Source: a virus
Lineage: Duplodnaviria > Caudoviricetes
Length of the DNA: 50,291 nucleotides
Direction: 5' to 3' (one strand)
IMG/VR virus record: IMGVR_UViG_3300003877_000002
Location: 1 to 50,291 of that record
In this document: one piece after another, positions 1 through 50,291 of the stretch
Layout of the letters: each line of letters begins with the position of its first letter
Position numbering within the stretch: position 1 is the first letter of the stretch
The notes under the pieces: model-generated
The model's input: only the letters and a program-made list of their open reading frames with translations
Told to the model about the DNA's origin: nothing
Databases searched by the model: none
Made by a program: the position numbers and the translations under genes

Positions 1-97
1 ACCTCCTGAAAATTCTAAATGCAAATCTGACATATATTGAATTAGCATGTTATACTCTCCTTACCATGATTTTTGTGGTAGTTATATTTATTTTCTG
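1..97. repeat. 97-bp terminal direct repeat (copy 1), circular-assembly overlap
   Basis: Identical to 50195-50291. It falls across the HNH/phosphoesterase gene junction, so the genes read through on circularisation. Confidence 0.95.
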
Positions 98-572
98 CTA
101 GGTGTCTAGCCTTTATTGCTTCCTCTAATGAAGCAAAAGTACCAATATGTTTTTGTTTTCCTTCTACACTTATTCTGACCTCAAAACTACTTCCTCTAGA
201 GGATCTAAAAACTCCAGTAGTTCCAGTATTATTATCTTTTCGTATACTAGCGTTTCTCTGGTTTTCAGAATGAGACACTACTCTTAAATTATCTATATGG
301 TTATCGTTTCTTACACCATTAATATGATCTATCTGTCCTTTAGGTACTTCTCCATGATACATCAACCAAATTACTCTATACACCATATAAAGTCGATCAC
401 TTATGTATACTCTTCTATACCCAGCCCCAGTAAGCATCCCTGCTTCATCACCCTCTTTTATACACTTTGATCTAGATATCTTCCAGTATAACTTACCTTC
501 TTCTTTATCGTATCTGAAGATAGATCTTAGTAAATCTTGTGTTAGGGAGCTCATATCATTTACTATAGTCAT
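42..572 (-). CDS. HNH homing endonuclease with C-terminal AP2-like DNA-binding domain
   Basis: IDHINGVRNDNHIDNLR HNH motif; NNTGTTGV...HIGTFASLEEAIKAR AP2-like tail. Confidence 0.9.
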   Translation of the reverse strand: MTIVNDMSSLTQDLLRSIFRYDKEEGKLYWKISRSKCIKEGDEAGMLTGAGYRRVYISDRLYMVYRVIWLMYHGEVPKGQIDHINGVRNDNHIDNLRVVSHSENQRNASIRKDNNTGTTGVFRSSRGSSFEVRISVEGKQKHIGTFASLEEAIKARHLAENKYNYHKNHGKESITC

Positions 573-594
573 AAATCACTCATTACCTGTATTT

Positions 595-801
595 TCATAG
601 TCTTTTCTCCATCTCTTGTTGTACTAAGTGGTTTAGTCTTTCCCAGTATTTTCTAGCTACAGTCTTATTTAACCAAGCACCTGCTGCTAAAGACCCTTCT
701 TTTTTATTAATTCTTATATAGGTCAATGCCCATTGCCACATAGAACTATGTTTCTCTGGAAACTGTATTACATTATTATTATTATTTTGTTCCCTTCCCA
801 T
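595..801 (-). CDS. hypothetical protein
   Basis: 68-aa ORF filling the gap in the operon. Confidence 0.6.
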   Translation of the reverse strand: MGREQNNNNNVIQFPEKHSSMWQWALTYIRINKKEGSLAAGAWLNKTVARKYWERLNHLVQQEMEKRL

Positions 802-822
802 TTGAAAACCCCGGTATATTCA

Positions 823-1581
823 TTATAATTTACTCTGTGTAAGTATATTAGGTCTATCTTCTTTACTCAATACTGTAGTTCTACCACGTAAAGGTGTACC
901 ACAATCCTTGCAGCTATAACGTTGGTACTGCATTGTTAATGTAGTCTCTATACCTTTCTTAACAAGTGAGGAACTACCACAATTAGTACATACAGGACTA
1001 TTAGTATCCATAAATAAGCCATGGTTAGGGTGCACCTTAATCCAAGGAAGTATGTGACTATATACTTGTTCTAATAATACCACATCTTGTTTATTATATC
1101 TTTCCATAATCTTCCATGCTCTAGGATCTCCTTCCATGCACTCTTTCCACAAAGCCATTCCCTTATGTTGTACTTTACCGTCAAAACCTAAAGCTTGTGC
1201 TACATAATCTAATTTATTACTAGGAAATTTAAAACGCTTACGTACTACTTTTAGTAGATCAATCTGATGAAATGGTATAGGTACACCTATATTATAAACA
1301 ACAAACTCTCTATTTAAAGTAGGTATATCAAATTTTTCACCATTATAATGTACAACTGCATCTGCTTCGTTCAGTAGAGTGAACACTTCTCCTAACATAT
1401 CTTCGTAGGTAACATTATACATACTATTAAAATATATCTTACGTTCTCCGTGCCATTTAGCAGCCCAACACATAGTATATCCCGGCTCTACAATTTGATT
1501 AATGCCTACGTTTTGATTCCATAATCCCCATGTATATACTTTATTAGGGGCTGTTTCAATATCTAAATGTAAAATCTTCAT
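823..1581 (-). CDS. RNase H-like/DnaQ-like 3'-5' exonuclease with C-terminal Zn ribbon
   Basis: LDIET, HYNGEKFD, YNKQDV motifs; CTNC...CKDC. Confidence 0.85.
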   Translation of the reverse strand: MKILHLDIETAPNKVYTWGLWNQNVGINQIVEPGYTMCWAAKWHGERKIYFNSMYNVTYEDMLGEVFTLLNEADAVVHYNGEKFDIPTLNREFVVYNIGVPIPFHQIDLLKVVRKRFKFPSNKLDYVAQALGFDGKVQHKGMALWKECMEGDPRAWKIMERYNKQDVVLLEQVYSHILPWIKVHPNHGLFMDTNSPVCTNCGSSSLVKKGIETTLTMQYQRYSCKDCGTPLRGRTTVLSKEDRPNILTQSKL

Positions 1582-1612
1582 ACGTTACCTCTTTTTATTA
1601 TATGTTCTATAT

Positions 1613-2137
1613 TCACTTACAGATCCTCTCTTTAAGGGCTTCAAGCTTAATAGGTCGTGGGCCTATAATATCCACACACATATTAAAGTACTTCTTCTGA
1701 TCCATTAAGTTCTGCTTTTCAATATGGTGAACATGTCCATGTACATTAGCTTCCCAGCCCCTATATAGTAGTTCATTAGGATGGATAGGAATATGAGTCA
1801 TTACGAATCCATATTTTTTAACTGTTGCATGTATTCCAGAAAAGTATCTTAAAAATTCTTGTACTTTATGTCTTTGGGTATCATGGTTACCTAATATTAG
1901 GTTTTTAAGTCCGTTCATCTGCGCTAGGTAGTGCATACTTTCATTCCCCCAGCATACGTCTCCTAATACCCAAACTATATCATTCTTCTTCTTTACCACA
2001 CTATTCCAATTATCTACTAACCACTCATTATGCTCATAAATATCTTTAAACTCTTTACCATGAATAGGCCCTCTAAATGGTAAAATATTAGTATGTCCTA
2101 AATGAAGATCAGAGATAAAGTAGATGCTAATTCCCAT
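1613..2137 (-). CDS. calcineurin-like metallophosphoesterase
   Basis: SDLHLGH, LGD, GNHD, THIP, HGHVH. Confidence 0.9.
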   Translation of the reverse strand: MGISIYFISDLHLGHTNILPFRGPIHGKEFKDIYEHNEWLVDNWNSVVKKKNDIVWVLGDVCWGNESMHYLAQMNGLKNLILGNHDTQRHKVQEFLRYFSGIHATVKKYGFVMTHIPIHPNELLYRGWEANVHGHVHHIEKQNLMDQKKYFNMCVDIIGPRPIKLEALKERICK

Positions 2138-2372
2138 GACGTATAAACACCCCTCTATTGTTAATGTTTTCTGGACGTAAACAAGGATATACTACACTAA
2201 ATAAATATGATTTCTTTTGTTCCTCACTAAGATTACTGTCGTCAATTTCTATTTGTGTTATAGTAACATAATCAGGACGTTTACCCTCCTTCCTCATACC
2301 GCTAATCTTGAAACCAAACTTAACTTCTGTAGTTTCTACTACATTTTTAGATAACTTCCAATGGAATATCAT
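2127..2372 (-). CDS. hypothetical protein
   Basis: Start moved to the ATG at 2372, which overlaps the upstream TGA (ATGA). Confidence 0.55.
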   Translation of the reverse strand: MIFHWKLSKNVVETTEVKFGFKISGMRKEGKRPDYVTITQIEIDDSNLSEEQKKSYLFSVVYPCLRPENINNRGVFIRHGN

Positions 2373-2806
2373 TTTCCATACCACCCTTTTGGGATTTTCC
2401 TTATCGCAAAGGTAAAATCGTGCTGGATGCACCAGTCGGAGCAGCGAGTGCCTGATACTCTGCTAATTTTAGAATCAGCCATGAACACAATTCTGAGGTC
2501 AATGGCAGGGTGAGACTTCCTAACTGCAAGGAGCGTAGTTCTATTACTGGCTGTAAAGTGCCCCTTAGCTTCAATGATAAGTCCATCTGGTAGGAAGAAG
2601 TCTGGAGTATACCATCTACGTTGCGTAACGCATGTTCCAGAGCAATCTTCACAGACTCCGTTTGTGACTTTCGTGAAGTATTCGTAACTGTCTTTTTCGT
2701 AATCATATTTTACTTTATCCCCTTCTAGAGTTTTAGCAAGCCCTAACTCGAACTTACTTCTGAATTTGTGTCCACTGTGTTCATAGGTTCCTCTATATCT
2801 CGCCAT
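2369..2806 (-). CDS. T7 endonuclease I-like Holliday junction resolvase
   Basis: FRSKFE...YTPDFFL...IIEAKG PD-(D/E)xK motif. Confidence 0.88.
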   Translation of the reverse strand: MARYRGTYEHSGHKFRSKFELGLAKTLEGDKVKYDYEKDSYEYFTKVTNGVCEDCSGTCVTQRRWYTPDFFLPDGLIIEAKGHFTASNRTTLLAVRKSHPAIDLRIVFMADSKISRVSGTRCSDWCIQHDFTFAIRKIPKGWYGK

Positions 2807-3618
2807 GCGTTTAGTGGCTCCTGTAGTATTGTAAGTAGTTTAAGGGTATCTCTTAGTTCTATTTCTAAAACAGACCAGTCTTTATAGTTACTAGCTTCCA
2901 TTGCATTACTATATGTATTACATACATAATGGTACATACTTGCTTCATCTTCCATGTGTACTAGAGGTTCTAAATACTTAGCCCTACACTTGACCTTAGT
3001 TAGTTTAAACAAACCCGGTATATTATCTGCTGTATCTCCAGTAAGCCACTGCCCATATAAATTCCTAAGAGCTTCTACTTTAGAAAGATAGTACTCAATC
3101 TTCTTATTTGGATTGTAATGCCAACCGGGAATAGTATCTAAGTCCTTATCAATAGAACTGATGATAGTAGTCTTGTCTTGGTATATACCACACAAGTCAT
3201 CAGCCTCAATATAGTCACCATACTCAGCTCCCCACTCATCTACTAGGTACTGCCTAATTTCATTGTAGTAGCTTGGTTTAGCTTTTGGGTCACGATTAGC
3301 CTTATAGTAATCTACTAAGTCATCCCTAAATGTCTTACCTTTAGTCAGGTATACTTGATACTGCTCACAGCCTGTATTAAAAAGAATCTCTTCTAGAGAA
3401 CTCTTGACTGTAGCTAGAACAATAGGTAAAGGATCTACCTGTACATGAGTTAATATCTCTGCTGTGTCATCTTTTCCTTGTAGATACTTTTTAAGTTCTT
3501 TCTTACTTCCAAATTGTATACCTTCTACTTCGTATGTTTTAGTCTCTGCTGCAAACCCAATAGCATATACATGAACATCCCCATCTATTAAAACAGTAGT
3601 TACTTCATCTCTATTCAT
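2743..3618 (-). CDS. 5'-3' exonuclease (T7 gp6/flap endonuclease-like)
   Basis: LIDGD, YKANR, EADD, SIDKDL, GDTADNIPG; GGAG RBS before the ATG at 3618. Confidence 0.9.
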   Translation of the reverse strand: MNRDEVTTVLIDGDVHVYAIGFAAETKTYEVEGIQFGSKKELKKYLQGKDDTAEILTHVQVDPLPIVLATVKSSLEEILFNTGCEQYQVYLTKGKTFRDDLVDYYKANRDPKAKPSYYNEIRQYLVDEWGAEYGDYIEADDLCGIYQDKTTIISSIDKDLDTIPGWHYNPNKKIEYYLSKVEALRNLYGQWLTGDTADNIPGLFKLTKVKCRAKYLEPLVHMEDEASMYHYVCNTYSNAMEASNYKDWSVLEIELRDTLKLLTILQEPLNAWRDIEEPMNTVDTNSEVSSS

Positions 3619-3652
3619 GTAATTATCTCCGATAATTTCAGTCGTGATATAA

Positions 3653-4162
3653 TCACTCTTTTTTATCTCCAAATATAACTATAGCACTAGGGAAGGGTGC
3701 AAATTGCCTTGCATTAGTCTTAGGATGTCTGATAGGCTCACCTCTAATTTCAAATGCTATCCTGCCTTTAATGAAGCGTACTTCTGCGTAAGGTATTACG
3801 TAGTCATGCCAGTAACGTGTATCTGTCCTAGAGGGAATTAACATAACTACTGTAAAACCAAAGTCCCTGCTTTCTTCATATGCCTTCTTAATCCAATGTT
3901 TTAATTCTGTGCCATAAGGCGGATTTAGGAATATAGCATTAGTAGTAGGATCAATGTAATCTTCCCAATATACAGTTAGGGCATTAGCATCTTCAGTAAA
4001 AATACCTAGCCCATATTCTTTTAACTTACAATTGTCATAAGTACAGGCAGCGTCTAGACCAAAGTGAAATTCAGCATCTAGCTCCTCGAAGAGAGACTGG
4101 GGTGTTTCCCAGTCATCTCTCTTAGAAGTGAAGTGTACCCTCAAATTTCTCTTCTTGGCCAT
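3653..4162 (-). CDS. phage DNA N6-adenine methyltransferase
   Basis: DDWETP, LDAAC, NPPYG, LIPSRTDT, FIKGRIAF. Confidence 0.9.
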   Translation of the reverse strand: MAKKRNLRVHFTSKRDDWETPQSLFEELDAEFHFGLDAACTYDNCKLKEYGLGIFTEDANALTVYWEDYIDPTTNAIFLNPPYGTELKHWIKKAYEESRDFGFTVVMLIPSRTDTRYWHDYVIPYAEVRFIKGRIAFEIRGEPIRHPKTNARQFAPFPSAIVIFGDKKE

Positions 4163-4163
4163 C

Positions 4164-4418
4164 TTAGTGCGTTATTACAGTATCAGGAATAGCAATAGTA
4201 TTTTCTTCATCTAGTCCCTGTGAGAACTGTTTAGCATGTAAAATAGCCTGTGGTAGAATTGTAGTCTCAGCTTCATTAATTCCTGTATCCTTATTGATTA
4301 CCTGATAACATGGTACTTTAGAGTCATCTAAGAGTGACTCACCAATACGAATAAAGTAGTGGGTGTTGTCATAGATTTCACCATACTCTCCAACTGAACT
4401 AGTCATCTGATAAACCAC
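4164..4418 (-). CDS. hypothetical protein
   Basis: ORF tightly packed in the operon. Confidence 0.6.
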   Translation of the reverse strand: MVYQMTSSVGEYGEIYDNTHYFIRIGESLLDDSKVPCYQVINKDTGINEAETTILPQAILHAKQFSQGLDEENTIAIPDTVITH

Positions 4419-4968
4419 CTTCTGTAGCGTCTACAGCAGCTTCAGTCTCTCCAAGGATTGCTTTAAGTTCTTTAATATGATTTGGTGCATTCTCAAACTT
4501 AAGCACTAGATCATCAGCTACCTGTTCTACCATACTCATAAGAGAGTCAAACTTATCTGCAATTTTACTACCAGAAGGTTTAGGTAGAATATCTAAACTA
4601 ATGGCAGTCTCTACTACTTTAAGTGCTGTATTAGTAGCTGCTTGATAAGAGATAATATGCTGTCGCACTTTATCATCCTGTGCCTTCTTATCCCAATAGT
4701 TATCCTTAGTAGCTACCTTACCTACATCTGGAGCATTCTGTGTAGCAGCAGGAGCAGAAGCCTTAACAATAGATTTTACATCTACTTGTAAGCCCCATTT
4801 ATCTTCAACATATTCAAAAGATACTTCATCTCCCTTAACTACACCAGTATCTACTGTACCAGTACGGAAGAACATATCCTTTACACCTACTAGGTTAAAA
4901 GAAAAGTAATTACGTCCACTTAGTTTCTTACTACCTACCCAACCTACTCGACCTGTTTGCTGTGTCAT
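4399..4968 (-). CDS. possible ssDNA-binding protein
   Basis: Beta-rich OB-like N-terminus, acidic tail, located downstream of the polymerase (inference). Confidence 0.4.
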   Translation of the reverse strand: MTQQTGRVGWVGSKKLSGRNYFSFNLVGVKDMFFRTGTVDTGVVKGDEVSFEYVEDKWGLQVDVKSIVKASAPAATQNAPDVGKVATKDNYWDKKAQDDKVRQHIISYQAATNTALKVVETAISLDILPKPSGSKIADKFDSLMSMVEQVADDLVLKFENAPNHIKELKAILGETEAAVDATEGGLSDD

Positions 4969-4988
4969 TCTATTTTTATCCTCTCACT

Positions 4989-5240
4989 CTATTTTATAAT
5001 TTTATCAATATTACTTTTGATTTTATTTGCTCGTTTCTCTGCTACTTCGAGTTCCTTAATCTCGACATGTGCATTATCAATGAGCGCATACTGTACTTCT
5101 TTACCTACCATAACTCCCTCAATTACATGCTTCAAGCGGTCTGAAGCCTGTTGAAAGTCATCTACAATTAAATCAATCTGCACGCTAGGTGCGAACCAAC
5201 TAAAAAACCAATTCATCATGCTAAATGTTCCTCTATCCAA
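4989..5240 (-). CDS. hypothetical coiled-coil protein
   Basis: ORF overlapping the polymerase stop; true start probably 5216-5219. Confidence 0.55.
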   Translation of the reverse strand: MDRGTFSMMNWFFSWFAPSVQIDLIVDDFQQASDRLKHVIEGVMVGKEVQYALIDNAHVEIKELEVAEKRANKIKSNIDKIIK

Positions 5241-7195
5241 TCTGGGCTATCTGCCCAATTATTATTAATTTCTACCTCAGCTTCTAGCGGCATTTTCTTA
5301 AAATCAATGCCATATACTCTATCTAAATAATACGGAATATAATCTGTAAAGCTATAGACCCCCAACTCTTTGAAAAGTTCAGTTTCTTTTGGGTGCACTT
5401 CACTTACACTAGAATCATGTACCGTATTAACTAAAAAGGACTTCATTTCTGCTACTTTCATTAAGTGCCATTGCATAGTAACTGCTACTGGTACAATCTC
5501 AGCAGTAGAGAAAGACTGTACTGGATAGTTACATACTGCTTGATCTACAGGTCTTCCGTCAGGCCGTATGAGCAGCCCTCTAGAATTAAATGTAGCATCT
5601 TCCCAATAAAAAGTAAGTCCTGTTATTGTTTTTAACTTTCTAGTCCTATATACCTCCTGAATCCATTTTTTATGTGCTTCTGCAATACCCTTGTGTTTCT
5701 CCTTAAACCACTTGTAATACTTCTTTTCACTATCTGTTCCAGAGGAACCTGCGTACAGTGGAGTAAATGTTCTACTCTTCGACTCCGTTCTAATCCTCTT
5801 ACCTTCCGTACTCTTCTTATCCCCTTCACAAGCTTCCCACTCCTTCTTAAAGACAATAGAGGCAGTCAGGGAATGAGCATCTACTTTATGTTCAATATCA
5901 TAGTAGCCTGCTTCATCATCACCTAAGTAGACAGCTCCTCTGTACTCTAGAGAGGCCTCATCAATCTCTCCTATAAGCCAACCCTTATTTCTAGCTGAGA
6001 ATAGTGGTTTGTACTCCCTAGGAAAGTTCTGGAACTGAGCTTTATAATTCTTACCAGTTGAACTAAGTCTATGTGTACCTGTTAAGGTCTGGTTCAAACT
6101 AGCAGTAAGAATATGGTCTTTAGTCTCAGTTACACAAGCTAAGAATTTATCTAATGTTTTAGACTTTGCAGCATTCAATTTGCTGATAGTAGTCATTAGA
6201 CTTATAAACTTCTTTTGCTTGGGTGTCTTAGCTTTTAGTCTTTGTAGTACTGGTTTAGATGTAGAAGGTAATCCTTCAGGCCACATATCATTCTTCTTCT
6301 TACCTCTAATTTCATTCCCCCTAAAATCTTTAGGTATTGGGAATTTTAGAGTTTTATATAAAAACTCAGCCTTTTGATCTGAAGATCTAGTATTAATTCC
6401 TCCAGTTAATGTATCCATATCAGCTTGTAGTATTCTTAATTTCTTATTTAATCTAGCTGATACAATTTCTACTCTATCTTTATCTAGATGTACCCCAGTA
6501 CTTTCCATATGTACAATTGGAGGTGTGAATATACATCTAGTAAATTGAACTCCTTCCAGACCTTCTTTAAATATATCTTCCCTTTGTTGTAAGAATAGTT
6601 CATGTTCTTTCACCGTGTCCATGATTCCGTATCTCTGCACCCAACTTTTAGGTAGAGTAGAGAGGCAGTTACCATTTTTAAGAAGTTTAGATGTGGTAGC
6701 AATCTTAGATCCAAGGCCTCTACGGGCTAGTGTGTCATCCAGATTAAACTTCCACTTCCTATTACCTGCTATTACATATTCACCTATTTGAGTACAGTAG
6801 AAGAGGCAGCGAGATGTATCAAGACCGCAACGGCTGAGCCACCCAATTTCAAACTTTGTATTGTGGGCAATAAGGAAGTCAGCCTTTTCACAAACTTTGA
6901 CCAACTCTTCTTGTTCATATTCTGAGCACCACTTAAAGAAAGTGCGTCCTCTGTTATAGTCAGGGTGACTTCTTCCCAACCTGAAGGAGGAGAATAAAAG
7001 TTTATTTTCCTTGTTATAGGGACTGCCTTTGTCGTGGTTGGTAGTTTCAAAGTCAATGAGTACATAGTTATCGCTCCTATATATACTAGGATCAGGCTTC
7101 TGTAGGAAGTGAGGTAATAGTTTCCAAAGCTTCTTTAATTTGGGAGATAGCGTCTCCATATGCTGCTTCTGTTCCACATGCGTACCCCACTTCAA
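5216..7195 (-). CDS. family A DNA polymerase with 3'-5' exonuclease domain
   Basis: IDFET, HNTKFE, TGTHRLSS, FQNFPR, DEASLEYR, NYPVQS, VHDS; start codon uncertain. Confidence 0.95.
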   Translation of the reverse strand: MKWGTHVEQKQHMETLSPKLKKLWKLLPHFLQKPDPSIYRSDNYVLIDFETTNHDKGSPYNKENKLLFSSFRLGRSHPDYNRGRTFFKWCSEYEQEELVKVCEKADFLIAHNTKFEIGWLSRCGLDTSRCLFYCTQIGEYVIAGNRKWKFNLDDTLARRGLGSKIATTSKLLKNGNCLSTLPKSWVQRYGIMDTVKEHELFLQQREDIFKEGLEGVQFTRCIFTPPIVHMESTGVHLDKDRVEIVSARLNKKLRILQADMDTLTGGINTRSSDQKAEFLYKTLKFPIPKDFRGNEIRGKKKNDMWPEGLPSTSKPVLQRLKAKTPKQKKFISLMTTISKLNAAKSKTLDKFLACVTETKDHILTASLNQTLTGTHRLSSTGKNYKAQFQNFPREYKPLFSARNKGWLIGEIDEASLEYRGAVYLGDDEAGYYDIEHKVDAHSLTASIVFKKEWEACEGDKKSTEGKRIRTESKSRTFTPLYAGSSGTDSEKKYYKWFKEKHKGIAEAHKKWIQEVYRTRKLKTITGLTFYWEDATFNSRGLLIRPDGRPVDQAVCNYPVQSFSTAEIVPVAVTMQWHLMKVAEMKSFLVNTVHDSSVSEVHPKETELFKELGVYSFTDYIPYYLDRVYGIDFKKMPLEAEVEINNNWADSPDWIEEHLA

Positions 7196-7298
7196 AATCG
7201 TCTGGAAATATTGCTTCTTCTTTTTCTTGTTTGCTAATTGCTTCTTGGCCTTCTAGGTTCTCTAAGACCTTCTCTACTTCTAATTGTAAGCTATTCAT
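7092..7298 (-). CDS. hypothetical acidic protein
   Basis: 68-aa ORF overlapping the 5' end of the polymerase ORF. Confidence 0.5.
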   Translation of the reverse strand: MNSLQLEVEKVLENLEGQEAISKQEKEEAIFPDDFEVGYACGTEAAYGDAISQIKEALETITSLPTEA

Positions 7299-7512
7299 TT
7301 AATAAAAACTCTATTGTTTTTTCATTTGATCTAATGGTTACACCTTCAATAGTATTTAAAATATTAGTTACCCTCATATACTCCTCAAGTAGTTTTTCAT
7401 AATCTTCATACTTAACTAAATCTCCATCTTTAAGTTTATATAAACCAGCTTCGTCTGAATACTCTCCATCAATACAGTGTGTGTAGTTTATATAATATCT
7501 AGTTACACTCAT
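7291..7512 (-). CDS. hypothetical protein
   Basis: 73-aa ORF, GDLVKYEDY. Confidence 0.6.
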   Translation of the reverse strand: MSVTRYYINYTHCIDGEYSDEAGLYKLKDGDLVKYEDYEKLLEEYMRVTNILNTIEGVTIRSNEKTIEFLLNE

Positions 7513-7516
7513 TTTC

Positions 7517-8722
7517 TTACTCCACTCGTGTTAAATACTGATTAAACCAAACCTTCAAGGGAATCTTATTCCCACTAATCTTATTCTTTACAAAAGAGAT
7601 CATTCTCTCTCCTCCTCTTTCCATTTCTTCTGTAGCTCCAATACCTAGAAGTAAGTCAGCAGTACCGGGAATACCTACATTAGAGAAGTCAATATCACCC
7701 CTACTTAAGTAGCTCTTACCTGTAGCACTGTCACCAGCTTGGGTTATCGAAATTGGTACTAGGTTATACTTTTTACCAACCTTTCTCATAAAAGAAGCTG
7801 CTTTCTCTAGACTTGTTACCTTATTGGTGTCTCCCATATCTAGGTTTCTTATCTGATCTACAATTAAGACATCAGGTTCATACTCTTTAATTAACTCTTC
7901 AATCTCCCACGGAGTACCGGGAGCTACTTCTGCGAAGGTAAAGTTATTGTATCCCTTAGCTTCCGCTAACTCTTGAGCTTTATCTGTATCTGCTTGTATC
8001 TCCTCTCTAGTACGCCCTGTAAGCCTCCACAGGAGCCTGAATATCATGTCATTAGCCGGGTCTTCATTTCCACACATTAGGACTTTTAAGCCCTGTTTAA
8101 GGAAACCGTAGGCCATATTTAGACAAAATAAGCTCTTACCCATATCAGTAGGTGCAAATACTACTACATGGTGTCCTCTTAAAACCCCTCCATTAAGCTG
8201 TTTGTTAAGGGAGAGAGGTAAAATAGCAATACGATTAGAAGCTGAATCATTACTGAGAATGTCAGCCACTTTCGGTGCTTGGTAGATTTCTGTTCCTGCT
8301 CCTTCTTCGGAAGCATTTAGGAGTTCCCCTTCTTTTAAACTGTGGTATCTGTCAATTAAATCTTCTACTTTTGCTTCTGTCTTTTTATTAGTTGTACCTA
8401 TTAGTTCCTGTGCCAATTTGTGTTTTACACTTTCTAATTTTAGTGCTATTACTTCTTCTAGCACATTAGCTGGTGATACAGGATCTAATCCACTTAGGAA
8501 GGTAGAGAAGAGTTCAGCATGTTTAGGATATTGTCTATTTATTATAGACTGTAGTATCTCTACATCTGCCCTTCCTATTTCTGGATCATTCTGGTAGTAT
8601 TGCTCTACTACTTTAAATATAATCTTAGCTTGGTCTGATAAATCCTCCTCTAGCTTAAGAGTTACTACCTCTTCGTAAATCTCTCTGTCAAGTATGACAG
8701 CACTTATTAGTTTTTGTTCCAT
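7517..8722 (-). CDS. DnaB-like replicative helicase
   Basis: Walker A APTDMGKS, LIVDQ, ITQA, ADLLLG, KNK. Confidence 0.92.
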   Translation of the reverse strand: MEQKLISAVILDREIYEEVVTLKLEEDLSDQAKIIFKVVEQYYQNDPEIGRADVEILQSIINRQYPKHAELFSTFLSGLDPVSPANVLEEVIALKLESVKHKLAQELIGTTNKKTEAKVEDLIDRYHSLKEGELLNASEEGAGTEIYQAPKVADILSNDSASNRIAILPLSLNKQLNGGVLRGHHVVVFAPTDMGKSLFCLNMAYGFLKQGLKVLMCGNEDPANDMIFRLLWRLTGRTREEIQADTDKAQELAEAKGYNNFTFAEVAPGTPWEIEELIKEYEPDVLIVDQIRNLDMGDTNKVTSLEKAASFMRKVGKKYNLVPISITQAGDSATGKSYLSRGDIDFSNVGIPGTADLLLGIGATEEMERGGERMISFVKNKISGNKIPLKVWFNQYLTRVE

Positions 8723-8730
8723 TATACCTC

Positions 8731-9717
8731 TTAAAGTTTAAGTAAACTACCTCCAAGAACTGCATTACCACATGTTATTAGACTGTCTTCTTCTTCCTGA
8801 GAAGGAATGAAAACAAGGGTATCGAAGCCTGCGGATTTACAGCTTTCTTCTACTTTTTTATAGGGTGTATATGAATTGTACCCATTTATTAGCTTTATGT
8901 TGTTTTTACTACAGGCTGAGTTATTATGTATTGGTGTTATTTTAACCATCCATTTATTTTTATCAAAAAGATTTGCTAATATTGCTCCCTTAACTTCATT
9001 ACCTGAAGCATACGCAATATTAAGACAATATTTTCTACCTATTGGTTCTGGTAACTCCTTAACCATATTAGATATATCATGTAAGCGCATACTACTGCCA
9101 CCAAACATTTTATTTCTTTGTTCCTCCTTAGTAGAATTAATACTTAGTTGTAATCCTGCTTGCCCATTAAATTGATTGTTTTTAATATCTACCCATTCAA
9201 AAAGTCTCTTTTTTGTTTTAGAATATTTAGGACACATCGTTGTCAAGACTGGATGTATTGTCTCTATCCTTATACCAGTCTCTTCTTGAAACTGCCTTTT
9301 TCTATTAGCAAGCCATAGAGAAAATAAAAATACATTCTCATTAAAGAGAGGCTCCCCCATTCGTGCAAAATGGATATTTAAGCGATCTGTATATTTAACA
9401 CCAGTCATTGCTAGAGCAGAGTATAGCTGTTTCTTTAAATCATTAATAGAAACATTACCTCTAAATGTAACATTAGGTACGTCACAAAATGTGCATTTCT
9501 GTACACAGCCATATTGTGTCGATAATGTAATTACCCATTTTTCTTGTAATGGCAATATTTCACCACTAGGTACGCCATTTATTTCTGTATTATGGCCAAG
9601 AAAATCAGCTTTTATATTCTTAGATTTTCCATAGTCTCCTATAGATAGTGCTTCTAGTTCTCCTTTACTATAAGTATCTGTAAATAAATAGCCTGTAGGT
9701 ATCTTTATTTTCTTCAT
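8731..9717 (-). CDS. RlmN/Cfr-like radical SAM protein
   Basis: STQYGCVQKCTFC (CxxxCxxC), MGEPLFN, LQLSINS, C-terminal TCGN. Confidence 0.85.
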   Translation of the reverse strand: MKKIKIPTGYLFTDTYSKGELEALSIGDYGKSKNIKADFLGHNTEINGVPSGEILPLQEKWVITLSTQYGCVQKCTFCDVPNVTFRGNVSINDLKKQLYSALAMTGVKYTDRLNIHFARMGEPLFNENVFLFSLWLANRKRQFQEETGIRIETIHPVLTTMCPKYSKTKKRLFEWVDIKNNQFNGQAGLQLSINSTKEEQRNKMFGGSSMRLHDISNMVKELPEPIGRKYCLNIAYASGNEVKGAILANLFDKNKWMVKITPIHNNSACSKNNIKLINGYNSYTPYKKVEESCKSAGFDTLVFIPSQEEEDSLITCGNAVLGGSLLKL

Positions 9718-9962
9718 TATGCTTCGAGTTCTTCATCTTTAGTTCGAGGTTCCTGATTATATATAAAATCTAACAACTCTCGTAATTCCTGTGTACCATA
9801 ATGCCAGCAACCTCCTTTTTCTAGACCACGATCATGTTCCATTTGTTTTTTAATTAACTTAACAACTTCAGCCCTACGTCTATGTATTCCTACTGTGAGT
9901 GTTTCATCATGATCTTCTGGCGCACATTCAGGACACCCACCACTACAATTTATTTCACACAT
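9717..9962 (-). CDS. small protein with Cys-rich N-terminus
   Basis: MCEINCSGGCPEC; stop overlaps the radical SAM start. Confidence 0.6.
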   Translation of the reverse strand: MCEINCSGGCPECAPEDHDETLTVGIHRRRAEVVKLIKKQMEHDRGLEKGGCWHYGTQELRELLDFIYNQEPRTKDEELEA

Positions 9963-9974
9963 TTTCTCAGTTCC

Positions 9975-10175
9975 TTATACTTTAGGGATAATTGTACCTC
10001 TTCGGTACTTAGCTTGTACTACTCCCATATCATCAATTAACAACGCCCACTCTATTTCATCATTTTCTTTTTCTATATTGAACTTCATAGCTCTCCAAAA
10101 ACCTATATCCCTAGCCCATTCTCTTTTATAAATAAAACCCCTCATATTCTTTTCTACACTTACATATCCAGACAT
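9975..10175 (-). CDS. hypothetical protein
   Basis: 66-aa ORF in the operon. Confidence 0.5.
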   Translation of the reverse strand: MSGYVSVEKNMRGFIYKREWARDIGFWRAMKFNIEKENDEIEWALLIDDMGVVQAKYRRGTIIPKV

Positions 10176-10975
10176 TTCTTTAACTCCTCTTCTGGTAAAT
10201 CTTTAGGATCTGCTTCTAGAGATCTAACTTCAAATTTCTTGAAGTAGAACCCAAACTTCTTCTTATATCTGAAGGCCTTATCTGTAGCATCTGGATCTAG
10301 TAAGACCACAATACTGTCAGTATGTTCCCTCAGCTCTCTAATTCTTTCATTATTTAGGTGTGTACCAAGTAAGGCCACAGTCCTAGAGTACCTTAGACAT
10401 CTAATCGCTGATAGTACGTCCTCAACCAGAGCAATCTGTCCTTTTCTTTCTGTGAGAGGGTAATGGAGCCCTGTAGTCCTCTTAGTGAAGAATGTAAGGC
10501 TTTTAGTACCAGCTTTTCCTCGAAAGTTAAGCTTCTTCGTGATTCCTCCAAATACTTCACCTCTTGCTGTAAAGCACGGCATATAGAGACTATTGTACTT
10601 TCTGTCGTATCTGAACCCTTGTTCATGGAGTTCCTCCTCAGTCAGGGTGTACTTTGTTGATAGTTCCTCAAGTATCTCTTTGGGTAGGAGTTCTAACTCT
10701 CCACTAAACTCACGAGGAACAAATTGTTTCTTCTTTTTCCTACCTTCTCCATTCAGGAGAATACTTCCCGGTACAGAACTGATGAAGCCTCTGGCTCCAC
10801 AGGAGGCTCTGTAACAGTTGTACAGGAGTCCCTCATCAATCCTTGTCAGAGACATCTTCATCTCGTGAGGTACTCTACAGAAAGGACAGAGAGTATTTAG
10901 GCTGTCCCCTACCTCAAGGGACAGGGCAGCCTCTTTAAGTACTTCTTCAGACAGTAGTCTGTCGCTGTGTTTCAT
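10160..10975 (-). CDS. DNA primase (Zn finger + TOPRIM)
   Basis: CPFC..H..CYRASC; VEDVLSA, LLGT, LLDPDA. Confidence 0.9.
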   Translation of the reverse strand: MKHSDRLLSEEVLKEAALSLEVGDSLNTLCPFCRVPHEMKMSLTRIDEGLLYNCYRASCGARGFISSVPGSILLNGEGRKKKKQFVPREFSGELELLPKEILEELSTKYTLTEEELHEQGFRYDRKYNSLYMPCFTARGEVFGGITKKLNFRGKAGTKSLTFFTKRTTGLHYPLTERKGQIALVEDVLSAIRCLRYSRTVALLGTHLNNERIRELREHTDSIVVLLDPDATDKAFRYKKKFGFYFKKFEVRSLEADPKDLPEEELKKCLDM

Positions 10976-11130
10976 TATTTCTTAGTAAATAATAGTGTTT
11001 CACAAGATGTACAACGATAGGCATCTTGTGTCGCAGTTCCTTTGTGTGTTTTATTAGCTACTCTTTTACTAGTACCATACTTTTTATCCTGATAGGAATT
11101 GGTACAATTGCATGTTAATATTTTACTCAT
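10975..11130 (-). CDS. 51-aa putative Zn-binding protein (not in ORF track)
   Basis: MSKILTCNC...YRCTSC; AGGAG RBS; TAATG overlap with primase. Confidence 0.75.
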   Translation of the reverse strand: MSKILTCNCTNSYQDKKYGTSKRVANKTHKGTATQDAYRCTSCETLLFTKK

Positions 11131-11187
11131 TTTATTACACTCCTTGAAGATTAGATCTCCAATTTAAAAAATTATACTTTTTCAATT

Positions 11188-11210
11188 GCTGTCCCTTTAA
11201 GGGGGACAGC
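11188..11210. other. GC-rich hairpin in the leader of the replication operon
   Basis: GCTGTCCC-N7-GGGACAGC. Confidence 0.6.
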
Positions 11211-11247
11211 TTGTAAGTTAAGTTTAACTGGTAATTAAAAGTATGAT

Positions 11248-11276
11248 TTAGACACCAGCTTTTATGTATTGTTCAA
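11248..11276 (-). promoter_or_regulatory. ECF (sigmaE/AlgU-like) promoter for replication genes
   Basis: TTGAAC-N17-GTCTAA, same elements and spacing as 24233-24261. Confidence 0.65.
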
Positions 11277-11299
11277 CTTATTTATCTATTACTTTAGTA

Positions 11300-11572
11300 C
11301 TAACTACACCATCCACAAGAACCAAAACTAAGTCCTTCCTCTAATTTCTCTATAACTTTTCTATACTCTTCTTCAGTTATACTATATTTATCTAGTATAG
11401 TTACAGTTGAGGGTTTGCCTATAAATGTCATATCACCACAACAGTAGTCTTTCGCGAACTCACTACCTAAATCAACATTACTTCCAAAATCATCACTATC
11501 TGCGATAACAGTATTTATTGTAAATACTTCTGTTGTACACAAACAGCTAAATACCTTTAATTCAAGTTTCAT
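11300..11572 (-). CDS. hypothetical Cys-rich protein
   Basis: CLC, CC and terminal CGWC. Confidence 0.65.
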   Translation of the reverse strand: MKLELKVFSCLCTTEVFTINTVIADSDDFGSNVDLGSEFAKDYCCGDMTFIGKPSTVTILDKYSITEEEYRKVIEKLEEGLSFGSCGWCS

Positions 11573-11579
11573 ATATCTC

Positions 11580-12815
11580 TTATCCTTTAATATTAATTAG
11601 GGGACTAATGTAAGCAACTACTTCTACTAAATCTCTCTGCAAGTTCATGACTTCAAAGATATTCTTATAGGCTCCGGGTGACTCATCTAGTGTATCTTCT
11701 ATAACTAGAGCTTGTACATCTGCCATAGTTCTTTGGAAAAAATTAAAATCTAAGTCTCGTTTAGCCTGCTTGCGACTCATTACACGACCAGCTCCATGAG
11801 AACTTGACCAGAGAGATAGGGGATTGCCCTTACCTTTTACGATAAATGAGCCATCTCGCATATTACCGGGAATTACTCCCAGCATACCTTCTTCCGCGTG
11901 TGTGGCACCCTTACGGTGAATCCACAGACCATTACGTTCTACAGCATGATTATGGTTGCGATTGATTAATTCATCGAAGCTAGGTTCCCAGTCTACACAC
12001 CCAAGTACATGACTAATAATATTAATAGTTCGTATCATCATTGTTTTACGATTCTCAAGGGCATACTCTAGACACCAGTTCATATCCTGAATATAGTTCT
12101 TACCTTCCTGTGATTCTACTTTAAAGTTATAGTGTCCTTCTTTAGGACGTGCTCTACCCATTCGCTTATTTACCCAATTACTCTTTAACTTTTCGTAGCG
12201 ATCAGGGTTGTATTTAAGTACATCCTTATGTCCTTCATCAAATTCATCTTCAAGTATACCTCGATCACTAGAGGCTAGTGTCATATAATGTGTAGCAATC
12301 GCGTGTCCTACACCTCGGCTACCTGAGTGTATTACAACCCATACATTAGCTCCGCCGTCTACACCAATCTCAATAAAGTGGTTGCCTCCACCTAGAGAAC
12401 ATAGAGCTCTGTTCCAGTTTTTAAGGGCTGCGATTTCCTTACCACGATTAGTCAATCCTGCTATAGGATATACATTTCTTTTAGGATCATGGGCTTTACT
12501 AATATGGAACCCTACAGGAATACGCGTATAGATCAGATCAAAGATTTCTTTACTATGTTTAATTATTTGCTTAGGATCAATACCCTCTAATTTCAAGGCA
12601 CACATACCGCAACCAATATCATAACCTACCCAAGCAGGTACTACTACACCATCAGTAGCTACTACAGCTCCAATGGGTAGAGAGTAGCCTGTATGAGCAT
12701 CTGGCATAAGAGCACCAGCTACTACAAAGTCTTGTGCCATAGCACTATTGAATTGTTCTAGTGCAGTGTCTTCAAGTATCTCTGCAAAGATATTAACTTG
12801 TTTTTCTGTTTTCAT
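11580..12815 (-). CDS. rtcB: RtcB family RNA ligase
   Basis: MPDAH, GYDIGCG, GGGNHFIE, HSGSRG, NHNH, HRKGAT, HGAGR, DESPGAYK. Confidence 0.96.
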   Translation of the reverse strand: MKTEKQVNIFAEILEDTALEQFNSAMAQDFVVAGALMPDAHTGYSLPIGAVVATDGVVVPAWVGYDIGCGMCALKLEGIDPKQIIKHSKEIFDLIYTRIPVGFHISKAHDPKRNVYPIAGLTNRGKEIAALKNWNRALCSLGGGNHFIEIGVDGGANVWVVIHSGSRGVGHAIATHYMTLASSDRGILEDEFDEGHKDVLKYNPDRYEKLKSNWVNKRMGRARPKEGHYNFKVESQEGKNYIQDMNWCLEYALENRKTMMIRTINIISHVLGCVDWEPSFDELINRNHNHAVERNGLWIHRKGATHAEEGMLGVIPGNMRDGSFIVKGKGNPLSLWSSSHGAGRVMSRKQAKRDLDFNFFQRTMADVQALVIEDTLDESPGAYKNIFEVMNLQRDLVEVVAYISPLINIKG

Positions 12816-12816
12816 G

Positions 12817-13173
12817 TCACCATTCTCCGTCTTCGATTACTTCATATTTATTATATTCTGCTGGATAGTTTAAGTAGTACATCCAAACATCTGCTTCCTT
12901 ATTTCCAAGTTGTATAGTAAATTTCTCTCTGTTGTAGAATGTTGGGAAGCCCTCAAGCATATCCAACCTGTCCAATTTCTCTACTTTATAGACCTCTCCT
13001 TTAATCGTAGAAGTAGGTATATCCTTTAAGACACCGGGGAAGCCACCTAAACTAACCATAGTATATTTATTGCTAGTATAAGCATTACTTATGAACTTAG
13101 AATCTACACCTAAAACAGAGTGATTAGAATAGTCCTTCTTTAAAGATCCATAAACAAACACTAGTTCACACAT
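12817..13173 (-). CDS. gamma-glutamylcyclotransferase (AIG2-like)
   Basis: VFVYGSLK, GEVY, LDMLEG. Confidence 0.92.
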   Translation of the reverse strand: MCELVFVYGSLKKDYSNHSVLGVDSKFISNAYTSNKYTMVSLGGFPGVLKDIPTSTIKGEVYKVEKLDRLDMLEGFPTFYNREKFTIQLGNKEADVWMYYLNYPAEYNKYEVIEDGEW

Positions 13174-13972
13174 TATTCAACACCTTATCTAGTAGACACA
13201 AGTTAGCCTCGTGATAATATTCTTTTGACACATCTTTACTCTTACAAAGAAGATCATTTGTAAAACTTTGAATACCAGTATCATCATGTATTTTACTAGT
13301 AAATACATACTTCTTACAATCTCCTATAGATCTAAATTGCTCAACAAAAGGATTCTCCATAAATTTAGAGAATTGTTTATAGTTTTTACTTATTGTATAT
13401 AAGATACCATAATCAGTTCCAGAATTATGTTGAGCTATGAATTTATTGATACCTCCTTCAAGGGTATCAGTATAATCATATTTCTCTACTCCATAGAAAG
13501 CACAGCGTAATAGTAGAGTAAATAGAGACATTACAGGAGCATTATTTAAGAATATTCTAGGGAAGGTTACAATATAATTATATTTTCCTGTTATACTAGT
13601 GCCTATATCTCCGAAGACTACTTTAGTTTCTTCTATACGGAAATAACTACCTGTCTCTTCACAAAATAAATCAAGTAAATGCAGATCTTTAAGCTCTTCA
13701 TCAAAAGTAAGTAACATTTTAATCTCAGAAGCATTGTACATACTCTGAGAATAGTCCCAAGTAAATCCATATATCTCAAATGGATAAGCACCATTAGTAT
13801 TTTGGTGATATACTACGTCGTTAAAATAGTCACGGCACTTAACTAGTGGCATTACATTCTTGTAGGTATCTGTACCATTAACTTTTTGTAACAGAGCGAA
13901 TCTGACTGCTTTAGTCTGGCTATTCTCAGTAAGACCAAGCCTACCTTGGCTATATAGTTTTACAGTATCCAT
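13166..13972 (-). CDS. hypothetical protein in the amidoligase cluster
   Basis: 268 aa, overlapping both neighbours. Confidence 0.75.
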   Translation of the reverse strand: MDTVKLYSQGRLGLTENSQTKAVRFALLQKVNGTDTYKNVMPLVKCRDYFNDVVYHQNTNGAYPFEIYGFTWDYSQSMYNASEIKMLLTFDEELKDLHLLDLFCEETGSYFRIEETKVVFGDIGTSITGKYNYIVTFPRIFLNNAPVMSLFTLLLRCAFYGVEKYDYTDTLEGGINKFIAQHNSGTDYGILYTISKNYKQFSKFMENPFVEQFRSIGDCKKYVFTSKIHDDTGIQSFTNDLLCKSKDVSKEYYHEANLCLLDKVLNNV

Positions 13973-14817
13973 TATTTATGTTTCTCCATATAAGTTTCAA
14001 TTGCTTTTATGTAGGCATTAAAGGTAGTAGGACTTGACATTCCCGGTGCTGAGTTGACTTCACATACTAGAGCTTCTAGAAGCATTCCATTATCACTGTA
14101 CTTAGCTAAAATATCTACGCCACAATAATCTGCACCTACTGCTTCTGCTGCTTGTATACCGATTTCTTCAATGGTACCTCGACTAGGTAGACCTCCATCA
14201 CAAATTAGATCCTTGTGTGCAAATACCCATCCCTTCTTATGGTTACGTGTAAGCTCATCTACTTCTTTAATACCTCTTTCAGCACGTTTTTTAGATCCCA
14301 TTCGCTTCTTCTGTATTAGATCAATGGCTACTCCATCGAATACATGTACTCGAAATTCATGTGTCTTATCGAAGAATTTTGTATATAGAGGAGCTGAAAC
14401 AAGATCACCTTTATTTTCTACTAACTCAATACCTTTACCTTGTTTTCCATTAAGGATGTGACGTATAATTACTTTATCTCCATTATCGATCCATATTCTT
14501 GCATCAGCACGTACAGTGGACATAGCTAAACAAGGCACTTCTTTTGTTGATAGTAGCTTAAGAGTAGTTAGCTTATTGACGCAATTACCTACGGCACTAG
14601 GAGAGTTGATCATCTTAACTCCGCGTACTGCTGCATCTTCCCACCAGATAGGTAGCTGGCTACGGCCATAGTTAAATACAAATGAGTTATCCTTTACTTT
14701 AATGTTAGGACGATAACCACATGTTACTTGGTTTGCATTAAAATGGTTAGCAAGCTTACGACCTACTCCCGGTACATCCTTACGTACACGCAAGATATTT
14801 AGTTTTTCATTGAACAT
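13972..14817 (-). CDS. ATP-grasp (RimK-like) ligase
   Basis: NKLTT, QGKGI, EFRVHV, GVDIL, EVNSAPG. Confidence 0.9.
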   Translation of the reverse strand: MFNEKLNILRVRKDVPGVGRKLANHFNANQVTCGYRPNIKVKDNSFVFNYGRSQLPIWWEDAAVRGVKMINSPSAVGNCVNKLTTLKLLSTKEVPCLAMSTVRADARIWIDNGDKVIIRHILNGKQGKGIELVENKGDLVSAPLYTKFFDKTHEFRVHVFDGVAIDLIQKKRMGSKKRAERGIKEVDELTRNHKKGWVFAHKDLICDGGLPSRGTIEEIGIQAAEAVGADYCGVDILAKYSDNGMLLEALVCEVNSAPGMSSPTTFNAYIKAIETYMEKHK

Positions 14818-14832
14818 TATTTTTACTTCTCC

Positions 14833-16152
14833 TTAGTCAGAATAAAGTTTTTCAGCACAGTCATAGCAGATTGGGTCATCTTGTAGACTCCAATCAAGAT
14901 CTTCTGCATCATCAACAGAGAGATTACAGCTACAAAAAGAACAACCTCTCTTAATTAGTTTCTCATACTCCTCTTCAGTTATATTTTTACCATCTGGCCC
15001 AAGTACCATTTTAATCACGTTATTGTCTTCTTCCTCTGGAGCTGGTAGTTCCTTTACTACGTGTAGTTTAATAGAATCTCCTTTGAGTACCAGTTCATAT
15101 CCACCAGTCAGCTTATAGGCTCGTTCAGCTACACCAGTAAGGTTAGTAGTTTCTGTAAGTATACCGTCTTTCTCTAGATCAGACAGCTTAACATTATACG
15201 CTACAACTAAATCTACCACACCACTAGAGGTAATTGTTTCACCTTTAATAGTACCAAAATATCCATCAGCTTGTTCAGTATACTTAGTTACTTTAAGTTT
15301 AGAGAACATAATTACTTCATTTTTTATATAGCCTATATCTAGTAACTGTTTTTCTGCTGGTGTACTATAAGTATTATGTTTAGATTTACCATTACCTTTA
15401 CCAGTACCGTAACCACCATACCAATCGGAATCAGCCCACTTATTAGTAGGTGCTAATATATCAAAAGATTTCTTACTCTCTTCAATTTTAGTAGCTCCTA
15501 ACTTAAATGTAAAGTGTCTACCGATAGGTAATTTTTCAACCGCTTCGAGGTTATATGTTTTTGGCATAATACCACTAATCATCCAAGGCTCAGAGGCGTA
15601 GAATAAGGCTTTCCCATCAGTGGAGTAAGCAAAGTGCATAGGCCTTTCATCGTTTCTAGCCATATGTAGTGTGTGGTCTGTAGAGTCATACCATACTAAA
15701 GCGTATGCCCCATCTAACTTTGGTAAAACGTCCTCTGCTCCAGCAGTTGAGAAGGCTTTACAAATAGCTTCGCTATCTGTAGGGAACTCATTTTTTAAGC
15801 CATTAAAAGAGATTAGTGTGCCATTATGTACTAGTGTTATATTACCATGTGAAAAAGGATGTGCATTTACAGCAGTCTTTTTACCCTTAGTAGCCCAGCG
15901 ATTATGACCAATTACATAATCATAAGTATCTATATTATATAGTAACTTATCTACTTTAGCCATGTTAATAAAATCATATCCTGCCATAGCTTTCTTATAT
16001 AGAAGAATATCTTTAGAGGCTTTTACTAACGCTAGACCTGTGCTGTCCTCACCTCTGATTGTATCTACATATAGAGCCTTCTCTAACCAAGCTCTGCGAG
16101 CTGTCCAGTTGACAGATTTTTCCATTGAGATCATTCCTACAATTCCACAAAT
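14833..16152 (-). CDS. class II (Ntn) glutamine amidotransferase, probable AUU start
   Basis: The frame extends upstream of the track ORF to ATT-TGT-GGA-ATT-GTA-GGA (CGIVG); RGEDSTG, GHNRWAT, NAHPF, HNGT, TDSE. Confidence 0.92.
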   Translation of the reverse strand: MCGIVGMISMEKSVNWTARRAWLEKALYVDTIRGEDSTGLALVKASKDILLYKKAMAGYDFINMAKVDKLLYNIDTYDYVIGHNRWATKGKKTAVNAHPFSHGNITLVHNGTLISFNGLKNEFPTDSEAICKAFSTAGAEDVLPKLDGAYALVWYDSTDHTLHMARNDERPMHFAYSTDGKALFYASEPWMISGIMPKTYNLEAVEKLPIGRHFTFKLGATKIEESKKSFDILAPTNKWADSDWYGGYGTGKGNGKSKHNTYSTPAEKQLLDIGYIKNEVIMFSKLKVTKYTEQADGYFGTIKGETITSSGVVDLVVAYNVKLSDLEKDGILTETTNLTGVAERAYKLTGGYELVLKGDSIKLHVVKELPAPEEEDNNVIKMVLGPDGKNITEEEYEKLIKRGCSFCSCNLSVDDAEDLDWSLQDDPICYDCAEKLYSD

Positions 16153-16224
16153 TTTCTCATCTCCTAGACTAATAAATTAGTCTGTTAGTTTACCCATTTC
16201 CAATGGGTGTGGGTTACAGTACTA

Positions 16225-17145
16225 CTACTTTTTCTCATATTCAGATAAAATTTTAAATACATCCCATTCCGCCATTTGTATCTCTGTTGGGTGTGTTAGT
16301 TCTCTAACTAACAATAGAGCCTCCTTCATATTACTCCTCAGTTTATAATTAAAATCAATTACTGTATTATCAGGTAAGACTCTTTTTACAAAAGACTCTA
16401 AACCAAATTTGTGTATATCTTTTAGTATATCTTTAGGATCTTCATATGCTATAGCTGTTTCATATATACTTATAAGTATATTTATCCATGCCTTAAGCTT
16501 TACTGTGCTGTAACACCCTTGTAGCATTCTATATTCTATAGAGCCAAACTTACGCAATGCTGCAAAGTTTATACCCGCATATCTATAACCGTCACTAAAT
16601 TTCTGCATCATTTCATAAGATACATTGAAGGATAAATCTTTACTTTGTATATTAGTGCGTATATTATGTATTACTTCTTGTTTATCTGTTATTGGCAGAG
16701 AGAAAGGAGATAGAGATCTATACTTTCTACAGTAAGCAAATAATACAGGCTCCATAAAAAGAGATAAGAGTATAAAATTAGTAAGTTTATTTGTATCCAA
16801 AGATCTAACATCGACATGTACGTGTGTACTTGTCCTATAGCTGATTATTGGAGTTAGATCATTACTTATAATATAGTTCTCTAACTCAGTAAGTGCTTTG
16901 ATAGTATCAAAAGTACCTAATGGTAAAGAAAACCTAGCTTCTACTGCATCATCTCCGCGTAAAGAGTCGTCATAAGTGAATGCCCAATAGATACTAGTAT
17001 CACTAAGTTCTTTGATAGGACAATTTTCTAATTCAATTTCTATACCTAATAGAACATCGGAAGGAACTAATTCAGTAGAAGTCTTAAAGCTTCTAGGATC
17101 TGCTTGGTGGCTTGTAAGGTTTACAACTGGTACATTTTTATACAT
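16225..17145 (-). CDS. putative amidoligase (COOH-NH2 ligase fold)
   Basis: GIEIE, DDSL, THVHV, RYAGINF, GSIEYRMLQG. Confidence 0.88.
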   Translation of the reverse strand: MYKNVPVVNLTSHQADPRSFKTSTELVPSDVLLGIEIELENCPIKELSDTSIYWAFTYDDSLRGDDAVEARFSLPLGTFDTIKALTELENYIISNDLTPIISYRTSTHVHVDVRSLDTNKLTNFILLSLFMEPVLFAYCRKYRSLSPFSLPITDKQEVIHNIRTNIQSKDLSFNVSYEMMQKFSDGYRYAGINFAALRKFGSIEYRMLQGCYSTVKLKAWINILISIYETAIAYEDPKDILKDIHKFGLESFVKRVLPDNTVIDFNYKLRSNMKEALLLVRELTHPTEIQMAEWDVFKILSEYEKK

Positions 17146-17815
17146 CTATAATCTCCACAGTTATTTGTCCATGTAATAGACAGATTAGATCTCTTTTTAG
17201 AAAAGCAAGAGACTTAGGCACTAGAAGTTTATCAACCAGTACCCCTATTAGATTATTTTTATAATAGAGTACTAAAGAGTTTTTTATCTTGCCTAAAGCT
17301 AAGTGTCTAGTTATTACTGCACTGTTAATTTTACCACTATTTATAGCAGAAATGGCTTGTTTAATAGAGTAAGTTTTATTACGTAATAGCCCATGTAAAA
17401 AATTATTATGATCAGTAGTGTACTTAACTTCCTCCTTCTCAAAAGGGTTTACTGCACTTGGGAGCTTAGTTAAGATAGTCTGCACATTATGCTTTAGTGT
17501 AAAAGATCTCTTCCATTGCTTCATATGATCAGCTTGCATATAATAAGCATCTTTTCTTAGCTGTACATAGCCTGAGTTTTTATATACAGGATAGAATTTA
17601 AGTTTAGTAAAATTTAGTACTCTGTCATATTTTTTACCATTTTTATATAAAATACCTTCCAAGAGAATATCATTACCTATTACAGGATTCTCTCTAAAAC
17701 TATAGCGTACTTCTTGTATAAAAAATAAATGCTCTCCTTTTTTATCTAGCTCTTTAATCGCTACATATGTATTTTCAAATTTTACTTGAATTTCTTTAAG
17801 TATATCTAGTTTCAT
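17138..17815 (-). CDS. hypothetical protein in the amidoligase cluster
   Basis: 225-aa basic ORF. Confidence 0.7.
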   Translation of the reverse strand: MKLDILKEIQVKFENTYVAIKELDKKGEHLFFIQEVRYSFRENPVIGNDILLEGILYKNGKKYDRVLNFTKLKFYPVYKNSGYVQLRKDAYYMQADHMKQWKRSFTLKHNVQTILTKLPSAVNPFEKEEVKYTTDHNNFLHGLLRNKTYSIKQAISAINSGKINSAVITRHLALGKIKNSLVLYYKNNLIGVLVDKLLVPKSLAFLKRDLICLLHGQITVEIIDV

Positions 17816-17859
17816 TAGAAGATAGCCTCTTCTGGTACGGTTTGTGGTGCAGTAACCAT

Positions 17860-18705
17860 TTATACTTGATCAATCATAAGGTCATCAAAATAGGAACTTT
17901 TAGGCATTCTAATCTCATTCTCCTTAATAATACTTTCAGCCATATCCTTATCGTGAGTGTCTATACACTTTCTAATCTCTTCAAAGAACTTCTTTTTATG
18001 GCTAGATACAGTAACTCTATAATCATATGCTCTATTAGCTGCTTGAAATATCCATTTCATTAGTTGTTTATTCTCAAGCCAAAAATTAGATGGTGTGCGA
18101 TACTCTACTCCATAAGGTTTAGGTCTAAAGCAACCAGCCTTGCCATAGAGACTACGTCTTTCTTTATCAGGATCTAATAGAATGGAGGGTACTCCAATAA
18201 ATAAATCACACATTAGTATAGTGTTAATCTGTTCTTTCATGTTGATAGTACTTTTAAAGCCAATGTGGATGTGACCAGCAGCAGTACGTAAGTTTTTAGC
18301 CATACCACTATTTATCTGTGTTGTCGTGTCTAAGTGCCATACGTTATAGTCTTCGTCACAGCCGAAAGCCTGTGCTTCTGGATGCAATAATAAATCTTCA
18401 CTCTCCCCTTCATAAAAATGAGAAGGCTTAATGAGATACTTCTTACCTTTAGGCTCAAGATATTGTTTATCTATAGCTTGTAGAGTCCATAGTATATTGT
18501 GTACAAAGGTAGTTGGATGTCCGGCGGGACATATGTTCAACTCACCTAAAACATTATCTCGATGCACTGATCCTTCTTCACATACTTCTACCTGCTTATC
18601 CTTAGTGCCGGGGATAATACCAATTGCAGTCTCAATTTCTTTACTCGCTATATCTTGTATGAAAAATTCTGGGTCTGCTCCAATTAAAGTACTGCTCATT
18701 AGCAA
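17860..18705 (-). CDS. phiEco32-like COOH-NH2 ligase type 2
   Basis: IGADPEFF, DNVLGE, FGCDED, RTAAGHIHIG, RRSLYGKAG, YGVEYRTPSNFW. Confidence 0.92.
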   Translation of the reverse strand: MLMSSTLIGADPEFFIQDIASKEIETAIGIIPGTKDKQVEVCEEGSVHRDNVLGELNICPAGHPTTFVHNILWTLQAIDKQYLEPKGKKYLIKPSHFYEGESEDLLLHPEAQAFGCDEDYNVWHLDTTTQINSGMAKNLRTAAGHIHIGFKSTINMKEQINTILMCDLFIGVPSILLDPDKERRSLYGKAGCFRPKPYGVEYRTPSNFWLENKQLMKWIFQAANRAYDYRVTVSSHKKKFFEEIRKCIDTHDKDMAESIIKENEIRMPKSSYFDDLMIDQV

Positions 18706-18739
18706 ATCTCCTTAATGTCAAGATTGTGGTATAGATATT

Positions 18740-19366
18740 TCATAGTAGTTTGTCCTTTAAAGTTTTAATGAAAAATTTGAATCCTTCAGAGCTTTCAGAC
18801 ATCCATTCAGGATGATATTGAAAACCTAAGCAGCGAGTAGTAGGCCAGAAGACTACCTCTGGTTCTCTCCCTGCTAATTTACTGTGAAAGTTTTTAACCT
18901 TTACTTTACCTCCTGTCTCGAATACTGTAGACTCTTTAGCCCACGCTAGGAGCTCATAGTCTCCCTTCGGATAGATCATTTGATGATGATCACCAGTAAC
19001 AGTAAGCATTTTATCGTCAGGTGTGTGGATTATATGATCACAAGAGTTGTGATTGTTTACATGTTGAATCAATACACCACGGTTCATTACATTTAAGAAT
19101 TGAGCACCACGACAAATACCTACCATAGGTAGTTCAAGTATCTTACAGTGGTTATATACTTCAAGCTCAAAGAAATCCCTACTCTTGTCTGAGTAGGTTT
19201 TGTCAATTTTATTATCGTCATAGAAGTAAGGATCTACATCAGATCCCCCAGTAAACACAACTAGATCACAGTCAGCTAATTTACTGACGTTACTAATCGG
19301 TTTACCAAGGGAAGTAAATGCATCCTTATACTTATTATTATCACCTTCAAGTACTAATATTTTCAT
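18740..19366 (-). CDS. class I glutamine amidotransferase / peptidase C26 (gamma-glutamyl hydrolase-like)
   Basis: FTGGSDVDP, GICRGAQ, QYHPE; start at 19366 after AGGAG. Confidence 0.9.
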   Translation of the reverse strand: MKILVLEGDNNKYKDAFTSLGKPISNVSKLADCDLVVFTGGSDVDPYFYDDNKIDKTYSDKSRDFFELEVYNHCKILELPMVGICRGAQFLNVMNRGVLIQHVNNHNSCDHIIHTPDDKMLTVTGDHHQMIYPKGDYELLAWAKESTVFETGGKVKVKNFHSKLAGREPEVVFWPTTRCLGFQYHPEWMSESSEGFKFFIKTLKDKLL

Positions 19367-19578
19367 CTTTCTCCTAGTCCGTATCTTTCTATATCTCTTC
19401 TGCCTACTTCTCCATTCCAACAAGCTAAACAACAGGGTAATAGAGGAGCTTTTATATCTTCTTGTGATACGTACCAAAACCCAATATCATCAGCAAAATC
19501 ATTAACGTTCCCACAGTGTCCACAAATTATTCCGTCTGGATCATCTATTTTTGCTAATTCTAAATCTTTATCAAACAT
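19363..19578 (-). CDS. small Zn-finger-like protein
   Basis: CGHC...CLAC; likely start MFDKDL. Confidence 0.55.
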   Translation of the reverse strand: MFDKDLELAKIDDPDGIICGHCGNVNDFADDIGFWYVSQEDIKAPLLPCCLACWNGEVGRRDIERYGLGER

Positions 19579-19828
19579 AGTAACCTTCTCCATATAAGTC
19601 TTTGAAAATACGATTGATTTCAGTTTGAGGTAGTTCCTTCTTAGCAAAGATCTTACCAGAAGTGCGGCATGAGTAGTGAATTGTATGCTCCTTGGTCGAT
19701 TTGTTGATAGTAATCCTTGCCCTTCTGTCCACATATTTCTTTACGTGACGAAGGATAACAAGAACAGGCCATTGAAACTTAAATGGGATATGTATCCGGG
19801 AAGCTGCAAGCTTATTTTTGTGTGACAT
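19571..19828 (-). CDS. hypothetical basic early protein
   Basis: GAGG RBS, 85 aa. Confidence 0.65.
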   Translation of the reverse strand: MSHKNKLAASRIHIPFKFQWPVLVILRHVKKYVDRRARITINKSTKEHTIHYSCRTSGKIFAKKELPQTEINRIFKDLYGEGYYV

Positions 19829-19864
19829 AGTTACCTCACTATTATTAAATTAGTTTTACTGCTT

Positions 19865-20215
19865 TTATTTATCGTGTAGGTCTTTTATATGATCTTCCAT
19901 ATTTTTCTTACCAGTACGTACAATAGATCGAGCCGTACGTAAAGCAAAGAAGATTGTTAATGCTACAATTGAGATAGGCCAGAAGGCTGCTGCGATCACA
20001 CCAAGAAGAACACCAAAAATAATAATACCAAACCAAGTATCACACTCGTCAGTACCAAAGAAGTTTATTTGGTAGCCCCACCTTTTCTTACTCGTATCAT
20101 AGCTATCGTTATCAAACACATACCCACCAGCATTGATACCAATATCATGTATAAGTACGGCAAGAATAACAAAAATAATAGAACAATAAAAACCAATACC
20201 AATATATTCATACAT
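19865..20215 (-). CDS. membrane protein
   Basis: 2-3 hydrophobic segments; AGGAG RBS. Confidence 0.75.
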   Translation of the reverse strand: MYEYIGIGFYCSIIFVILAVLIHDIGINAGGYVFDNDSYDTSKKRWGYQINFFGTDECDTWFGIIIFGVLLGVIAAAFWPISIVALTIFFALRTARSIVRTGKKNMEDHIKDLHDK

Positions 20216-20325
20216 TTTAAATCTCCTAAAAAGTTAAAAAGAATCGCCATCCTTGGCCTGCGCATTGTCTTAACAGGGTCTACACTTTGCTGTCCCTACT
20301 TACTAGCCAGCATGGCGGTAGGCAA

Positions 20326-20622
20326 CTACCCTACTTGAGGTAGATTATTAAGCACTTGTTTAATGGCATCCTTGTGGTAGGACTTTTCATCCAACTTCTT
20401 TTTGAAGCGTCCATTTATTTCCCACAAAATACCAGCACTAATCTTATTAAAGACCTTATCAGCCTGTGCCTTGTTAGGTGTCATTTCTACAGTAGTATCG
20501 CAGCTTGTTATTTCGTAGATCTTTTGCTTACGTTTACGTGCAAAGCTAATGAGTTTAGCATCGCTACCAATACTACGAGCTAGGGTATCGAGTAGGGGTG
20601 TACTTTTCTTAAGTTCTTTCAT
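20326..20622 (-). CDS. hypothetical early protein
   Basis: GGAG RBS, 98 aa. Confidence 0.7.
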   Translation of the reverse strand: MKELKKSTPLLDTLARSIGSDAKLISFARKRKQKIYEITSCDTTVEMTPNKAQADKVFNKISAGILWEINGRFKKKLDEKSYHKDAIKQVLNNLPQVG

Positions 20623-20762
20623 ATAGTTGTCTCCAATTTAATTATCTCCGGGTGAGTTAAATAATATTCAGTATCTTTTTCTTGGCACTGGCTTAGGTTT
20701 GCACCTCCTCCACAGGCTTGCAGAGCCAGCGCACTTGTTGATAGTAATATTGTTACGGGCAT
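20619..20762 (-). CDS. possible small lipoprotein-like protein
   Basis: MPVTILLSTSALALQAC resembles a lipobox; start uncertain. Confidence 0.3.
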   Translation of the reverse strand: MPVTILLSTSALALQACGGGANLSQCQEKDTEYYLTHPEIIKLETTI

Positions 20763-20805
20763 AGCTATGACCAGTTGTAACCTGAAGGGTTGACTAATCA
20801 ACTGA

Positions 20806-21099
20806 CTAGCCCTCTCCATCATACAATTTAGAATAATCTTTATCAATAAGCCAGAGATAACATCCATCATTATCTGGATTATGTGGTTTTAACTTAGTAT
20901 ATTGCTCTACTGTAATATTAGAATGACTGGTAATAATAAACTTAGAATTATATTTTATAATATCATCTGTTTCAAGATTTCTCAACATAAAAGACGTTAG
21001 GGGTTCTGATATAACTAAATTATATTTGATTGTCTTACACATATATGGAGTGTATTCACAACAAACCATTTTATATTGTTTATTCATTGTCATCACCAT
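20806..21099 (-). CDS. hypothetical early protein
   Basis: 97-aa ORF. Confidence 0.6.
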   Translation of the reverse strand: MVMTMNKQYKMVCCEYTPYMCKTIKYNLVISEPLTSFMLRNLETDDIIKYNSKFIITSHSNITVEQYTKLKPHNPDNDGCYLWLIDKDYSKLYDGEG

Positions 21100-21184
21100 C
21101 GTCTACCAATGCAGCGATAATAAAAATAACTAAGACTATTAAAGCGAAGATAACCATAATAAATGGCTCTACATAAATCATCAT
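21080..21184 (-). CDS. 34-aa single-TM peptide (not in ORF track)
   Basis: MMIYVEPFIMVIFALIVLVIFIIAALVDDGDDNE; GGAG RBS. Confidence 0.65.
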   Translation of the reverse strand: MMIYVEPFIMVIFALIVLVIFIIAALVDDGDDNE

Positions 21185-21209
21185 AGTTTAGTCTCCCGCG
21201 CTTCACGCG

Positions 21210-21422
21210 CTATCCTTTGTTTACTTGTTTTACAGGAGTACACTCAAAGAAGTGATTTTTATTTAGCTCCCTAAATTTATCTGTCCTCATTTTAATCTTA
21301 GTTACAAGGTTCATACCTGCGCTGTAGCAGCTTTCATAGTCCTGAAAGCCGGGTACAATATAGAGTGTATCTACATTTGCAGTATGGAATAGTGTTATGA
21401 ATAGGATGAAAGAATAGCTCAC
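21210..21422 (-). CDS. small exported or membrane protein
   Basis: Hydrophobic N-terminus, two Cys. Confidence 0.6.
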   Translation of the reverse strand: MSYSFILFITLFHTANVDTLYIVPGFQDYESCYSAGMNLVTKIKMRTDKFRELNKNHFFECTPVKQVNKG

Positions 21423-21423
21423 T

Positions 21424-21741
21424 TTATTCAGCTTGTGGTTTCATAAAGAAGGGCATATTATCACAGGTAGAACAACAGGATACTGGTTGCATACATTTTG
21501 TACACTTATCTTCAGACATCCTATCTTCTGTGCGTCTAGCCCTTGATGCCATTTCTTTCTTTTTTACCCTGTTGAAGGCTGTTGATAGTAATTCAGCGTC
21601 TAGCTGCTTACGTCGCGGTGAATACCGCTCTAGTAGATTGTCGTTTACTTGTTTCTCCCTTACTTCATCCCAAATAAGGAACATACCAATAATTTCAATT
21701 GAAAGGCAGATTGTTACTACTGAGTATAAGAATGTTAGCAT
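21424..21741 (-). CDS. membrane-anchored early protein with Cys-rich tail
   Basis: N-terminal TM, CTKC..CCSTC; GGAG RBS before the ATG at 21741. Confidence 0.65.
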   Translation of the reverse strand: MLTFLYSVVTICLSIEIIGMFLIWDEVREKQVNDNLLERYSPRRKQLDAELLSTAFNRVKKKEMASRARRTEDRMSEDKCTKCMQPVSCCSTCDNMPFFMKPQAE

Positions 21742-21800
21742 GTTGTTGTATCTCCGGTTGATTAGTTGATTAGTCAATTGATTAGAGTATTAGAATATAC

Positions 21801-22115
21801 TTATATTAAGTTAGCCAGTGAACCCAGCCTTACATCTTTCTTTATAATTTCTTTCTTTCCTCTTTCATAAATAGAGTTTATGTAACGAGTATGTAAGCCC
21901 ATAGCCCTTTCAAGATCGATATTTGCTTGATCTAGTAGTAGTTTAGCAAAGTCTGGATCAGCTAGGGCTTGCTTGATTAGTTTCTGTTCGAGTATTTTCT
22001 CCCGCGCCGCTAGTTTTTGTTGTGCCCTGAAGGGGCTACAGTTGTTCTTTGGTCTATCCAGTGGGCTAACAGATAGGCCATACTTATCAGGCTTAATATA
22101 TGTTTTGTCCAGCAT
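21801..22115 (-). CDS. hypothetical early protein
   Basis: GAGG RBS, 104 aa. Confidence 0.7.
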   Translation of the reverse strand: MLDKTYIKPDKYGLSVSPLDRPKNNCSPFRAQQKLAAREKILEQKLIKQALADPDFAKLLLDQANIDLERAMGLHTRYINSIYERGKKEIIKKDVRLGSLANLI

Positions 22116-22213
22116 TTTAGTTTTACCTCACGCTAATTTTTGTTGATAGTACCCGTGAAGCGGGTACCCTTTGTTCGTGAATTATATTCACTCACTGCAT
22201 AAACTACAGACAT

Positions 22214-22244
22214 AAAAAAAGACAGATAGCTTGCGCTATCCGCC
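22214..22244 (-). terminator. intrinsic terminator
   Basis: GGCGGATAGC-GCAA-GCTATCTGTC followed by T7 on the minus strand. Confidence 0.85.
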
Positions 22245-22295
22245 TAAAGGTTGCCCTGCCAAGTGGGGCAGGGACTTGGGAAGTCATTGGTAATA

Positions 22296-23186
22296 CTACG
22301 CGGCTGCCGCTTCTTTATCTTCTGTCTGGTCTGTCTTATCTTCTGGCTGGTACTTACGTACCTTCTTGATAAGGTTGCCGATTGTCTTCATAGCTTGATC
22401 GACTGTCTTATCATCGGTACAGGTTGATAGTAGTTCAGACAGGCTTGACAGGATAGCTGCATGCTCAGGCATGGATATACCATGCTCAGTAGTATTATCC
22501 CCCTTACCCTCACCATCGCCACCCTCTATATGTGCCCTTTCTTTCTCGGCTTCCAGTTTAGATAGATACAAGGACTGAGTATTCAGTTTAGCTACGCTAT
22601 CCAGTTCACCACGTACAACCTTCTCTTCACCTGTCTCAGGGTGTTTAGTAATGCGCTCATATGTAGCTTGACCAATAAGCTGGGGATTCTCTTTAAAAGC
22701 CTTATTGATACGCGCCTTATATTGTACCCAAGTTTTAGGGGCTGAGCTGTACAGGCCACGTACTTCTTTACTACTGCCCTTAGGTGCTTTGCCCCAGTGC
22801 TTTGATTCTTCCAGTCTGGTACATACTGCATTGAATACCGGGCTAGAGCCGCAAGTAATAGCAAGGGATAGAAAGTGCTTACTGAAATTCATCCTTTCAG
22901 CGTCGAGTTTCATAGCCTTATCATTCTCTGCTACCGCTTCATCCAGTAGCATTTGAGGCGTAATAAGCATGGACTTGCTATTATCTGGATCTTCACGGAA
23001 TGATAGCTGATCGAACTTGATACAGCTTGTTACATCGTTGCCTTCTTCGTCCTGTGTTACTACTTGCAGATCGTTCTGGCCTTCCCCGATACCTTCGTTG
23101 TCTGGGGTAGTCAGAGCTGCATCTGGTACGCTGTCTGAATTGTTGCAACCTGTAGGGTTGATAGTAGTTTGTGTTTGTGTGTTCAT
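22296..23186 (-). CDS. largest early protein, unknown function
   Basis: GGGAG RBS before the ATG at 23186; low-complexity acidic termini. Confidence 0.8.
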   Translation of the reverse strand: MNTQTQTTINPTGCNNSDSVPDAALTTPDNEGIGEGQNDLQVVTQDEEGNDVTSCIKFDQLSFREDPDNSKSMLITPQMLLDEAVAENDKAMKLDAERMNFSKHFLSLAITCGSSPVFNAVCTRLEESKHWGKAPKGSSKEVRGLYSSAPKTWVQYKARINKAFKENPQLIGQATYERITKHPETGEEKVVRGELDSVAKLNTQSLYLSKLEAEKERAHIEGGDGEGKGDNTTEHGISMPEHAAILSSLSELLSTCTDDKTVDQAMKTIGNLIKKVRKYQPEDKTDQTEDKEAAAA

Positions 23187-23294
23187 CTTAATAACTCCCG
23201 CCCCGCTTGGGGCTGATCGGTTGACCAATCAACTCTTCAAGTTGCAAGTGACTGGCTGGTAAATAAAAAAAGTGTAGCTACTACCTATTATAGG

Positions 23295-23516
23295 CTAACT
23301 GGCAGCCTGTACAAGGCTGGTCGATGTAATATCAGGGATAGTCACAGTAACCTGTACTGGTATATAGTTGCTTAGTTCAGTATTACTGTCTGATGGATCA
23401 TGTTTGTTTATTCTATTCACGGCATATTCCATCACTGCTTCTTTAGAATGGAAACAGAACGCACCGATACTATCTGTCTTAGGGTGATAACATACCCAAG
23501 TTGTCTTATTCTTCAT
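23295..23516 (-). CDS. first early gene, hypothetical
   Basis: AAGGA RBS, 73 aa. Confidence 0.65.
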   Translation of the reverse strand: MKNKTTWVCYHPKTDSIGAFCFHSKEAVMEYAVNRINKHDPSDSNTELSNYIPVQVTVTIPDITSTSLVQAAS

Positions 23517-23551
23517 ATCTATATCCTTTTGTATTGATTGAACATGTATAC

Positions 23552-23592
23552 AGCTTAGCAGACTATTACAATAAAAACATGATCTAGATCAA
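23552..23592 (-). promoter_or_regulatory. extended -10 promoter with upstream FNR/ANR-like box
   Basis: TG-C-TAAGCT at 23552-23560; TTGAT-CTAG-ATCAT at 23579-23592, centred near -40.5. Confidence 0.45.
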
Positions 23593-23669
23593 GTACTTGA
23601 TTATCTGATCGATTGACTGATCAAGCGGTCAAAAAGCTGACCTATTACAATGAGCTATATATAAGGTGT

Positions 23670-23698
23670 AGCATACCATATCCCGTACTGTCTGTCAG
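23670..23698 (-). promoter_or_regulatory. sigma70 early promoter
   Basis: CTGACA-N17-TATGCT with extended TG. Confidence 0.75.
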
Positions 23699-23712
23699 TG
23701 TAATACCAGCGA

Positions 23713-23861
23713 TGGCACTGTAATTGAATAGTAAGGGTAAACCCCTATATAGATAGTTATTGCATGACCGGGTGCAGCCAGCACCTAATTAGGCACAAAC
23801 TTTGCACTTGCAATAATGATGCCAAATATCACACCAACTGGTAGCTGGCATAGCCCTTGCA
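23713..23861. promoter_or_regulatory. cluster of sigma54-type -24/-12 boxes
   Basis: Three exact GGCAY-N5-TTGCA boxes (23791 +, 23809-23824 -, 23846 +) and one near match (23713 +). Confidence 0.7.
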
Positions 23862-24032
23862 TGGTAGTGACTACTAACTTGAGAATCTAAATCGAAAGCA
23901 TTCTTATTCAGCCAAAGTCAAGACCCCCCAAGACCAAAGATGAGAACTGGCCAATCGCGATAGGAGCATAAGCTAAACGCAGATACTAAATTTTTCACAT
24001 TTTTATGACTTTGTCATGGCGCTTCACGCCTC

Positions 24033-24052
24033 AGAGAGAGAGAGAGAGAGAG
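24033..24052. repeat. (AG)10 microsatellite
   Basis: Read directly from the sequence. Confidence 0.95.
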
Positions 24053-24232
24053 TTGGTTTAAAATTGCAATCCCACCCTCGGCCCAGAAAATTAATTTTAA
24101 TTCTTCAACAGCGAAGCTCCCTAGAGGGTCGCTGAAAGTAGATAATCTGGGCCTTCGTCCGCTCCCACTGATCATTAGGATAAGAAGTAAAGTAGGGAAA
24201 TTCAGGGATTTAGAAAATATATTGAAAATAAA

Positions 24233-24261
24233 TTGAACTAAATACAAAAAAACTTGTCTAA
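24233..24261 (+). promoter_or_regulatory. ECF (sigmaE/AlgU-like) promoter for late genes
   Basis: TTGAAC-N17-GTCTAA with A-rich upstream tract. Confidence 0.65.
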
Positions 24262-24542
24262 TTTGGTAATTATTTACTTTACTTAGCGATTAAGTGAAAC
24301 TTAGAGCTTTAGTAAACGGAACGAAGAGACAAGTAAAGAGTCTCTTGAACCATTTCAAGAGCGACAAGAATAATGTTTGTAAAGTTAACTTAGTTAAGTT
24401 TACTATTATTCGACTTTACAATTGCTTCTTAGCTTTAAGGCACGAAGCCCTAAAAGCGTAGTGACTGAAAGAAAAGAAGAAAGAAAAGTCTCAGGAAGTT
24501 TATAAACTTCCTTCGACCAAAAGAAAGATAGGAATATAGATC

Positions 24543-25118
24543 TTGCCTAAACAGAGAGTAAATAAGAACTCCCTAGAGGAGTTTGATATTAAAAGTATCT
24601 CTCCTAAAAGAGAGAGTACTATTATGGCAGGTGAAGCTCTGTCTCTTGAGGACAGAGTAACAGCTTGTATGACTTACTTCCTGACAGGGTCTTACACTAA
24701 GACAGCTAAGGCTGTCGGAGCTAGCTACGCTACTATTCTTAAATGGAAGGATATGGAATGGTGGATGCCTACTCTTCTTATCTGTAAGAAGAAGAAGCAA
24801 GAAGAGCTGGATATAGTCCTGACAACTTGTATACATTCTGCCATTGGACAGTTATCTGACAGAATCTCTGAAGGTGATTCTAAGTTAAATAGAGATGGCG
24901 ACCTGATTAAGATACCTATGACAGGTAAGGACTTAGCTTCTAGTATGGCCCTCCTCTTTGATAGGAGAGCCCTGATTAGAGGTGAACCTACCTCTAGAAC
25001 TGAGACTAGTGGAGAACAAGGTAGACTTGACAATCTCCAGAAGCAGTTTGAAGAGATGAGCAAGGCGTTCAACGCAAAGACAATAGAAGGAACAGCAGAA
25101 GTAGTTGAAGTAGAATAA
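24543..25118 (+). CDS. terminase small subunit
   Basis: HTH-like GSYTKTAKAVGASYATILKW, helical body, RGEPTSRTE; first late gene, upstream of TerL. Confidence 0.75.
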   Translation: MPKQRVNKNSLEEFDIKSISPKRESTIMAGEALSLEDRVTACMTYFLTGSYTKTAKAVGASYATILKWKDMEWWMPTLLICKKKKQEELDIVLTTCIHSAIGQLSDRISEGDSKLNRDGDLIKIPMTGKDLASSMALLFDRRALIRGEPTSRTETSGEQGRLDNLQKQFEEMSKAFNAKTIEGTAEVVEVE

Positions 25119-25120
25119 TT

Positions 25121-25196
25121 GCCTCTCGAGCAGAACTGGCCCTGCACCTGTTTTGTAATCAGGAGATACTCAGTTCAAGTCTGAGTAGAGGCTCCA
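25121..25196 (+). tRNA. tRNA-Thr(UGU)
   Basis: 76-nt cloverleaf, loop TT-TGT-AA, TTCAAGT T-loop, encoded CCA; mismatches at 7:66 and 31:39. Confidence 0.85.
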
Positions 25197-25208
25197 AAAC
25201 AATTTCTC

Positions 25209-25273
25209 ATCCTCTGGGAGGAACAGAGTCTCCAAAACTCAGTAGCGGGGTTCGATACCCTGATGGGATGCCA
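25209..25273 (+). tRNA. tRNA-Trp(CCA)-like, D-arm missing
   Basis: GAGT-CTCCAAA-ACTC anticodon arm, CGGGG-TTCGATA-CCCTG T-arm, encoded CCA; only ~9 nt where the D-arm should be. Confidence 0.6.
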
Positions 25274-25283
25274 AATAATTTAT

Positions 25284-25359
25284 CGCTCTTTAGTGTAATT
25301 GATAAGCATAGGGGACTTTGACTCCCCTAGTCTAGGTTTGAGTCCTAGAAGAGCTGCCA
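25284..25359 (+). tRNA. tRNA-Gln(UUG)
   Basis: GGGGA-CTTTGAC-TCCCC anticodon arm, CTAGG/CCTAG T-stem, encoded CCA. Confidence 0.9.
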
Positions 25360-25401
25360 AATAGACTCTCCACGAGAGTTATTTAACCTCGGAAATATAA
25401 T

Positions 25402-25686
25402 ATGCCTAAATTATTAGATAGATGCGTAAAACAACTTATAGCTAATGGCAAGAGTAGATCTGCTGCAACTGCCATATGTACTAAAAGTCTACAAAAGTCT
25501 GGTAATTTGAAAGGAGGCAAGGCCACGGCTAAAGGCAAGAAGAGAGGTAATATGACTCCTGCCGCTAGAGCTAAGGATAGAGCAGCTAAGAAGCGCGGAG
25601 GCAAAGCCTCTAGTTATAAATACAATAAAAAGAATAATACTGCCGTAAAAGGCAAAGTTTCTAAAAGAGTAAAAAAACGTGCCTAA
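25402..25686 (+). CDS. highly basic small protein
   Basis: K/R/A/G-rich, 94 aa. Confidence 0.75.
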   Translation: MPKLLDRCVKQLIANGKSRSAATAICTKSLQKSGNLKGGKATAKGKKRGNMTPAARAKDRAAKKRGGKASSYKYNKKNNTAVKGKVSKRVKKRA

Positions 25687-25966
25687 AGCCAGAAACTATA
25701 AGAAAGAGTATGCCAACTTCCACGGTAAGCCTGCCGAGCGTAAGAAACGCTCTAAGCGCGTGATGGCTCGGCGTAAACTTGAAAAAGAAGGTAAGGTTTC
25801 TAAAGGCGATGGCCGGGATGTTGACCATAAGAAAACCCTTAAATCTGGAGGAAGTAATGCCAGAAGTAATCTAAGAGTTAGGTCTGTAAAAAGTAATCGT
25901 TCTGCTAATGGGCATAAGCCCGGTGAGAAACAAAAGAAATCTACTATAAGGAAAAAGAAAAAATGA
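25679..25966 (+). CDS. small terminase-associated HNH endonuclease
   Basis: DVDHKKTLKSGGSN..SNLRV..KSNRS. Confidence 0.8.
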   Translation: MPKARNYKKEYANFHGKPAERKKRSKRVMARRKLEKEGKVSKGDGRDVDHKKTLKSGGSNARSNLRVRSVKSNRSANGHKPGEKQKKSTIRKKKK

Positions 25967-26139
25967 AAGGTTCCGGTCGAGATAGCGTCCCTGTGGGCGC
26001 GAAAGGTTCTAAAAGAACCAATCCCAAAACTAAAGCAAAGAAGAAAGTTCCTGTAGGAGCAAAAGGTACTAAACGTACCTATGGCAAAGCTACAGAGCGT
26101 AAACGAGTACCTGCTAAAAAAGGTGGTCGAGGCCGCTAG
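25963..26139 (+). CDS. 58-aa highly basic protein (not in ORF track)
   Basis: ATGA overlap; duplicated VPVGAKG(S/T)KRT. Confidence 0.75.
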   Translation: MKGSGRDSVPVGAKGSKRTNPKTKAKKKVPVGAKGTKRTYGKATERKRVPAKKGGRGR

Positions 26140-26164
26140 CCCATGAAGTGGGCTCCCTCAAACC

Positions 26165-27670
26165 ATGCTAAACACGGATACCATTTACGGTTTTGTAACA
26201 ACAATCCTACAGAGTCGTTTTGATTCTCCAAAACCAATCCCTGATTTCCATAAGGAACTGTGGGAACTCTGTACAAGCGAAGAAAAGCAAGTAGCAATAG
26301 CGGCACCAAGGGCGCACGCTAAAAGTACTTCAATCACACATTCCTATGTATTAGCTAAAATGCTCTTCAGAGAGAGTTCCTACTGTTTAATAGTATCTGA
26401 TACTGAAGGACAAGCTATTCAATTCCTTGGTGATATTAAGAAGGAATTAGTAGAGAATGACCTACTTCGTGAAACTTTCGGAATTACCCTCACTAGGGGT
26501 AAACTGACTAAAGATACTGAATCTGTAGCTATTTGTACATTTGAAGATGGACAGCAATTCAGAATTGAAGCTAAAGGTTCCGAACAGAAGGTACGCGGCC
26601 TTAAGTGGAGAAGTCTACGTCCTGACCTAATTATAGGGGATGACCTTGAGAATGATGAGGTTGTACTCAACGAAGAAAGACGCTTTAAGTTCCGCCAGTG
26701 GTTCTTTAATGCTCTCATACCTTGTGGTTCTGATGAATGTCTCATACGTATTGTAGGTACAATCCTACATATGGATTCCATGCTAGAGCGTCTTATGCCA
26801 GCATGGGGAGATAAGGATACACAGACAGATGGACTTAAGTTCTGGACAACACAGAAAAGATCTTGGAAGTCTGTTAGATACCAAGCACATAACTCTGATT
26901 TCTCACAAATGCTTTGGCCTGAGAAGTTCTCAAAAGATAGACTTGAGAGAATTAGAGCTACTTATGTAGAACAAGGTTTCCCTGAAGGCTATTCACAGGA
27001 ATACCTGAATTATCCAATTGATGAAGAGAATGCCTTCTTTCGCAAAGAAGACTTCCCACCGATACAAGATACTGAAGAAAACGTAGAATATTACGTAGGA
27101 GGTGATCTAGCTATCTCGGAGAAGGACAGAAGAGCCTACTCTGTATTTGTAGTTGCAGCCCTTGGTTCAAGTGGCAAACTTAAAGTAGTGGAAGTAGTTA
27201 GACAGAGAATGGACTCTCTAGAGATAATTGAAGAAGTCTTTCGCTTACATGCGAAATTCCATCCAGTTGCCTTCTTTATTGAAAAGGAAAATATTGCTCG
27301 TTCTATTGGCCCTATGTTAAACTTGACTATGCGCCAGAGGAATATATATCCTAATATCGGTGATGATACAATGATTGTACCGTCACAAGATAAGGAGAAG
27401 AGGGCTCAAGCTATTCGAGCTAGGGCTAGGGCTGGTGGAGTAGAGATAAACCATGATGCGTGGTGGTTCGACCTATTCATAACTGAATTAATACAATTTC
27501 CTAGAAGTAAGTATAAAGATCAAGTAGATGCTTTTGCTATGATTGGCTTAGGCCTAGATAAGATGTTAGATACCCCTACTCTACAAGAGTTAGCGGACGA
27601 AGAATACGAAGAAGAAATGGAAGAGGGTTTATTTGGATATGACAACCAAGACTACTTTACTGGCTACTAG
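26165..27670 (+). CDS. terL: terminase large subunit
   Basis: APRAHAKS, IIGDDLE, IVGT, GGDLAIS, DQVDA. Confidence 0.95.
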   Translation: MLNTDTIYGFVTTILQSRFDSPKPIPDFHKELWELCTSEEKQVAIAAPRAHAKSTSITHSYVLAKMLFRESSYCLIVSDTEGQAIQFLGDIKKELVENDLLRETFGITLTRGKLTKDTESVAICTFEDGQQFRIEAKGSEQKVRGLKWRSLRPDLIIGDDLENDEVVLNEERRFKFRQWFFNALIPCGSDECLIRIVGTILHMDSMLERLMPAWGDKDTQTDGLKFWTTQKRSWKSVRYQAHNSDFSQMLWPEKFSKDRLERIRATYVEQGFPEGYSQEYLNYPIDEENAFFRKEDFPPIQDTEENVEYYVGGDLAISEKDRRAYSVFVVAALGSSGKLKVVEVVRQRMDSLEIIEEVFRLHAKFHPVAFFIEKENIARSIGPMLNLTMRQRNIYPNIGDDTMIVPSQDKEKRAQAIRARARAGGVEINHDAWWFDLFITELIQFPRSKYKDQVDAFAMIGLGLDKMLDTPTLQELADEEYEEEMEEGLFGYDNQDYFTGY

Positions 27671-27673
27671 ATT

Positions 27674-29722
27674 ATGAGTACTCCTGAAGAAAGACAAGCT
27701 ACAATTACTTTAGAGACACTTAATCTAGCTGAAGGCTTAGATGAAGATACTTTAAAGGATGTTGGTGAGTATGTAGTTAATATCTATGAAGAGGATCTAG
27801 AATCTAGATCTGAGTGGGAAGAGCGTAATGAACGCTGGCTGAAGTTAGCTACTCAAGTGATGGAATCTAAAGACTATCCTTGGGCAGGAGCTTCTAATGT
27901 TAAGTTCCCCCTGCTGGCTACAGCAGCTCTTAATTTTCAAGCGAGAGCATATCCAGCTTTAATTCCAGACAATAGTATTGTAAAAACTCGTGTATTTGGT
28001 AAAGACCCAACTGGCGAGAAAAGAGAACGTGGTACTCGTGTAAGCAAACACATGAGTTATCAGCTCTTAGAAGAAGATCCAGATTGGCAGGAAGATATGG
28101 ACAGGTTGCTCTATATTCTACCTATTATTGGACTCTGTTATAAAAAGACTTATCATAATGTAGCTTTGGGGCTTAATAAAAACCCTCTTATAGGGCCAGA
28201 TGATTTGGTAATTAACTACCACGCTGAATCCTACGAGAGGGCTATTAAGACCCACCGAATGTACCTAAACTCTAACGAAGTATATGAGAATATAGCAACT
28301 GAATACTTCCTTGATGTAGGTTTAGAAGACCCAACTCCAGATGAATCGGAGCATAAGGGTATAGAGGACGACCTTATTGGTCTAACACCTCCTGTACGAG
28401 ATGAGAGTGCTGCCAACGAAGGTCTAAATGACACTCCTTATGAGTTCTTAGAGCAACATACTTGGTATGATCTCGATGAAGATGGTTATAAAGAGCCTTA
28501 TATCATTACTGTAGAGAAAGACTCTAAGAAAGTAGTGCGTATATCTGCTAGATATGACCTAAAAGGCATAATTAAGGCAGCAGATGGCTCTATTGCCAAG
28601 ATTATTCCTACAGAGTACTTTACACAGTATGGTTTCTTACCTAATCCAGAGTCTAAAATTTATTATCAAGGTTTTGGTGCTTTATTAGGCCCAATTAACG
28701 CTGCCTCTAATACAATCCTTAACTTATTGATCGATGCTGGGCATATAAGTACCTTACAGAGTGGTTTCTTAGGTAAAGGTATTCGTTTAAAGGGTGGTAA
28801 GCTTAGATTTAAGCCCGGTGAGTGGAAAACTATTAATTCTACTGGAGATGATATACGTAAGAATGTATTTGCTCTCCCAGTACGTGAACCTTCCAATGTT
28901 CTATTTAATTTGCTAGGGATGTTGATCGAGTCAGGGGAACGCCTGTCCAGTGTTAAGGATATAATGGCTGGGGAAAATCCCGGTCAGAATCAACCTTATG
29001 CAACTACTGTAGCTGTATTAGAACAAGGTATGAAGGTATTTGTAGGTATATATAAACGTATATATCGTGCTCTACATGCTGAATTTAAGAAGCAGTACCG
29101 CCTTAATTCTATTTACTTTAATGAAGAAAAGTATATTGCTTTCTTAGATGAAGACGAAGCTACTCCTATTGGCCCAGAAGATTATAATATAGAGGATCTA
29201 AATATAGCACCTGCTGCTGATCCTAGCATTGTATCTGAGTCTCATAGGATGATGAAGGCTGAAAGTCTTCTACAGAAGAAGATGGCAGGTCTTCCAATCA
29301 ATACTGCTGAGGTGACTCGTAGAGTACTTGAAGTGGAAGGACATGAAGATATAGAACGTCTACTAGAGCCAGATCCACAACAAGCACCAGATCCAGAACT
29401 AGAACTAAAAGCTACTGAGCTTGAAATGAAGGACGAACAGTTCCAAGTAGAAATGCAATTGAAAGCTATGAATTCACAGTTTGAGGCATTTAAAGATTAT
29501 GCACAAGCTATGAGTAGTATGGCTAAAGCGGCTGCTACTGAGTCCAATATGCAGTCTGAAGAGTTTGTTAAACTTGCACAGACAGCTAATCAAGAGTATC
29601 AGTCTATTACTGCTCGAATGAAAGTTATGCAAGATGGCATGATGAAAGACTTCGAGGATGATGATAAGGCTGCTGATAAAGAAGAAGAAGCGGCTAAGAA
29701 CGCAATGTCCCAAGAGGGTTAA
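27674..29722 (+). CDS. portal protein (podoviral type)
   Basis: 682 aa after TerL; PWAGASNV, helical C-terminal barrel region. Confidence 0.88.
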   Translation: MSTPEERQATITLETLNLAEGLDEDTLKDVGEYVVNIYEEDLESRSEWEERNERWLKLATQVMESKDYPWAGASNVKFPLLATAALNFQARAYPALIPDNSIVKTRVFGKDPTGEKRERGTRVSKHMSYQLLEEDPDWQEDMDRLLYILPIIGLCYKKTYHNVALGLNKNPLIGPDDLVINYHAESYERAIKTHRMYLNSNEVYENIATEYFLDVGLEDPTPDESEHKGIEDDLIGLTPPVRDESAANEGLNDTPYEFLEQHTWYDLDEDGYKEPYIITVEKDSKKVVRISARYDLKGIIKAADGSIAKIIPTEYFTQYGFLPNPESKIYYQGFGALLGPINAASNTILNLLIDAGHISTLQSGFLGKGIRLKGGKLRFKPGEWKTINSTGDDIRKNVFALPVREPSNVLFNLLGMLIESGERLSSVKDIMAGENPGQNQPYATTVAVLEQGMKVFVGIYKRIYRALHAEFKKQYRLNSIYFNEEKYIAFLDEDEATPIGPEDYNIEDLNIAPAADPSIVSESHRMMKAESLLQKKMAGLPINTAEVTRRVLEVEGHEDIERLLEPDPQQAPDPELELKATELEMKDEQFQVEMQLKAMNSQFEAFKDYAQAMSSMAKAAATESNMQSEEFVKLAQTANQEYQSITARMKVMQDGMMKDFEDDDKAADKEEEAAKNAMSQEG

Positions 29723-30034
29723 ATGTCACAAAACTTAGAAGAACTTTTTGACTCTAATTCAATTAGAGCCAGAGCAGAAGCAATCTTAATAGAGATTACA
29801 CCAGAAGAAAGACAGAATTGGTTACAGCATCCAATTACCAAATCACTCTTACTTACACTAAAAGGTGATTATTTAGATCACCACTCAGCGTGGGAAGGTG
29901 GGGCTTTTACCTCTGAAGGTTCAGATGGTACAGCTCAGCAAAATGCCAAGGCTCTTGGCTCCTTAGAAGCAATACGACTATTAGCAAACTATATAGAGGA
30001 TATAAACTCTTATGATCAAAGTGAAGGGATATAG
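29723..30034 (+). CDS. hypothetical protein
   Basis: ORF abutting the portal. Confidence 0.7.
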   Translation: MSQNLEELFDSNSIRARAEAILIEITPEERQNWLQHPITKSLLLTLKGDYLDHHSAWEGGAFTSEGSDGTAQQNAKALGSLEAIRLLANYIEDINSYDQSEGI

Positions 30035-30392
30035 AATCCTAGTTAAACCTGATGAAATAGAAAAAGTAACGGAGTCAGGAATTATAATTTCTCAGAATGA
30101 AGTTATAGAAGAATCAGGTATCCAGCAAGGATACTTAATAGCGGTAGGAGAACAGGCTTGGAAAGCTTTTCGACAACTGGATGAGAACGGTAAAGAAGTA
30201 GAAGGTAAATCTTGGGCAAAACCCGGTGATTATGTTTTATGGGCACGACATGCTGGAAGGAAGGTATTTGATCCACATGAGCCTGATGAAAGTAATTACT
30301 ATATGGTAATGAATGATGAAGACATCATAGCAATCATTACTGAAGGTACTAACCCTGAGTTTAGTCCTAATACAATAACGGAGACATTATAA
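30012..30392 (+). CDS. groES: GroES-like co-chaperonin
   Basis: RILVKP, TESGIII mobile loop, IAVG, KPGDYV, VMNDEDIIA. Confidence 0.88.
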   Translation: MIKVKGYRILVKPDEIEKVTESGIIISQNEVIEESGIQQGYLIAVGEQAWKAFRQLDENGKEVEGKSWAKPGDYVLWARHAGRKVFDPHEPDESNYYMVMNDEDIIAIITEGTNPEFSPNTITETL

Positions 30393-31273
30393 TGTCAGAA
30401 GATAAAAAAGAAATACTTCCAGAAGATGCATTTGTGTTTGAGGAAGAAGTAGAAGAAGGTACTGCTACTGTAGTAGTGGAAGAAGATGAAGTATCACCAA
30501 TGACTCAGAAAGCACTTACTGAGGGCTGGGTTCCTAAAGAGGACTTTAAAGGTGATGAGGATTCGTGGGTAGAAGCTAAGGAATTTGTATTCCGTGGTGA
30601 GCTTATGGATCGAATTAAAAAGCAGAGTGGAGTTATTAATAGCCTATCAGATCAGACTAAAGATCTAAAAGATGCTCTAAAGGTATTAGGTGAACATAAT
30701 AAGAAGCTTGCTAATGTTGAATATAAGAAAGCTATCGCAACTCTTAAGAAGGAGAAGGTGGATGCTCTCGAAGAGCGAGATCATGGAGCGGTACTAGAGA
30801 TTGATGAACAAATTGATGAACTAAAAGAAGCTCAAAAAGATGTAAAAGAGCAGAAGGACGAAGTATCTGAAGAAGTAGCGGAAGCTCCTCCACAAGTAAT
30901 AGCGTGGTTAGAGAGTCCTAAGAATAGCTGGTTTAATACTGATATTATTATGCGTGGTGCTGCTGATGCACTAGCTGGTAAGTACATTCAGGAAAATCCC
31001 GGCGACTTCGATGGAATGCTTAATTATATGGAAAAAGAAATTAGAAAGGAATTTCCTGCTAAATTCGGTATAGAAAAACCAGCAAGTAACGCTGTCGGTA
31101 GTTCGGATGGTAGGGGAAAGGGGCGAGTAGCCTCAAAAGAACGGGGTAAGAAACATAGCCCTCGTGACTTAGATGAAGAGCAATATGCTGTTGGAAAGAC
31201 CTTTGTTAATCAAGGTGTCTATAAGAACATGCAAGAATGGGTTGATGAACTCGCTAAGACAGATCAACTTTAA
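30392..31273 (+). CDS. scaffolding protein
   Basis: Acidic coiled-coil protein between portal and capsid. Confidence 0.7.
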   Translation: MSEDKKEILPEDAFVFEEEVEEGTATVVVEEDEVSPMTQKALTEGWVPKEDFKGDEDSWVEAKEFVFRGELMDRIKKQSGVINSLSDQTKDLKDALKVLGEHNKKLANVEYKKAIATLKKEKVDALEERDHGAVLEIDEQIDELKEAQKDVKEQKDEVSEEVAEAPPQVIAWLESPKNSWFNTDIIMRGAADALAGKYIQENPGDFDGMLNYMEKEIRKEFPAKFGIEKPASNAVGSSDGRGKGRVASKERGKKHSPRDLDEEQYAVGKTFVNQGVYKNMQEWVDELAKTDQL

Positions 31274-31299
31274 ACTCGATAGAGAAAGGAAAAAATATA

Positions 31300-31782
31300 A
31301 TGGCTAAAGTAGAACGTACTTCTAGAGGACAACGTACAGAGCGTCCAAATGCAAATGCGGATTCTCGCGCAGAACGACCAAGTGAACGAGTACCAGTAAA
31401 CGGTATGCGGGATAAACTTACCGTACACGGTAAAGACCCTAGCTTCCATTACTATTGGTGCAAAGATAACAATGAAGAAGGACAAGAAATTTTTAACTTT
31501 TTACGTGCTGGTTATGTATTTGTACGAGCAGATGAAGTAAAGATTGGACAAGATGCTGTCTATAAGACAGAGAGTGTTGGTTCAATTATACGGCAACCTG
31601 CTGGATTTGGTGAATGGCTCTATCTTATGAAGCAACCTATGGACTTCTATTTAGAAGATCAGAAGGCCGAACAAGATCGAATCTTATCTAGAGAAAATGC
31701 AATGATCAAGAAACGTAGTCCAGAAGAAATACGTGAAGATGAGCAATACAATTCGAGTACTTTATCTAGCGATTTACGCTAG
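31300..31782 (+). CDS. hypothetical head-module protein
   Basis: AAGGA RBS, position in the head module. Confidence 0.65.
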   Translation: MAKVERTSRGQRTERPNANADSRAERPSERVPVNGMRDKLTVHGKDPSFHYYWCKDNNEEGQEIFNFLRAGYVFVRADEVKIGQDAVYKTESVGSIIRQPAGFGEWLYLMKQPMDFYLEDQKAEQDRILSRENAMIKKRSPEEIREDEQYNSSTLSSDLR

Positions 31783-31903
31783 AATTTTAACTACAACTTT
31801 TGTGCCCATTAGATCGTTTAAATTAATCGGTTACTTTGTAACCTTAAAAAAACAAGCTGCTTATGCAGCGACATAATTAACTTAAATTTAGGAGAAAATA
31901 ATT

Positions 31904-32536
31904 ATGGCTAATGTTGATCGTCCTATTGGCGCACGAGTTGTAGGAACCCTTAGTGGTTCTCCTTGGGAAGCTTCCTTAGAAGCCTTTACACTTGATGGCG
32001 GCCATGCGGCAATTGGAGTTGGTGATCTAGTACAGATGACATCTGATGGTTATTTGGATGTATATGCTGCTGGGGAAACTGGCTTTATTGGAGTTTGTGT
32101 AGGTATTTTACCTGTGAGTTTGGGAGTAGTTAATGGCAAGAAGAATAACTTCATGTCTAGTACTGAACCTACCTTGACTGGCTCTGGTGTTAATACCAGT
32201 ATAGCTAATGCTACAGATACTATTTTGGTATGTACTGCACCTGATGCTATTATAGAAATGCAGGAAGATGGAGTTGGTACACCGCTGACTCTAGTTATGG
32301 TGGGTAGTAATGTTGATATTATCAATGTTGCTGGAGTACATGGTACTACTGGTAAGTCTCAGATGGAAATTGATTCTAGTACTAGTGCTGCTACTAATAC
32401 TTTCCCGCTGCGGTTGCTTGGTCTTGTACAAGATCCAGACAACGAGCTGGCTTCTGTAGATGCTACTAAACCGTGGGCACGCTGGTTATGCACACCTGCT
32501 AACCATTTCTATAGCGGCTTGAATGTCGGTCTATAA
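31904..32536 (+). CDS. capsid decoration / minor head protein
   Basis: Beta-rich G/T/A composition, immediately before the major capsid gene. Confidence 0.55.
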   Translation: MANVDRPIGARVVGTLSGSPWEASLEAFTLDGGHAAIGVGDLVQMTSDGYLDVYAAGETGFIGVCVGILPVSLGVVNGKKNNFMSSTEPTLTGSGVNTSIANATDTILVCTAPDAIIEMQEDGVGTPLTLVMVGSNVDIINVAGVHGTTGKSQMEIDSSTSAATNTFPLRLLGLVQDPDNELASVDATKPWARWLCTPANHFYSGLNVGL

Positions 32537-32559
32537 TTCTTAAAGGAGAATAAAACAAA

Positions 32560-33471
32560 ATGGGTATTATTACTACTGGCAGTTTTGCCAAATTGCTGTA
32601 CCCCGGTCTGAATAAGATCTATGGAACAGCTTATAACGAATGGCCTACTCAGTATACCGACTTGTTCGATACGTATACCGATAGTCGTGCGTACCTTGAA
32701 GATATGGCAGTGACAGGATTGGGACAGGCTCAGCTTAAAACTGAAGGCTCCCCAGTCAAATACGATGATATGTCTCAGTCTTTCTACACGCGCTATACGC
32801 ACGCTGTATGGGCTCTGGGTTTCATTATCACTCGTGAAATGTACGAAGATGATCAGTATGGCCACATGGGTTCCAAGAAATCTAATGCATTAGCTTTTTC
32901 TATGCGTCAGACTAAGGAAGTCAATATGGCTAATATTTACAATCGAGCTTTTAATAGTTCTTACACTGGCGGTGATGGTGTGGAACTTGCGAGTTCGGCA
33001 CATGTAAATTACACTGGTGGTAATTGGTCTAATATCTCCTCGACTGCGGCAGCTTTATCTGAAGCGGCTCTGGAACAGGCAGTTATTGACATTTCCAAGT
33101 GGACGGATGATCGTGGTTTACAGATTCAGGTTCTTGCTAAAACTCTGGTGATCCCAACAGATCTTCAGTTTGAAGCAGAGCGTATCTTGTATACTACTAG
33201 TCGTGTAGGTACTAATGATAATGATATAAATGCTCTGAAGGTTATGAGTAAGATTCCGGGTGGATATAAAACTAATCAATACTTGACTAGTTCTACTCGT
33301 TGGTTCTTACGCACTAACTGTCCAGATAGCATGAAGTATATCAGTCGGCGTAAAGTTGAATTTACCATTGATAATGAGTTCGACACCGAGAATGCTAAGT
33401 TTAAATCTACTGAGCGTTATTCTGGTGGTTGGTCTGATGCTCGTGGTATCTACGCATCTAACGCTGCTTAA
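32560..33471 (+). CDS. major capsid protein (Mu gpT-like, HK97 fold)
   Basis: LLYPGLN, KTEG, ALGFIITREMYEDD, ERYSGGWSD; strong RBS and downstream terminator. Confidence 0.9.
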   Translation: MGIITTGSFAKLLYPGLNKIYGTAYNEWPTQYTDLFDTYTDSRAYLEDMAVTGLGQAQLKTEGSPVKYDDMSQSFYTRYTHAVWALGFIITREMYEDDQYGHMGSKKSNALAFSMRQTKEVNMANIYNRAFNSSYTGGDGVELASSAHVNYTGGNWSNISSTAAALSEAALEQAVIDISKWTDDRGLQIQVLAKTLVIPTDLQFEAERILYTTSRVGTNDNDINALKVMSKIPGGYKTNQYLTSSTRWFLRTNCPDSMKYISRRKVEFTIDNEFDTENAKFKSTERYSGGWSDARGIYASNAA

Positions 33472-33479
33472 CATAACTT

Positions 33480-33508
33480 GAGTAGGGAGAATATCCCTAC
33501 TCTTTTTT
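33480..33508 (+). terminator. intrinsic terminator after the major capsid gene
   Basis: GAGTAGGGA-GAATA-TCCCTACTC-T6. Confidence 0.88.
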
Positions 33509-33522
33509 AGGAGAATATCCAA

Positions 33523-33957
33523 ATGGCTAATAAAAATTCTACAACTCAGGCTAACATTCGTTCTGGCCCGAAGTCCACTGCTGGCGCAAGTGGGCATACT
33601 GGTAGCGTGGTTCTTGCTCTACCTATTTCCTTTGACCCCGCTGCTGCTGCTGCTGATACTGGAATTAATCTTCCAGCCAGTTGTATAGTAGTTGGTTTTG
33701 CACATGATGGTGGAGGTACTGGAGGTACTAATCCTACTTTAATCGTAGGTACTTCTGCTGATACTAATGGATACATTACCGCTGCTGCGGCTGATGCTGC
33801 TGGTTTGGCAGGTATTGATGGAGCTTTAGCTAATACTGCAACAACTGCCGCTACTGCTATTTATGCAGGGGTAGGAACTAGTGCTGCTACTGGTGGTACT
33901 GTTACTGGTAATATACTTTATAAGTTCGTAGATTCTGCTTCTGGACTTAATGAGTAA
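33523..33957 (+). CDS. Ala/Gly/Thr-rich virion protein
   Basis: Composition and position. Confidence 0.6.
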   Translation: MANKNSTTQANIRSGPKSTAGASGHTGSVVLALPISFDPAAAAADTGINLPASCIVVGFAHDGGGTGGTNPTLIVGTSADTNGYITAAAADAAGLAGIDGALANTATTAATAIYAGVGTSAATGGTVTGNILYKFVDSASGLNE

Positions 33958-33964
33958 GTAACTT

Positions 33965-34192
33965 ATGGGCAAAACTAGAAATCCCGGCTGGAAGAGTGGA
34001 CAACATTGGGTACATTGTGATGTATGTGGATTCATATACAGACAAACCAAAATGCGTCTTCGCTGGGATAATCTAGTTGTTTGTCCAAAAGATTTTGAAA
34101 GGCGACAACCCCAAGACTTTGTAAAAGGAAGAAAAGAGGATGTTGCTGCTAAGGGTTTAGTAAGAACTGAACCTGAAGACACGTTCATTTAG
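33965..34192 (+). CDS. small Cys-containing protein
   Basis: CDVCG...VCPKDFE. Confidence 0.7.
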   Translation: MGKTRNPGWKSGQHWVHCDVCGFIYRQTKMRLRWDNLVVCPKDFERRQPQDFVKGRKEDVAAKGLVRTEPEDTFI

Positions 34193-34276
34193 GTGTGAAG
34201 CACCGAACGAACTACTTTATATAAACTAATAGGTTGTCGTAGAAGGAACTACCGATTAACTTTTAATCTAACCTTA

Positions 34277-34768
34277 GTGCTAAAGGCACAGACTAGGAAA
34301 ATAATAATGGTAATGCAAACACAAACTCTCTTAGAGAGTACTACAGAAACTATTACAGATCGTAATGGTAATACTAAACCTGCTACTGAGAAACAAAAAA
34401 TCACAGACGGCGGGGCGCATGTCGCAGTAAAGTCTCAGTCATTCCCGTCAGACACATATGTACAGATTGACGGGACAGCGCAAACATCGGTAACGGCAGA
34501 CATATACCTTTCTGGCAATGTGTCTACGTTTGATTACCATGTAATAGAAGCCATTACTGCTGCTGCAAAAGTGGAAATTACTCGTGATGGCAGCACATGG
34601 ATACAGATTGCGCTAGAAATTGAGGATGATGTTACTGCTGGGCAGCCGAAATCATTAACTATTGCTGCTGGTGAGTCTGGAATTTATCGGGGCAAGTGCC
34701 TTAATCTGCGCGTACGCCCTAATGCGGCGACTAGCACTAACGCTCGTATCGCACACGGTAATATCTGA
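34277..34768 (+). CDS. hypothetical virion protein
   Basis: Beta-rich; true start probably the ATG at 34307. Confidence 0.65.
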   Translation: MLKAQTRKIIMVMQTQTLLESTTETITDRNGNTKPATEKQKITDGGAHVAVKSQSFPSDTYVQIDGTAQTSVTADIYLSGNVSTFDYHVIEAITAAAKVEITRDGSTWIQIALEIEDDVTAGQPKSLTIAAGESGIYRGKCLNLRVRPNAATSTNARIAHGNI

Positions 34769-36066
34769 TGACTGTTAATACTTCACTCCAACCTATCGTT
34801 GTAAATACGCCATTTGCTAAAATTCCTGCTGATGACCCGCGCGTAGTTGTGCGAGCTGACTTGCAAAGTTTGTCAGGGTTAGACGGCGGTGTTTTGACCG
34901 ATGCAAACTCAGTCGCAACATTTAACGGCAATGGTATATCTAACGGGACTGAGGCGTATGTCAGATGGACGCCTACTGCTGCCGAAGTTGCCGCACTAGC
35001 TAAATCATCATTAATCCATCTTGAGATTGAGTCTGACTTCTTAACATCTGATTTTACTGGCGCAGACAGATTATTAAATCTTGCAAATGGTAATCGAAAA
35101 ATTTACATGACAGCAAACCAGAGTTTTGTTGTTCAGTGGGATACAACTACTACTTCTTTTTTAACTAAAGGCATCAACACCGATAGACCGTGGAAGTCAC
35201 ATACAGATTTAGATTTTGTCATTCAGGGCAATAACGTCAAAACATATATTGATGGGTTGCTCATGTTTGATGAAACAAACGATGCTGCTCAAGACTTTAC
35301 AACTATTACATTATTTGCAGCCCAAAATGGCACGCAGAAGTGGGGAGAAGAGTCTAACGGTGCATGCAAACAGAGGGTAAAAAACCTTTACATTGTTTCT
35401 GGCGTAATCCCTGAGGTTTATCACAAGAATCTATCCAGTCTACATATATACGGTGATTCAATTATACGCCAAGGAAACTTAGTTGCTGGGTGGCCTGATG
35501 CAAACGGTACTGCTGGTTCTGGTTGGGCAGATGAAGGCATGACTGCTGCTATACAAAAAGCGTGTAGAAAGGTTGGGCTTAGAGTTGTCGTGCAAAATAA
35601 AGGAATTGGTGGTGACACGCTTGCGGATGTGCAAGCAAGAATAGATGTTACCCCGCATCTTGCTGGTGCTCCTGTAGTTATTAAGCTAGGTGTAAATAAT
35701 TTGCGCCCACTCGGAGTGTTAGACCCAATTCAATCCATATTTAAAACTGACTACCAAACACTGATTGACGATATAACCGCGCTAGGTGCAGACCACATCT
35801 TTGTATGCACTATCGCCTCAACAGCAGAAGACTCGACAGCGCCGGAAAGCCTAACGCGCGGCGCAGTTGATGAGGTCAATCAAGTTGTAACAGATATGGA
35901 AAATGAAAATGCAAATGTTACCAAGATTGATGTGGGCGGCTTTTTGGGTGGAGCAAACTTCGACGCAGCTAATTACGCCGCCGCTAATTTGCATTTCAAC
36001 AGAACTGGCTCACGCAAGGTTGGTGAATTTATCGGCGCTAATGTGTTGAGTTATTATAATATATGA
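34768..36066 (+). CDS. SGNH/GDSL hydrolase-domain protein (tailspike esterase-like)
   Basis: YGDS, NKGIGG, LGVNN, NLHFN blocks; beta-rich N-terminal half. Confidence 0.8.
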   Translation: MTVNTSLQPIVVNTPFAKIPADDPRVVVRADLQSLSGLDGGVLTDANSVATFNGNGISNGTEAYVRWTPTAAEVAALAKSSLIHLEIESDFLTSDFTGADRLLNLANGNRKIYMTANQSFVVQWDTTTTSFLTKGINTDRPWKSHTDLDFVIQGNNVKTYIDGLLMFDETNDAAQDFTTITLFAAQNGTQKWGEESNGACKQRVKNLYIVSGVIPEVYHKNLSSLHIYGDSIIRQGNLVAGWPDANGTAGSGWADEGMTAAIQKACRKVGLRVVVQNKGIGGDTLADVQARIDVTPHLAGAPVVIKLGVNNLRPLGVLDPIQSIFKTDYQTLIDDITALGADHIFVCTIASTAEDSTAPESLTRGAVDEVNQVVTDMENENANVTKIDVGGFLGGANFDAANYAAANLHFNRTGSRKVGEFIGANVLSYYNI

Positions 36067-36449
36067 AGTATCTACTCCTACTGCTCCCGTTATCTCTACA
36101 GGCAACGCCATACTATGCTGACTTTGCCCCTGCTGAGACACAACGGACACTGTATGCCAACTTCGGCGAATGTACACCAAAGACTTGTGTGGTTGAGTAC
36201 ATCCTTAAGCACAAGGGTAGTGTAACGCCAATGACGCCTATCCGGTTCGGGCAGTCGAAACTGGTAAGGGCAGATAGTATGTGCAATGGGGTATCGACGA
36301 ACCGGTACAGTTTTGATATTAAAGTGCCGCGAGGGTTGTATGCACTACAGATACGCTCGTGTAATAAAATAGGATGCAGTGATGCGGTTGCTGTTAATTT
36401 AAGCGATAACACCTGTGATAAGCAGGGTATTTATTTCGTAGGTGAATGA
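36063..36449 (+). CDS. signal-peptide protein, possible FN3-like fold
   Basis: MKYLLLLLPLSLQA; YALQIRSCNKIGCSD; six Cys. Confidence 0.6.
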   Translation: MKYLLLLLPLSLQATPYYADFAPAETQRTLYANFGECTPKTCVVEYILKHKGSVTPMTPIRFGQSKLVRADSMCNGVSTNRYSFDIKVPRGLYALQIRSCNKIGCSDAVAVNLSDNTCDKQGIYFVGE

Positions 36450-36489
36450 GGATCTAAAGATGTCCCCAGTAGAAAAGAGTATATAAATA

Positions 36490-37212
36490 ATGGCAACTTC
36501 AGGTAGCGTAAATTATACAACCAATAGAGATGAGATCATTAAAGATGCTTATCTTTTAATTGGTGAATTGGATGAAGATAGTGATCCTTCTTCTTCTCAA
36601 TTAGCTGGTGCTAGTAGAGTCCTTAATAAGATGACTAAAGCATGGCAGGCTTATGGTCTACAGTTATGGAAAATAAAACAAGCTTCCATTACTCCTGTAG
36701 CTAGTACTTACCAGTACACAATAGGAACTAGTGGTGCAGTTTCTATGAATCGTCCTCTTCGTATTATAGAGGCTTACCGTAGAGAAACTAGTACAGTTGT
36801 AGATGTATCCCTAACTAAAATGACTAGGGAAGAGTATTTTGATTTATCTGATAAGGATACTACTGGTACACCTGTAAACTATTATTATGATCCTAAACTA
36901 ATTAATGGTGTTTTACATGTATGGCCTGCTCCTGACAGTACCTTTGCTTCTAACTATACAATAGAAATATTATACCAAGACCCACTTGAAGATTTCGATG
37001 CTTCTGCTGACGAAGCTGACTTTCCTCAAGAATGGTTAGAAGCAGTAACTTATGGATTAGCTATAAGACTTGCTCCCGGAACAGGTATTGGTATTATGGA
37101 AAGACGAGAGCTTAAAAAGGAAGCAAACGAAGCTTTAGCTCTAGCCTTATCTTTTGATGTAGAAGACGGATCTGTTTTCTTTCAGCCAGATGCTAGAGAT
37201 TCTTGGAGTTAA
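36490..37212 (+). CDS. head-tail adaptor / tail tubular protein
   Basis: TGTPVNYYY, VWPAPD, FPQEWLEA..YGLA. Confidence 0.7.
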   Translation: MATSGSVNYTTNRDEIIKDAYLLIGELDEDSDPSSSQLAGASRVLNKMTKAWQAYGLQLWKIKQASITPVASTYQYTIGTSGAVSMNRPLRIIEAYRRETSTVVDVSLTKMTREEYFDLSDKDTTGTPVNYYYDPKLINGVLHVWPAPDSTFASNYTIEILYQDPLEDFDASADEADFPQEWLEAVTYGLAIRLAPGTGIGIMERRELKKEANEALALALSFDVEDGSVFFQPDARDSWS

Positions 37213-37218
37213 TATAGA

Positions 37219-39045
37219 ATGGCAGAATCCATAAAAATCCCTGTAATGCCTTCTCTTAATATTGAGGAGTTCTCTGGAGCTTCAATTGTTACAGCATCTA
37301 CTCTATCTACTAATATTGTCTATGATAATTATCCTGCCGGTATAGTATATGCTACTCAACGTCCTTCAGTAAATACTATCGAAGATGCGTCAGAACAAGG
37401 TGTAGGTGAGAAGGGTAGAGGTATACACTATTGGGCAGCCCAAGATAAATTATATATTGTAAATGATAATAAAGTATATATAGATTCTTACTCTGGTGGT
37501 ACAAGTCTAACTATAACTACTGGTACTAATAAATGCTACTTTACTGAAGTGGGTATTTATTTAATGCTTATTGATCCAGAGAATAATCAAGGCTGGGTAA
37601 TTGCAGCAGAAGATGTTATATTAGAAATGACTGGTGCAAGCAACTGGGCAGCGGTAGCAGGTAATCCTGCTTATGATTTTACTTATTTCCCTACAAACCT
37701 TTCCTATTCTCTAGCAGAGGGAACTACAACTCTAGATGGTACAGGCTATGTATTGTCAACAAATGGTGAAATAGCTGGCTCTGATATTGAGACTCCTTTA
37801 CAATGGGATGTTGCTAATGTAATTACCTCTGAGAAAGAGCCTGATATAGGTGTCTTCATAGGTAAGGTACATGATAACATTGTAATATTAAACACTAAGA
37901 CTATTGAGTATTTCTGGGATGCTGGAAATACTACAGGAAGTCCACTAAGTCCTAGAGATGATATGAGCTTTAATATAGGTTGCTCCGATGGTAAATCTGT
38001 ATGGATAGAAAGTGATATTGTCTACTTTACAGGACTTAGTAATTCTGGTGAGATAGGTACTTATAAGATAAGCAACTTTACACCAGCTAAAATATCTAAG
38101 CCTCCCACAGACAGTTATCTAACTACTGCTAAAGTAATAGATAATATTAGTATTTTAGGTTCTGGTTTCTCTAGCGGAGGACGTACTTACTTTATATGTA
38201 CTTTATATGAAAGTGGTACTACCATTACACCTAGAGATACCCTAGTATATAATCTACGTAGCGATACATGGACTTTGTGGGAGCATAGCTACTCAGAGAT
38301 TGATCAGTTCCCTCTAGTAGCGTTTACTGTATCTACTTCTACAAGTAGCAGTGTTAGTGGTAAAGGTATTCTAAGTAATGGAGATTACATATCTATTCTA
38401 GATGACTTTAATCCACAAGATGCTACCAATGCTCTAGTTTATGTAGAAGGCTTATTAACTGCTACAGGTACGGCTGATATATCTTTTAATAATGCGACTA
38501 GCGTTATAACATCTACTACTACTGACTTAAGTAGCTTTAGTAATGGAGATCAGTTCGATGTAACTAATGCTACTGATGCAGGAAATAATACTTCCTACAT
38601 AGTATCCGGTACACCTACTACTACCTCTATTACTACGGGAACTGCACCAGCCACTACTAGAACTAACGATGCAAATGCTGTAACTCTTACTAGAGATGCA
38701 TATGTAGTAAGTGGTTACGTATCTTCTACTGGTGCTTCTGGTACTGTTATCCCCTTTACTATACGAGTAGGACACTTAGATTTTGGTACTAGGTTAAAAA
38801 AGAGAGGACACAAACTTAGGTATGTTGGAGATAAGACTAAACTTGAACAGACCTTAACTATTACATGGTCTAAAGAAGATCATGGTAGCTTTAACACTGG
38901 ACGGACTTTAAACTTAAATAACCCTAATAGTCTTATTACTAGAATTGGATCTTTCTCTTCTATTACGTTTGAAATAAATGGTGCTTTTACAGAACAGATA
39001 CGTATGGAAGGATTAGAGTTTGAAATGAGTAAGAATAATAAATAA
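37219..39045 (+). CDS. P22 gp10-like tail hub / DNA stabilisation protein
   Basis: Beta-propeller-like 608 aa, TIEYFWDAG, TLVYN...W; position. Confidence 0.7.
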   Translation: MAESIKIPVMPSLNIEEFSGASIVTASTLSTNIVYDNYPAGIVYATQRPSVNTIEDASEQGVGEKGRGIHYWAAQDKLYIVNDNKVYIDSYSGGTSLTITTGTNKCYFTEVGIYLMLIDPENNQGWVIAAEDVILEMTGASNWAAVAGNPAYDFTYFPTNLSYSLAEGTTTLDGTGYVLSTNGEIAGSDIETPLQWDVANVITSEKEPDIGVFIGKVHDNIVILNTKTIEYFWDAGNTTGSPLSPRDDMSFNIGCSDGKSVWIESDIVYFTGLSNSGEIGTYKISNFTPAKISKPPTDSYLTTAKVIDNISILGSGFSSGGRTYFICTLYESGTTITPRDTLVYNLRSDTWTLWEHSYSEIDQFPLVAFTVSTSTSSSVSGKGILSNGDYISILDDFNPQDATNALVYVEGLLTATGTADISFNNATSVITSTTTDLSSFSNGDQFDVTNATDAGNNTSYIVSGTPTTTSITTGTAPATTRTNDANAVTLTRDAYVVSGYVSSTGASGTVIPFTIRVGHLDFGTRLKKRGHKLRYVGDKTKLEQTLTITWSKEDHGSFNTGRTLNLNNPNSLITRIGSFSSITFEINGAFTEQIRMEGLEFEMSKNNK

Positions 39046-39064
39046 CTAGAAGGAACAAAGTTCT

Positions 39065-39619
39065 ATGGCTACTAAATTATCTCCACCACCTTCTATTATA
39101 GACTTAGTTACAAATAATAAAACTGCTGATTCTATTTGGAAGAAGTGGTTTTCTCTATTACGTGACTATATTTTAGCAAAGAGATATGCTAATATCTATG
39201 CTTCAGAGAATTCTACTGAAACAGCTATAGCTGCCTCTAACACATGGTATCAGATTACAGTATTTGATACAAATGGGCCTGATAATATACTAGTAGCAGA
39301 TTATACAAATGCTCATATAGTTATAAAAAAGACTGGTGTATATTTAGTAGCTGCTTCTATTTCCTTAGATGGTACTAGTGGAGGGGGCAGATCTTATGAA
39401 GTAACTGTATTTACAAATAACGGTGCTACTGAATTAGCAAATGTTCACGGCTCTACTAGATTGTCTGGAGCAAGTAAAGAACAAATGTCTATTACTATAA
39501 TTGGTATTGCCCTTCTAAATGATGGTGATACTCTAGAGACATGGATAAAGAATTTAACTGGAACTGAAAACGCATTAGTTGAAGACATTTCTTTAACTGC
39601 TATTGATATAGGTATATAA
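39065..39619 (+). CDS. tail needle/fibre protein with C1q/BclA-like domain
   Basis: LSPPP..WKKWF N-terminus; IVIKKTGVYLV. Confidence 0.55.
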   Translation: MATKLSPPPSIIDLVTNNKTADSIWKKWFSLLRDYILAKRYANIYASENSTETAIAASNTWYQITVFDTNGPDNILVADYTNAHIVIKKTGVYLVAASISLDGTSGGGRSYEVTVFTNNGATELANVHGSTRLSGASKEQMSITIIGIALLNDGDTLETWIKNLTGTENALVEDISLTAIDIGI

Positions 39620-39624
39620 ATATT

Positions 39625-40518
39625 ATGAGTAACATAAGACAAAGAGCAATTAAAGGTAGTGACGTAACGCAAGCAGAACTTGATGCTAACTTTAAGCGGA
39701 GAGTTACTGCTAAAATTGTTAGTTATACTATAGATAAGAATGATAATGAAGACACTATTGAATTTAAAGGTACTGATTTAATAGCTACCCTACCAGCAGT
39801 ATCTTCAATTACTTCTACTTCTACCGGTTCTGAGACTGGAGAGTTTATAGTAACTCTGCATAATCTTGACTCTACTGCTTTGACATATACCCCTGCTGGG
39901 GCAGATACAATTGCAGGAGTCAATGCATCAAAATTACTTGGTCAGTATAAAAGTGTTACTCTACAGACTAATGATGCTCAGGATGGATGGAATATCCTAG
40001 GCTCAGCAGAAGTAGCTGGAGTTCAGGTATTAGATTCAGACAACACGGCAACAACATGGGCAAATACATCAGCAACACAAACTATTTACACATATTCCAT
40101 ACCTGCGAATACTGGCGCTGCTGATGGAATGTTTAGGCTTACCCTTTTAGGAGAATACTTTAATAGTGTGGGCACAAATTTATTCATTGTTAGTGTTAAG
40201 CTTGGAGCTACATCAATAGTAAATAGTGTCGTGAGCATGACAAACAGTGGAACCACAAGAACAATTAAGCTTGTTGTTACTATTCCTGTTGTTTCATCGT
40301 CTGTTCAGTATGGTCAAGCGTTCCTTGATATTGCAGATCCAGCATCAACTGCCCAATGGGTAGCGGACACCGTGAGCGGGGCTTCTTATTCTGCTCGTAA
40401 TACACTAGCAGAGGATTTAAGTACGGCTCTAACTCTGTTGGTCACAATTAAACACCCAGCAGCAGACGCAAACATATCGTTTATAAAGCGTTCAGCAACA
40501 TTAGAGTATTTACCGTAA
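39625..40518 (+). CDS. tail fibre-like protein
   Basis: AELDANF N-terminus, T/S/A-rich beta composition. Confidence 0.55.
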   Translation: MSNIRQRAIKGSDVTQAELDANFKRRVTAKIVSYTIDKNDNEDTIEFKGTDLIATLPAVSSITSTSTGSETGEFIVTLHNLDSTALTYTPAGADTIAGVNASKLLGQYKSVTLQTNDAQDGWNILGSAEVAGVQVLDSDNTATTWANTSATQTIYTYSIPANTGAADGMFRLTLLGEYFNSVGTNLFIVSVKLGATSIVNSVVSMTNSGTTRTIKLVVTIPVVSSSVQYGQAFLDIADPASTAQWVADTVSGASYSARNTLAEDLSTALTLLVTIKHPAADANISFIKRSATLEYLP

Positions 40519-40531
40519 GGAGTAAAGTAAT

Positions 40532-41479
40532 ATGGGTAGTTTTTCTTTAAGTAGTTTAACTGATATTGCTACTAACCCATCTACTCTACTAGGGGTAGGA
40601 GGGGCTATTGCTGGCAATATGATAGCTCCGGGTATTGGAGGAGCTGTTGTTGGGGGTCTTTTAGGATCTTCAATAGGTGGTGGTATCTCTGGAGCTAATG
40701 CTGCTGAAGAAGCAGCAGCACTTAATAGGCAAGGAACACAAGCTGGTATAGACGAAAGTGCTCGCCAGTTTGATATTACACAAGAGCAGTATAAGCCTTA
40801 TAGAGAAGCTGGTGCTCGTGGGCTGAGTAAATATGAATCTCTTATGAATAAGGGATATGAAGGAAATCCACCTGAGTCTTTCTCTTATACAGGAGAAGAT
40901 TTTGCTAAAGGGCAAGATCCGGGCTATCAGTTTAGAGCAGATACTCAAACTACTGCCCTAGATAGAATGATGGCTAAGCGAGGACAAAGAGGTGGAGGAG
41001 CTCGTTATAGAGGTCTCATGGAACTGTCTGGTAAATTAGCTTCTCAGGAATTTGGGGCTGCTCGTGGAAGAGCTTTTCAAGACTACTCTACTAGAGTTTC
41101 TAGAGAACAAGAACAGTATCAACGTAATTATTTAACTCCTCTATCTAACTATGCTTCTTTAGCAGGTATCGGGGGTTCCGCTACACAACAGCTAGGAGGA
41201 CTACGATCTAACTACGCTACTAATGTATCTAATGCCTATGGACAAATGGGGGCTACTGATGCTGCTGGAGTACTTGGACAACAATCTGCTATGCAAGGTA
41301 TGTTTAATAACTTTGCAGGTATAGCTGGTATGGCATACAGTGGAGGTATGTTTGGTGGTGCTCCTGCTGCTGGAGCCACTAATGTTTATGGGGGTGGAGG
41401 TATGCCTAATGTGGGAAGTAATTATCAAAATAATCCTTTAACTTCACCTATGAGATTTGGTTCAGGGGTATATCAATGA
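40532..41479 (+). CDS. DNA ejection (pilot) protein, P22 gp7-like
   Basis: Gly/Ala hydrophobic N-terminus, PYREAG, DPGYQFR. Confidence 0.75.
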   Translation: MGSFSLSSLTDIATNPSTLLGVGGAIAGNMIAPGIGGAVVGGLLGSSIGGGISGANAAEEAAALNRQGTQAGIDESARQFDITQEQYKPYREAGARGLSKYESLMNKGYEGNPPESFSYTGEDFAKGQDPGYQFRADTQTTALDRMMAKRGQRGGGARYRGLMELSGKLASQEFGAARGRAFQDYSTRVSREQEQYQRNYLTPLSNYASLAGIGGSATQQLGGLRSNYATNVSNAYGQMGATDAAGVLGQQSAMQGMFNNFAGIAGMAYSGGMFGGAPAAGATNVYGGGGMPNVGSNYQNNPLTSPMRFGSGVYQ

Positions 41480-42645
41480 GTATATTAGATCAAATAGCTA
41501 ATCCAAAACAATCTAATGTAGTAGGTTCTTTTCAAAAAGGAATGGCTTTCGGAGAAGATGTTAAATCTAAACGTCTATCTCAGGAAGAGTCACGCCTACG
41601 TATTGCTGAATCTAGGTCTAAAGCAGAAGAAAGATCTCTAAATAAGAAATTGCGTGCACTTACTCGTACTGCTAAAGAGCAGGCACAAGAAAGAGTAATT
41701 GAAAATACAGACCTCATGGACGAACAAACTACTGCACAACTAGAACAAGAGAAGTCTAAGGCTGAAGAAGGACGCTACGTGTCTGATGTTAATACAGTTG
41801 CCATGAAGTTAGGTGGTGTTAATGCTAACTTAGATGAGAAAAGCCCTACATACTCACAAGATAAGAAGCGAGTAGAGCAGCAGAAAGCTGATGTAGTCAG
41901 AGACTTGTTTGAAGAGACTCCTAAACTAGCTGAGAGAATGTTCCCCGGTAAATCTAAGGAGTGGGTAGTCCAGAACTTTGGTCAGGTTATGACTGGGGCT
42001 GTTAATACAATTAAACAGATTCAAGCTATACAGCTACAACAGACTAAAAATGAAGGTGGTGTTAATGCAGCTAAAGCTGCTGCTGGTGCTGTACCTGTAC
42101 AATATGGAGAAGCAACTCCTAATGAACAAGTAGCTGCTAGAAACATTATTGCTGGAGATCCTTTCTTCAGTACTTCTTTTGGAGATCTTACTGAGGCAGC
42201 AGCGTCAAATGATCTTAATGGTATTGCTCAAAGGTTTGCACAAAATAAAAAGAATTTAGCTACTGATATACAAAATAAGTGGAAAGCGTATAGCGCAGAT
42301 AGGAATCCTAATAAGGGCCCTTTCCGAGCACCTACTGGTGATGATATAGAAAGACAGGCTATGTTTGATACTAAAGCCTTCTTCTTTAAACCATCTTCTA
42401 CTTATGCTGGAATGGGTAAAGATGTAGTTAAGTCTATGTCTTTAACAGAAGCTTATAATTTATACCAAGAGACTTCTCCAGACATTTATGAATATTTGGA
42501 TACTACGCAGCGTAAAAAATTCCGTGCCTTAGATATACAAGGCAGAGAAAACATAGTATATAGAAAGTATATAGAGCATCGTAGACAAGAGCTACTTAAT
42601 GCACAAGAAGCCGCAGCAGAATCTACTAACATATTCGGACGCTAA
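41476..42645 (+). CDS. probable ejection protein
   Basis: Helical, Q/E/A-rich; position. Confidence 0.55.
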   Translation: MSILDQIANPKQSNVVGSFQKGMAFGEDVKSKRLSQEESRLRIAESRSKAEERSLNKKLRALTRTAKEQAQERVIENTDLMDEQTTAQLEQEKSKAEEGRYVSDVNTVAMKLGGVNANLDEKSPTYSQDKKRVEQQKADVVRDLFEETPKLAERMFPGKSKEWVVQNFGQVMTGAVNTIKQIQAIQLQQTKNEGGVNAAKAAAGAVPVQYGEATPNEQVAARNIIAGDPFFSTSFGDLTEAAASNDLNGIAQRFAQNKKNLATDIQNKWKAYSADRNPNKGPFRAPTGDDIERQAMFDTKAFFFKPSSTYAGMGKDVVKSMSLTEAYNLYQETSPDIYEYLDTTQRKKFRALDIQGRENIVYRKYIEHRRQELLNAQEAAAESTNIFGR

Positions 42646-42647
42646 TT

Positions 42648-45600
42648 ATGGCACAATACGGATCTTGGTCTCTTAACGAAGTACTCGGTAGAGATAAGGA
42701 AAATAGAGAAGCCAAAGAAGCTTATGATAATAAGCCTACTTACTCCGATCCTATGGCAATGTTTGAAGGTACTGATACCGACGACTTTCCTATGGAAGGA
42801 TTTTGGGATGCAAAGAAAGAAGCTACCCCAGAAGAAGGAGAACCTGCTAAGGAAGTTCAGAAAGAGTATAAAGACTATGTTCCTACAGAGGAAGATAGGC
42901 TCCTGCGTAAAGAATCTGAAGAGTCTGGTATACCTTACACTATTGATGAAGAACCTCGTCCAGATAAAGAAGCTCCTTCTACAGCTAGACAGTTTGCTTT
43001 TGGCGAAGCTGAAGCTGCTATGCAGAGCGGAGAGGCTCTAACTTCTGGCCCTATTAGGTCTATGAAGAATTACTTCATTGCTAATGAACCTTACTTAGCT
43101 GCTGCTTATGGTGCTAAGAAGACTGGTAAAGATGATAGAGAAAGTGACTATTCCTTCTGGTCAGATGTAAAGGACTTCTACTTAGGCGGAGCTAAGTTTT
43201 TAGGGGCACAGGTAATAGGCCTACTTCAGACTGAAGAACAGAGTAAAGCCATGTCACGCCAAATGGTAGTTGATCTATATGGTGAACGCTGGTTAGATAT
43301 GACTCCTGATGAACGTAGAGAAGAACTAGATGCAAATGCTAAGACTTCTTTAGAAAAACAATTTCCAGATGTGTATGGTACTGAATACGCACACACTGTA
43401 GCTGCTGGCGCGGGTAATATATATAAGAGCTTACAAGATCCTACTACTGCTTTAGGTACTGCTGCGCAAGCAGGCTACAAAGGAGTTATGGCTGCCTCTG
43501 GAGCTTTTGGTCTACTTGAATCTAGTACTAGACAACTCTCTAGGGAAGGTACTGTAGATCCTGTAGATACAGCAGTAGAGACTACTGTAGCGGCTCTAGC
43601 TGGCCCAATCTTTATGTATGCTGGTAGAGGTATAGGGGCAGTCGGTGGTAAGATTCTAAATACTACTAATGCTAAACTTATTGCTCGTAATGCAAATAAA
43701 ATCATAGATAAGTATGAAGACTCTTTCAATAGAGGTATCGCACAAGGTACTTCTGAGATTATGTCTCGTAAGGCAGCTATGTATGCTGCTGGTGATATAC
43801 AACCTTCTGTTTTGGCTACTATGTACGAACAGACAGGCAGAGTATATAAACAACCTAAAAACGCTAAAGCGGCTAAGAAACTCTTCTCTCCTGAAGAAAC
43901 TAGTTCTATGTGGAGAACCTATACTGATAATATAGTAGGTGCATGGGATCATGTCGCTACGCCAGTTAGTTACCAGATTAATAAGATTAGTCCCAAGATA
44001 GGTCTAGCTCTTCGTGAACATGATGCTAAGGTACATTTTCGCACACTTACATACCAAGCTCGTATAGCTCCTTGGAAAGATCAGTTTAAAACATTAACTA
44101 AATCTGAACAAAGAGATTTAGCTAATATGTTAAATGATAACTCAGAAGAAGGCCTTAAAGATGCCTTCAAGTTTATGTGGGCCAAAGCTGAAGAAAATCC
44201 TGACAAATTCAAAACCTTTGCTATTGAATATAGCAATATTCGTAAGCTATTAAAAGAGGCTTATGATGACCACCAAGCAGTAGGATATAAATTTAAACCT
44301 ATTGACTATTACTTCCCTTCTCAATTAAAGAATCCTAAGATTCTAAATGGTGTAGAAATAGGTGTTCTTGATGCTAAACTCAAAAACGCTGCTGCAAAAA
44401 AAGGCAGTCCTCTCACAGAAAAAGAAGCTAATAAAATACTACAGCGTACTATTCTAAGTACTCCTAAGAAAAGATCTAAAGGTAAAGTCTCAGGACACCT
44501 TAAGGCTCGTACTCGCTCTGGAGAAATGAGAGACTTTCTTAAGCCTCATTATATGGATCCAGCAGAAGCTCTAGATTCTTATTTCAAGAACTCTGCTTAT
44601 ACTATTGAACGTGGTGCCTTCTTTAGGGGCTTTGGTTATAAAGGTAAGATGGACAGAGAAGTAGAAGATATGCCACAGCGTATCAATGGGCTACTGCACT
44701 CACAACGTAGTAAGATGACTGTGACAGATAGAAATAAAATTGATTCTATGTTACATGCTAGATTTACTTCTGGTGAAAAATCTGCTAATAGAAATTTACA
44801 GCGTCTAAAGGATCTAGGTTATATCAATACTCTTACTGATGTTTTATCTGCTGTTACTCAGTTTGGTGATCAAGCTTTCGGACTATATAAGAATGGAGTC
44901 ATTACCCACACTAAAGCGGTATATGACACTCTATTTAAACAGGGAGTTGTTCGAGAAGACATTGGCCTAAACGACATCATGCAAGAGATGATGAGTGATC
45001 CGGGTAAAATATCAAAGAGCCTAGATCATTTTCTAACATGGTCTCAGTTTAAAAGGATTGATAGGTTTGGTAAGAATGTAATACTGAATGGCTCTCTTAG
45101 GAAAGCTCGTGCTATGGTATCTACTCCTACTGGTCGTAGACAATTTATGGCTAAGTATGGTAAGTACTTCGAGGAAGAAACTCCTCAGCTTATGAGAGAT
45201 TTGAATGGTTGGGAGAAGGGGGCTGATATGCCTGCTAATGTGAGGCTATTCCTATGGAATGAACTAGCTGACGTACAGCCAATCTCTTTGTCTGAACTAC
45301 CTCCATTTTATTTAGAGCATCCTGATGCTAGGATTCTCTATGCCCTTAAGACATTTACTATTAAACAAATAGCCTTTATGCGTAAAGAGATTGTAGATCA
45401 ATATAAGGCTGGTAACTCTAAACAAGCTACAGAGAACTTAGCTAGATTCTCTACTTTCTGGGTACTTTCTGGATTAGGTGTAGATAAGTATAAGTCTATG
45501 ATGAGTGGCGACCCCTTTACCGTAGAAGATAGTGCTCTAGAAAGTATACTTAAACTAATACCTTTCGGCAGTCGTTATACCGCAGAAGCTATAATTAAAG

Positions 45601-45860
45601 ATGGTGGATGGGAAACTATGCTCGCTTTCTTCTTACCTGCTGCACCTCCGGGAGGAGGAGTATATGAAGCAATAGTAAATCAGGATATTAGTAAGGCTCT
45701 AGTAGACGTACCTATTGTAGGTAAGACTCTAGACAAACGTAGAAGAAATAAAGAAAGACAAGCTAAAGCAATGAAGACTCCGGGGTATGTAGATCCTCGT
45801 AGACCAAGCATGTTTAGGACTGGTAATATTAATTTAAAAGCAGGGTATCAGGAAGACTAG
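42648..45860 (+). CDS. large internal virion / ejection protein
   Basis: 1070-aa helical protein ending the tail module. Confidence 0.6.
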   Translation: MAQYGSWSLNEVLGRDKENREAKEAYDNKPTYSDPMAMFEGTDTDDFPMEGFWDAKKEATPEEGEPAKEVQKEYKDYVPTEEDRLLRKESEESGIPYTIDEEPRPDKEAPSTARQFAFGEAEAAMQSGEALTSGPIRSMKNYFIANEPYLAAAYGAKKTGKDDRESDYSFWSDVKDFYLGGAKFLGAQVIGLLQTEEQSKAMSRQMVVDLYGERWLDMTPDERREELDANAKTSLEKQFPDVYGTEYAHTVAAGAGNIYKSLQDPTTALGTAAQAGYKGVMAASGAFGLLESSTRQLSREGTVDPVDTAVETTVAALAGPIFMYAGRGIGAVGGKILNTTNAKLIARNANKIIDKYEDSFNRGIAQGTSEIMSRKAAMYAAGDIQPSVLATMYEQTGRVYKQPKNAKAAKKLFSPEETSSMWRTYTDNIVGAWDHVATPVSYQINKISPKIGLALREHDAKVHFRTLTYQARIAPWKDQFKTLTKSEQRDLANMLNDNSEEGLKDAFKFMWAKAEENPDKFKTFAIEYSNIRKLLKEAYDDHQAVGYKFKPIDYYFPSQLKNPKILNGVEIGVLDAKLKNAAAKKGSPLTEKEANKILQRTILSTPKKRSKGKVSGHLKARTRSGEMRDFLKPHYMDPAEALDSYFKNSAYTIERGAFFRGFGYKGKMDREVEDMPQRINGLLHSQRSKMTVTDRNKIDSMLHARFTSGEKSANRNLQRLKDLGYINTLTDVLSAVTQFGDQAFGLYKNGVITHTKAVYDTLFKQGVVREDIGLNDIMQEMMSDPGKISKSLDHFLTWSQFKRIDRFGKNVILNGSLRKARAMVSTPTGRRQFMAKYGKYFEEETPQLMRDLNGWEKGADMPANVRLFLWNELADVQPISLSELPPFYLEHPDARILYALKTFTIKQIAFMRKEIVDQYKAGNSKQATENLARFSTFWVLSGLGVDKYKSMMSGDPFTVEDSALESILKLIPFGSRYTAEAIIKDGGWETMLAFFLPAAPPGGGVYEAIVNQDISKALVDVPIVGKTLDKRRRNKERQAKAMKTPGYVDPRRPSMFRTGNINLKAGYQED

Positions 45861-45861
45861 T

Positions 45862-46143
45862 ATGGCTGAAAATGAAGTAGTTGAACGTAGACATGATATG
45901 TACTTATATGAAGCGATCGGGCACTTGCGAGGGCAGATTGAAGGATTGTCAGAAGCAGGTAAAAGGACAGACAACGAGGTGCATAAATTGGGAACTCTAT
46001 TTGCTGATTATATGAAAGAGACTAATAAGAAGATGCAATTTATGAGTAGATCAATAACTATATTGCTTATACTTGTAGTACTTAATTCATTAGGAGTACC
46101 TATTCAAGAGTGGACTAAATTAGCTCTTAGGATAGTGTTGTAG
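45862..46143 (+). CDS. putative holin or lysis-associated membrane protein
   Basis: Coiled coil plus C-terminal TM. Confidence 0.45.
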   Translation: MAENEVVERRHDMYLYEAIGHLRGQIEGLSEAGKRTDNEVHKLGTLFADYMKETNKKMQFMSRSITILLILVVLNSLGVPIQEWTKLALRIVL

Positions 46144-46147
46144 GCCA

Positions 46148-46498
46148 GTGTTAGATTTTCTATTTGGTAACTCTAAGACATCCTCTAAAGTAGTTGATAG
46201 TATTTCCACTGGTTTAGATAAGCTAGTCTATACTGACGAGGAAAAGGCGGATGCATCTAAGTTAGGGATTGAACTCTTCATTAAATACCAAGAAGCCACC
46301 CAGCCACAGAATGTGGCTAGGCGGTTAGTGGCGTTGATTGTAACTTCTGTATGGGCTTTCTGTATTGCTCTAGGACTACTTACATATCCAATTAGTCTGG
46401 AGTATTCTCAGTACATCCTATCTGTTCTACAAACAGTAGTTACACCTTCATTCCTCGTCATTGTCTCCTTCTACTTCTGGAAGAGGCTTAAATCCTAA
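46148..46498 (+). CDS. putative holin (GTA 3TM holin-like)
   Basis: LDKLVYTDEEKA, ARRLVAL, two TM segments, basic tail. Confidence 0.65.
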   Translation: MLDFLFGNSKTSSKVVDSISTGLDKLVYTDEEKADASKLGIELFIKYQEATQPQNVARRLVALIVTSVWAFCIALGLLTYPISLEYSQYILSVLQTVVTPSFLVIVSFYFWKRLKS

Positions 46499-46714
46499 AC
46501 GAGACTGAAACTTAGTAATTAGTATTGCTAAGTTCTCACCTTTTTTTGTTAATACTCCCAGATCACAGGGAATTGGGCCATATACAGGTGGTGGTACATA
46601 CTGAGGCTCAGGACATTTCCTAACCTCTAATATTTCAATGCGATCCTCTAGAGCATTAATTTTAGCTACTAACTCGTCGATCCATTTATCATCTATGTCG
46701 TGATTGTATGACAT
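46448..46714 (-). CDS. hypothetical protein
   Basis: Last minus-strand ORF, overlaps the holin 3' end. Confidence 0.5.
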   Translation of the reverse strand: MSYNHDIDDKWIDELVAKINALEDRIEILEVRKCPEPQYVPPPVYGPIPCDLGVLTKKGENLAILITKFQSRLGFKPLPEVEGDNDEE

Positions 46715-46717
46715 GCT

Positions 46718-47140
46718 CTAAACTCCATGTGGCCAACTATTATACCGCATCATTGCAGCTAAAGTTAAAGCTCTCTTACCTACTTGATGAGACCACTTAG
46801 AATCTAACATCTCTTCAGATGCAAGTTTAAAGTTACCTGCTTCTAGGGCAGCTATCATACGCTTAAATCCTGCAAAGCGATAGGCTCCTAGATTAAATAC
46901 CATATTAACTATTACTGCTTGTCTGACTTCAGTTAGTTCATTATACCACTTAAACTCTCTAGCTTGTTTGTAGGCATTAGTAAATGTACGGTCAAATAGA
47001 TCGTCAATGATATAGTCAGGTAGTCCTAGGTCTGTAAGGTTGTAACCAATTCCAATTGTAGTCTTACCTTCTGTATCCTCATAGGGGAAGTTCCGTCTCC
47101 CCTCCTGTAGTATCAATAGTGCTCTAGCTCTCTTACTCAT
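46718..47140 (-). CDS. endolysin, T4-lysozyme-like muramidase
   Basis: QEG...YEDTEGKTTIGIG (E-8-D-5-T), NMVFNLG, EMLDSKW..QVGKRA. Confidence 0.92.
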   Translation of the reverse strand: MSKRARALLILQEGRRNFPYEDTEGKTTIGIGYNLTDLGLPDYIIDDLFDRTFTNAYKQAREFKWYNELTEVRQAVIVNMVFNLGAYRFAGFKRMIAALEAGNFKLASEEMLDSKWSHQVGKRALTLAAMMRYNSWPHGV

Positions 47141-47477
47141 AAGTAAGTACCTTTAAAAATAAATTATATTTAATAGCTAAATCGATCATGTGTTTTGTTC
47201 CTTTAGATTTACCATCCCAAAAAGCTAACAGTCCCTCTGCCTGCTTAGCCATTTGCTCATTTCTTATATACCCTGCTGGTTTGCCATATTTATCCCAATT
47301 AGCAGGAAATTCTTTAATTGGTACATCACATTCATTAGCCCATTCTTCTCCAAGATTATCAGCTCCCTTAGCTTTCCTGCTAATAACCTCAGTAATAGGG
47401 GTGGGCCAGCTCTCAGCAACATTAACTAATGTATTATAATCATTAAAGTCTCTACCTCCAGCAATAATTACTTTCAT
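47133..47477 (-). CDS. YspA-like SLOG family protein
   Basis: IIAGGRDF, AKGAD, AGYIRNEQM, WDGKSKGT. Confidence 0.88.
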   Translation of the reverse strand: MKVIIAGGRDFNDYNTLVNVAESWPTPITEVISRKAKGADNLGEEWANECDVPIKEFPANWDKYGKPAGYIRNEQMAKQAEGLLAFWDGKSKGTKHMIDLAIKYNLFLKVLTYE

Positions 47478-49375
47478 TATACTTCACACGAGTTAGCTGT
47501 ACAAGCTAATTCCTTCATTGCAGTTGTCATATCTTCTTCCTCAGTACTAAGGTTCCAGTCTATCTCTTCTGGCATCTTAGCTAATAGTTCATTGTATTCT
47601 TCTTCAGTTATTTCCTGATAGGGTGCCTGCTTATAAGAATGGTTTGAGTGTGGTAGGAAGCTAACTCCACTACACATATCAAAGTTCTCATATACCCACG
47701 CACCTACTTCCATCCATTCCTCTTCCTTAACATAGACAGTGATACTTGGCTTATGTTCACAATAATACTTAGCATACACCTTCCATAACTCCAACTGTTC
47801 TATAGCATTCCTATCATCTCGATACACACTATTCTCTGGACTCTTAATAGGAAAAGAGAATATATAGGTACTATTAGGTTTAGTTACATCATCTTCAACT
47901 GGTACACCACTCTCAAGTAAAACTTGGCTTACTGGATCCTTTTTGTCAGCACGTACAGTCCTAACGTAATAGGGGCTGTACCGAGGATGAATCCCGCTAG
48001 CACTGTTAACAAGCTGAGAAACAGTCCCACTAGGCTTAACACAAGTAATAGCAGTAGCAGGATTAATACCGAGTTTATCACTCCATTCTTTATTCGTTTC
48101 AATTGCCACCTCTTTTAATTGTCGTAACCAATCATCACAATCTAGTTCAGACAAGAAGGGATGATCCATTATACCTGTTAAACTCACGCCAAGTAGAGCT
48201 TCCTCCTCAGTATTCTTCTTCCAAGCAGAACTTAAATACCTAAAATCTGTAAGAGTTGCTTGGAGGGTTCCGAGTATTGTTGCAAGTCTGACCTTGTTCT
48301 TAAGGGACTCCAAGGTGTCGTCGGATCGCACAACGACTTCAGAAAGATTGCAGAATTGCTTTGGGCGTAAGATAATTTCAGAGCACGGATTTGTTCCGAA
48401 GTCTGCTGGTTCCCTACGGCCATTTCGTAACGCCGTTTTAATAGCTGCTTCGCGGTTAAAGATCCCCCTCTCTCCGCTTTTACTTTCATATAAAGCACTC
48501 CACTCTTTCATCCAGATACCCATATCAGGCTTTTCAGTATAGCAGACAGAGTTATTAGCTAGGGCTCTCTGCCCATTCTCTTCCCACCAATTACCACTCT
48601 TGGCTACCCGCATTCTCTCATCAGTAAGATTAGAAAGAGAAATGAGAGCAGAGCGACGGACACCTCCTACTACCACGATGTCAGCAACCTTGCACATAAG
48701 ATCATGGCACTCAATGGACGTAAGTTTTCTTCCTCGTGCATTAGTAAATACCTCCACAGTAAAAGTAAATAGGTCTAGTAGTGGCTGAGGGCCACTAGCT
48801 CTACCACCAAAGGTCTTCAGAGGAGCTCCAGCAGGACGTATCTTAGAGACATCCCACTGTGGTACTTGTCCTGAGTAGAGCAGAGAGATGAGCTCACGAT
48901 AGGCCCTAGCCCACCCAATTTTACTATCCGCTACCTTAATTACTGTATCTGTAGGTTCCATTTCTTCAGCGATCTCAGGTAGTTTATTAATGTACTGACG
49001 TTCCACTGAGAAGCCTACACCTGTACCACAGCAGAGGATATAGAGAGTCTCATCAAAAGCTCGTGGTGAATCTACAGCTAGATAAGAGCAATTGAAGCCA
49101 GCTACATTATCACGGTCAAGTGCCTTACCTGCTGTCATCAGAGATCTCATACTTGGCATTACTTCTAGATTTATTATGTGTGACTCAAGATCACCTCTAA
49201 TATTCCCAATCCCAATAGTATTATCAAAATAATCAATATATCTGCGTACTGTTTCATTCCAACTCTCTCTCCTCTTCTCTTCTGGCAACCATCGTGCGTA
49301 GCGACTCTTGTGGATATATTCTGAATAGATGCTGACGGCATCGGAACTCTGTTCCTTATCACTCATTAAAATCAA
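47477..49375 (-). CDS. nrdJ: class II (B12-dependent) ribonucleotide reductase, monomeric RTPR type
   Basis: FNC, GGVRRSA, NPCSEI, CVKPSGTVSQL, terminal C-x4-C; no beta subunit gene; likely start 49366. Confidence 0.93.
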   Translation of the reverse strand: MILMSDKEQSSDAVSIYSEYIHKSRYARWLPEEKRRESWNETVRRYIDYFDNTIGIGNIRGDLESHIINLEVMPSMRSLMTAGKALDRDNVAGFNCSYLAVDSPRAFDETLYILCCGTGVGFSVERQYINKLPEIAEEMEPTDTVIKVADSKIGWARAYRELISLLYSGQVPQWDVSKIRPAGAPLKTFGGRASGPQPLLDLFTFTVEVFTNARGRKLTSIECHDLMCKVADIVVVGGVRRSALISLSNLTDERMRVAKSGNWWEENGQRALANNSVCYTEKPDMGIWMKEWSALYESKSGERGIFNREAAIKTALRNGRREPADFGTNPCSEIILRPKQFCNLSEVVVRSDDTLESLKNKVRLATILGTLQATLTDFRYLSSAWKKNTEEEALLGVSLTGIMDHPFLSELDCDDWLRQLKEVAIETNKEWSDKLGINPATAITCVKPSGTVSQLVNSASGIHPRYSPYYVRTVRADKKDPVSQVLLESGVPVEDDVTKPNSTYIFSFPIKSPENSVYRDDRNAIEQLELWKVYAKYYCEHKPSITVYVKEEEWMEVGAWVYENFDMCSGVSFLPHSNHSYKQAPYQEITEEEYNELLAKMPEEIDWNLSTEEEDMTTAMKELACTANSCEV

Positions 49376-49523
49376 TCTCCTCTACTTCGTCTTGATCGAT
49401 ATGATCATAGGCATTAAATTCTTCAAGCTCGCAGAACTCCATGCCACTACAAGCATTAGTACCTATTCCCATATCTCGGTCTGGATGGTGGCACCACCCA
49501 CAGTCATTATATTTACAGTACAT
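49359..49523 (-). CDS. 54-aa Cys-rich acidic protein (not in ORF track)
   Basis: MYCKYNDCGWCHH...C-x5-C; GAGG RBS; fills the gap exactly. Confidence 0.65.
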   Translation of the reverse strand: MYCKYNDCGWCHHPDRDMGIGTNACSGMEFCELEEFNAYDHIDQDEVEEIDFNE

Positions 49524-49525
49524 AT

Positions 49526-50242
49526 TTAAACCTCTACTACCTTATTAGGATCAAAGTCAAATACTTCTTCATAGTTTACGTAACCACGCTGATTGCTCAC
49601 AACCCTAATCCCATACCTTTTATAATCCACACAGTGATGAGTATGTCCATGTATCCATGTCTTCACCTTACTACCTTCAAAATCAGGAAGTAATTCAGTA
49701 TAGTAGCCAGTATTAAGTATATTTCCTTCTCCATAGCGGGATAAATTTATAGATTGTATTGATGGAGCGTGGTGTGTAATGATTACATCCGCTGTATCCT
49801 TTACACTGGATAAGAAGTTAATAGCTTTCTGGTACTCTAGCAATACATCATTATAGTTAAATAGAACATCACCATTCTTAATATAGTTAGAATCATTCAT
49901 TCCATAGAAAGCTTGGTTTAACATATCTGCCCATAGGGTAGTACCTACAAAAACCTTATCTCTTATGCGTATCCATTCGTTCTGTAGTAAATGACAATTA
50001 GGTGCTAAGTGTTTTCTAAATTCCTGATATAGAACACTAATATCATTGTGGTAAAATTCATGGTTGCCTAAAACCAGTATTACATCATTAAAAGTAGATG
50101 CACATTCATCTAAAAACTCTATTGAATTAGTACCTATATTTATATCACCTGCAAGTACTAGAATATCACCCTTCTTCTCAGGTACTTTCATCTTACCTCC
50201 TGAAAATTCTAAATGCAAATCTGACATATATTGAATTAGCAT
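49526..50242 (-). CDS. calcineurin-like metallophosphoesterase
   Basis: SDLHLE, AGD, GNHE, THHAP, HGHTH, NQRGY. Confidence 0.92.
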   Translation of the reverse strand: MLIQYMSDLHLEFSGGKMKVPEKKGDILVLAGDINIGTNSIEFLDECASTFNDVILVLGNHEFYHNDISVLYQEFRKHLAPNCHLLQNEWIRIRDKVFVGTTLWADMLNQAFYGMNDSNYIKNGDVLFNYNDVLLEYQKAINFLSSVKDTADVIITHHAPSIQSINLSRYGEGNILNTGYYTELLPDFEGSKVKTWIHGHTHHCVDYKRYGIRVVSNQRGYVNYEEVFDFDPNKVVEV

Positions 50243-50291
50243 GTTATACTCTCCTTACCATGATTTTTGTGGTAGTTATATTTATTTTCTG
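50195..50291. repeat. 97-bp terminal direct repeat (copy 2)
   Basis: Identical to 1-97. Confidence 0.95.

Follow-up and report, generated by a model that had tools for sequence, protein, structure and literature searches.

The radical SAM (rSAM) gene of the window, meaning the whole 50,291-nucleotide stretch of viral DNA analysed here (IMG/VR record IMGVR_UViG_3300003877_000002; Duplodnaviria, Caudoviricetes), stands alone and comes from a sister family of RlmN and Cfr that is very large and uncharacterised. Its product has an RlmN-type core fold, the motif of the SAM-cleaving cluster and the C-terminal CG[N/Q] cysteine, and it has no resolving cysteine. Judging from the aligned sequences, this loss is a trait of the whole family and no peculiarity of the window's phage. 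Since the loss is family-wide and relatives repeatedly occur in NAD-salvage clusters, the enzyme probably performs new chemistry on a non-RNA substrate. Our favoured, though tentative, explanation is that the phage carries, as an accessory or counter-defence gene, an RlmN-type enzyme with one cysteine whose substrate is a heteroaromatic metabolite related to NAD. A preliminary description of this DNA had proposed an RlmN/Cfr-like enzyme with one cysteine that either had a new chemistry or substrate or acted as a covalent trap, possibly assisted by a small cysteine-rich protein. The likeness and the single cysteine stand, and a new chemistry or substrate is favoured by the evidence; the trap and the 81-residue partner, as proposed there, are not supported.

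RlmN is the methyl synthase of m2A2503 in 23S rRNA and m2A37 in tRNA, Cfr forms m8A2503, and both are class-A radical SAM enzymes. To our knowledge, these two have been the only cases of class-A radical SAM methylation, both of them RNA enzymes with an obligatory cysteine pair. Here, thousands of proteins, mostly viral, retain the methyl-carrier cysteine without the resolving one and without the N-terminal region of RlmN, and explaining how such a one-cysteine family turns over would extend the known class-A mechanism. As the enzyme is small and stands alone, both the turnover and the NAD questions are directly testable.

Table 1 Features of the rSAM locus and of its 328-residue product (positions in the window).
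Feature	Position	Strand	Remark
DnaB-like helicase	7517..8722		after the rSAM ORF, gap of 8 bases
RlmN/Cfr-like radical SAM (rSAM) ORF	8731..9717	(-)	328 aa; member of phrog_24834
TCGN	8764..8775	(-)	C316, equivalent of RlmN Cys355 (AACGQ; methyl-carrier cysteine)
C231 (RKYCLN)	9025..9027	(-)	kept in phage-like subfamily only; sole candidate substitute second cysteine
MGEP	9349..9360	(-)	M120-P123, common to RlmN (MGMGEP)
CVQKCTFC	9484..9507	(-)	CxxxCxxC radical SAM [4Fe-4S] motif, C71/C75/C78
T64	9526..9528	(-)	in the column of RlmN Cys118 (resolving cysteine)
Insertion GDYGK..NIKADFLG..	9556..9639	(-)	residues 27-54, conserved and subfamily-specific
81-aa orphan ORF	9717..9962	(-)	N-terminal C-x3-C-x3-C-x2-C; overlaps rSAM start by TAATG
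Toprim/phrog_47 primase	10160..10975		upstream of the rSAM ORF

The coordinates of CVQKCTFC, T64, MGEP and TCGN in Table 1 were verified by translation, which bore out the CxxxCxxC, MGEP and C-terminal TCGN of the preliminary description. Phmmer and hmmsearch comparisons with PDB chains of RlmN set WVITLSTQYGC opposite ATL[C118A]VSSQVGC, and a MAFFT alignment with E. coli RlmN (NC_000913.3) paired T64 with C118, C71/75/78 with C125/129/132 and C316 with C355. All three alignments thus agreed with the earlier observation of a threonine at the Cys118 position, and the last, with the fold matches, upheld that of an RlmN/Cfr-like protein bearing a Cys355-type cysteine. RlmN and Cfr were the best matches by HMM and by fold (Foldseek E 3e-8 to 2e-6, TM 0.5–0.6), a further structure match being a COG0820 phage protein, and relatives aligned to the RlmN model over positions ~83–352 of 355. 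Because of these best fold matches and this alignment along the model, the motifs rise above chance. Shared with RlmN/Cfr are the partial TIM-barrel radical SAM core, CxxxCxxC, SxQxGC, MGEP and the C-terminal CG[Q/N] at Cys355.

The family nevertheless differs from RlmN/Cfr in more than the Cys118 equivalent. Scores against TIGR00048, TIGR04432 and NF008396 were 29.3, 26.7 and 25.1 bits, compared to cut-offs of 290, 550 and 633, and that against PF04055 (radical SAM superfamily) was 21.8 bits compared to a Pfam gathering cut-off of 29.5, although motif and fold still assign the protein to that superfamily. About 54 N-terminal residues of RlmN are missing and no N-terminal accessory domain precedes the core: the first cluster cysteine is residue 71 in the phage enzyme versus 125 in E. 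coli RlmN, and matches to the RlmN model began at positions 83–103 of 355, never below ~83 in relatives. Conversely, the phage subfamily bears a conserved 28-residue insertion that is gapped in a distant clade and in RlmN. Many of its columns were invariant in alignment A1 and residues 30–54 were predicted to be disordered (pLDDT <50); the insertion may form a substrate lid. Net charge and pI did not separate the family from RlmN.

Residues 2–324 matched positions 5–325 of the 336 in the phrog_24834 profile (E=3.8e-104), a family without functional annotation, hence membership explains nothing. At E<=1e-5 there were 4,130 relatives, and viral contigs numbered 479. Columns were tallied in 176 aligned members, comprising 120 close homologues and 56 representatives. 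Cysteine never occupied the Cys118 column (0/120 and 0/56; 0/176 overall), which varied across the family (T/N/I/V/M/A/S), so that outside the subfamily no one non-Cys residue is under selection. CxxxCxxC was invariant in all 120 close homologues and present in 50–53 of the 56 representatives. The C316 column held cysteine in 120/120 close homologues and 33 of 43 ungapped representatives, making the Cys355 equivalent the only extra cysteine conserved family-wide. With no Cys118 equivalent, the protein cannot work as a textbook RlmN. C231, opposite T276 of RlmN, was cysteine in 115/120 close homologues versus 2/55 representatives, and C269 was likewise conserved in the phage subfamily.

Conservation of C231 and C269, and of the CG[N/Q] cysteine, would fit an RNA (tRNA or rRNA) adenine C-methylase of the RlmN/Cfr type whose adduct a stand-in residue (C231) or an external thiol would resolve. 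Such an enzyme would modify tRNA or ribosomes of host or phage, for instance to shield tRNA from anticodon nucleases. We consider this reading rather unlikely, although RlmN and Cfr head both the sequence and the fold matches, because the wider family lacks C231 yet retains C316, the ~54 residues are missing and the scores fall far under the curated cut-offs. In its favour, RtcB was encoded 1.9–5.7 kb upstream in 7/81 viral loci from four unrelated phage backgrounds, the window included, a Thg1-like gene lay 51 bp upstream in two loci (L009 and L040) and 4.3 kb off in a third, and an RNA ligase was present in one (L065); tRNA genes, however, occurred near the rSAM in only 6 of the 44 loci scanned. 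The sole tRNA of the window's phage is Gln(UUG), with A directly after the anticodon, and tRNA-Gln(UUG) is a substrate of RlmN in E. coli (PMC5130265). The fusions and operons of the relatives described below (transporter and nucleosidase fusions, isochorismatase–flavoprotein and NAD-salvage operons) are unexpected for an RNA-modifying enzyme.

In contrast to RlmN/Cfr, the family occurs in small-molecule rather than RNA contexts (NAD salvage, amidohydrolase, transporter), which suggests small-molecule work. Some relatives were fused to a QueT-like ECF S-component and an MTA/SAH nucleosidase domain, others to a flavoprotein or an isochorismatase. When the three-domain fusion was sought in 300 genomes of the class of G046, which is labelled a Bacilli MAG, only ordinary MtnN genes were returned. 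In the distant clade, an isochorismatase and/or a TrxR-like flavoprotein was beside or fused to the rSAM in 27/34 loci, and the clade is set in a conserved isochorismatase–flavoprotein–rSAM operon. Four gut alphaproteobacterial contigs, whose rSAMs were 44–45% identical to the query, encoded PncB, a PncA-like protein, the rSAM, DUF5662 and an NrtR-like protein at near-zero spacing, with NadE between the rSAM and DUF5662 in three of the four. Further NAD genes were found near the rSAM in other loci, viral ones included: PncB..rSAM..NadE (L128), NadD..rSAM (L115), PncB 4.7 kb off (L124), NMNAT/Nudix–rSAM–Nampt in a viral locus (L022), and Nampt 0.4–0.7 kb downstream of the rSAM (L044 and L065). 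L013 encoded PncB, two other rSAMs, the family rSAM, NadE, a protein of weak PncA similarity, NadD and a Nudix protein.

These contexts underlie the favoured NAD-related explanation, and several observations weigh against it. NAD genes occurred in only 4/81 viral loci and 7/45 phage-like genomic loci, and 7 of 48 rSAM-bearing phage records had a NAPRTase-family gene, within ~2.5 kb of the rSAM in four of the seven. Seven in 48 is no enrichment, since NadV is carried by 22% of medium and 33% of jumbo phages (PMC9503650). Proximity to NAD genes may partly reflect accessory-gene islands. Genes for a NAPRTase-family protein, an isochorismatase or TGT are absent from the phage of the window itself; PF04095 had no match in its genome (G000), and so no NARP2- or Preiss–Handler-type cassette is present. 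None of the genes of NARP, the phage NAD+ reconstitution pathways, was found in it, and the NAD link is seen in relatives only. Moreover, RNA methylases were the only proteins to match significantly in sequence and structure, the RNA-repair genes noted above (RtcB, Thg1-like, RNA ligase) also lie near the rSAM, and what the distant clade catalyses need not hold for the phage subfamily.

If the enzyme does act on an NAD-family metabolite, SAM cleavage would still yield a 5'-deoxyadenosyl radical and C316 would serve as methyl or methylene carrier or as a radical relay. The substrate would be a small, electron-poor N-heteroaromatic compound, neither rRNA nor tRNA, with nicotinamide, nicotinate or the adenine of NAD/ADP-ribose as candidate rings. 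Resolution of the cysteine–substrate intermediate would involve no internal disulfide; another base, an external reductant or the ring of the substrate would take its part, and in the phage the enzyme would work alone with host enzymes, altering or sustaining an NAD-related pool during infection. A more specific form of this proposal, which we regard as doubtful, has a one-cysteine RlmN/Cfr descendant moved from RNA to metabolite, using an S-methyl- or S-methylene-cysteine radical on an NAD-family pyridine or adenine ring for C-methylation or, in reverse, for removal of a ring substituent. If true, NAD salvage in phages and some gut bacteria would include a hitherto unknown radical SAM step, and phages would possess a new means against NAD-depleting immunity.

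We know of no radical SAM enzyme of NAD salvage. Among the known systems, NARP1, NARP2 and NARP3 are the closest in context, as relatives lie between or beside NARP2-type (NMNAT/Nudix, Nampt) and Preiss–Handler genes in phage contigs. A radical SAM component was not mentioned in the main text of the NARP1/2 preprint and had no occurrence in the available text of either the NARP3 paper or a survey of NAD-ADPr functions in viruses (PMC9503650), all three being sources whose supplementary tables may list such neighbours. A full-text literature search returned no paper on the family and none in which NARP or NrtR clusters were tied to a radical SAM enzyme. That relatives recur inside NAD-salvage operons and within NARP2-like cassettes of phages suggests either an unrecognised radical step of NAD metabolism or a new answer to NAD-depleting defence.

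The same contexts bear on the covalent trap of host rRNA or tRNA envisaged in the preliminary description. In such a trap, each enzyme molecule would act stoichiometrically, through a single cross-link to host rRNA/tRNA or else to a signal containing adenine. The invariable absence of cysteine from the Cys118 column is in keeping with a trap, as the C118A mutant of RlmN stays bound to RNA by its cross-link and m2A is not formed (PMC5130265). However, the trait is common to thousands of cellular and phage relatives and the column is variable, with no particular non-Cys residue selected outside the subfamily. Some relatives also carry, as a fused part, an MTA/SAH nucleosidase, which clears by-products, or a flavoprotein reductase, and others share an operon with NAD genes of the housekeeping kind and a gene for an NrtR-like Nudix regulator. 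As these fusions and NAD-salvage operons suggest turnover, a trap fits poorly and is very unlikely.

At the locus itself, translation confirmed both the cysteine pattern of the small upstream protein and its overlap with the rSAM start: the 81-aa ORF begins MCEINCSGGCPEC, giving C-x3-C-x3-C-x2-C, and its stop codon, TAA, overlaps the ATG of the rSAM ORF in TAATG. This overlap and the N-terminal four-cysteine cluster had led to the suggestion of a dedicated partner giving a thiol, a metal or an Fe-S cluster in trans. The 81-aa ORF is a lineage-specific orphan, with no family in Pfam, NCBIfam or PHROGs, no match other than itself among 5.8 billion proteins, and no homologue in any of 80 related viral loci, including those whose rSAMs are 69–76% identical, so that it stands as a singleton when the ORFs of 81 loci are compared. 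It was rejected as a conserved partner on these grounds: an orphan cannot be the general thiol or metal partner of the family, and from locus to locus the genes upstream of the rSAM show no relation. A dedicated-partner role is thus extremely unlikely. When the rSAM (alignment A1) and the 81-aa ORF were predicted as a complex, the score was 0.00, which was weighed neither for nor against.

The ORF map and profile matches also confirmed that the rSAM gene lies between primase and helicase, the primase and two small ORFs being upstream of it. Such a place in a replication module would suit an enzyme of phage DNA or deoxynucleotide modification, for instance adenine C-methylation as an anti-restriction measure. 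Likewise, the rSAM of phage Versailles is found among replication and recombination genes, that of Moorella phage MTATph1 is two genes from thymidylate synthase, and the gene stands alone with variable neighbours in the manner of orphan DNA methyltransferases. We nonetheless judge this quite improbable: the analysis found no conserved partner that might handle precursors, TGT/DpdA (PF01702) was present in 0/48 rSAM-bearing phage records, and homologues occur in cellular NAD operons and transporter fusions. We know of no DNA containing C-methyladenine.

The QueT-like fusions had also raised a 7-deazaguanine/queuosine link, which was rejected on the same absence of PF01702 from all 48 records and on fold: QueL, the queuine lyase of queuosine salvage and likewise a radical SAM enzyme of base salvage, ranked only 39th (6p78, E=7e-4), no nearer than generic radical SAM enzymes.

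No conserved phage neighbour was found among the 81 viral loci, the largest neighbour cluster covering 12 of them, from related gut phages. A Tad2-like domain protein was encoded 1.2–4.9 kb upstream in 10 loci of the same gut-phage group. In the records of Vibrio phage D479, Aeromonas phage Ahp1 and Salmonella phage Arash, the neighbours of the rSAM were mostly hypothetical proteins.

The 50,291-bp viral genome was complete and carried direct terminal repeats. Positions of the three motifs of its radical SAM protein were checked by translation, and the preliminary description was borne out in every element: the motifs themselves, the flanking primase and helicase, the translational coupling to an upstream small ORF, and Thr in place of Cys118, the resolving cysteine of Escherichia coli RlmN.

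Coordinates of the radical SAM locus and associated features in the viral genome
Feature	Position	Strand	Remarks
DnaB-like helicase	7517..8722		8 bases past the radical SAM ORF, then DNA polymerase A
Radical SAM ORF	8731..9717	minus	328 aa
TCGN	8764-8775	minus	
MGEP	9349-9360	minus	
CVQKCTFC	9484-9507	minus	C71/C75/C78
Small ORF	9717..9962	minus	81 aa
Toprim/phrog_47 primase	10160..10975		upstream of the radical SAM ORF, as is a 66-aa ORF
RtcB RNA ligase	11580-12815	minus	PF01139, E = 1e−86; 1.9 kb upstream of the radical SAM ORF
tRNA-Gln(UUG)	25284-25359	plus	sole tRNA of the phage; strand-switch region; A after the anticodon

Pfam returned Radical_SAM only, below threshold (21.8 bits; cut-off 29.5), and the best NCBIfam models, RlmN and Cfr, scored 25–29 bits over residues 55–153 only (cut-offs 290–633). 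Over its full length the protein matched phrog_24834 (E = 3.8e−104), which PHROGs lists as function unknown. Searches of PDB sequences with phmmer and a family profile matched RlmN (4pl1, 5hr6, 3rf9) and Cfr (9p0p) at residues 55–130, where WVITLSTQYGC lies opposite ATL-x-VSSQVGC of RlmN, thus placing T64 in the Cys118 column. Alignment with E. coli RlmN (from NC_000913.3), as suggested in the preliminary description, likewise set T64 against C118, C71/C75/C78 against C125/C129/C132, and C316 (TCGN versus AACGQ) against C355, the methyl carrier. The AlphaFold2 model (32 homologues; mean pLDDT 83.7, pTM 0.85; residues 30–54 disordered) retrieved RlmN first from the PDB using Foldseek (E ~3e−8, TM 0.5–0.6), followed by Cfr and then PFL-activating enzyme; the top match among viral models was a phage protein labelled ‘COG0820’. 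Distant family members matched the RlmN model at positions ~83–352 of 355 (31–65 bits), therefore homology runs through the C-terminal cysteine. Because no family member matched model positions up to ~80 and the cluster motif starts at residue 71 rather than 125 as in RlmN, ~54 residues of the RlmN N-terminal region are missing.

The family comprised 4,130 proteins in a 90%-clustered collection (E ≤ 1e−5), 476 representatives in a 50%-clustered library (E ≤ 1e−3) and 479 viral contigs. Cysteine columns were tallied over RlmN, 120 close homologues and 56 representatives 250 aa or longer, both sets taken from among the matches listed; 94 shorter representatives among the matches listed were left out as fragments. 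At the Cys118 position, all 120 close homologues carried Thr and none Cys, and Cys was found in 0/56 representatives (T16, N11, I6, V5, M4, A3, S3, L2, E2, F1, D1, 2 gaps). C316, conserved in 120/120 close homologues and 33/43 ungapped representatives, was the sole cysteine outside the cluster triad kept family-wide. C231 (115/120 and 2/55) and C269 (116/120 and 7/48) were confined to a phage-like subfamily. Judged from these alignments, absence of a Cys118 equivalent is a family trait. RlmN proceeds via methyl-Cys355 and radical addition to an adenine carbon, after which a second cysteine resolves the covalent adduct; its C118A variant makes no m2A (PMC5130265). As Cys118 is absent and RlmN needs the second cysteine, this family would be unable to run the RlmN mechanism unchanged.

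The 81-aa ORF, which starts MCEINCSGGCPEC, is translationally coupled to the radical SAM gene, its TAA stop overlapping the ATG. The preliminary description had proposed it as a possible partner of the enzyme. No family was found for it in Pfam, NCBIfam or PHROGs, a word-index search of 5.8 billion proteins (lengths 44–142 aa) returned only the ORF itself, and it was a singleton when ORFs called in 80 related viral loci and the window were clustered by BLASTP. Genes directly upstream of the radical SAM gene were mutually unrelated even where the enzymes were 69–76% identical, and other small proteins flank it in Bacteroides phage Versailles (49.7% identical). It is not a general partner, and even a role as partner in this phage is highly improbable. 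Two more small Cys-rich ORFs, with several CxC/CC pairs and no Pfam family, occur at 10975-11130(-) (51 aa) and 11300-11572(-) (90 aa), so such proteins are common in the early region and not special to this gene.

No conserved neighbour of the radical SAM gene was found in phages; the largest neighbour cluster covered 12/81 loci, all from one related group of gut phages. A crAss001_48 plus Tad2-like (Thoeris anti-defence 2) domain protein was encoded 1.2–4.9 kb upstream in related gut phages (L061 (2110-2817), L069, L072–L076, L078–L080). Two themes, RNA repair and NAD salvage, recurred across unrelated backgrounds. For RNA repair, RtcB lay 1.9–5.7 kb upstream in 7/81 loci; these represent four backgrounds (the window among them) whose only shared clusters were those of the radical SAM protein and RtcB. 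In L009/L040 a Thg1-like gene was found 51 bp upstream, and L065 had an RNA ligase. The RtcB and Thg1 neighbours, along with RNA enzymes being the sole significant homologues, speak for an RNA methylase. E. coli tRNA-Gln(UUG) is an RlmN substrate (PMC5130265). The RtcB homologue of L065 (316-2505) was 729 aa, versus ~390–410 aa elsewhere, and could be an intein or fusion.

NAD-salvage genes lay near the radical SAM gene in four viral loci. The order in L022 was NMNAT/Nudix, radical SAM, Nampt; L044 carried NMNAT/Nudix 1.4 kb upstream and Nampt 0.4 kb downstream, and L065 carried Nampt 0.7 kb downstream. In L013, PncB was followed by two other radical SAM genes, the RlmN-like gene, glutamine-dependent NadE, a 305-aa protein with weak nicotinamidase similarity, a NadD-like gene and Nudix. 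This cluster (3026-11291 on a viral contig of 165 kb with an estimated completeness of 39%), whose other radical SAM proteins (222 and 343 aa) are both MoaA-like at the N-terminus, may represent an NAD-linked radical pathway of several steps. NAPRTase-family genes occurred in 7/48 phage records bearing the radical SAM gene, a frequency not exceeding the published NadV background of 22–33% in medium and jumbo phages (PMC9503650); in four of the seven they lay within ~2.5 kb of the radical SAM gene. The window genome had no NAPRTase-family gene, and neither isochorismatase over cut-off nor TGT/DpdA was detected in any of the 48 records.

A scan of species-representative genomes gave two tiers of relatives. 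Tier A (45 loci, 41–61% identical to the query) had NAD genes nearby in 7/45. Four loci on gut alphaproteobacterial contigs (L107, L108, L109, L129) shared the order NAPRTase (PncB), isochorismatase (best NCBIfam match, nicotinamidase), radical SAM, NAD synthase (absent from L109), DUF5662 and an NrtR-like Nudix regulator, with spacers of 5–12 bp around the radical SAM gene. L128 (labelled a Bacilli MAG) had PncB and NadE on either side, L115 had NadD 0.6 kb upstream and L124 had PncB at 4.7 kb. Other alphaproteobacterial loci had different neighbours (prephenate dehydratase, resolvase, ankyrin-repeat proteins). Tier B (34 loci, 27–32% identical) came from contigs labelled Elusimicrobia, Myxococcota, Thermoplasmata, a Heimdallarchaeon and others. 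Directly upstream of, or fused to, the radical SAM gene were a thioredoxin-reductase-like flavoprotein (23/34) and an isochorismatase-family hydrolase (18/34), with at least one of the two in 27/34; the sole flavoprotein inspected (L151) lacked a CxxC motif. All three genes formed a conserved module, with fused variants, across diverse bacterial and archaeal labels in L131–L161, and a B12-binding radical SAM gene was nearby in four loci. Among family representatives (P numbers), fusions joined a QueT-like ECF S-component, radical SAM and a PNP_UDP_1 domain (P0135, P0159; named MTA/SAH nucleosidase at source, 30–40% identical to ordinary MtnN genes), S-component and radical SAM (P0142, P0160), flavoprotein and radical SAM (P0249, P0252), and radical SAM and isochorismatase (P0258).

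A small-molecule turnover enzyme is expected in contexts such as transporter fusions, a by-product nucleosidase, a dedicated flavoprotein, amidohydrolase partners and NAD operons with an NrtR-like regulator gene; an enzyme that modifies RNA, or a suicide trap, is not. In RlmN chemistry, a cysteine-bound methylene radical adds to an electron-poor ring carbon beside nitrogen. By analogy, chemically comparable targets would be the nicotinamide or nicotinate (nucleotide) pyridine ring and the adenine moiety of NAD or ADP-ribose. On the strength of these contexts and this comparability we tentatively favour a one-cysteine RlmN-type enzyme that may act on an NAD-family metabolite, in a stand-alone accessory or counter-defence function for the phage; the link to NAD is one of gene neighbourhood and was seen in a minority of the loci. 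Candidates for resolving the cysteine adduct would be another base, an external reductant, the substrate ring itself acting as leaving group or, in the phage subfamily, C231. An RNA methylase, for which such contexts are unexpected, is unlikely but keeps real support. Modification of DNA is less likely again, and the covalent trap of the preliminary description slightly less likely still, since the relatives' contexts point to turnover of a small molecule.

Family members were named ‘hypothetical protein’ or carried automatic RlmN labels at source. Full-text literature searches found neither a study of this family nor a radical SAM enzyme tied to NARP (phage NAD+ reconstitution) or NrtR clusters, and the term radical SAM was absent from the main text of the NARP1/2 preprint, the NARP3 paper and an NAD-ADPr survey (PMC9503650). 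At 3653-4162(-) and 47477-49375(-) the window phage encodes two further enzymes, a Dam-type N6-adenine DNA methyltransferase and a B12-dependent (class-II) ribonucleotide reductase. A gene run at 12817-19477(-) contains GGACT (gamma-glutamyl cyclotransferase-like), ATP-grasp (RimK-like), class-II glutamine amidotransferase, Amidoligase_2, a phiEco32-like COOH-NH2 ligase and Peptidase_C26/GATase; two ORFs without a family match lie among them, and the run looks like a cassette for ligating peptides or metabolites.

Follow-up and report, generated by a model that had tools for sequence, protein, structure and literature searches.

Short hairpins with a common TGAAG loop, nearly all intergenic, in a 50-kb metagenomic phage

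The window analysed here is a 50,291-nt metagenomic phage record, of which 3544 nt (7%) are non-coding. The phage carries replication genes for a DnaG-like primase, a DnaB-like helicase, a family-A polymerase and an SSB-like protein; ORF 4399-4968, judged by eye, has an OB-like N-terminus and an acidic tail. A 1.1-kb divergent non-coding region at 23.5-24.6 kb coincides with a sign change in GC skew. Around and beyond it lie eight short, G+C-rich hairpins with one common loop, TGAAG (CTTCA on the other strand), nearly all intergenic (Table 1). Seven had been listed in the initial annotation, with exactly these letters and coordinates; the eighth, at 22024, had been overlooked. G-C pairs make up 28 of the 38 stem pairs, in a genome of 38% G+C, and a terminator U-tract is absent from every hairpin. 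Six of the eight are found no more than 3.25 kb from the divergent region. The initial annotation had placed six within about 3.3 kb of a "probable genome end", which is unsupported: the record closes on itself through a 97-nt overlap, and distant TerL matches include Mu-type phages.

Table 1. Hairpins with TGAAG/CTTCA loops, loop variants and associated motifs
Feature	Position	Strand	Loop in mRNA sense	Context
AACC-TGAAG-GGTT	20779-20791	+	CUUCA (leftward genes)	43-nt gap between ORF 20806-21099 and 47-aa lipoprotein-like ORF 20619-20762; GTTG-T 5' of stem; overlaps 22-nt motif copy O1
CGCG-CTTCA-CGCG	21197-21209	- (CGCG-TGAAG-CGCG)	UGAAG	Entire gap from TAG stop of ORF 21210-21422 to GGGAG Shine-Dalgarno of next ORF (35 aa, hydrophobic, start 21184)
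GCCC-TGAAG-GGGC	22024-22036	+	CUUCA	Inside ORF 21801-22115; GTTG-T 5' of stem
GTACCCG-TGAAG-CGGGTAC	22149-22167	+	CUUCA	Longest stem; first 3 nt are last 3 nt of GTTGATAGTA copy 22142-22151; 13 nt downstream of perfect TATAAT (- strand, 22188-22183); 53 nt past terminator 22245-22220
CAACT-CTTCA-AGTTG	23230-23244	- (CAACT-TGAAG-AGTTG)	UGAAG	AGTTG arm common with 22-nt motif copy O3
GGCG-CTTCA-CGCC	24018-24030	- (GGCG-TGAAG-CGCC)		Within 1.1-kb divergent non-coding region, adjoining (GA)9 run; sole member without T(A/T)G tag
AGCCCA-TGAAG-TGGGCT	26138-26154	+	UGAAG	First two bases are AG of TAG stop of ORF 25963-26139; loop centre 19 nt upstream of terL start 26165
GGTG-TGAAG-CACC	34192-34204	+	UGAAG	First base is G of TAG stop of 75-aa Cys-rich ORF 33965-34192
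Variant CAACC-TGTAG-GGTTG	23146-23160	+		GTTG immediately 5' of stem; 3' arm overlaps GTTGATAGTA copy 23157-23166; in first codons of ORF 22296-23186
Variant GGCT-TGCAG-AGCC	20715-20727	+		Inside lipoprotein-like ORF; 9 nt before GTTGATAGTA copy 20737
GTTGATAGTA, nine exact copies	14546, 18241, 19703, 20737, 21581, 22142, 22423, 23157, 46193	+		
22-nt motif TTGAYYRRTCAAYCNWTCAG (- strand reading), copy O3	23213-23234	-		Upstream of early genes
22-nt motif copies O1, O2, O4	20782-20803, about 21757-21778, 23605-23626			Upstream of early genes

The class was defined as perfect Watson-Crick hairpins with a stem of at least 4 bp and a TGAAG/CTTCA pentaloop. Among the 343 perfect pentaloop hairpins of that stem length in the genome, this class has eight members and the next five. 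Dinucleotide shuffling (1000 replicates) gave a mean of 0.59 and a maximum of 4 for the class, and any pentaloop class reached eight in 1 of 1000 shuffles. A conservative Poisson test based on the genome's own raised hairpin rate (198 TGAAG/CTTCA pentamers genome-wide, stem rate 0.0068) yields 1.35 expected (p = 8e-5), or ~0.04 after correction for 512 loop classes. A second loop class, GGCTA/TAGCC, is also enriched (5 observed vs 0.55). Across 128 unrelated viral loci (1.15 Mb), 16 hairpins of the TGAAG/CTTCA class were found in total, never more than one per locus.

Position provides the strongest test. At least four flanking Watson-Crick pairs surround 7 of 10 non-coding TGAAG/CTTCA pentamers, as against 1 of 188 in coding DNA; the remaining three non-coding pentamers have no stems. 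Non-coding DNA holds 35 pentaloop hairpins, seven of them in this class and at most two in any other. Allowing G-T pairs in stems added no non-coding member. Shuffles, unrelated loci and non-coding placement support selection on structure plus an invariant loop, as in the structure-plus-loop signal proposed earlier. Seven members lie in non-coding DNA and the one at 22024 within an ORF. Because 188 of the 198 pentamers are coding, ~1.3 hairpins are expected there by chance; despite this, 22024 can be argued to be a genuine member because it carries the GTTG-T flank.

None of the relatives examined (TerL at most 67% identical) has the family, so that covariation gives the stems no support; this counts against the single-stranded DNA reading favoured below. 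Fifteen related metagenomic loci lack it, with no pentaloop class above three copies, and the junction upstream of terL has no TGAAG/CTTCA hairpin in any of 12 relative loci (10 distinct sequences). MW202796 has no such hairpin, and the two matches in Alcaligenes phage QDWS535 are both in coding DNA. The early region of QDWS535 has its own repeated palindrome, with seven copies fitting TCCTA-N4-TAGGA (five TCCTA-AYAT-TAGGA, one ATCCTA-ACAT-TAGGAT and one TTCCTA-ACGT-TAGGAA); operator-like palindromes therefore exist in this phage group.

Two further repeats occur beside the hairpins, GTTGATAGTA and a 22-nt palindromic motif. With up to one mismatch, GTTGATAGTA has 17 matches, all on the plus strand (6.2 expected; 0 of 100 shuffles reached 17). 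A same-strand TGNAG hairpin lies within 12 nt of three of its nine exact copies, an association found in 1 of 20000 permutations genome-wide and in 3 of 20000 within 14-24.1 kb. The stems, described earlier as unrelated, are partly related: CG-TGAAG-CG is common to 21197, 22149 and 24018, and an RGTTG half-site, repeated elsewhere in the region, makes up the stems of 20779, 23230 and variant 23146. One rival reading is a mixed set lacking any single reader, in which a dsDNA regulator site (RGTTGA half-sites, the 22-nt palindrome and GTTGATAGTA) would incidentally generate small inverted repeats among ordinary intercistronic hairpins, the common pentamer being partly coincidence and partly local duplication. 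Consistent with it, three stems consist of RGTTG half-sites, the 20779 loop falls on the NWTCAG tail when aligned to the 22-nt motif, positions 20774-20793 and 23142-23161 are 90% identical, the 11-mer GCGTGAAGCGC occurs in both 21197 and 24018, about one coding-region member is a chance expectation, family-wise significance from raw counts is modest, and QDWS535 offers a precedent. We nevertheless consider a mixed set improbable: it leaves unexplained the 7 of 10 non-coding pentamers in hairpins, the five G+C-rich stems that bear no relation to GTTG (CGCG, GTACCCG, GGCG, AGCCCA and GGTG) and the two late-arm members 2-10 kb away.

Loop orientation is independent of transcription direction, as the initial annotation had noted: the mRNA sense reads UGAAG at four members and CUUCA at three, with 24018 left out. 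A T(A/T)G tag borders the 5' stem edge on the TGAAG strand in seven of eight members and on the opposite strand in two of eight. Among all 686 strand-specific hairpins, 22% have such a tag, which gives a binomial p of 1.7e-4 for a pattern recognized post hoc. In three of the seven, the tag is simply the TAG with which the preceding gene stops, as do 20 of 69 genes. In 4 of 15 TGNAG hairpins, GTTG stands on the 5' side of the stem with 0-3 nt in between, against a background of 0.0099 per position. Three or four plus-strand members adjoin one of these second strand-specific motifs, GTTG or GTTGATAGTA.

For action at the RNA level, models exist in the (X)nCUUCGG(Y)n family known from T4 and other phages and in loop-specific protein sites such as boxB/N. 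By this account, the main rival to the explanation we prefer, the hairpins would be stem-loops between cistrons or in 5'-UTRs, with one loop preferred, and would serve mRNA stability, processing, translational coupling or antitermination. Every member but one lies in a non-coding gap within a transcription unit; three begin 0-2 nt from the upstream gene's stop codon, and in two the loop centre is 19 nt from the start codon that follows; one of this pair abuts a Shine-Dalgarno sequence, and terL, which follows the other, has none. By consensus matching, 22149 and 20779 fall within the first ~30 nt after -10-like hexamers, and six of seven hairpins are predicted to form in local mRNA-sense folds of their gaps. 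The positions of four members are just those expected of intercistronic RNA hairpins, which counts against a signal read on single-stranded DNA. The T4 hairpins share the (X)n-loop-(Y)n architecture; they are mostly intergenic and have varied functions, including 5' stabilization of gene 32 mRNA (PMC8948821, PMC4371310). Against RNA, a loop-specific reader or a stable-loop argument requires one sense, whereas both occur, and the tag and GTTG stay with the TGAAG strand even when it is antisense. A consensus scan between 20 and 24 kb returned no plus-strand promoter match of at least 10/12. As RNA, the 4-bp hairpins have little stability (-1.2 to -6.2 kcal/mol), no G.U-containing member occurs in non-coding DNA, and neither UGAAG nor CUUCA is named in the main text of a survey of pentaloops in natural RNAs (PMC9074901). 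We hold an RNA-level role to be nearly as probable as the explanation we prefer, and likewise less likely than not. The earlier statement that no description was known stands for the UGAAG loop, as none of the papers listed by a full-text literature search describes a UGAAG hairpin family in phages; it does not extend to the kind of family, since intergenic (X)n-loop-(Y)n hairpins of phages have been in print since T4 CUUCGG (Tuerk 1988, cited in PMC8948821). Among the papers listed, the word UGAAG occurs only in one on Xrn1-resistant motifs of RNA viruses.

The initial annotation had likened the hairpins to N4 promoters, whose stems span 5-7 bp and whose 3-nt loops, GGA or GAA, are centred at -11; three such promoters lie in the first 10% of the N4 genome (PMC4496689, PMC13037366). 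If T.G is counted as a pair, the stems here become 5-8 pairs with a GAA triloop, matching N4 geometry. Counted 11 nt from the loop centre, in the 5' direction along the template strand, +1 falls on the G of the conserved GTTG at 20779, 22024 and 23146; these and 22149 lie on the early-gene template strand, and such a start would leave the lipoprotein gene, which lacks a Shine-Dalgarno sequence, with a leader of 12 nt. The analogy failed on polymerase, closing pair and strand. A six-frame search found no T7-like RNA polymerase domain, which is weak evidence because control genomes gave no match either, and PHROGs and Pfam scans of the larger and early ORFs returned no polymerase family. Only one ORF, of 1070 aa, has a size suited to an N4-type enzyme; neither Pfam nor PDB gave a match for it, the named Atlas clusters closest to it are polyvalent-protein domains (LPD38, LPD3), and its low-confidence model is all-helical (pLDDT 48.7). 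The closing pair is T.G instead of C-G, stems are not conserved, just three or four of eight members lie on the template strand of neighbouring genes, and four would drive antisense RNA. Early genes are preceded by ordinary -10-like hexamers, again as consensus matches. Single-stranded hairpin promoters read by an unrecognized hairpin-specific polymerase thus appear very unlikely.

Equally remote, in our view, is a REP-like nature, with the hairpins serving as tagged palindromes for a Y1 (RAYT-type) HUH enzyme or some other factor of the host. Copies within one REP family have their entire 20-40 nt sequence in common, whereas here only the loop is shared. REPs tagged with GTAG or CGTC are found outside genes in either orientation, frequently just downstream of coding sequence, with a tag at one end (PMC3733652). 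The present hairpins resemble them in extragenic position, mixed orientation, frequent location just 3' of coding regions and an unpaired tetranucleotide-like tag at one end, but that tag is T(A/T)G or GTTG. No Y1 transposase gene was found in six frames of the phage by a search that matched 10 of 14 genomes as control.

We tentatively favour a tag-stem-loop signal recognized on the TGAAG-bearing strand of DNA in single-stranded form, probably during replication near the GC-skew switch, while holding this explanation at well below even confidence. The hairpins would be copies of one strand-specific signal: 5'-T(A/T)G, 0-3 nt, a 4-7 bp Watson-Crick stem of any sequence, the loop T-GAA-G and the complementary arm. 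Because the TGAAG strand is mRNA-like at four sites and template at three or four, the substrate is most likely single-stranded DNA. The earlier alternatives were single-stranded or cruciform DNA; orientation, tag strand and the lack of G-T members favour the former over RNA, and 4-bp arms are, on physical grounds, unlikely to extrude from duplex DNA as cruciforms. As isolated single strands, the hairpins have predicted energies of -1.9 to -7.6 kcal/mol, the 4-bp stems being marginal. More speculatively, a sequence- and structure-specific protein of the replication apparatus might take the hairpins as landmarks on SSB-coated single strands, where DNA synthesis would be started or organized. 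Early-arm plus-strand members, with their extra GTTG or GTTGATAGTA, may act beside the GC-skew switch, a putative origin, for leftward synthesis; other-strand members and the two late-arm members would lie on the would-be lagging-strand template. This leading/lagging argument tests little because either orientation in the left arm can be accommodated. Mini-hairpins with GAA/GAAA loops occur at the G4 complementary-strand origin, RSF1010 ssiA and N4 promoters, and bind SSB poorly (PMC13037366). The exceptional stability of GNA mini-hairpins derives from a closing C-G pair (PMC13037366), whereas the loops described here are closed by T.G, a point against this reading.

All seven intergenic hairpins with an invariant TGAAG loop (CTTCA on the other strand) that the initial annotation had claimed are present at their coordinates. 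A whole-genome scan for perfectly paired stems of 4 bp or more enclosing a 5-nt spacer returned 343 hairpins, eight of them with a TGAAG/CTTCA loop, the eighth member lying inside a gene (site 22024; sites are named by start coordinate); the runner-up loop class has five. Across 1000 dinucleotide-preserving shuffles, the TGAAG class averaged 0.59 copies and never exceeded four, and eight copies were attained by any loop class in only 1 of the 1000. The hairpin rate of this genome is itself raised, with 343 pentaloop hairpins against 252 ± 16 in the shuffles. A stricter test with the genome's own hairpin rate put the expectation at 1.35 against the eight observed; p was 8e-5, rising to ~0.04 once the 512 loop classes were corrected for. 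As a natural control, 128 unrelated viral loci (1.15 Mb) held 16 TGAAG/CTTCA hairpins, at most one per locus; these loci were matches to a 16-nt palindrome (50 loci) and a doubled 10-mer (78 loci), read, rather than computed, as chance matches.

The hairpins are concentrated outside genes. By our own gene calls, non-coding DNA amounts to 3544 nt (7% of the genome) and contains 35 of the 343 hairpins; the TGAAG class supplies seven of these 35 and every other class at most two. The pentamer itself occurs 198 times genome-wide, 10 times in non-coding and 188 times in coding DNA. At least four flanking Watson–Crick pairs surround seven of the 10 non-coding pentamers versus one of the 188 coding ones, the remaining three non-coding pentamers being without stems. 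The stems comprise 38 pairs in all, of which 28 are G-C; the G+C content of the genome is 38%. Taken together, the shuffle, non-coding-position, viral-control and stem-composition results indicate that the family is real and under selection; that it is a mixed or coincidental set is improbable. The TGAAG hairpin family is genuine, statistically solid and, so far, private. A second pentaloop class, GGCTA/TAGCC, is also over-represented, with five hairpins against 0.55 expected.

Coordinates of hairpins and reiterated motifs in the window and in Alcaligenes phage vB_Af_QDWS535
Feature	Position	Strand	Remarks
TGAAG/CTTCA hairpins, seven first described	start at 20779, 21197, 22149, 23230, 24018, 26138, 34192		
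Eighth member, GCCC-TGAAG-GGGC	22024-22036		inside ORF 21801-22115
Loop variant CAACC-TGTAG-GGTTG	23146-23160		
Loop variant GGCT-TGCAG-AGCC	20715		
GGCTA/TAGCC hairpins	15325, 17817, 26983, 32923, 37740		stems A+T-rich; loop centre non-coding only at 17817 (own gene calls)
10-mer GTTGATAGTA, nine exact copies	14546, 18241, 19703, 20737, 21581, 22142, 22423, 23157, 46193 (each + 9 nt)	+	
22-nt motif TTGAYYRRTCAAYCNWTCAG, four copies	20782-20803, ~21757-21778, 23213-23234, 23605-23626	-	upstream of early genes
QDWS535 (L145) palindrome TCCTA-N4-TAGGA	44008-48104 of QDWS535		seven copies, in non-coding gaps of the early arm

The stems, initially described as unrelated, do vary, but not entirely freely: CG-TGAAG-CG is common to three members, two of which have the 11-mer GCGTGAAGCGC in common, and the half-site RGTTG, frequent in the region, builds the stems AACC/GGTT and CAACT/AGTTG as well as that of the loop variant at 23146. 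Nearest-neighbour energies are ordinary, those of the isolated strands being modest (for RNA, -1.2 to -11.3 kcal/mol; for DNA, -1.9 to -7.6 kcal/mol). Allowing G-T pairs added only three hits, all coding and unconvincing. Flanks read by eye displayed no clear T-run beside any of the eight hairpins on either strand, and on this flank reading the TGAAG hairpins are therefore not intrinsic (rho-independent) terminators. Of the eight, a loose terminator scan requiring 5 T in 8 bases picked out 22149 alone, on the plus strand with the tail CCTTTGTTCG, and the genome's clear terminators carry other loops, such as GCAA and GAATA.

Loop orientation is independent of transcription direction, as first proposed. 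In mRNA sense the loop reads UGAAG at four sites (21197, 23230, 26138 and 34192) and CUUCA at three (20779, 22024 and 22149), with 24018 left out; TGAAG thus occupies the coding strand at the former and the template strand at the latter, as it does, in variant form, at 23146. At three UGAAG sites the hairpin starts 0–2 nt from the upstream gene's TAG stop, and at two the loop centre precedes the next start codon by 19 nt; two CUUCA sites fall within the first ~30 nt after -10-like hexamers, which are consensus matches only. All six upstream genes end in TAG, compared with 20 of 69 genes genome-wide. A T(A/T)G tag, whose last base falls no more than 3 nt ahead of the stem's 5' edge and no more than 2 nt into the stem, accompanies the TGAAG strand in seven of the eight members and the opposite strand in two, against a background of 22% among 686 strand-specific hairpins. 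The binomial p of 1.7e-4 applies to a post hoc pattern, set after the flanks had been viewed. The tags seen are ATAG, CTAG, TTAG, CTTG and, three times, GTTG; the last is the tag of the plus-strand early-arm members and occurs at 4 of 15 TGNAG hairpins, versus a background rate of 0.0099.

Several other explanations of the loop and its surroundings were rejected. Stop-codon recoding at the upstream TAG genes is contradicted by the second tRNA, which is Thr(UGU) and no suppressor, and by ORFs that are intact under code 11. A start codon in the loop (NTG-AAG) and small upstream ORFs were inconsistent from site to site, as were the flanks for a restriction or recognition site containing TGAAG, of which CTGAAG is an example. 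Kissing of UGAAG with CUUCA loops is possible on paper and found no support. Both a 47-aa ORF (20619-20762) with a lipoprotein-type signal sequence (LALQAC) and terL (start 26165) are without a Shine–Dalgarno sequence, and each is preceded within 25 nt by a hairpin of the family.

We tentatively read the hairpins as tag-stem-loop landmarks on single-stranded DNA (ssDNA) that the phage's replication apparatus would use close to where the GC skew of the genome switches, both process and reader being putative. The signal would comprise a T(A/T)G or GTTG tag, any stem of 4–7 bp and a T-GAA-G loop. Precedents are the GAA(A) mini-hairpins at the G4 origin, RSF1010 ssiA and N4 promoters, which according to PMC13037366 are poorly bound by SSB. 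The alternative, that the hairpins act as RNA, is possible if doubtful; it has the best precedent of all the readings and accounts well for the four sense-strand sites, but leaves unexplained why loop, tag and GTTG are all antisense in three or four members. Reading on ssDNA accounts for loops in both orientations, for a tag that keeps to the TGAAG strand and for stems paired by Watson–Crick rules alone, and is therefore favoured over the RNA reading. A bolder form of the ssDNA proposal is rather unlikely: a phage without an N4-like polymerase would use minimal tag-stem-T-GAA-G DNA hairpins as initiation or landmark signals, read on either ssDNA strand by its replication (or an unrecognised transcription) machinery. 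These would form a new class of hairpin-dependent initiation signal, set by loop and tag and not by stem sequence.

The window, 50,291 bases long, constitutes a complete virus record. Its ends carry an identical 97-nt repeat (1-97 and 50195-50291), so that the assembly joins up with itself and its first and last positions are arbitrary; we take the repeat as the assembly overlap of a circular or permuted genome and not as a sign of physical terminal repeats. A leftward and a rightward arm diverge from a 1.1-kb non-coding region (23,517-24,623), at which GC skew changes sign. The leftward arm (~23.5 kb to 0, continuing to 46.7 kb) comprises small early ORFs (20.3-23.5 kb), an amidoligase/glutamine-amidotransferase/ATP-grasp cluster, RtcB, a DnaG-like primase (10160-10975), a DnaB-like helicase (7517-8722), a family-A DNA polymerase, an exonuclease, a methyltransferase, an HNH endonuclease and ribonucleotide reductase. 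The rightward arm (24.5 to 46.5 kb) encodes a TerS-like ORF, two tRNAs, three very basic small proteins, TerL, portal, major capsid protein and tail/connector proteins, and ends with a 1070-aa ORF. The only sequencing run with the window sequence, its probable source, is labelled a hydrothermal-vent metagenome and contains it as contigs; no RNA run was among the matches.

Several further features of the genome were recorded. The cluster at 13166-19477 contains ATP-grasp (RimK-like), class-II glutamine amidotransferase, amidoligase, COOH-NH2 ligase and a second amidotransferase, lies beside RtcB (11580-12815) and a radical-SAM-like ORF (8731-9717), is common to QDWS535 and may serve peptide or base modification. 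Three consecutive small ORFs of extreme lysine/arginine content (94, 95 and 58 aa; 25402-26139) lie between the tRNAs and terL, the middle one being kept in relatives at up to 64% identity. The second tRNA (25121-25193; Rfam 40.3 bits, missed by ARAGORN) has the anticodon loop UGU (Thr) with a U-U mismatch at the anticodon-stem base, and a third, T-arm-like stretch (25236-25269) scored well below the Rfam threshold; the Rfam scan of the window returned nothing beyond the two tRNAs. A 189-aa ORF (4399-4968), with an OB-like N-terminus and an acidic C-terminal tail as judged by eye, looks like a candidate ssDNA-binding protein of the phage; its weak Pfam match to RepSA (E = 0.008) is probably spurious. 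Directly adjoining hairpin 24018, in the divergent non-coding region (24031-24153), is a (GA)9 run followed by nested inverted repeats GGCCCAGA...TCTGGGCC (inner CAGCGA...TCGCTG) without an Rfam match; this stretch may encode a structured RNA or belong to an origin or pac region.

Two reiterated motifs accompany the hairpins in the early region. Allowing at most one mismatch, the 10-mer GTTGATAGTA has 17 matches, all on the plus strand, against a shuffled expectation of 6.2 (17 attained in none of 100 shuffles), and six of its copies lie within 19.7-23.2 kb. Its reading frame differs between genes, which speaks against a protein motif. Of the nine exact copies, three have a same-strand TGNAG hairpin at most 12 nt away, a proximity matched in 1 of 20,000 permutations genome-wide and in 3 of 20,000 within 14-24.1 kb; the 10-mer is thereby tied to the plus-strand early-arm members. 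It may act as a polar DNA signal, whether Chi-like, stoperator-like or serving replication or packaging, or else as an RNA motif, UACUAUCAAC; as a sigma-70 promoter it was rejected, there being on our reading no -10 or -35 partner at the right spacing on either strand. The 22-nt palindrome-containing motif TTGAYYRRTCAAYCNWTCAG starts 15–18 nt after a -10-like hexamer in three copies, and hairpin 22149 occupies the equivalent place after a perfect TATAAT. TTGAYYRRTCAAYCNWTCAG is probably an operator or a 5'-leader hairpin of early transcripts.

Comparison with relatives was limited by distance. The nearest cultured one, Alcaligenes phage vB_Af_QDWS535, has a TerL 43% identical, the same two-arm layout and the same amidoligase cluster, and TerL-based searches of viral and metagenome contigs yielded 15 related loci (31–67% identity). 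The TGAAG family was present in none of the 15, where no pentaloop class exceeded three copies, and six loci checked for individual TGAAG hairpins held only one. A TGAAG/CTTCA hairpin was absent from the junction upstream of terL in all 12 loci inspected, representing 10 distinct sequences (L009 equals L011 and L007 equals L013 there), and in the seven loci that extend far enough none was seen downstream of the Cys-rich-ORF homologue. Two such hairpins occur in QDWS535, each within a gene, and none in MW202796. The late arm is syntenic among the TerL-related loci and the early genes are not conserved, which makes this a weak test of family conservation. The expectation that relatives keep loop and pairing was thus formally contradicted, but the relatives are too distant and their early regions too different for this to carry much weight. 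Searches with other parts of the genome were equally blank: viral contigs held no relatives of the 296-aa early protein, the 26-nt motif-plus-hairpin stretch had no exact match, and DNA similarity to GenBank phages was negligible (at most 3% of the query covered).

QDWS535 does carry a reiterated palindrome, five copies reading TCCTA-AYAT-TAGGA, one ATCCTA-ACAT-TAGGAT and one TTCCTA-ACGT-TAGGAA, which looks like a counterpart of TTGAYYRRTCAAYCNWTCAG in other bases. Operator-like palindromes therefore seem typical of this phage group, and the TGAAG hairpins, with their varied stems, are distinct from them. The initial annotation knew of no description of the element. We likewise found no paper on a UGAAG hairpin family in phages: among the papers listed by the literature search, the word UGAAG surfaced only in work on Xrn1-resistant motifs of RNA viruses, and a survey of natural RNA pentaloops (PMC9074901) mentions neither UGAAG nor CUUCA in its main text. 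The kind of element has a precedent in the CUUCGG hairpins of phage T4; the TGAAG loop family is new, and fixed-loop, free-stem phage hairpins are a known kind.

Bacteriophage N4 had been offered as the analogy. According to PMC4496689, the triloop of N4 promoters sits on a stem of 5–7 bp and has its centre at -11 of the template strand. N4 recognition depends on structure as well as sequence, some variable stem positions needing only to pair. The resemblance lies in small G+C-rich hairpins, a G-purine-A triloop (here GAA if the T·G pair is counted) and clustering in the first kilobases of the early region; with T·G counted, the plus-strand members fit N4 geometry, which puts +1 on the G of GTTG at three sites. 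N4 itself has three near-identical promoters, conserved from -17 to +1 and all on the template strand, with a 3-nt loop (GGA or GAA) closed by C-G, a 3500-aa virion polymerase, and extrusion that depends on supercoiling and SSB in vivo. In the present family the stems differ, the closing pair is T·G, half of the sites (four on the coding strand) lie on the wrong strand, and the only flank common to the copies is T(A/T)G or GTTG. A polymerase gene was not found: six-frame searches for the T7-like polymerase domain (PF00940) were blank, as they also were in control genomes; PHROGs, Pfam and NCBIfam scans of the larger and early ORFs gave no RNA polymerase family; and the 1070-aa ORF, the sole candidate by size, matched nothing in Pfam or the PDB. 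The nearest named Atlas clusters of that ORF are polyvalent-protein domains (only a lead), and its model from ten homologues is all-helical at low confidence (pLDDT 48.7). N4-type hairpin promoters are accordingly a low-probability reading, and the analogy did not hold up.

Related to the favoured ssDNA reading are the ssi signals (G4 complementary-strand origin, RSF1010 ssiA/ssiB), whose GAA(A)-type loops on ssDNA mark primase start sites and which in RSF1010 lie on both strands near the origin; the TGAAG phage has its own DnaG-like primase. These signals are at least 40 nt long, of defined sequence, and number one or two per replicon, whereas here eight minimal hairpins occur, two far from the putative origin, and any priming at them is putative. 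REP or GTAG-tagged palindromes are likewise extragenic, in both orientations and often just after stop codons, with an unpaired tag beside the palindrome, and are recognised as folded ssDNA. They are chromosomal, however, and share their entire sequence with a GTAG or CGTC tag; the TGAAG family shares only the loop and a looser tag, lacking both GTAG/CGTC and whole-sequence repetition, and six-frame searches of the phage for the Y1 transposase (PF01797) gave no match, while the control search was positive in 10 of 14 genomes. On the RNA side, lambda-type boxB/N sites share the short G+C-rich stem, purine-rich pentaloop and location in early transcripts, and GCCCTGAAG of site 22024 is what we take to be the first nine bases of lambda nutL boxB. 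boxB has a GAAGA or GAAAA loop with a GNRA-tetraloop-like fold and a required terminal A, always in mRNA sense and with boxA nearby; UGAAG lacks the G...A frame, three sites are antisense, and 22024 is both antisense and inside a gene. No boxA-like or common flank was seen by eye, and the scans returned no N-like protein family.

The weight of the TGAAG family is limited by its being known from one uncultured metagenomic genome of a hydrothermal-vent sample. Were an ssDNA reader true, hairpin-directed initiation would reach an ordinary dsDNA podovirus-like genome, beyond N4-like phages and small ssDNA replicons. As RNA, the hairpins would mean that phages other than T4 evolve private 'house' loops. 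Under either reading, the hairpin is short enough for direct oligonucleotide tests.

T4 and other phages provide a close parallel in form, the (X)nCUUCGG(Y)n hairpins (Tuerk et al. 1988, cited via PMC8948821). These are, in that secondary account, short hairpins within one phage genome, with unrelated Watson–Crick stems of 2–8 bp, an invariant apical sequence and mostly intergenic positions, and the TGAAG family likewise combines an invariant apex, unrelated Watson–Crick stems and mostly intergenic sites. The T4 loop is an extra-stable UUCG tetraloop closed by C-G, in RNA and in mRNA sense, whereas the TGAAG loop is a pentamer without known special stability, found in both mRNA senses, and the TGAAG strand bears a 5' T(A/T)G tag. 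Further hairpin families with a fixed loop and free stems are the iron-responsive elements and integron attC sites. A fixed loop on free stems is the signature of a reader of shape plus a few bases, and the T4 CUUCGG hairpins, N4 promoters, iron-responsive elements and attC sites each opened a piece of mechanism; to these the TGAAG family adds a new loop that is strand-tagged, indifferent to transcription direction and tied to a one-stranded 10-mer.

Follow-up and report, generated by a model that had tools for sequence, protein, structure and literature searches.

The RNA polymerase holoenzyme containing sigma54 recognizes -24/-12 promoters with the consensus YTGGCACGr-N3-TTGCW. It binds these sites unaided and stays in a stable closed complex until an activator ATPase acts, and transcription normally starts about 12 bp past the GC of the -12 element. 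Judging from ordinary footprints, two holoenzymes cannot share boxes that are 18-26 bp apart. Clustered binding sites of other kinds are also well known: the lambda cosB site combines terminase R sites with a site for the host protein IHF upstream of the terminase genes, and iteron-type origins contain repeats that are specific to each replicon. Sigma54 has been studied as a regulator of host genes, and its use by phages is barely documented. According to a passage in PMC10914365, which cites Ceyssens et al. 2008, the Pseudomonas phage YuA uses host sigma54, and the YuA record (NC_010116) contains three promoter fragments annotated as "-24/-12 consensus, high activity". Excerpts from PMC4591121 and PMC3844500 describe intragenic or "orphan" sigma54 sites in E. 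coli and Salmonella to which the holoenzyme is bound and which are transcriptionally inactive. No description of sigma54 box arrays in phages was found in the literature searched, and YuA was the sole phage precedent that we found.

The window analyzed here, 50,291 bp in length, is a complete virus record with a circular-type assembly, and it appears to derive from a hydrothermal vent metagenome. A sequence-only reading of this DNA had pointed to four sigma54-type boxes within a short stretch, the middle two facing each other with their -12 elements 2 bp apart. All four boxes are present (Table 1), and the middle pair reads TTGCA-CT-TGCAA. Boxes 2, 3 and 4 have GG at -24 and GC at -12 with the fixed spacing of TGGCAC-N5-TTGC. 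Box 1 does not; the GA that it carries at the near-invariant -12 GC leaves just three good sigma54 sites, and box 1 is probably non-functional. The close match to the sigma54 consensus that had been noted also holds up, and the fit is very good.

A search of the genome with GGCAY-N5-TTGCA gave three matches, all in the cluster, where 0.11 were expected, and none of 100 shuffled sequences gave three. The shorter pattern GGCAY-N5-TTGC likewise gave three matches versus 0.25 expected. The three exact matches fall within 70 bp, and the chance of finding three boxes in any 150-bp window, calculated from the count for the shorter pattern, is about 5e-8. With up to two mismatches to TGGCAC-N5-TTGCW, 25 sites were found in the window; with at most one, boxes 1-4 were the sole sites in the entire 50,291 bp. 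Thus, a similar density of the motif elsewhere in the genome, which would have pointed to chance, was not seen.

The boxes are located in a 1-kb hub in which no convincing gene was found and the GC skew flips sign (23517-24542). Left of about 23.5 kb, a leftward operon encodes, according to the PHROGs assignments, a two-part DNA polymerase, a helicase, a primase, RtcB and an amidoligase/glutamine-amidotransferase cluster. Right of about 24.5 kb, a rightward operon contains two tRNAs followed by the large terminase, portal and structural genes. The phage indeed carries its own rtcB, as had been stated. A second statement, that the boxes mark a probable genome end, was not confirmed. The "direct terminal repeat" of this circular-type record is a 97-bp overlap of the contig ends that lies inside coding sequence, and the assembly is therefore silent on the physical ends.

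Table 1. Positions of the sigma54-type boxes and of the surrounding features in the window.
Feature	Position	Strand	Details
RtcB	11580-12815	minus	phrog_1075, E 9e-107
Non-coding hub, 1 kb	23517..24542		ORF map; GC skew sign switch; PHROGs functions of flanking operons
Box 1, TGGCAC-TGTAA-TTGAA	23713..23728	+	Degenerate; 1 mismatch, at the -12 GC (GA instead)
Box 2, AGGCAC-AAACT-TTGCA	23791..23806	+	GG and GC intact; predicted start ~23817 rightward
Face-to-face double site GGCAY-N5-TTGCA-NN-TGCAA-N5-RTGCC, boxes 2 + 3	23792..23823		Census position L001:1693
Box 3, TGGCAT-CATTA-TTGCA	23809..23824	-	Perfect core; predicted start ~23798 leftward
Box 4, TGGCAT-AGCCC-TTGCA	23846..23861	+	Perfect core; predicted start ~23872 rightward
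C6 run	23924..23929		62 bp beyond the last box
Sigma70-type promoter with A-rich upstream element	24225..24262	+	AAAATAAATTGAAC, ~18 bp, TGTCTAAT
Large terminase subunit	26165..27670	+	phrog_38, E 6e-73; 2.3 kb downstream of the box array
Portal protein	27674..29722	+	phrog_1216, E 3.5e-22

Other features of the record and of its hub are as follows. The exonuclease and polymerase of the DNA polymerase are encoded by separate genes, and an HNH endonuclease gene is present at the contig start (42-572, 823-1581, 5216-7195). An amidoligase, a COOH-NH2 ligase, two glutamine amidotransferases and a glutaminyl-transferase-like gene form a cluster (13972-19477) that adjoins RtcB. The second tRNA (25121-25193, 40.3 bits) is an Rfam call; ARAGORN does not report it and gives solely a tRNA-Gln at 25284-25359. 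Four GATC sites within 42 bp (23581, 23587, 23607 and 23619) constitute the densest GATC group of the genome, in which GATC is not enriched overall (176 seen, 175 expected); a DNA methyltransferase-like gene is encoded at 3653-4162. Left of the boxes, CTATTACAAT is present in two direct copies and one inverted copy (TCAGTGTAATA), at 23563-23572, 23642-23651 and 23695-23705, and these repeats may be an operator or a piece of the leftward promoter. Between the C-run and the sigma70 promoter there is a (GA)9 microsatellite (24033-24051), and, further along, a 19-nt imperfect inverted repeat whose arms are separated by 36 nt (24080-24153). BLAST searches with the hub and with the 10 kb surrounding it gave zero matches among 50,697 phage records. 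A structured RNA was considered for the hub and dropped, because Rfam gave no family match there, even at an E value of 1 or less, and the predicted fold is just mildly better than that of shuffled sequences (z-score -2.24; 8 of 200 shuffles fold equally well).

The arrangement seen in the window turned out to be recurrent. The double site formed by boxes 2 and 3 is expected, by arithmetic, about once per 2.7e11 bases of random sequence, and it was found in 61 stretches of a viral contig collection. Closely spaced consensus boxes are present in more than 200 viral contigs. Face-to-face pairs with a gap of 0-30 bp were found in 73 viral stretches, back-to-back pairs in 64 and tandem pairs in at least 120; the contigs are partly related to each other, and these counts are thus not counts of independent events. 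The face-to-face stretches yielded 68 unique convergent pairs, 41 of which have a gap of 2-5 bp, and among the geometries of what is a recurrent phage element, the pair with 2 bp between the boxes is the most frequent. Its gap is usually TA or AT, and the gap of the 4-5 bp pairs is usually a C or G run (TTGCA-CCCC-TGCAA; e.g. L098:1197-1232, L094:1793-1829 and L096:61-97).

The spacing of the boxes also follows rules. At 209 unique loci, the pitch was 25-29 bp in 117 of 251 tandem pairs, 17-21 bp in 166 of 219 face-to-face pairs and exactly 26 bp in 74 of 194 back-to-back pairs; the searches set the bounds of the range and did not impose the peaks inside it, and related contigs inflate the counts. 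Arrays reach 11-15 boxes at a pitch of 18-26 bp, and no bias in box orientation toward the terminase operon was found in them. The flanking preferences of the boxes were derived from 418 unique perfect-core boxes at other phage loci, and at positions that the searches left free they agree with the sigma54 consensus: TGGCA is preceded by T in 66%, GGCAYG is followed by a purine in 73%, and GGCAY is followed by G in 72%, the last figure being partly imposed by a later search pattern.

Ten whole records were scanned, with boxes at both ends of a circular-type record counted as one cluster. In nine of them, including the window, all perfect boxes lie in a single cluster of about 50-510 bp, and a reversed-pattern control gave no match in any of the ten. 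The tenth record, a Pseudomonas Pakpunavirus, has boxes at two locations: its terminal repeat holds four, and another three lie in a gap of 620 bp at about 80.9 kb. In Pakpunavirus K5, four perfect boxes are located within the annotated 1,182-bp terminal repeat. Record G002 contains at least six and up to 11 identical 26-bp tandem repeats with one minus-strand box each (L143:5982-6272 together with L142:8-127), the figure of 11 being valid if the ends of the contig are separate sequences and not a single assembly overlap. These repeats adjoin four plus-strand boxes and span the ends of the 57-kb contig, and they may be the reason why the assembly broke there. Dispersed single boxes, like those of ordinary promoters, were seen in contigs L037, L026 and L063. 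BLAST searches against phage records gave no match for the array-bearing loci L054, L063 and L037.

The arrays have a preferred place in the genome. After clustering of the nearby proteins, the commonest neighbor was a homologue of the large terminase of the window, present at 95 of 208 unique loci, and no protein family was common to all array-bearing loci. In each of the 96 cases, the array precedes the window-type terminase gene (median distance 1,291 bp), and it lies upstream of the terminase gene as well in all four records whose terminases belong to other PHROG families (1.2-4.3 kb). At 38 of the 64 loci with both flanks called, the flanking genes diverge from the array. Non-overlapping ORFs of at least 150 aa, which are crude calls (longest ORFs, table 11), have the cluster on their 5' side in 812 cases and on their 3' side in 152. 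A run of at least five G or C was found within 150 bp of 72 of 101 unique clusters, versus 26% of random windows from the same loci. The window shows the complete arrangement: at least three consensus boxes in 500 bp and no others in the genome, two boxes face to face at a gap in the 2-5 bp range (2 bp), a C6 run within 150 bp, and a long non-coding position with divergent flanks, 2.3 kb upstream of the large terminase gene.

At many arrays, the packaging operon opens with a gene for a small protein that contains AT-hooks and DUF5681, has no solved relative and is probably the small terminase (TerS). Among the 26 loci with this gene, 23 have its start 218-390 bp beyond the array. In all five loci displayed, a sigma70 promoter close to the consensus (TTGACA or TTGACT, then about 17 bp and a TATAAT-like element) is present between the array and the TerS-like gene. 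The sigma70 promoter of the window, composed of the A-rich element followed by TTGAAC and TGTCTAAT, is kept in two relatives that do not have boxes, and an alignment of the three shows that AAAATAAATTGAACT and TGTCTAA are invariant.

The two nearest relatives (L002 and L004, whose terminases are 62% and 67% identical) contain no boxes in the DNA covered, which for L004 ends about 560 bp ahead of the gene that opens the terminase-side operon. Thus, the array is dispensable in the lineage of the window. In some more distant relatives (L006, L008, L010 and Manatee Spring phage), the terminase gene is preceded by one or two perfect boxes at a distance of about 1.9-2.7 kb. The hub of L002 contains two TAGTCTAGACTA palindromes together with C/G runs, and Alcaligenes phage vB_Af_QDWS535, the closest cultured relative by terminase, has the same hub with ATGGGGACA repeats, G runs and no boxes. 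The hub therefore seems, as far as these sequences indicate, to recruit a sequence-specific protein that differs between phages. The terminus of the Nankokuvirus PAK_P3 (62.8-63.7 kb; L300:4800-5760) contains about seven ATTGTGTAAC-like repeats, which are found on either strand, and no sigma54 box. Its gp113, located at the genome terminus, is described as not transcribed in an excerpt from PMC4933390; since that terminus does not have a sigma54 box, this lead was uninformative on the boxes and was dropped.

Two observations bear on what could read the boxes and what could then happen. First, the motif, including its free positions, is kept across contigs with no common protein family, with terminases of different families and with widely varying base composition. 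This is best explained by a conserved host reader, for which sigma54 is the obvious candidate, and we consider it probable that sigma54 is the protein that would read the boxes. Second, the earlier statement that no GAFTGA protein is encoded was borne out. The motif is missing from the six-frame translation of the window, and the activator AAA+ domain (PF00158) gave no match in the window or in four other array-bearing records. The sigma54 DNA-binding domain (PF04552) gave no match either in five array-bearing records, the window included.

Based on this, a closed complex formed on the boxes would not be opened by a phage activator, and the array would load a long-lived host protein block or landmark onto one stretch of the phage DNA. 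As the boxes face both ways, such a block would be readable from either direction. Boxes 2-4 and the nearby C-run would then be a small example of the recurrent phage element, made up of consensus -24/-12 boxes in alternating orientation, in the divergence hub upstream of the terminase operon, once per genome. Our preferred reading, which we put forward tentatively, is that boxes 2-4 may be high-affinity sites for host RNA polymerase-sigma54 that would work locally, by occupancy, and would mark or insulate the boundary between the early and late operons beside the packaging genes. The missing activator, the sigma70 promoters that are already in place, the dense pitch, a design that is nearly absent from bacteria, and the interchangeable motifs of the relatives favor docking, and bound complexes are more likely than ordinary promoters. 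Against docking, the two nearest relatives do without the boxes, dense arrays bring no simple gain in capacity, and the divergence point is exactly where promoters belong, with either orientation productive there. A non-promoter use had been proposed in the sequence-only reading; it is made plausible by the dense arrays, the sigma70 promoters and the near-absence of the face-to-face pair from bacteria, and the part that relied on a location at the genome end was not confirmed. In a broader form, the host sigma54 holoenzyme would serve as a structural DNA-bound protein (a landmark, a barrier, a marker of an end or packaging site, or a high-copy sigma54 trap) and not as a transcription enzyme. 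This we regard as possible, with considerable reservation. If true, structural docking of sigma54 would define a phage cis-element of a new class and put a sigma factor to a new use outside transcription.

The array could instead be a two-way sigma54 promoter hub, in which each box fires outward once a host activator switches on the docked polymerase. The activator could be independent of enhancer sites, stress-induced, or a phage protein that is not recognized as such, and the hub would provide a route of transcription independent of sigma70. The geometry of boxes 2 and 3 is compatible with this. By the 12-bp rule, their predicted starts would be about 19 bp apart (Table 1) and would point outward, one at each of the divergent operons, so that neither orientation would be unproductive. 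The two boxes had been said to block each other as promoters. They would indeed compete for occupancy of one polymerase-sized stretch, but with outward starts each orientation would be usable. Box 3 faces a gene starting at 23516, about 280 nt away, and boxes 2 and 4 face an ORF at 24543, about 670-725 nt away, with the sigma70 promoter between; no intrinsic terminator was predicted on the way from the boxes to these genes. The dispersed single boxes mentioned above resemble ordinary promoters, and YuA, which is annotated with three active "-24/-12" promoters, is described in the passage of PMC10914365 as depending on sigma54. However, no perfect-core box was found in the annotated fragments of YuA, in a search of its first 50 kb, and YuA is therefore a weak precedent. 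Other findings also argue against promoters: an activator gene was found in none of five records, strong sigma70 promoters are already present just upstream of the TerS-like gene, 10-15 boxes at a pitch of 18-26 bp correspond to no known promoter design, the boxes show no orientation bias toward the terminase operon, and the face-to-face design is nearly absent from bacteria, which do have real sigma54 promoters. Because the array sits where the promoters of both operons belong, a two-way hub stays a strong competitor, and we nevertheless consider it rather unlikely.

It is also conceivable that a protein other than sigma54 reads the boxes, as a packaging site (cos/pac, bound by the small terminase), as a replication origin (iterons) or as an operator, and that the likeness to sigma54 sites is a coincidence. 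Packaging sites and iteron origins typically show such features: a position shortly before the terminase genes, repeats that point both ways, and strict spacing. The TerS-like gene follows the array closely, and in other phages the corresponding place, or the terminus, carries different repeats. Moreover, related sequences are found outside the phages. The face-to-face pair with a gap of 2-5 bp gave five matches in 596 Gb of bacterial genomes. One of these is the same contig as a viral locus (L031) and another is a small contig, rich in boxes, that had been placed in the bin of a Saprospiraceae genome; at least one, and probably two, of the five are phage contigs. One of the others lies in coding sequence. 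In the remaining two, from Streptosporangium and Streptomyces chromosomes (L133:2200-2235 and L135:7934-7969), a pair of consensus boxes makes up a perfect palindrome of 36 bp (TGGCACGACT.TTGCA.ATG TGCAA...). As the Actinobacteria are not known to have sigma54, another protein evidently can use such a sequence, and some non-sigma54 protein or structure may use the palindrome in these bacteria. On the other hand, a motif of 12-13 positions is kept across contigs without a common protein family, and a fast-evolving phage protein would not hold its specificity in this way. A rigid dimer would not accept the range of gaps, 2 to 5 bp, that is seen between the paired boxes. AT-hooks bind AT-rich minor grooves, and not a motif such as the sigma54 box, and the TerS-like family is absent from array-bearing phages with other terminase families; we therefore judged the small terminase to be an unlikely reader. 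A different reader thus fits the position of the array and does not fit the conservation of its motif, which makes it improbable.

A DNA sponge, the main idea of the sequence-only reading, is a further alternative, in which the hundreds of consensus boxes of a replicating genome would soak up scarce sigma54 and thereby shut down host sigma54 regulons. The boxes match the consensus almost perfectly, are present in several copies and are not required as promoters; no phage activator was found, and the arrangement is specific to phages. A sponge could work from anywhere in the genome, yet the array invariably precedes the terminase operon and in most cases has a G/C run next to it. In close relatives, the same site is taken up by arrays of unrelated motifs, and a local role fits this better than titration of sigma54 throughout the cell. 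Furthermore, since two holoenzymes exclude each other at 18-26 bp, dense arrays bring no simple gain in capacity and overlapping boxes add little, and the window itself has three good boxes only. We consider a sponge highly doubtful. Finally, an accidental clustering of weak matches to the motif, to which the degenerate box 1 and a motif picked after the sequence had been read might point, is effectively refuted by three exact matches where 0.11-0.25 were expected genome-wide and by the same architecture in hundreds of contigs.

An array that is present once per genome, at a fixed place, in hundreds of otherwise unrelated phage contigs would be the sign of a common phage-sigma54 interaction that has gone unrecognized. 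Whether its role lies in transcription, in packaging, in the handling of genome ends or in host shut-off can be tested directly in the culturable Pakpunaviruses of Pseudomonas aeruginosa, which have the boxes in their terminal repeat. The array would also allow hosts with rpoN, and the regulatory or packaging hub of uncultured phages, to be marked by a simple sequence.

How, then, does the array preferred here as a local docking site compare with the systems described? YuA is similar in being a phage without its own RNA polymerase for which use of host sigma54 is reported. Unlike the arrays, its sites are single, scattered within structural genes, and neither clustered nor paired. The orphan sigma54 sites of E. 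coli and Salmonella, as presented in the excerpts cited above, share with the arrays a binding that is not tied to an obvious transcript, but they are single sites inside host genes, whereas the phage sites form dense intergenic arrays at one fixed place.

The lambda cosB site resembles the arrays in that repeated protein-binding sites, some of them for a host factor, face both ways immediately ahead of the terminase genes and next to a G/C-rich element; the motif of the phage arrays is a sigma54 box and not a terminase-specific repeat. With iteron origins, the arrays have in common the direct repeats at fixed pitch combined with inverted pairs, the non-coding location, the divergent operons and the turn in GC skew. 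However, iterons are specific to an initiator of the same replicon, whereas the same box motif is found at loci without a common protein family, that is, in unrelated phages without a common initiator.

The bacterial sigma54 promoters, such as glnAp2, pspA and rtcBA, have the same bipartite consensus (TGGCAYG-N4-TTGCW), the same exact spacing and the same flanking preferences as the phage boxes. In contrast to these promoters, the phage boxes have neither an upstream activator site nor an activator gene, they are paired face to face in a way that is nearly absent from 596 Gb of bacterial DNA, and they come as arrays of 3-15 boxes in alternating orientation, at a pitch of 18-26 bp, in one cluster per genome.
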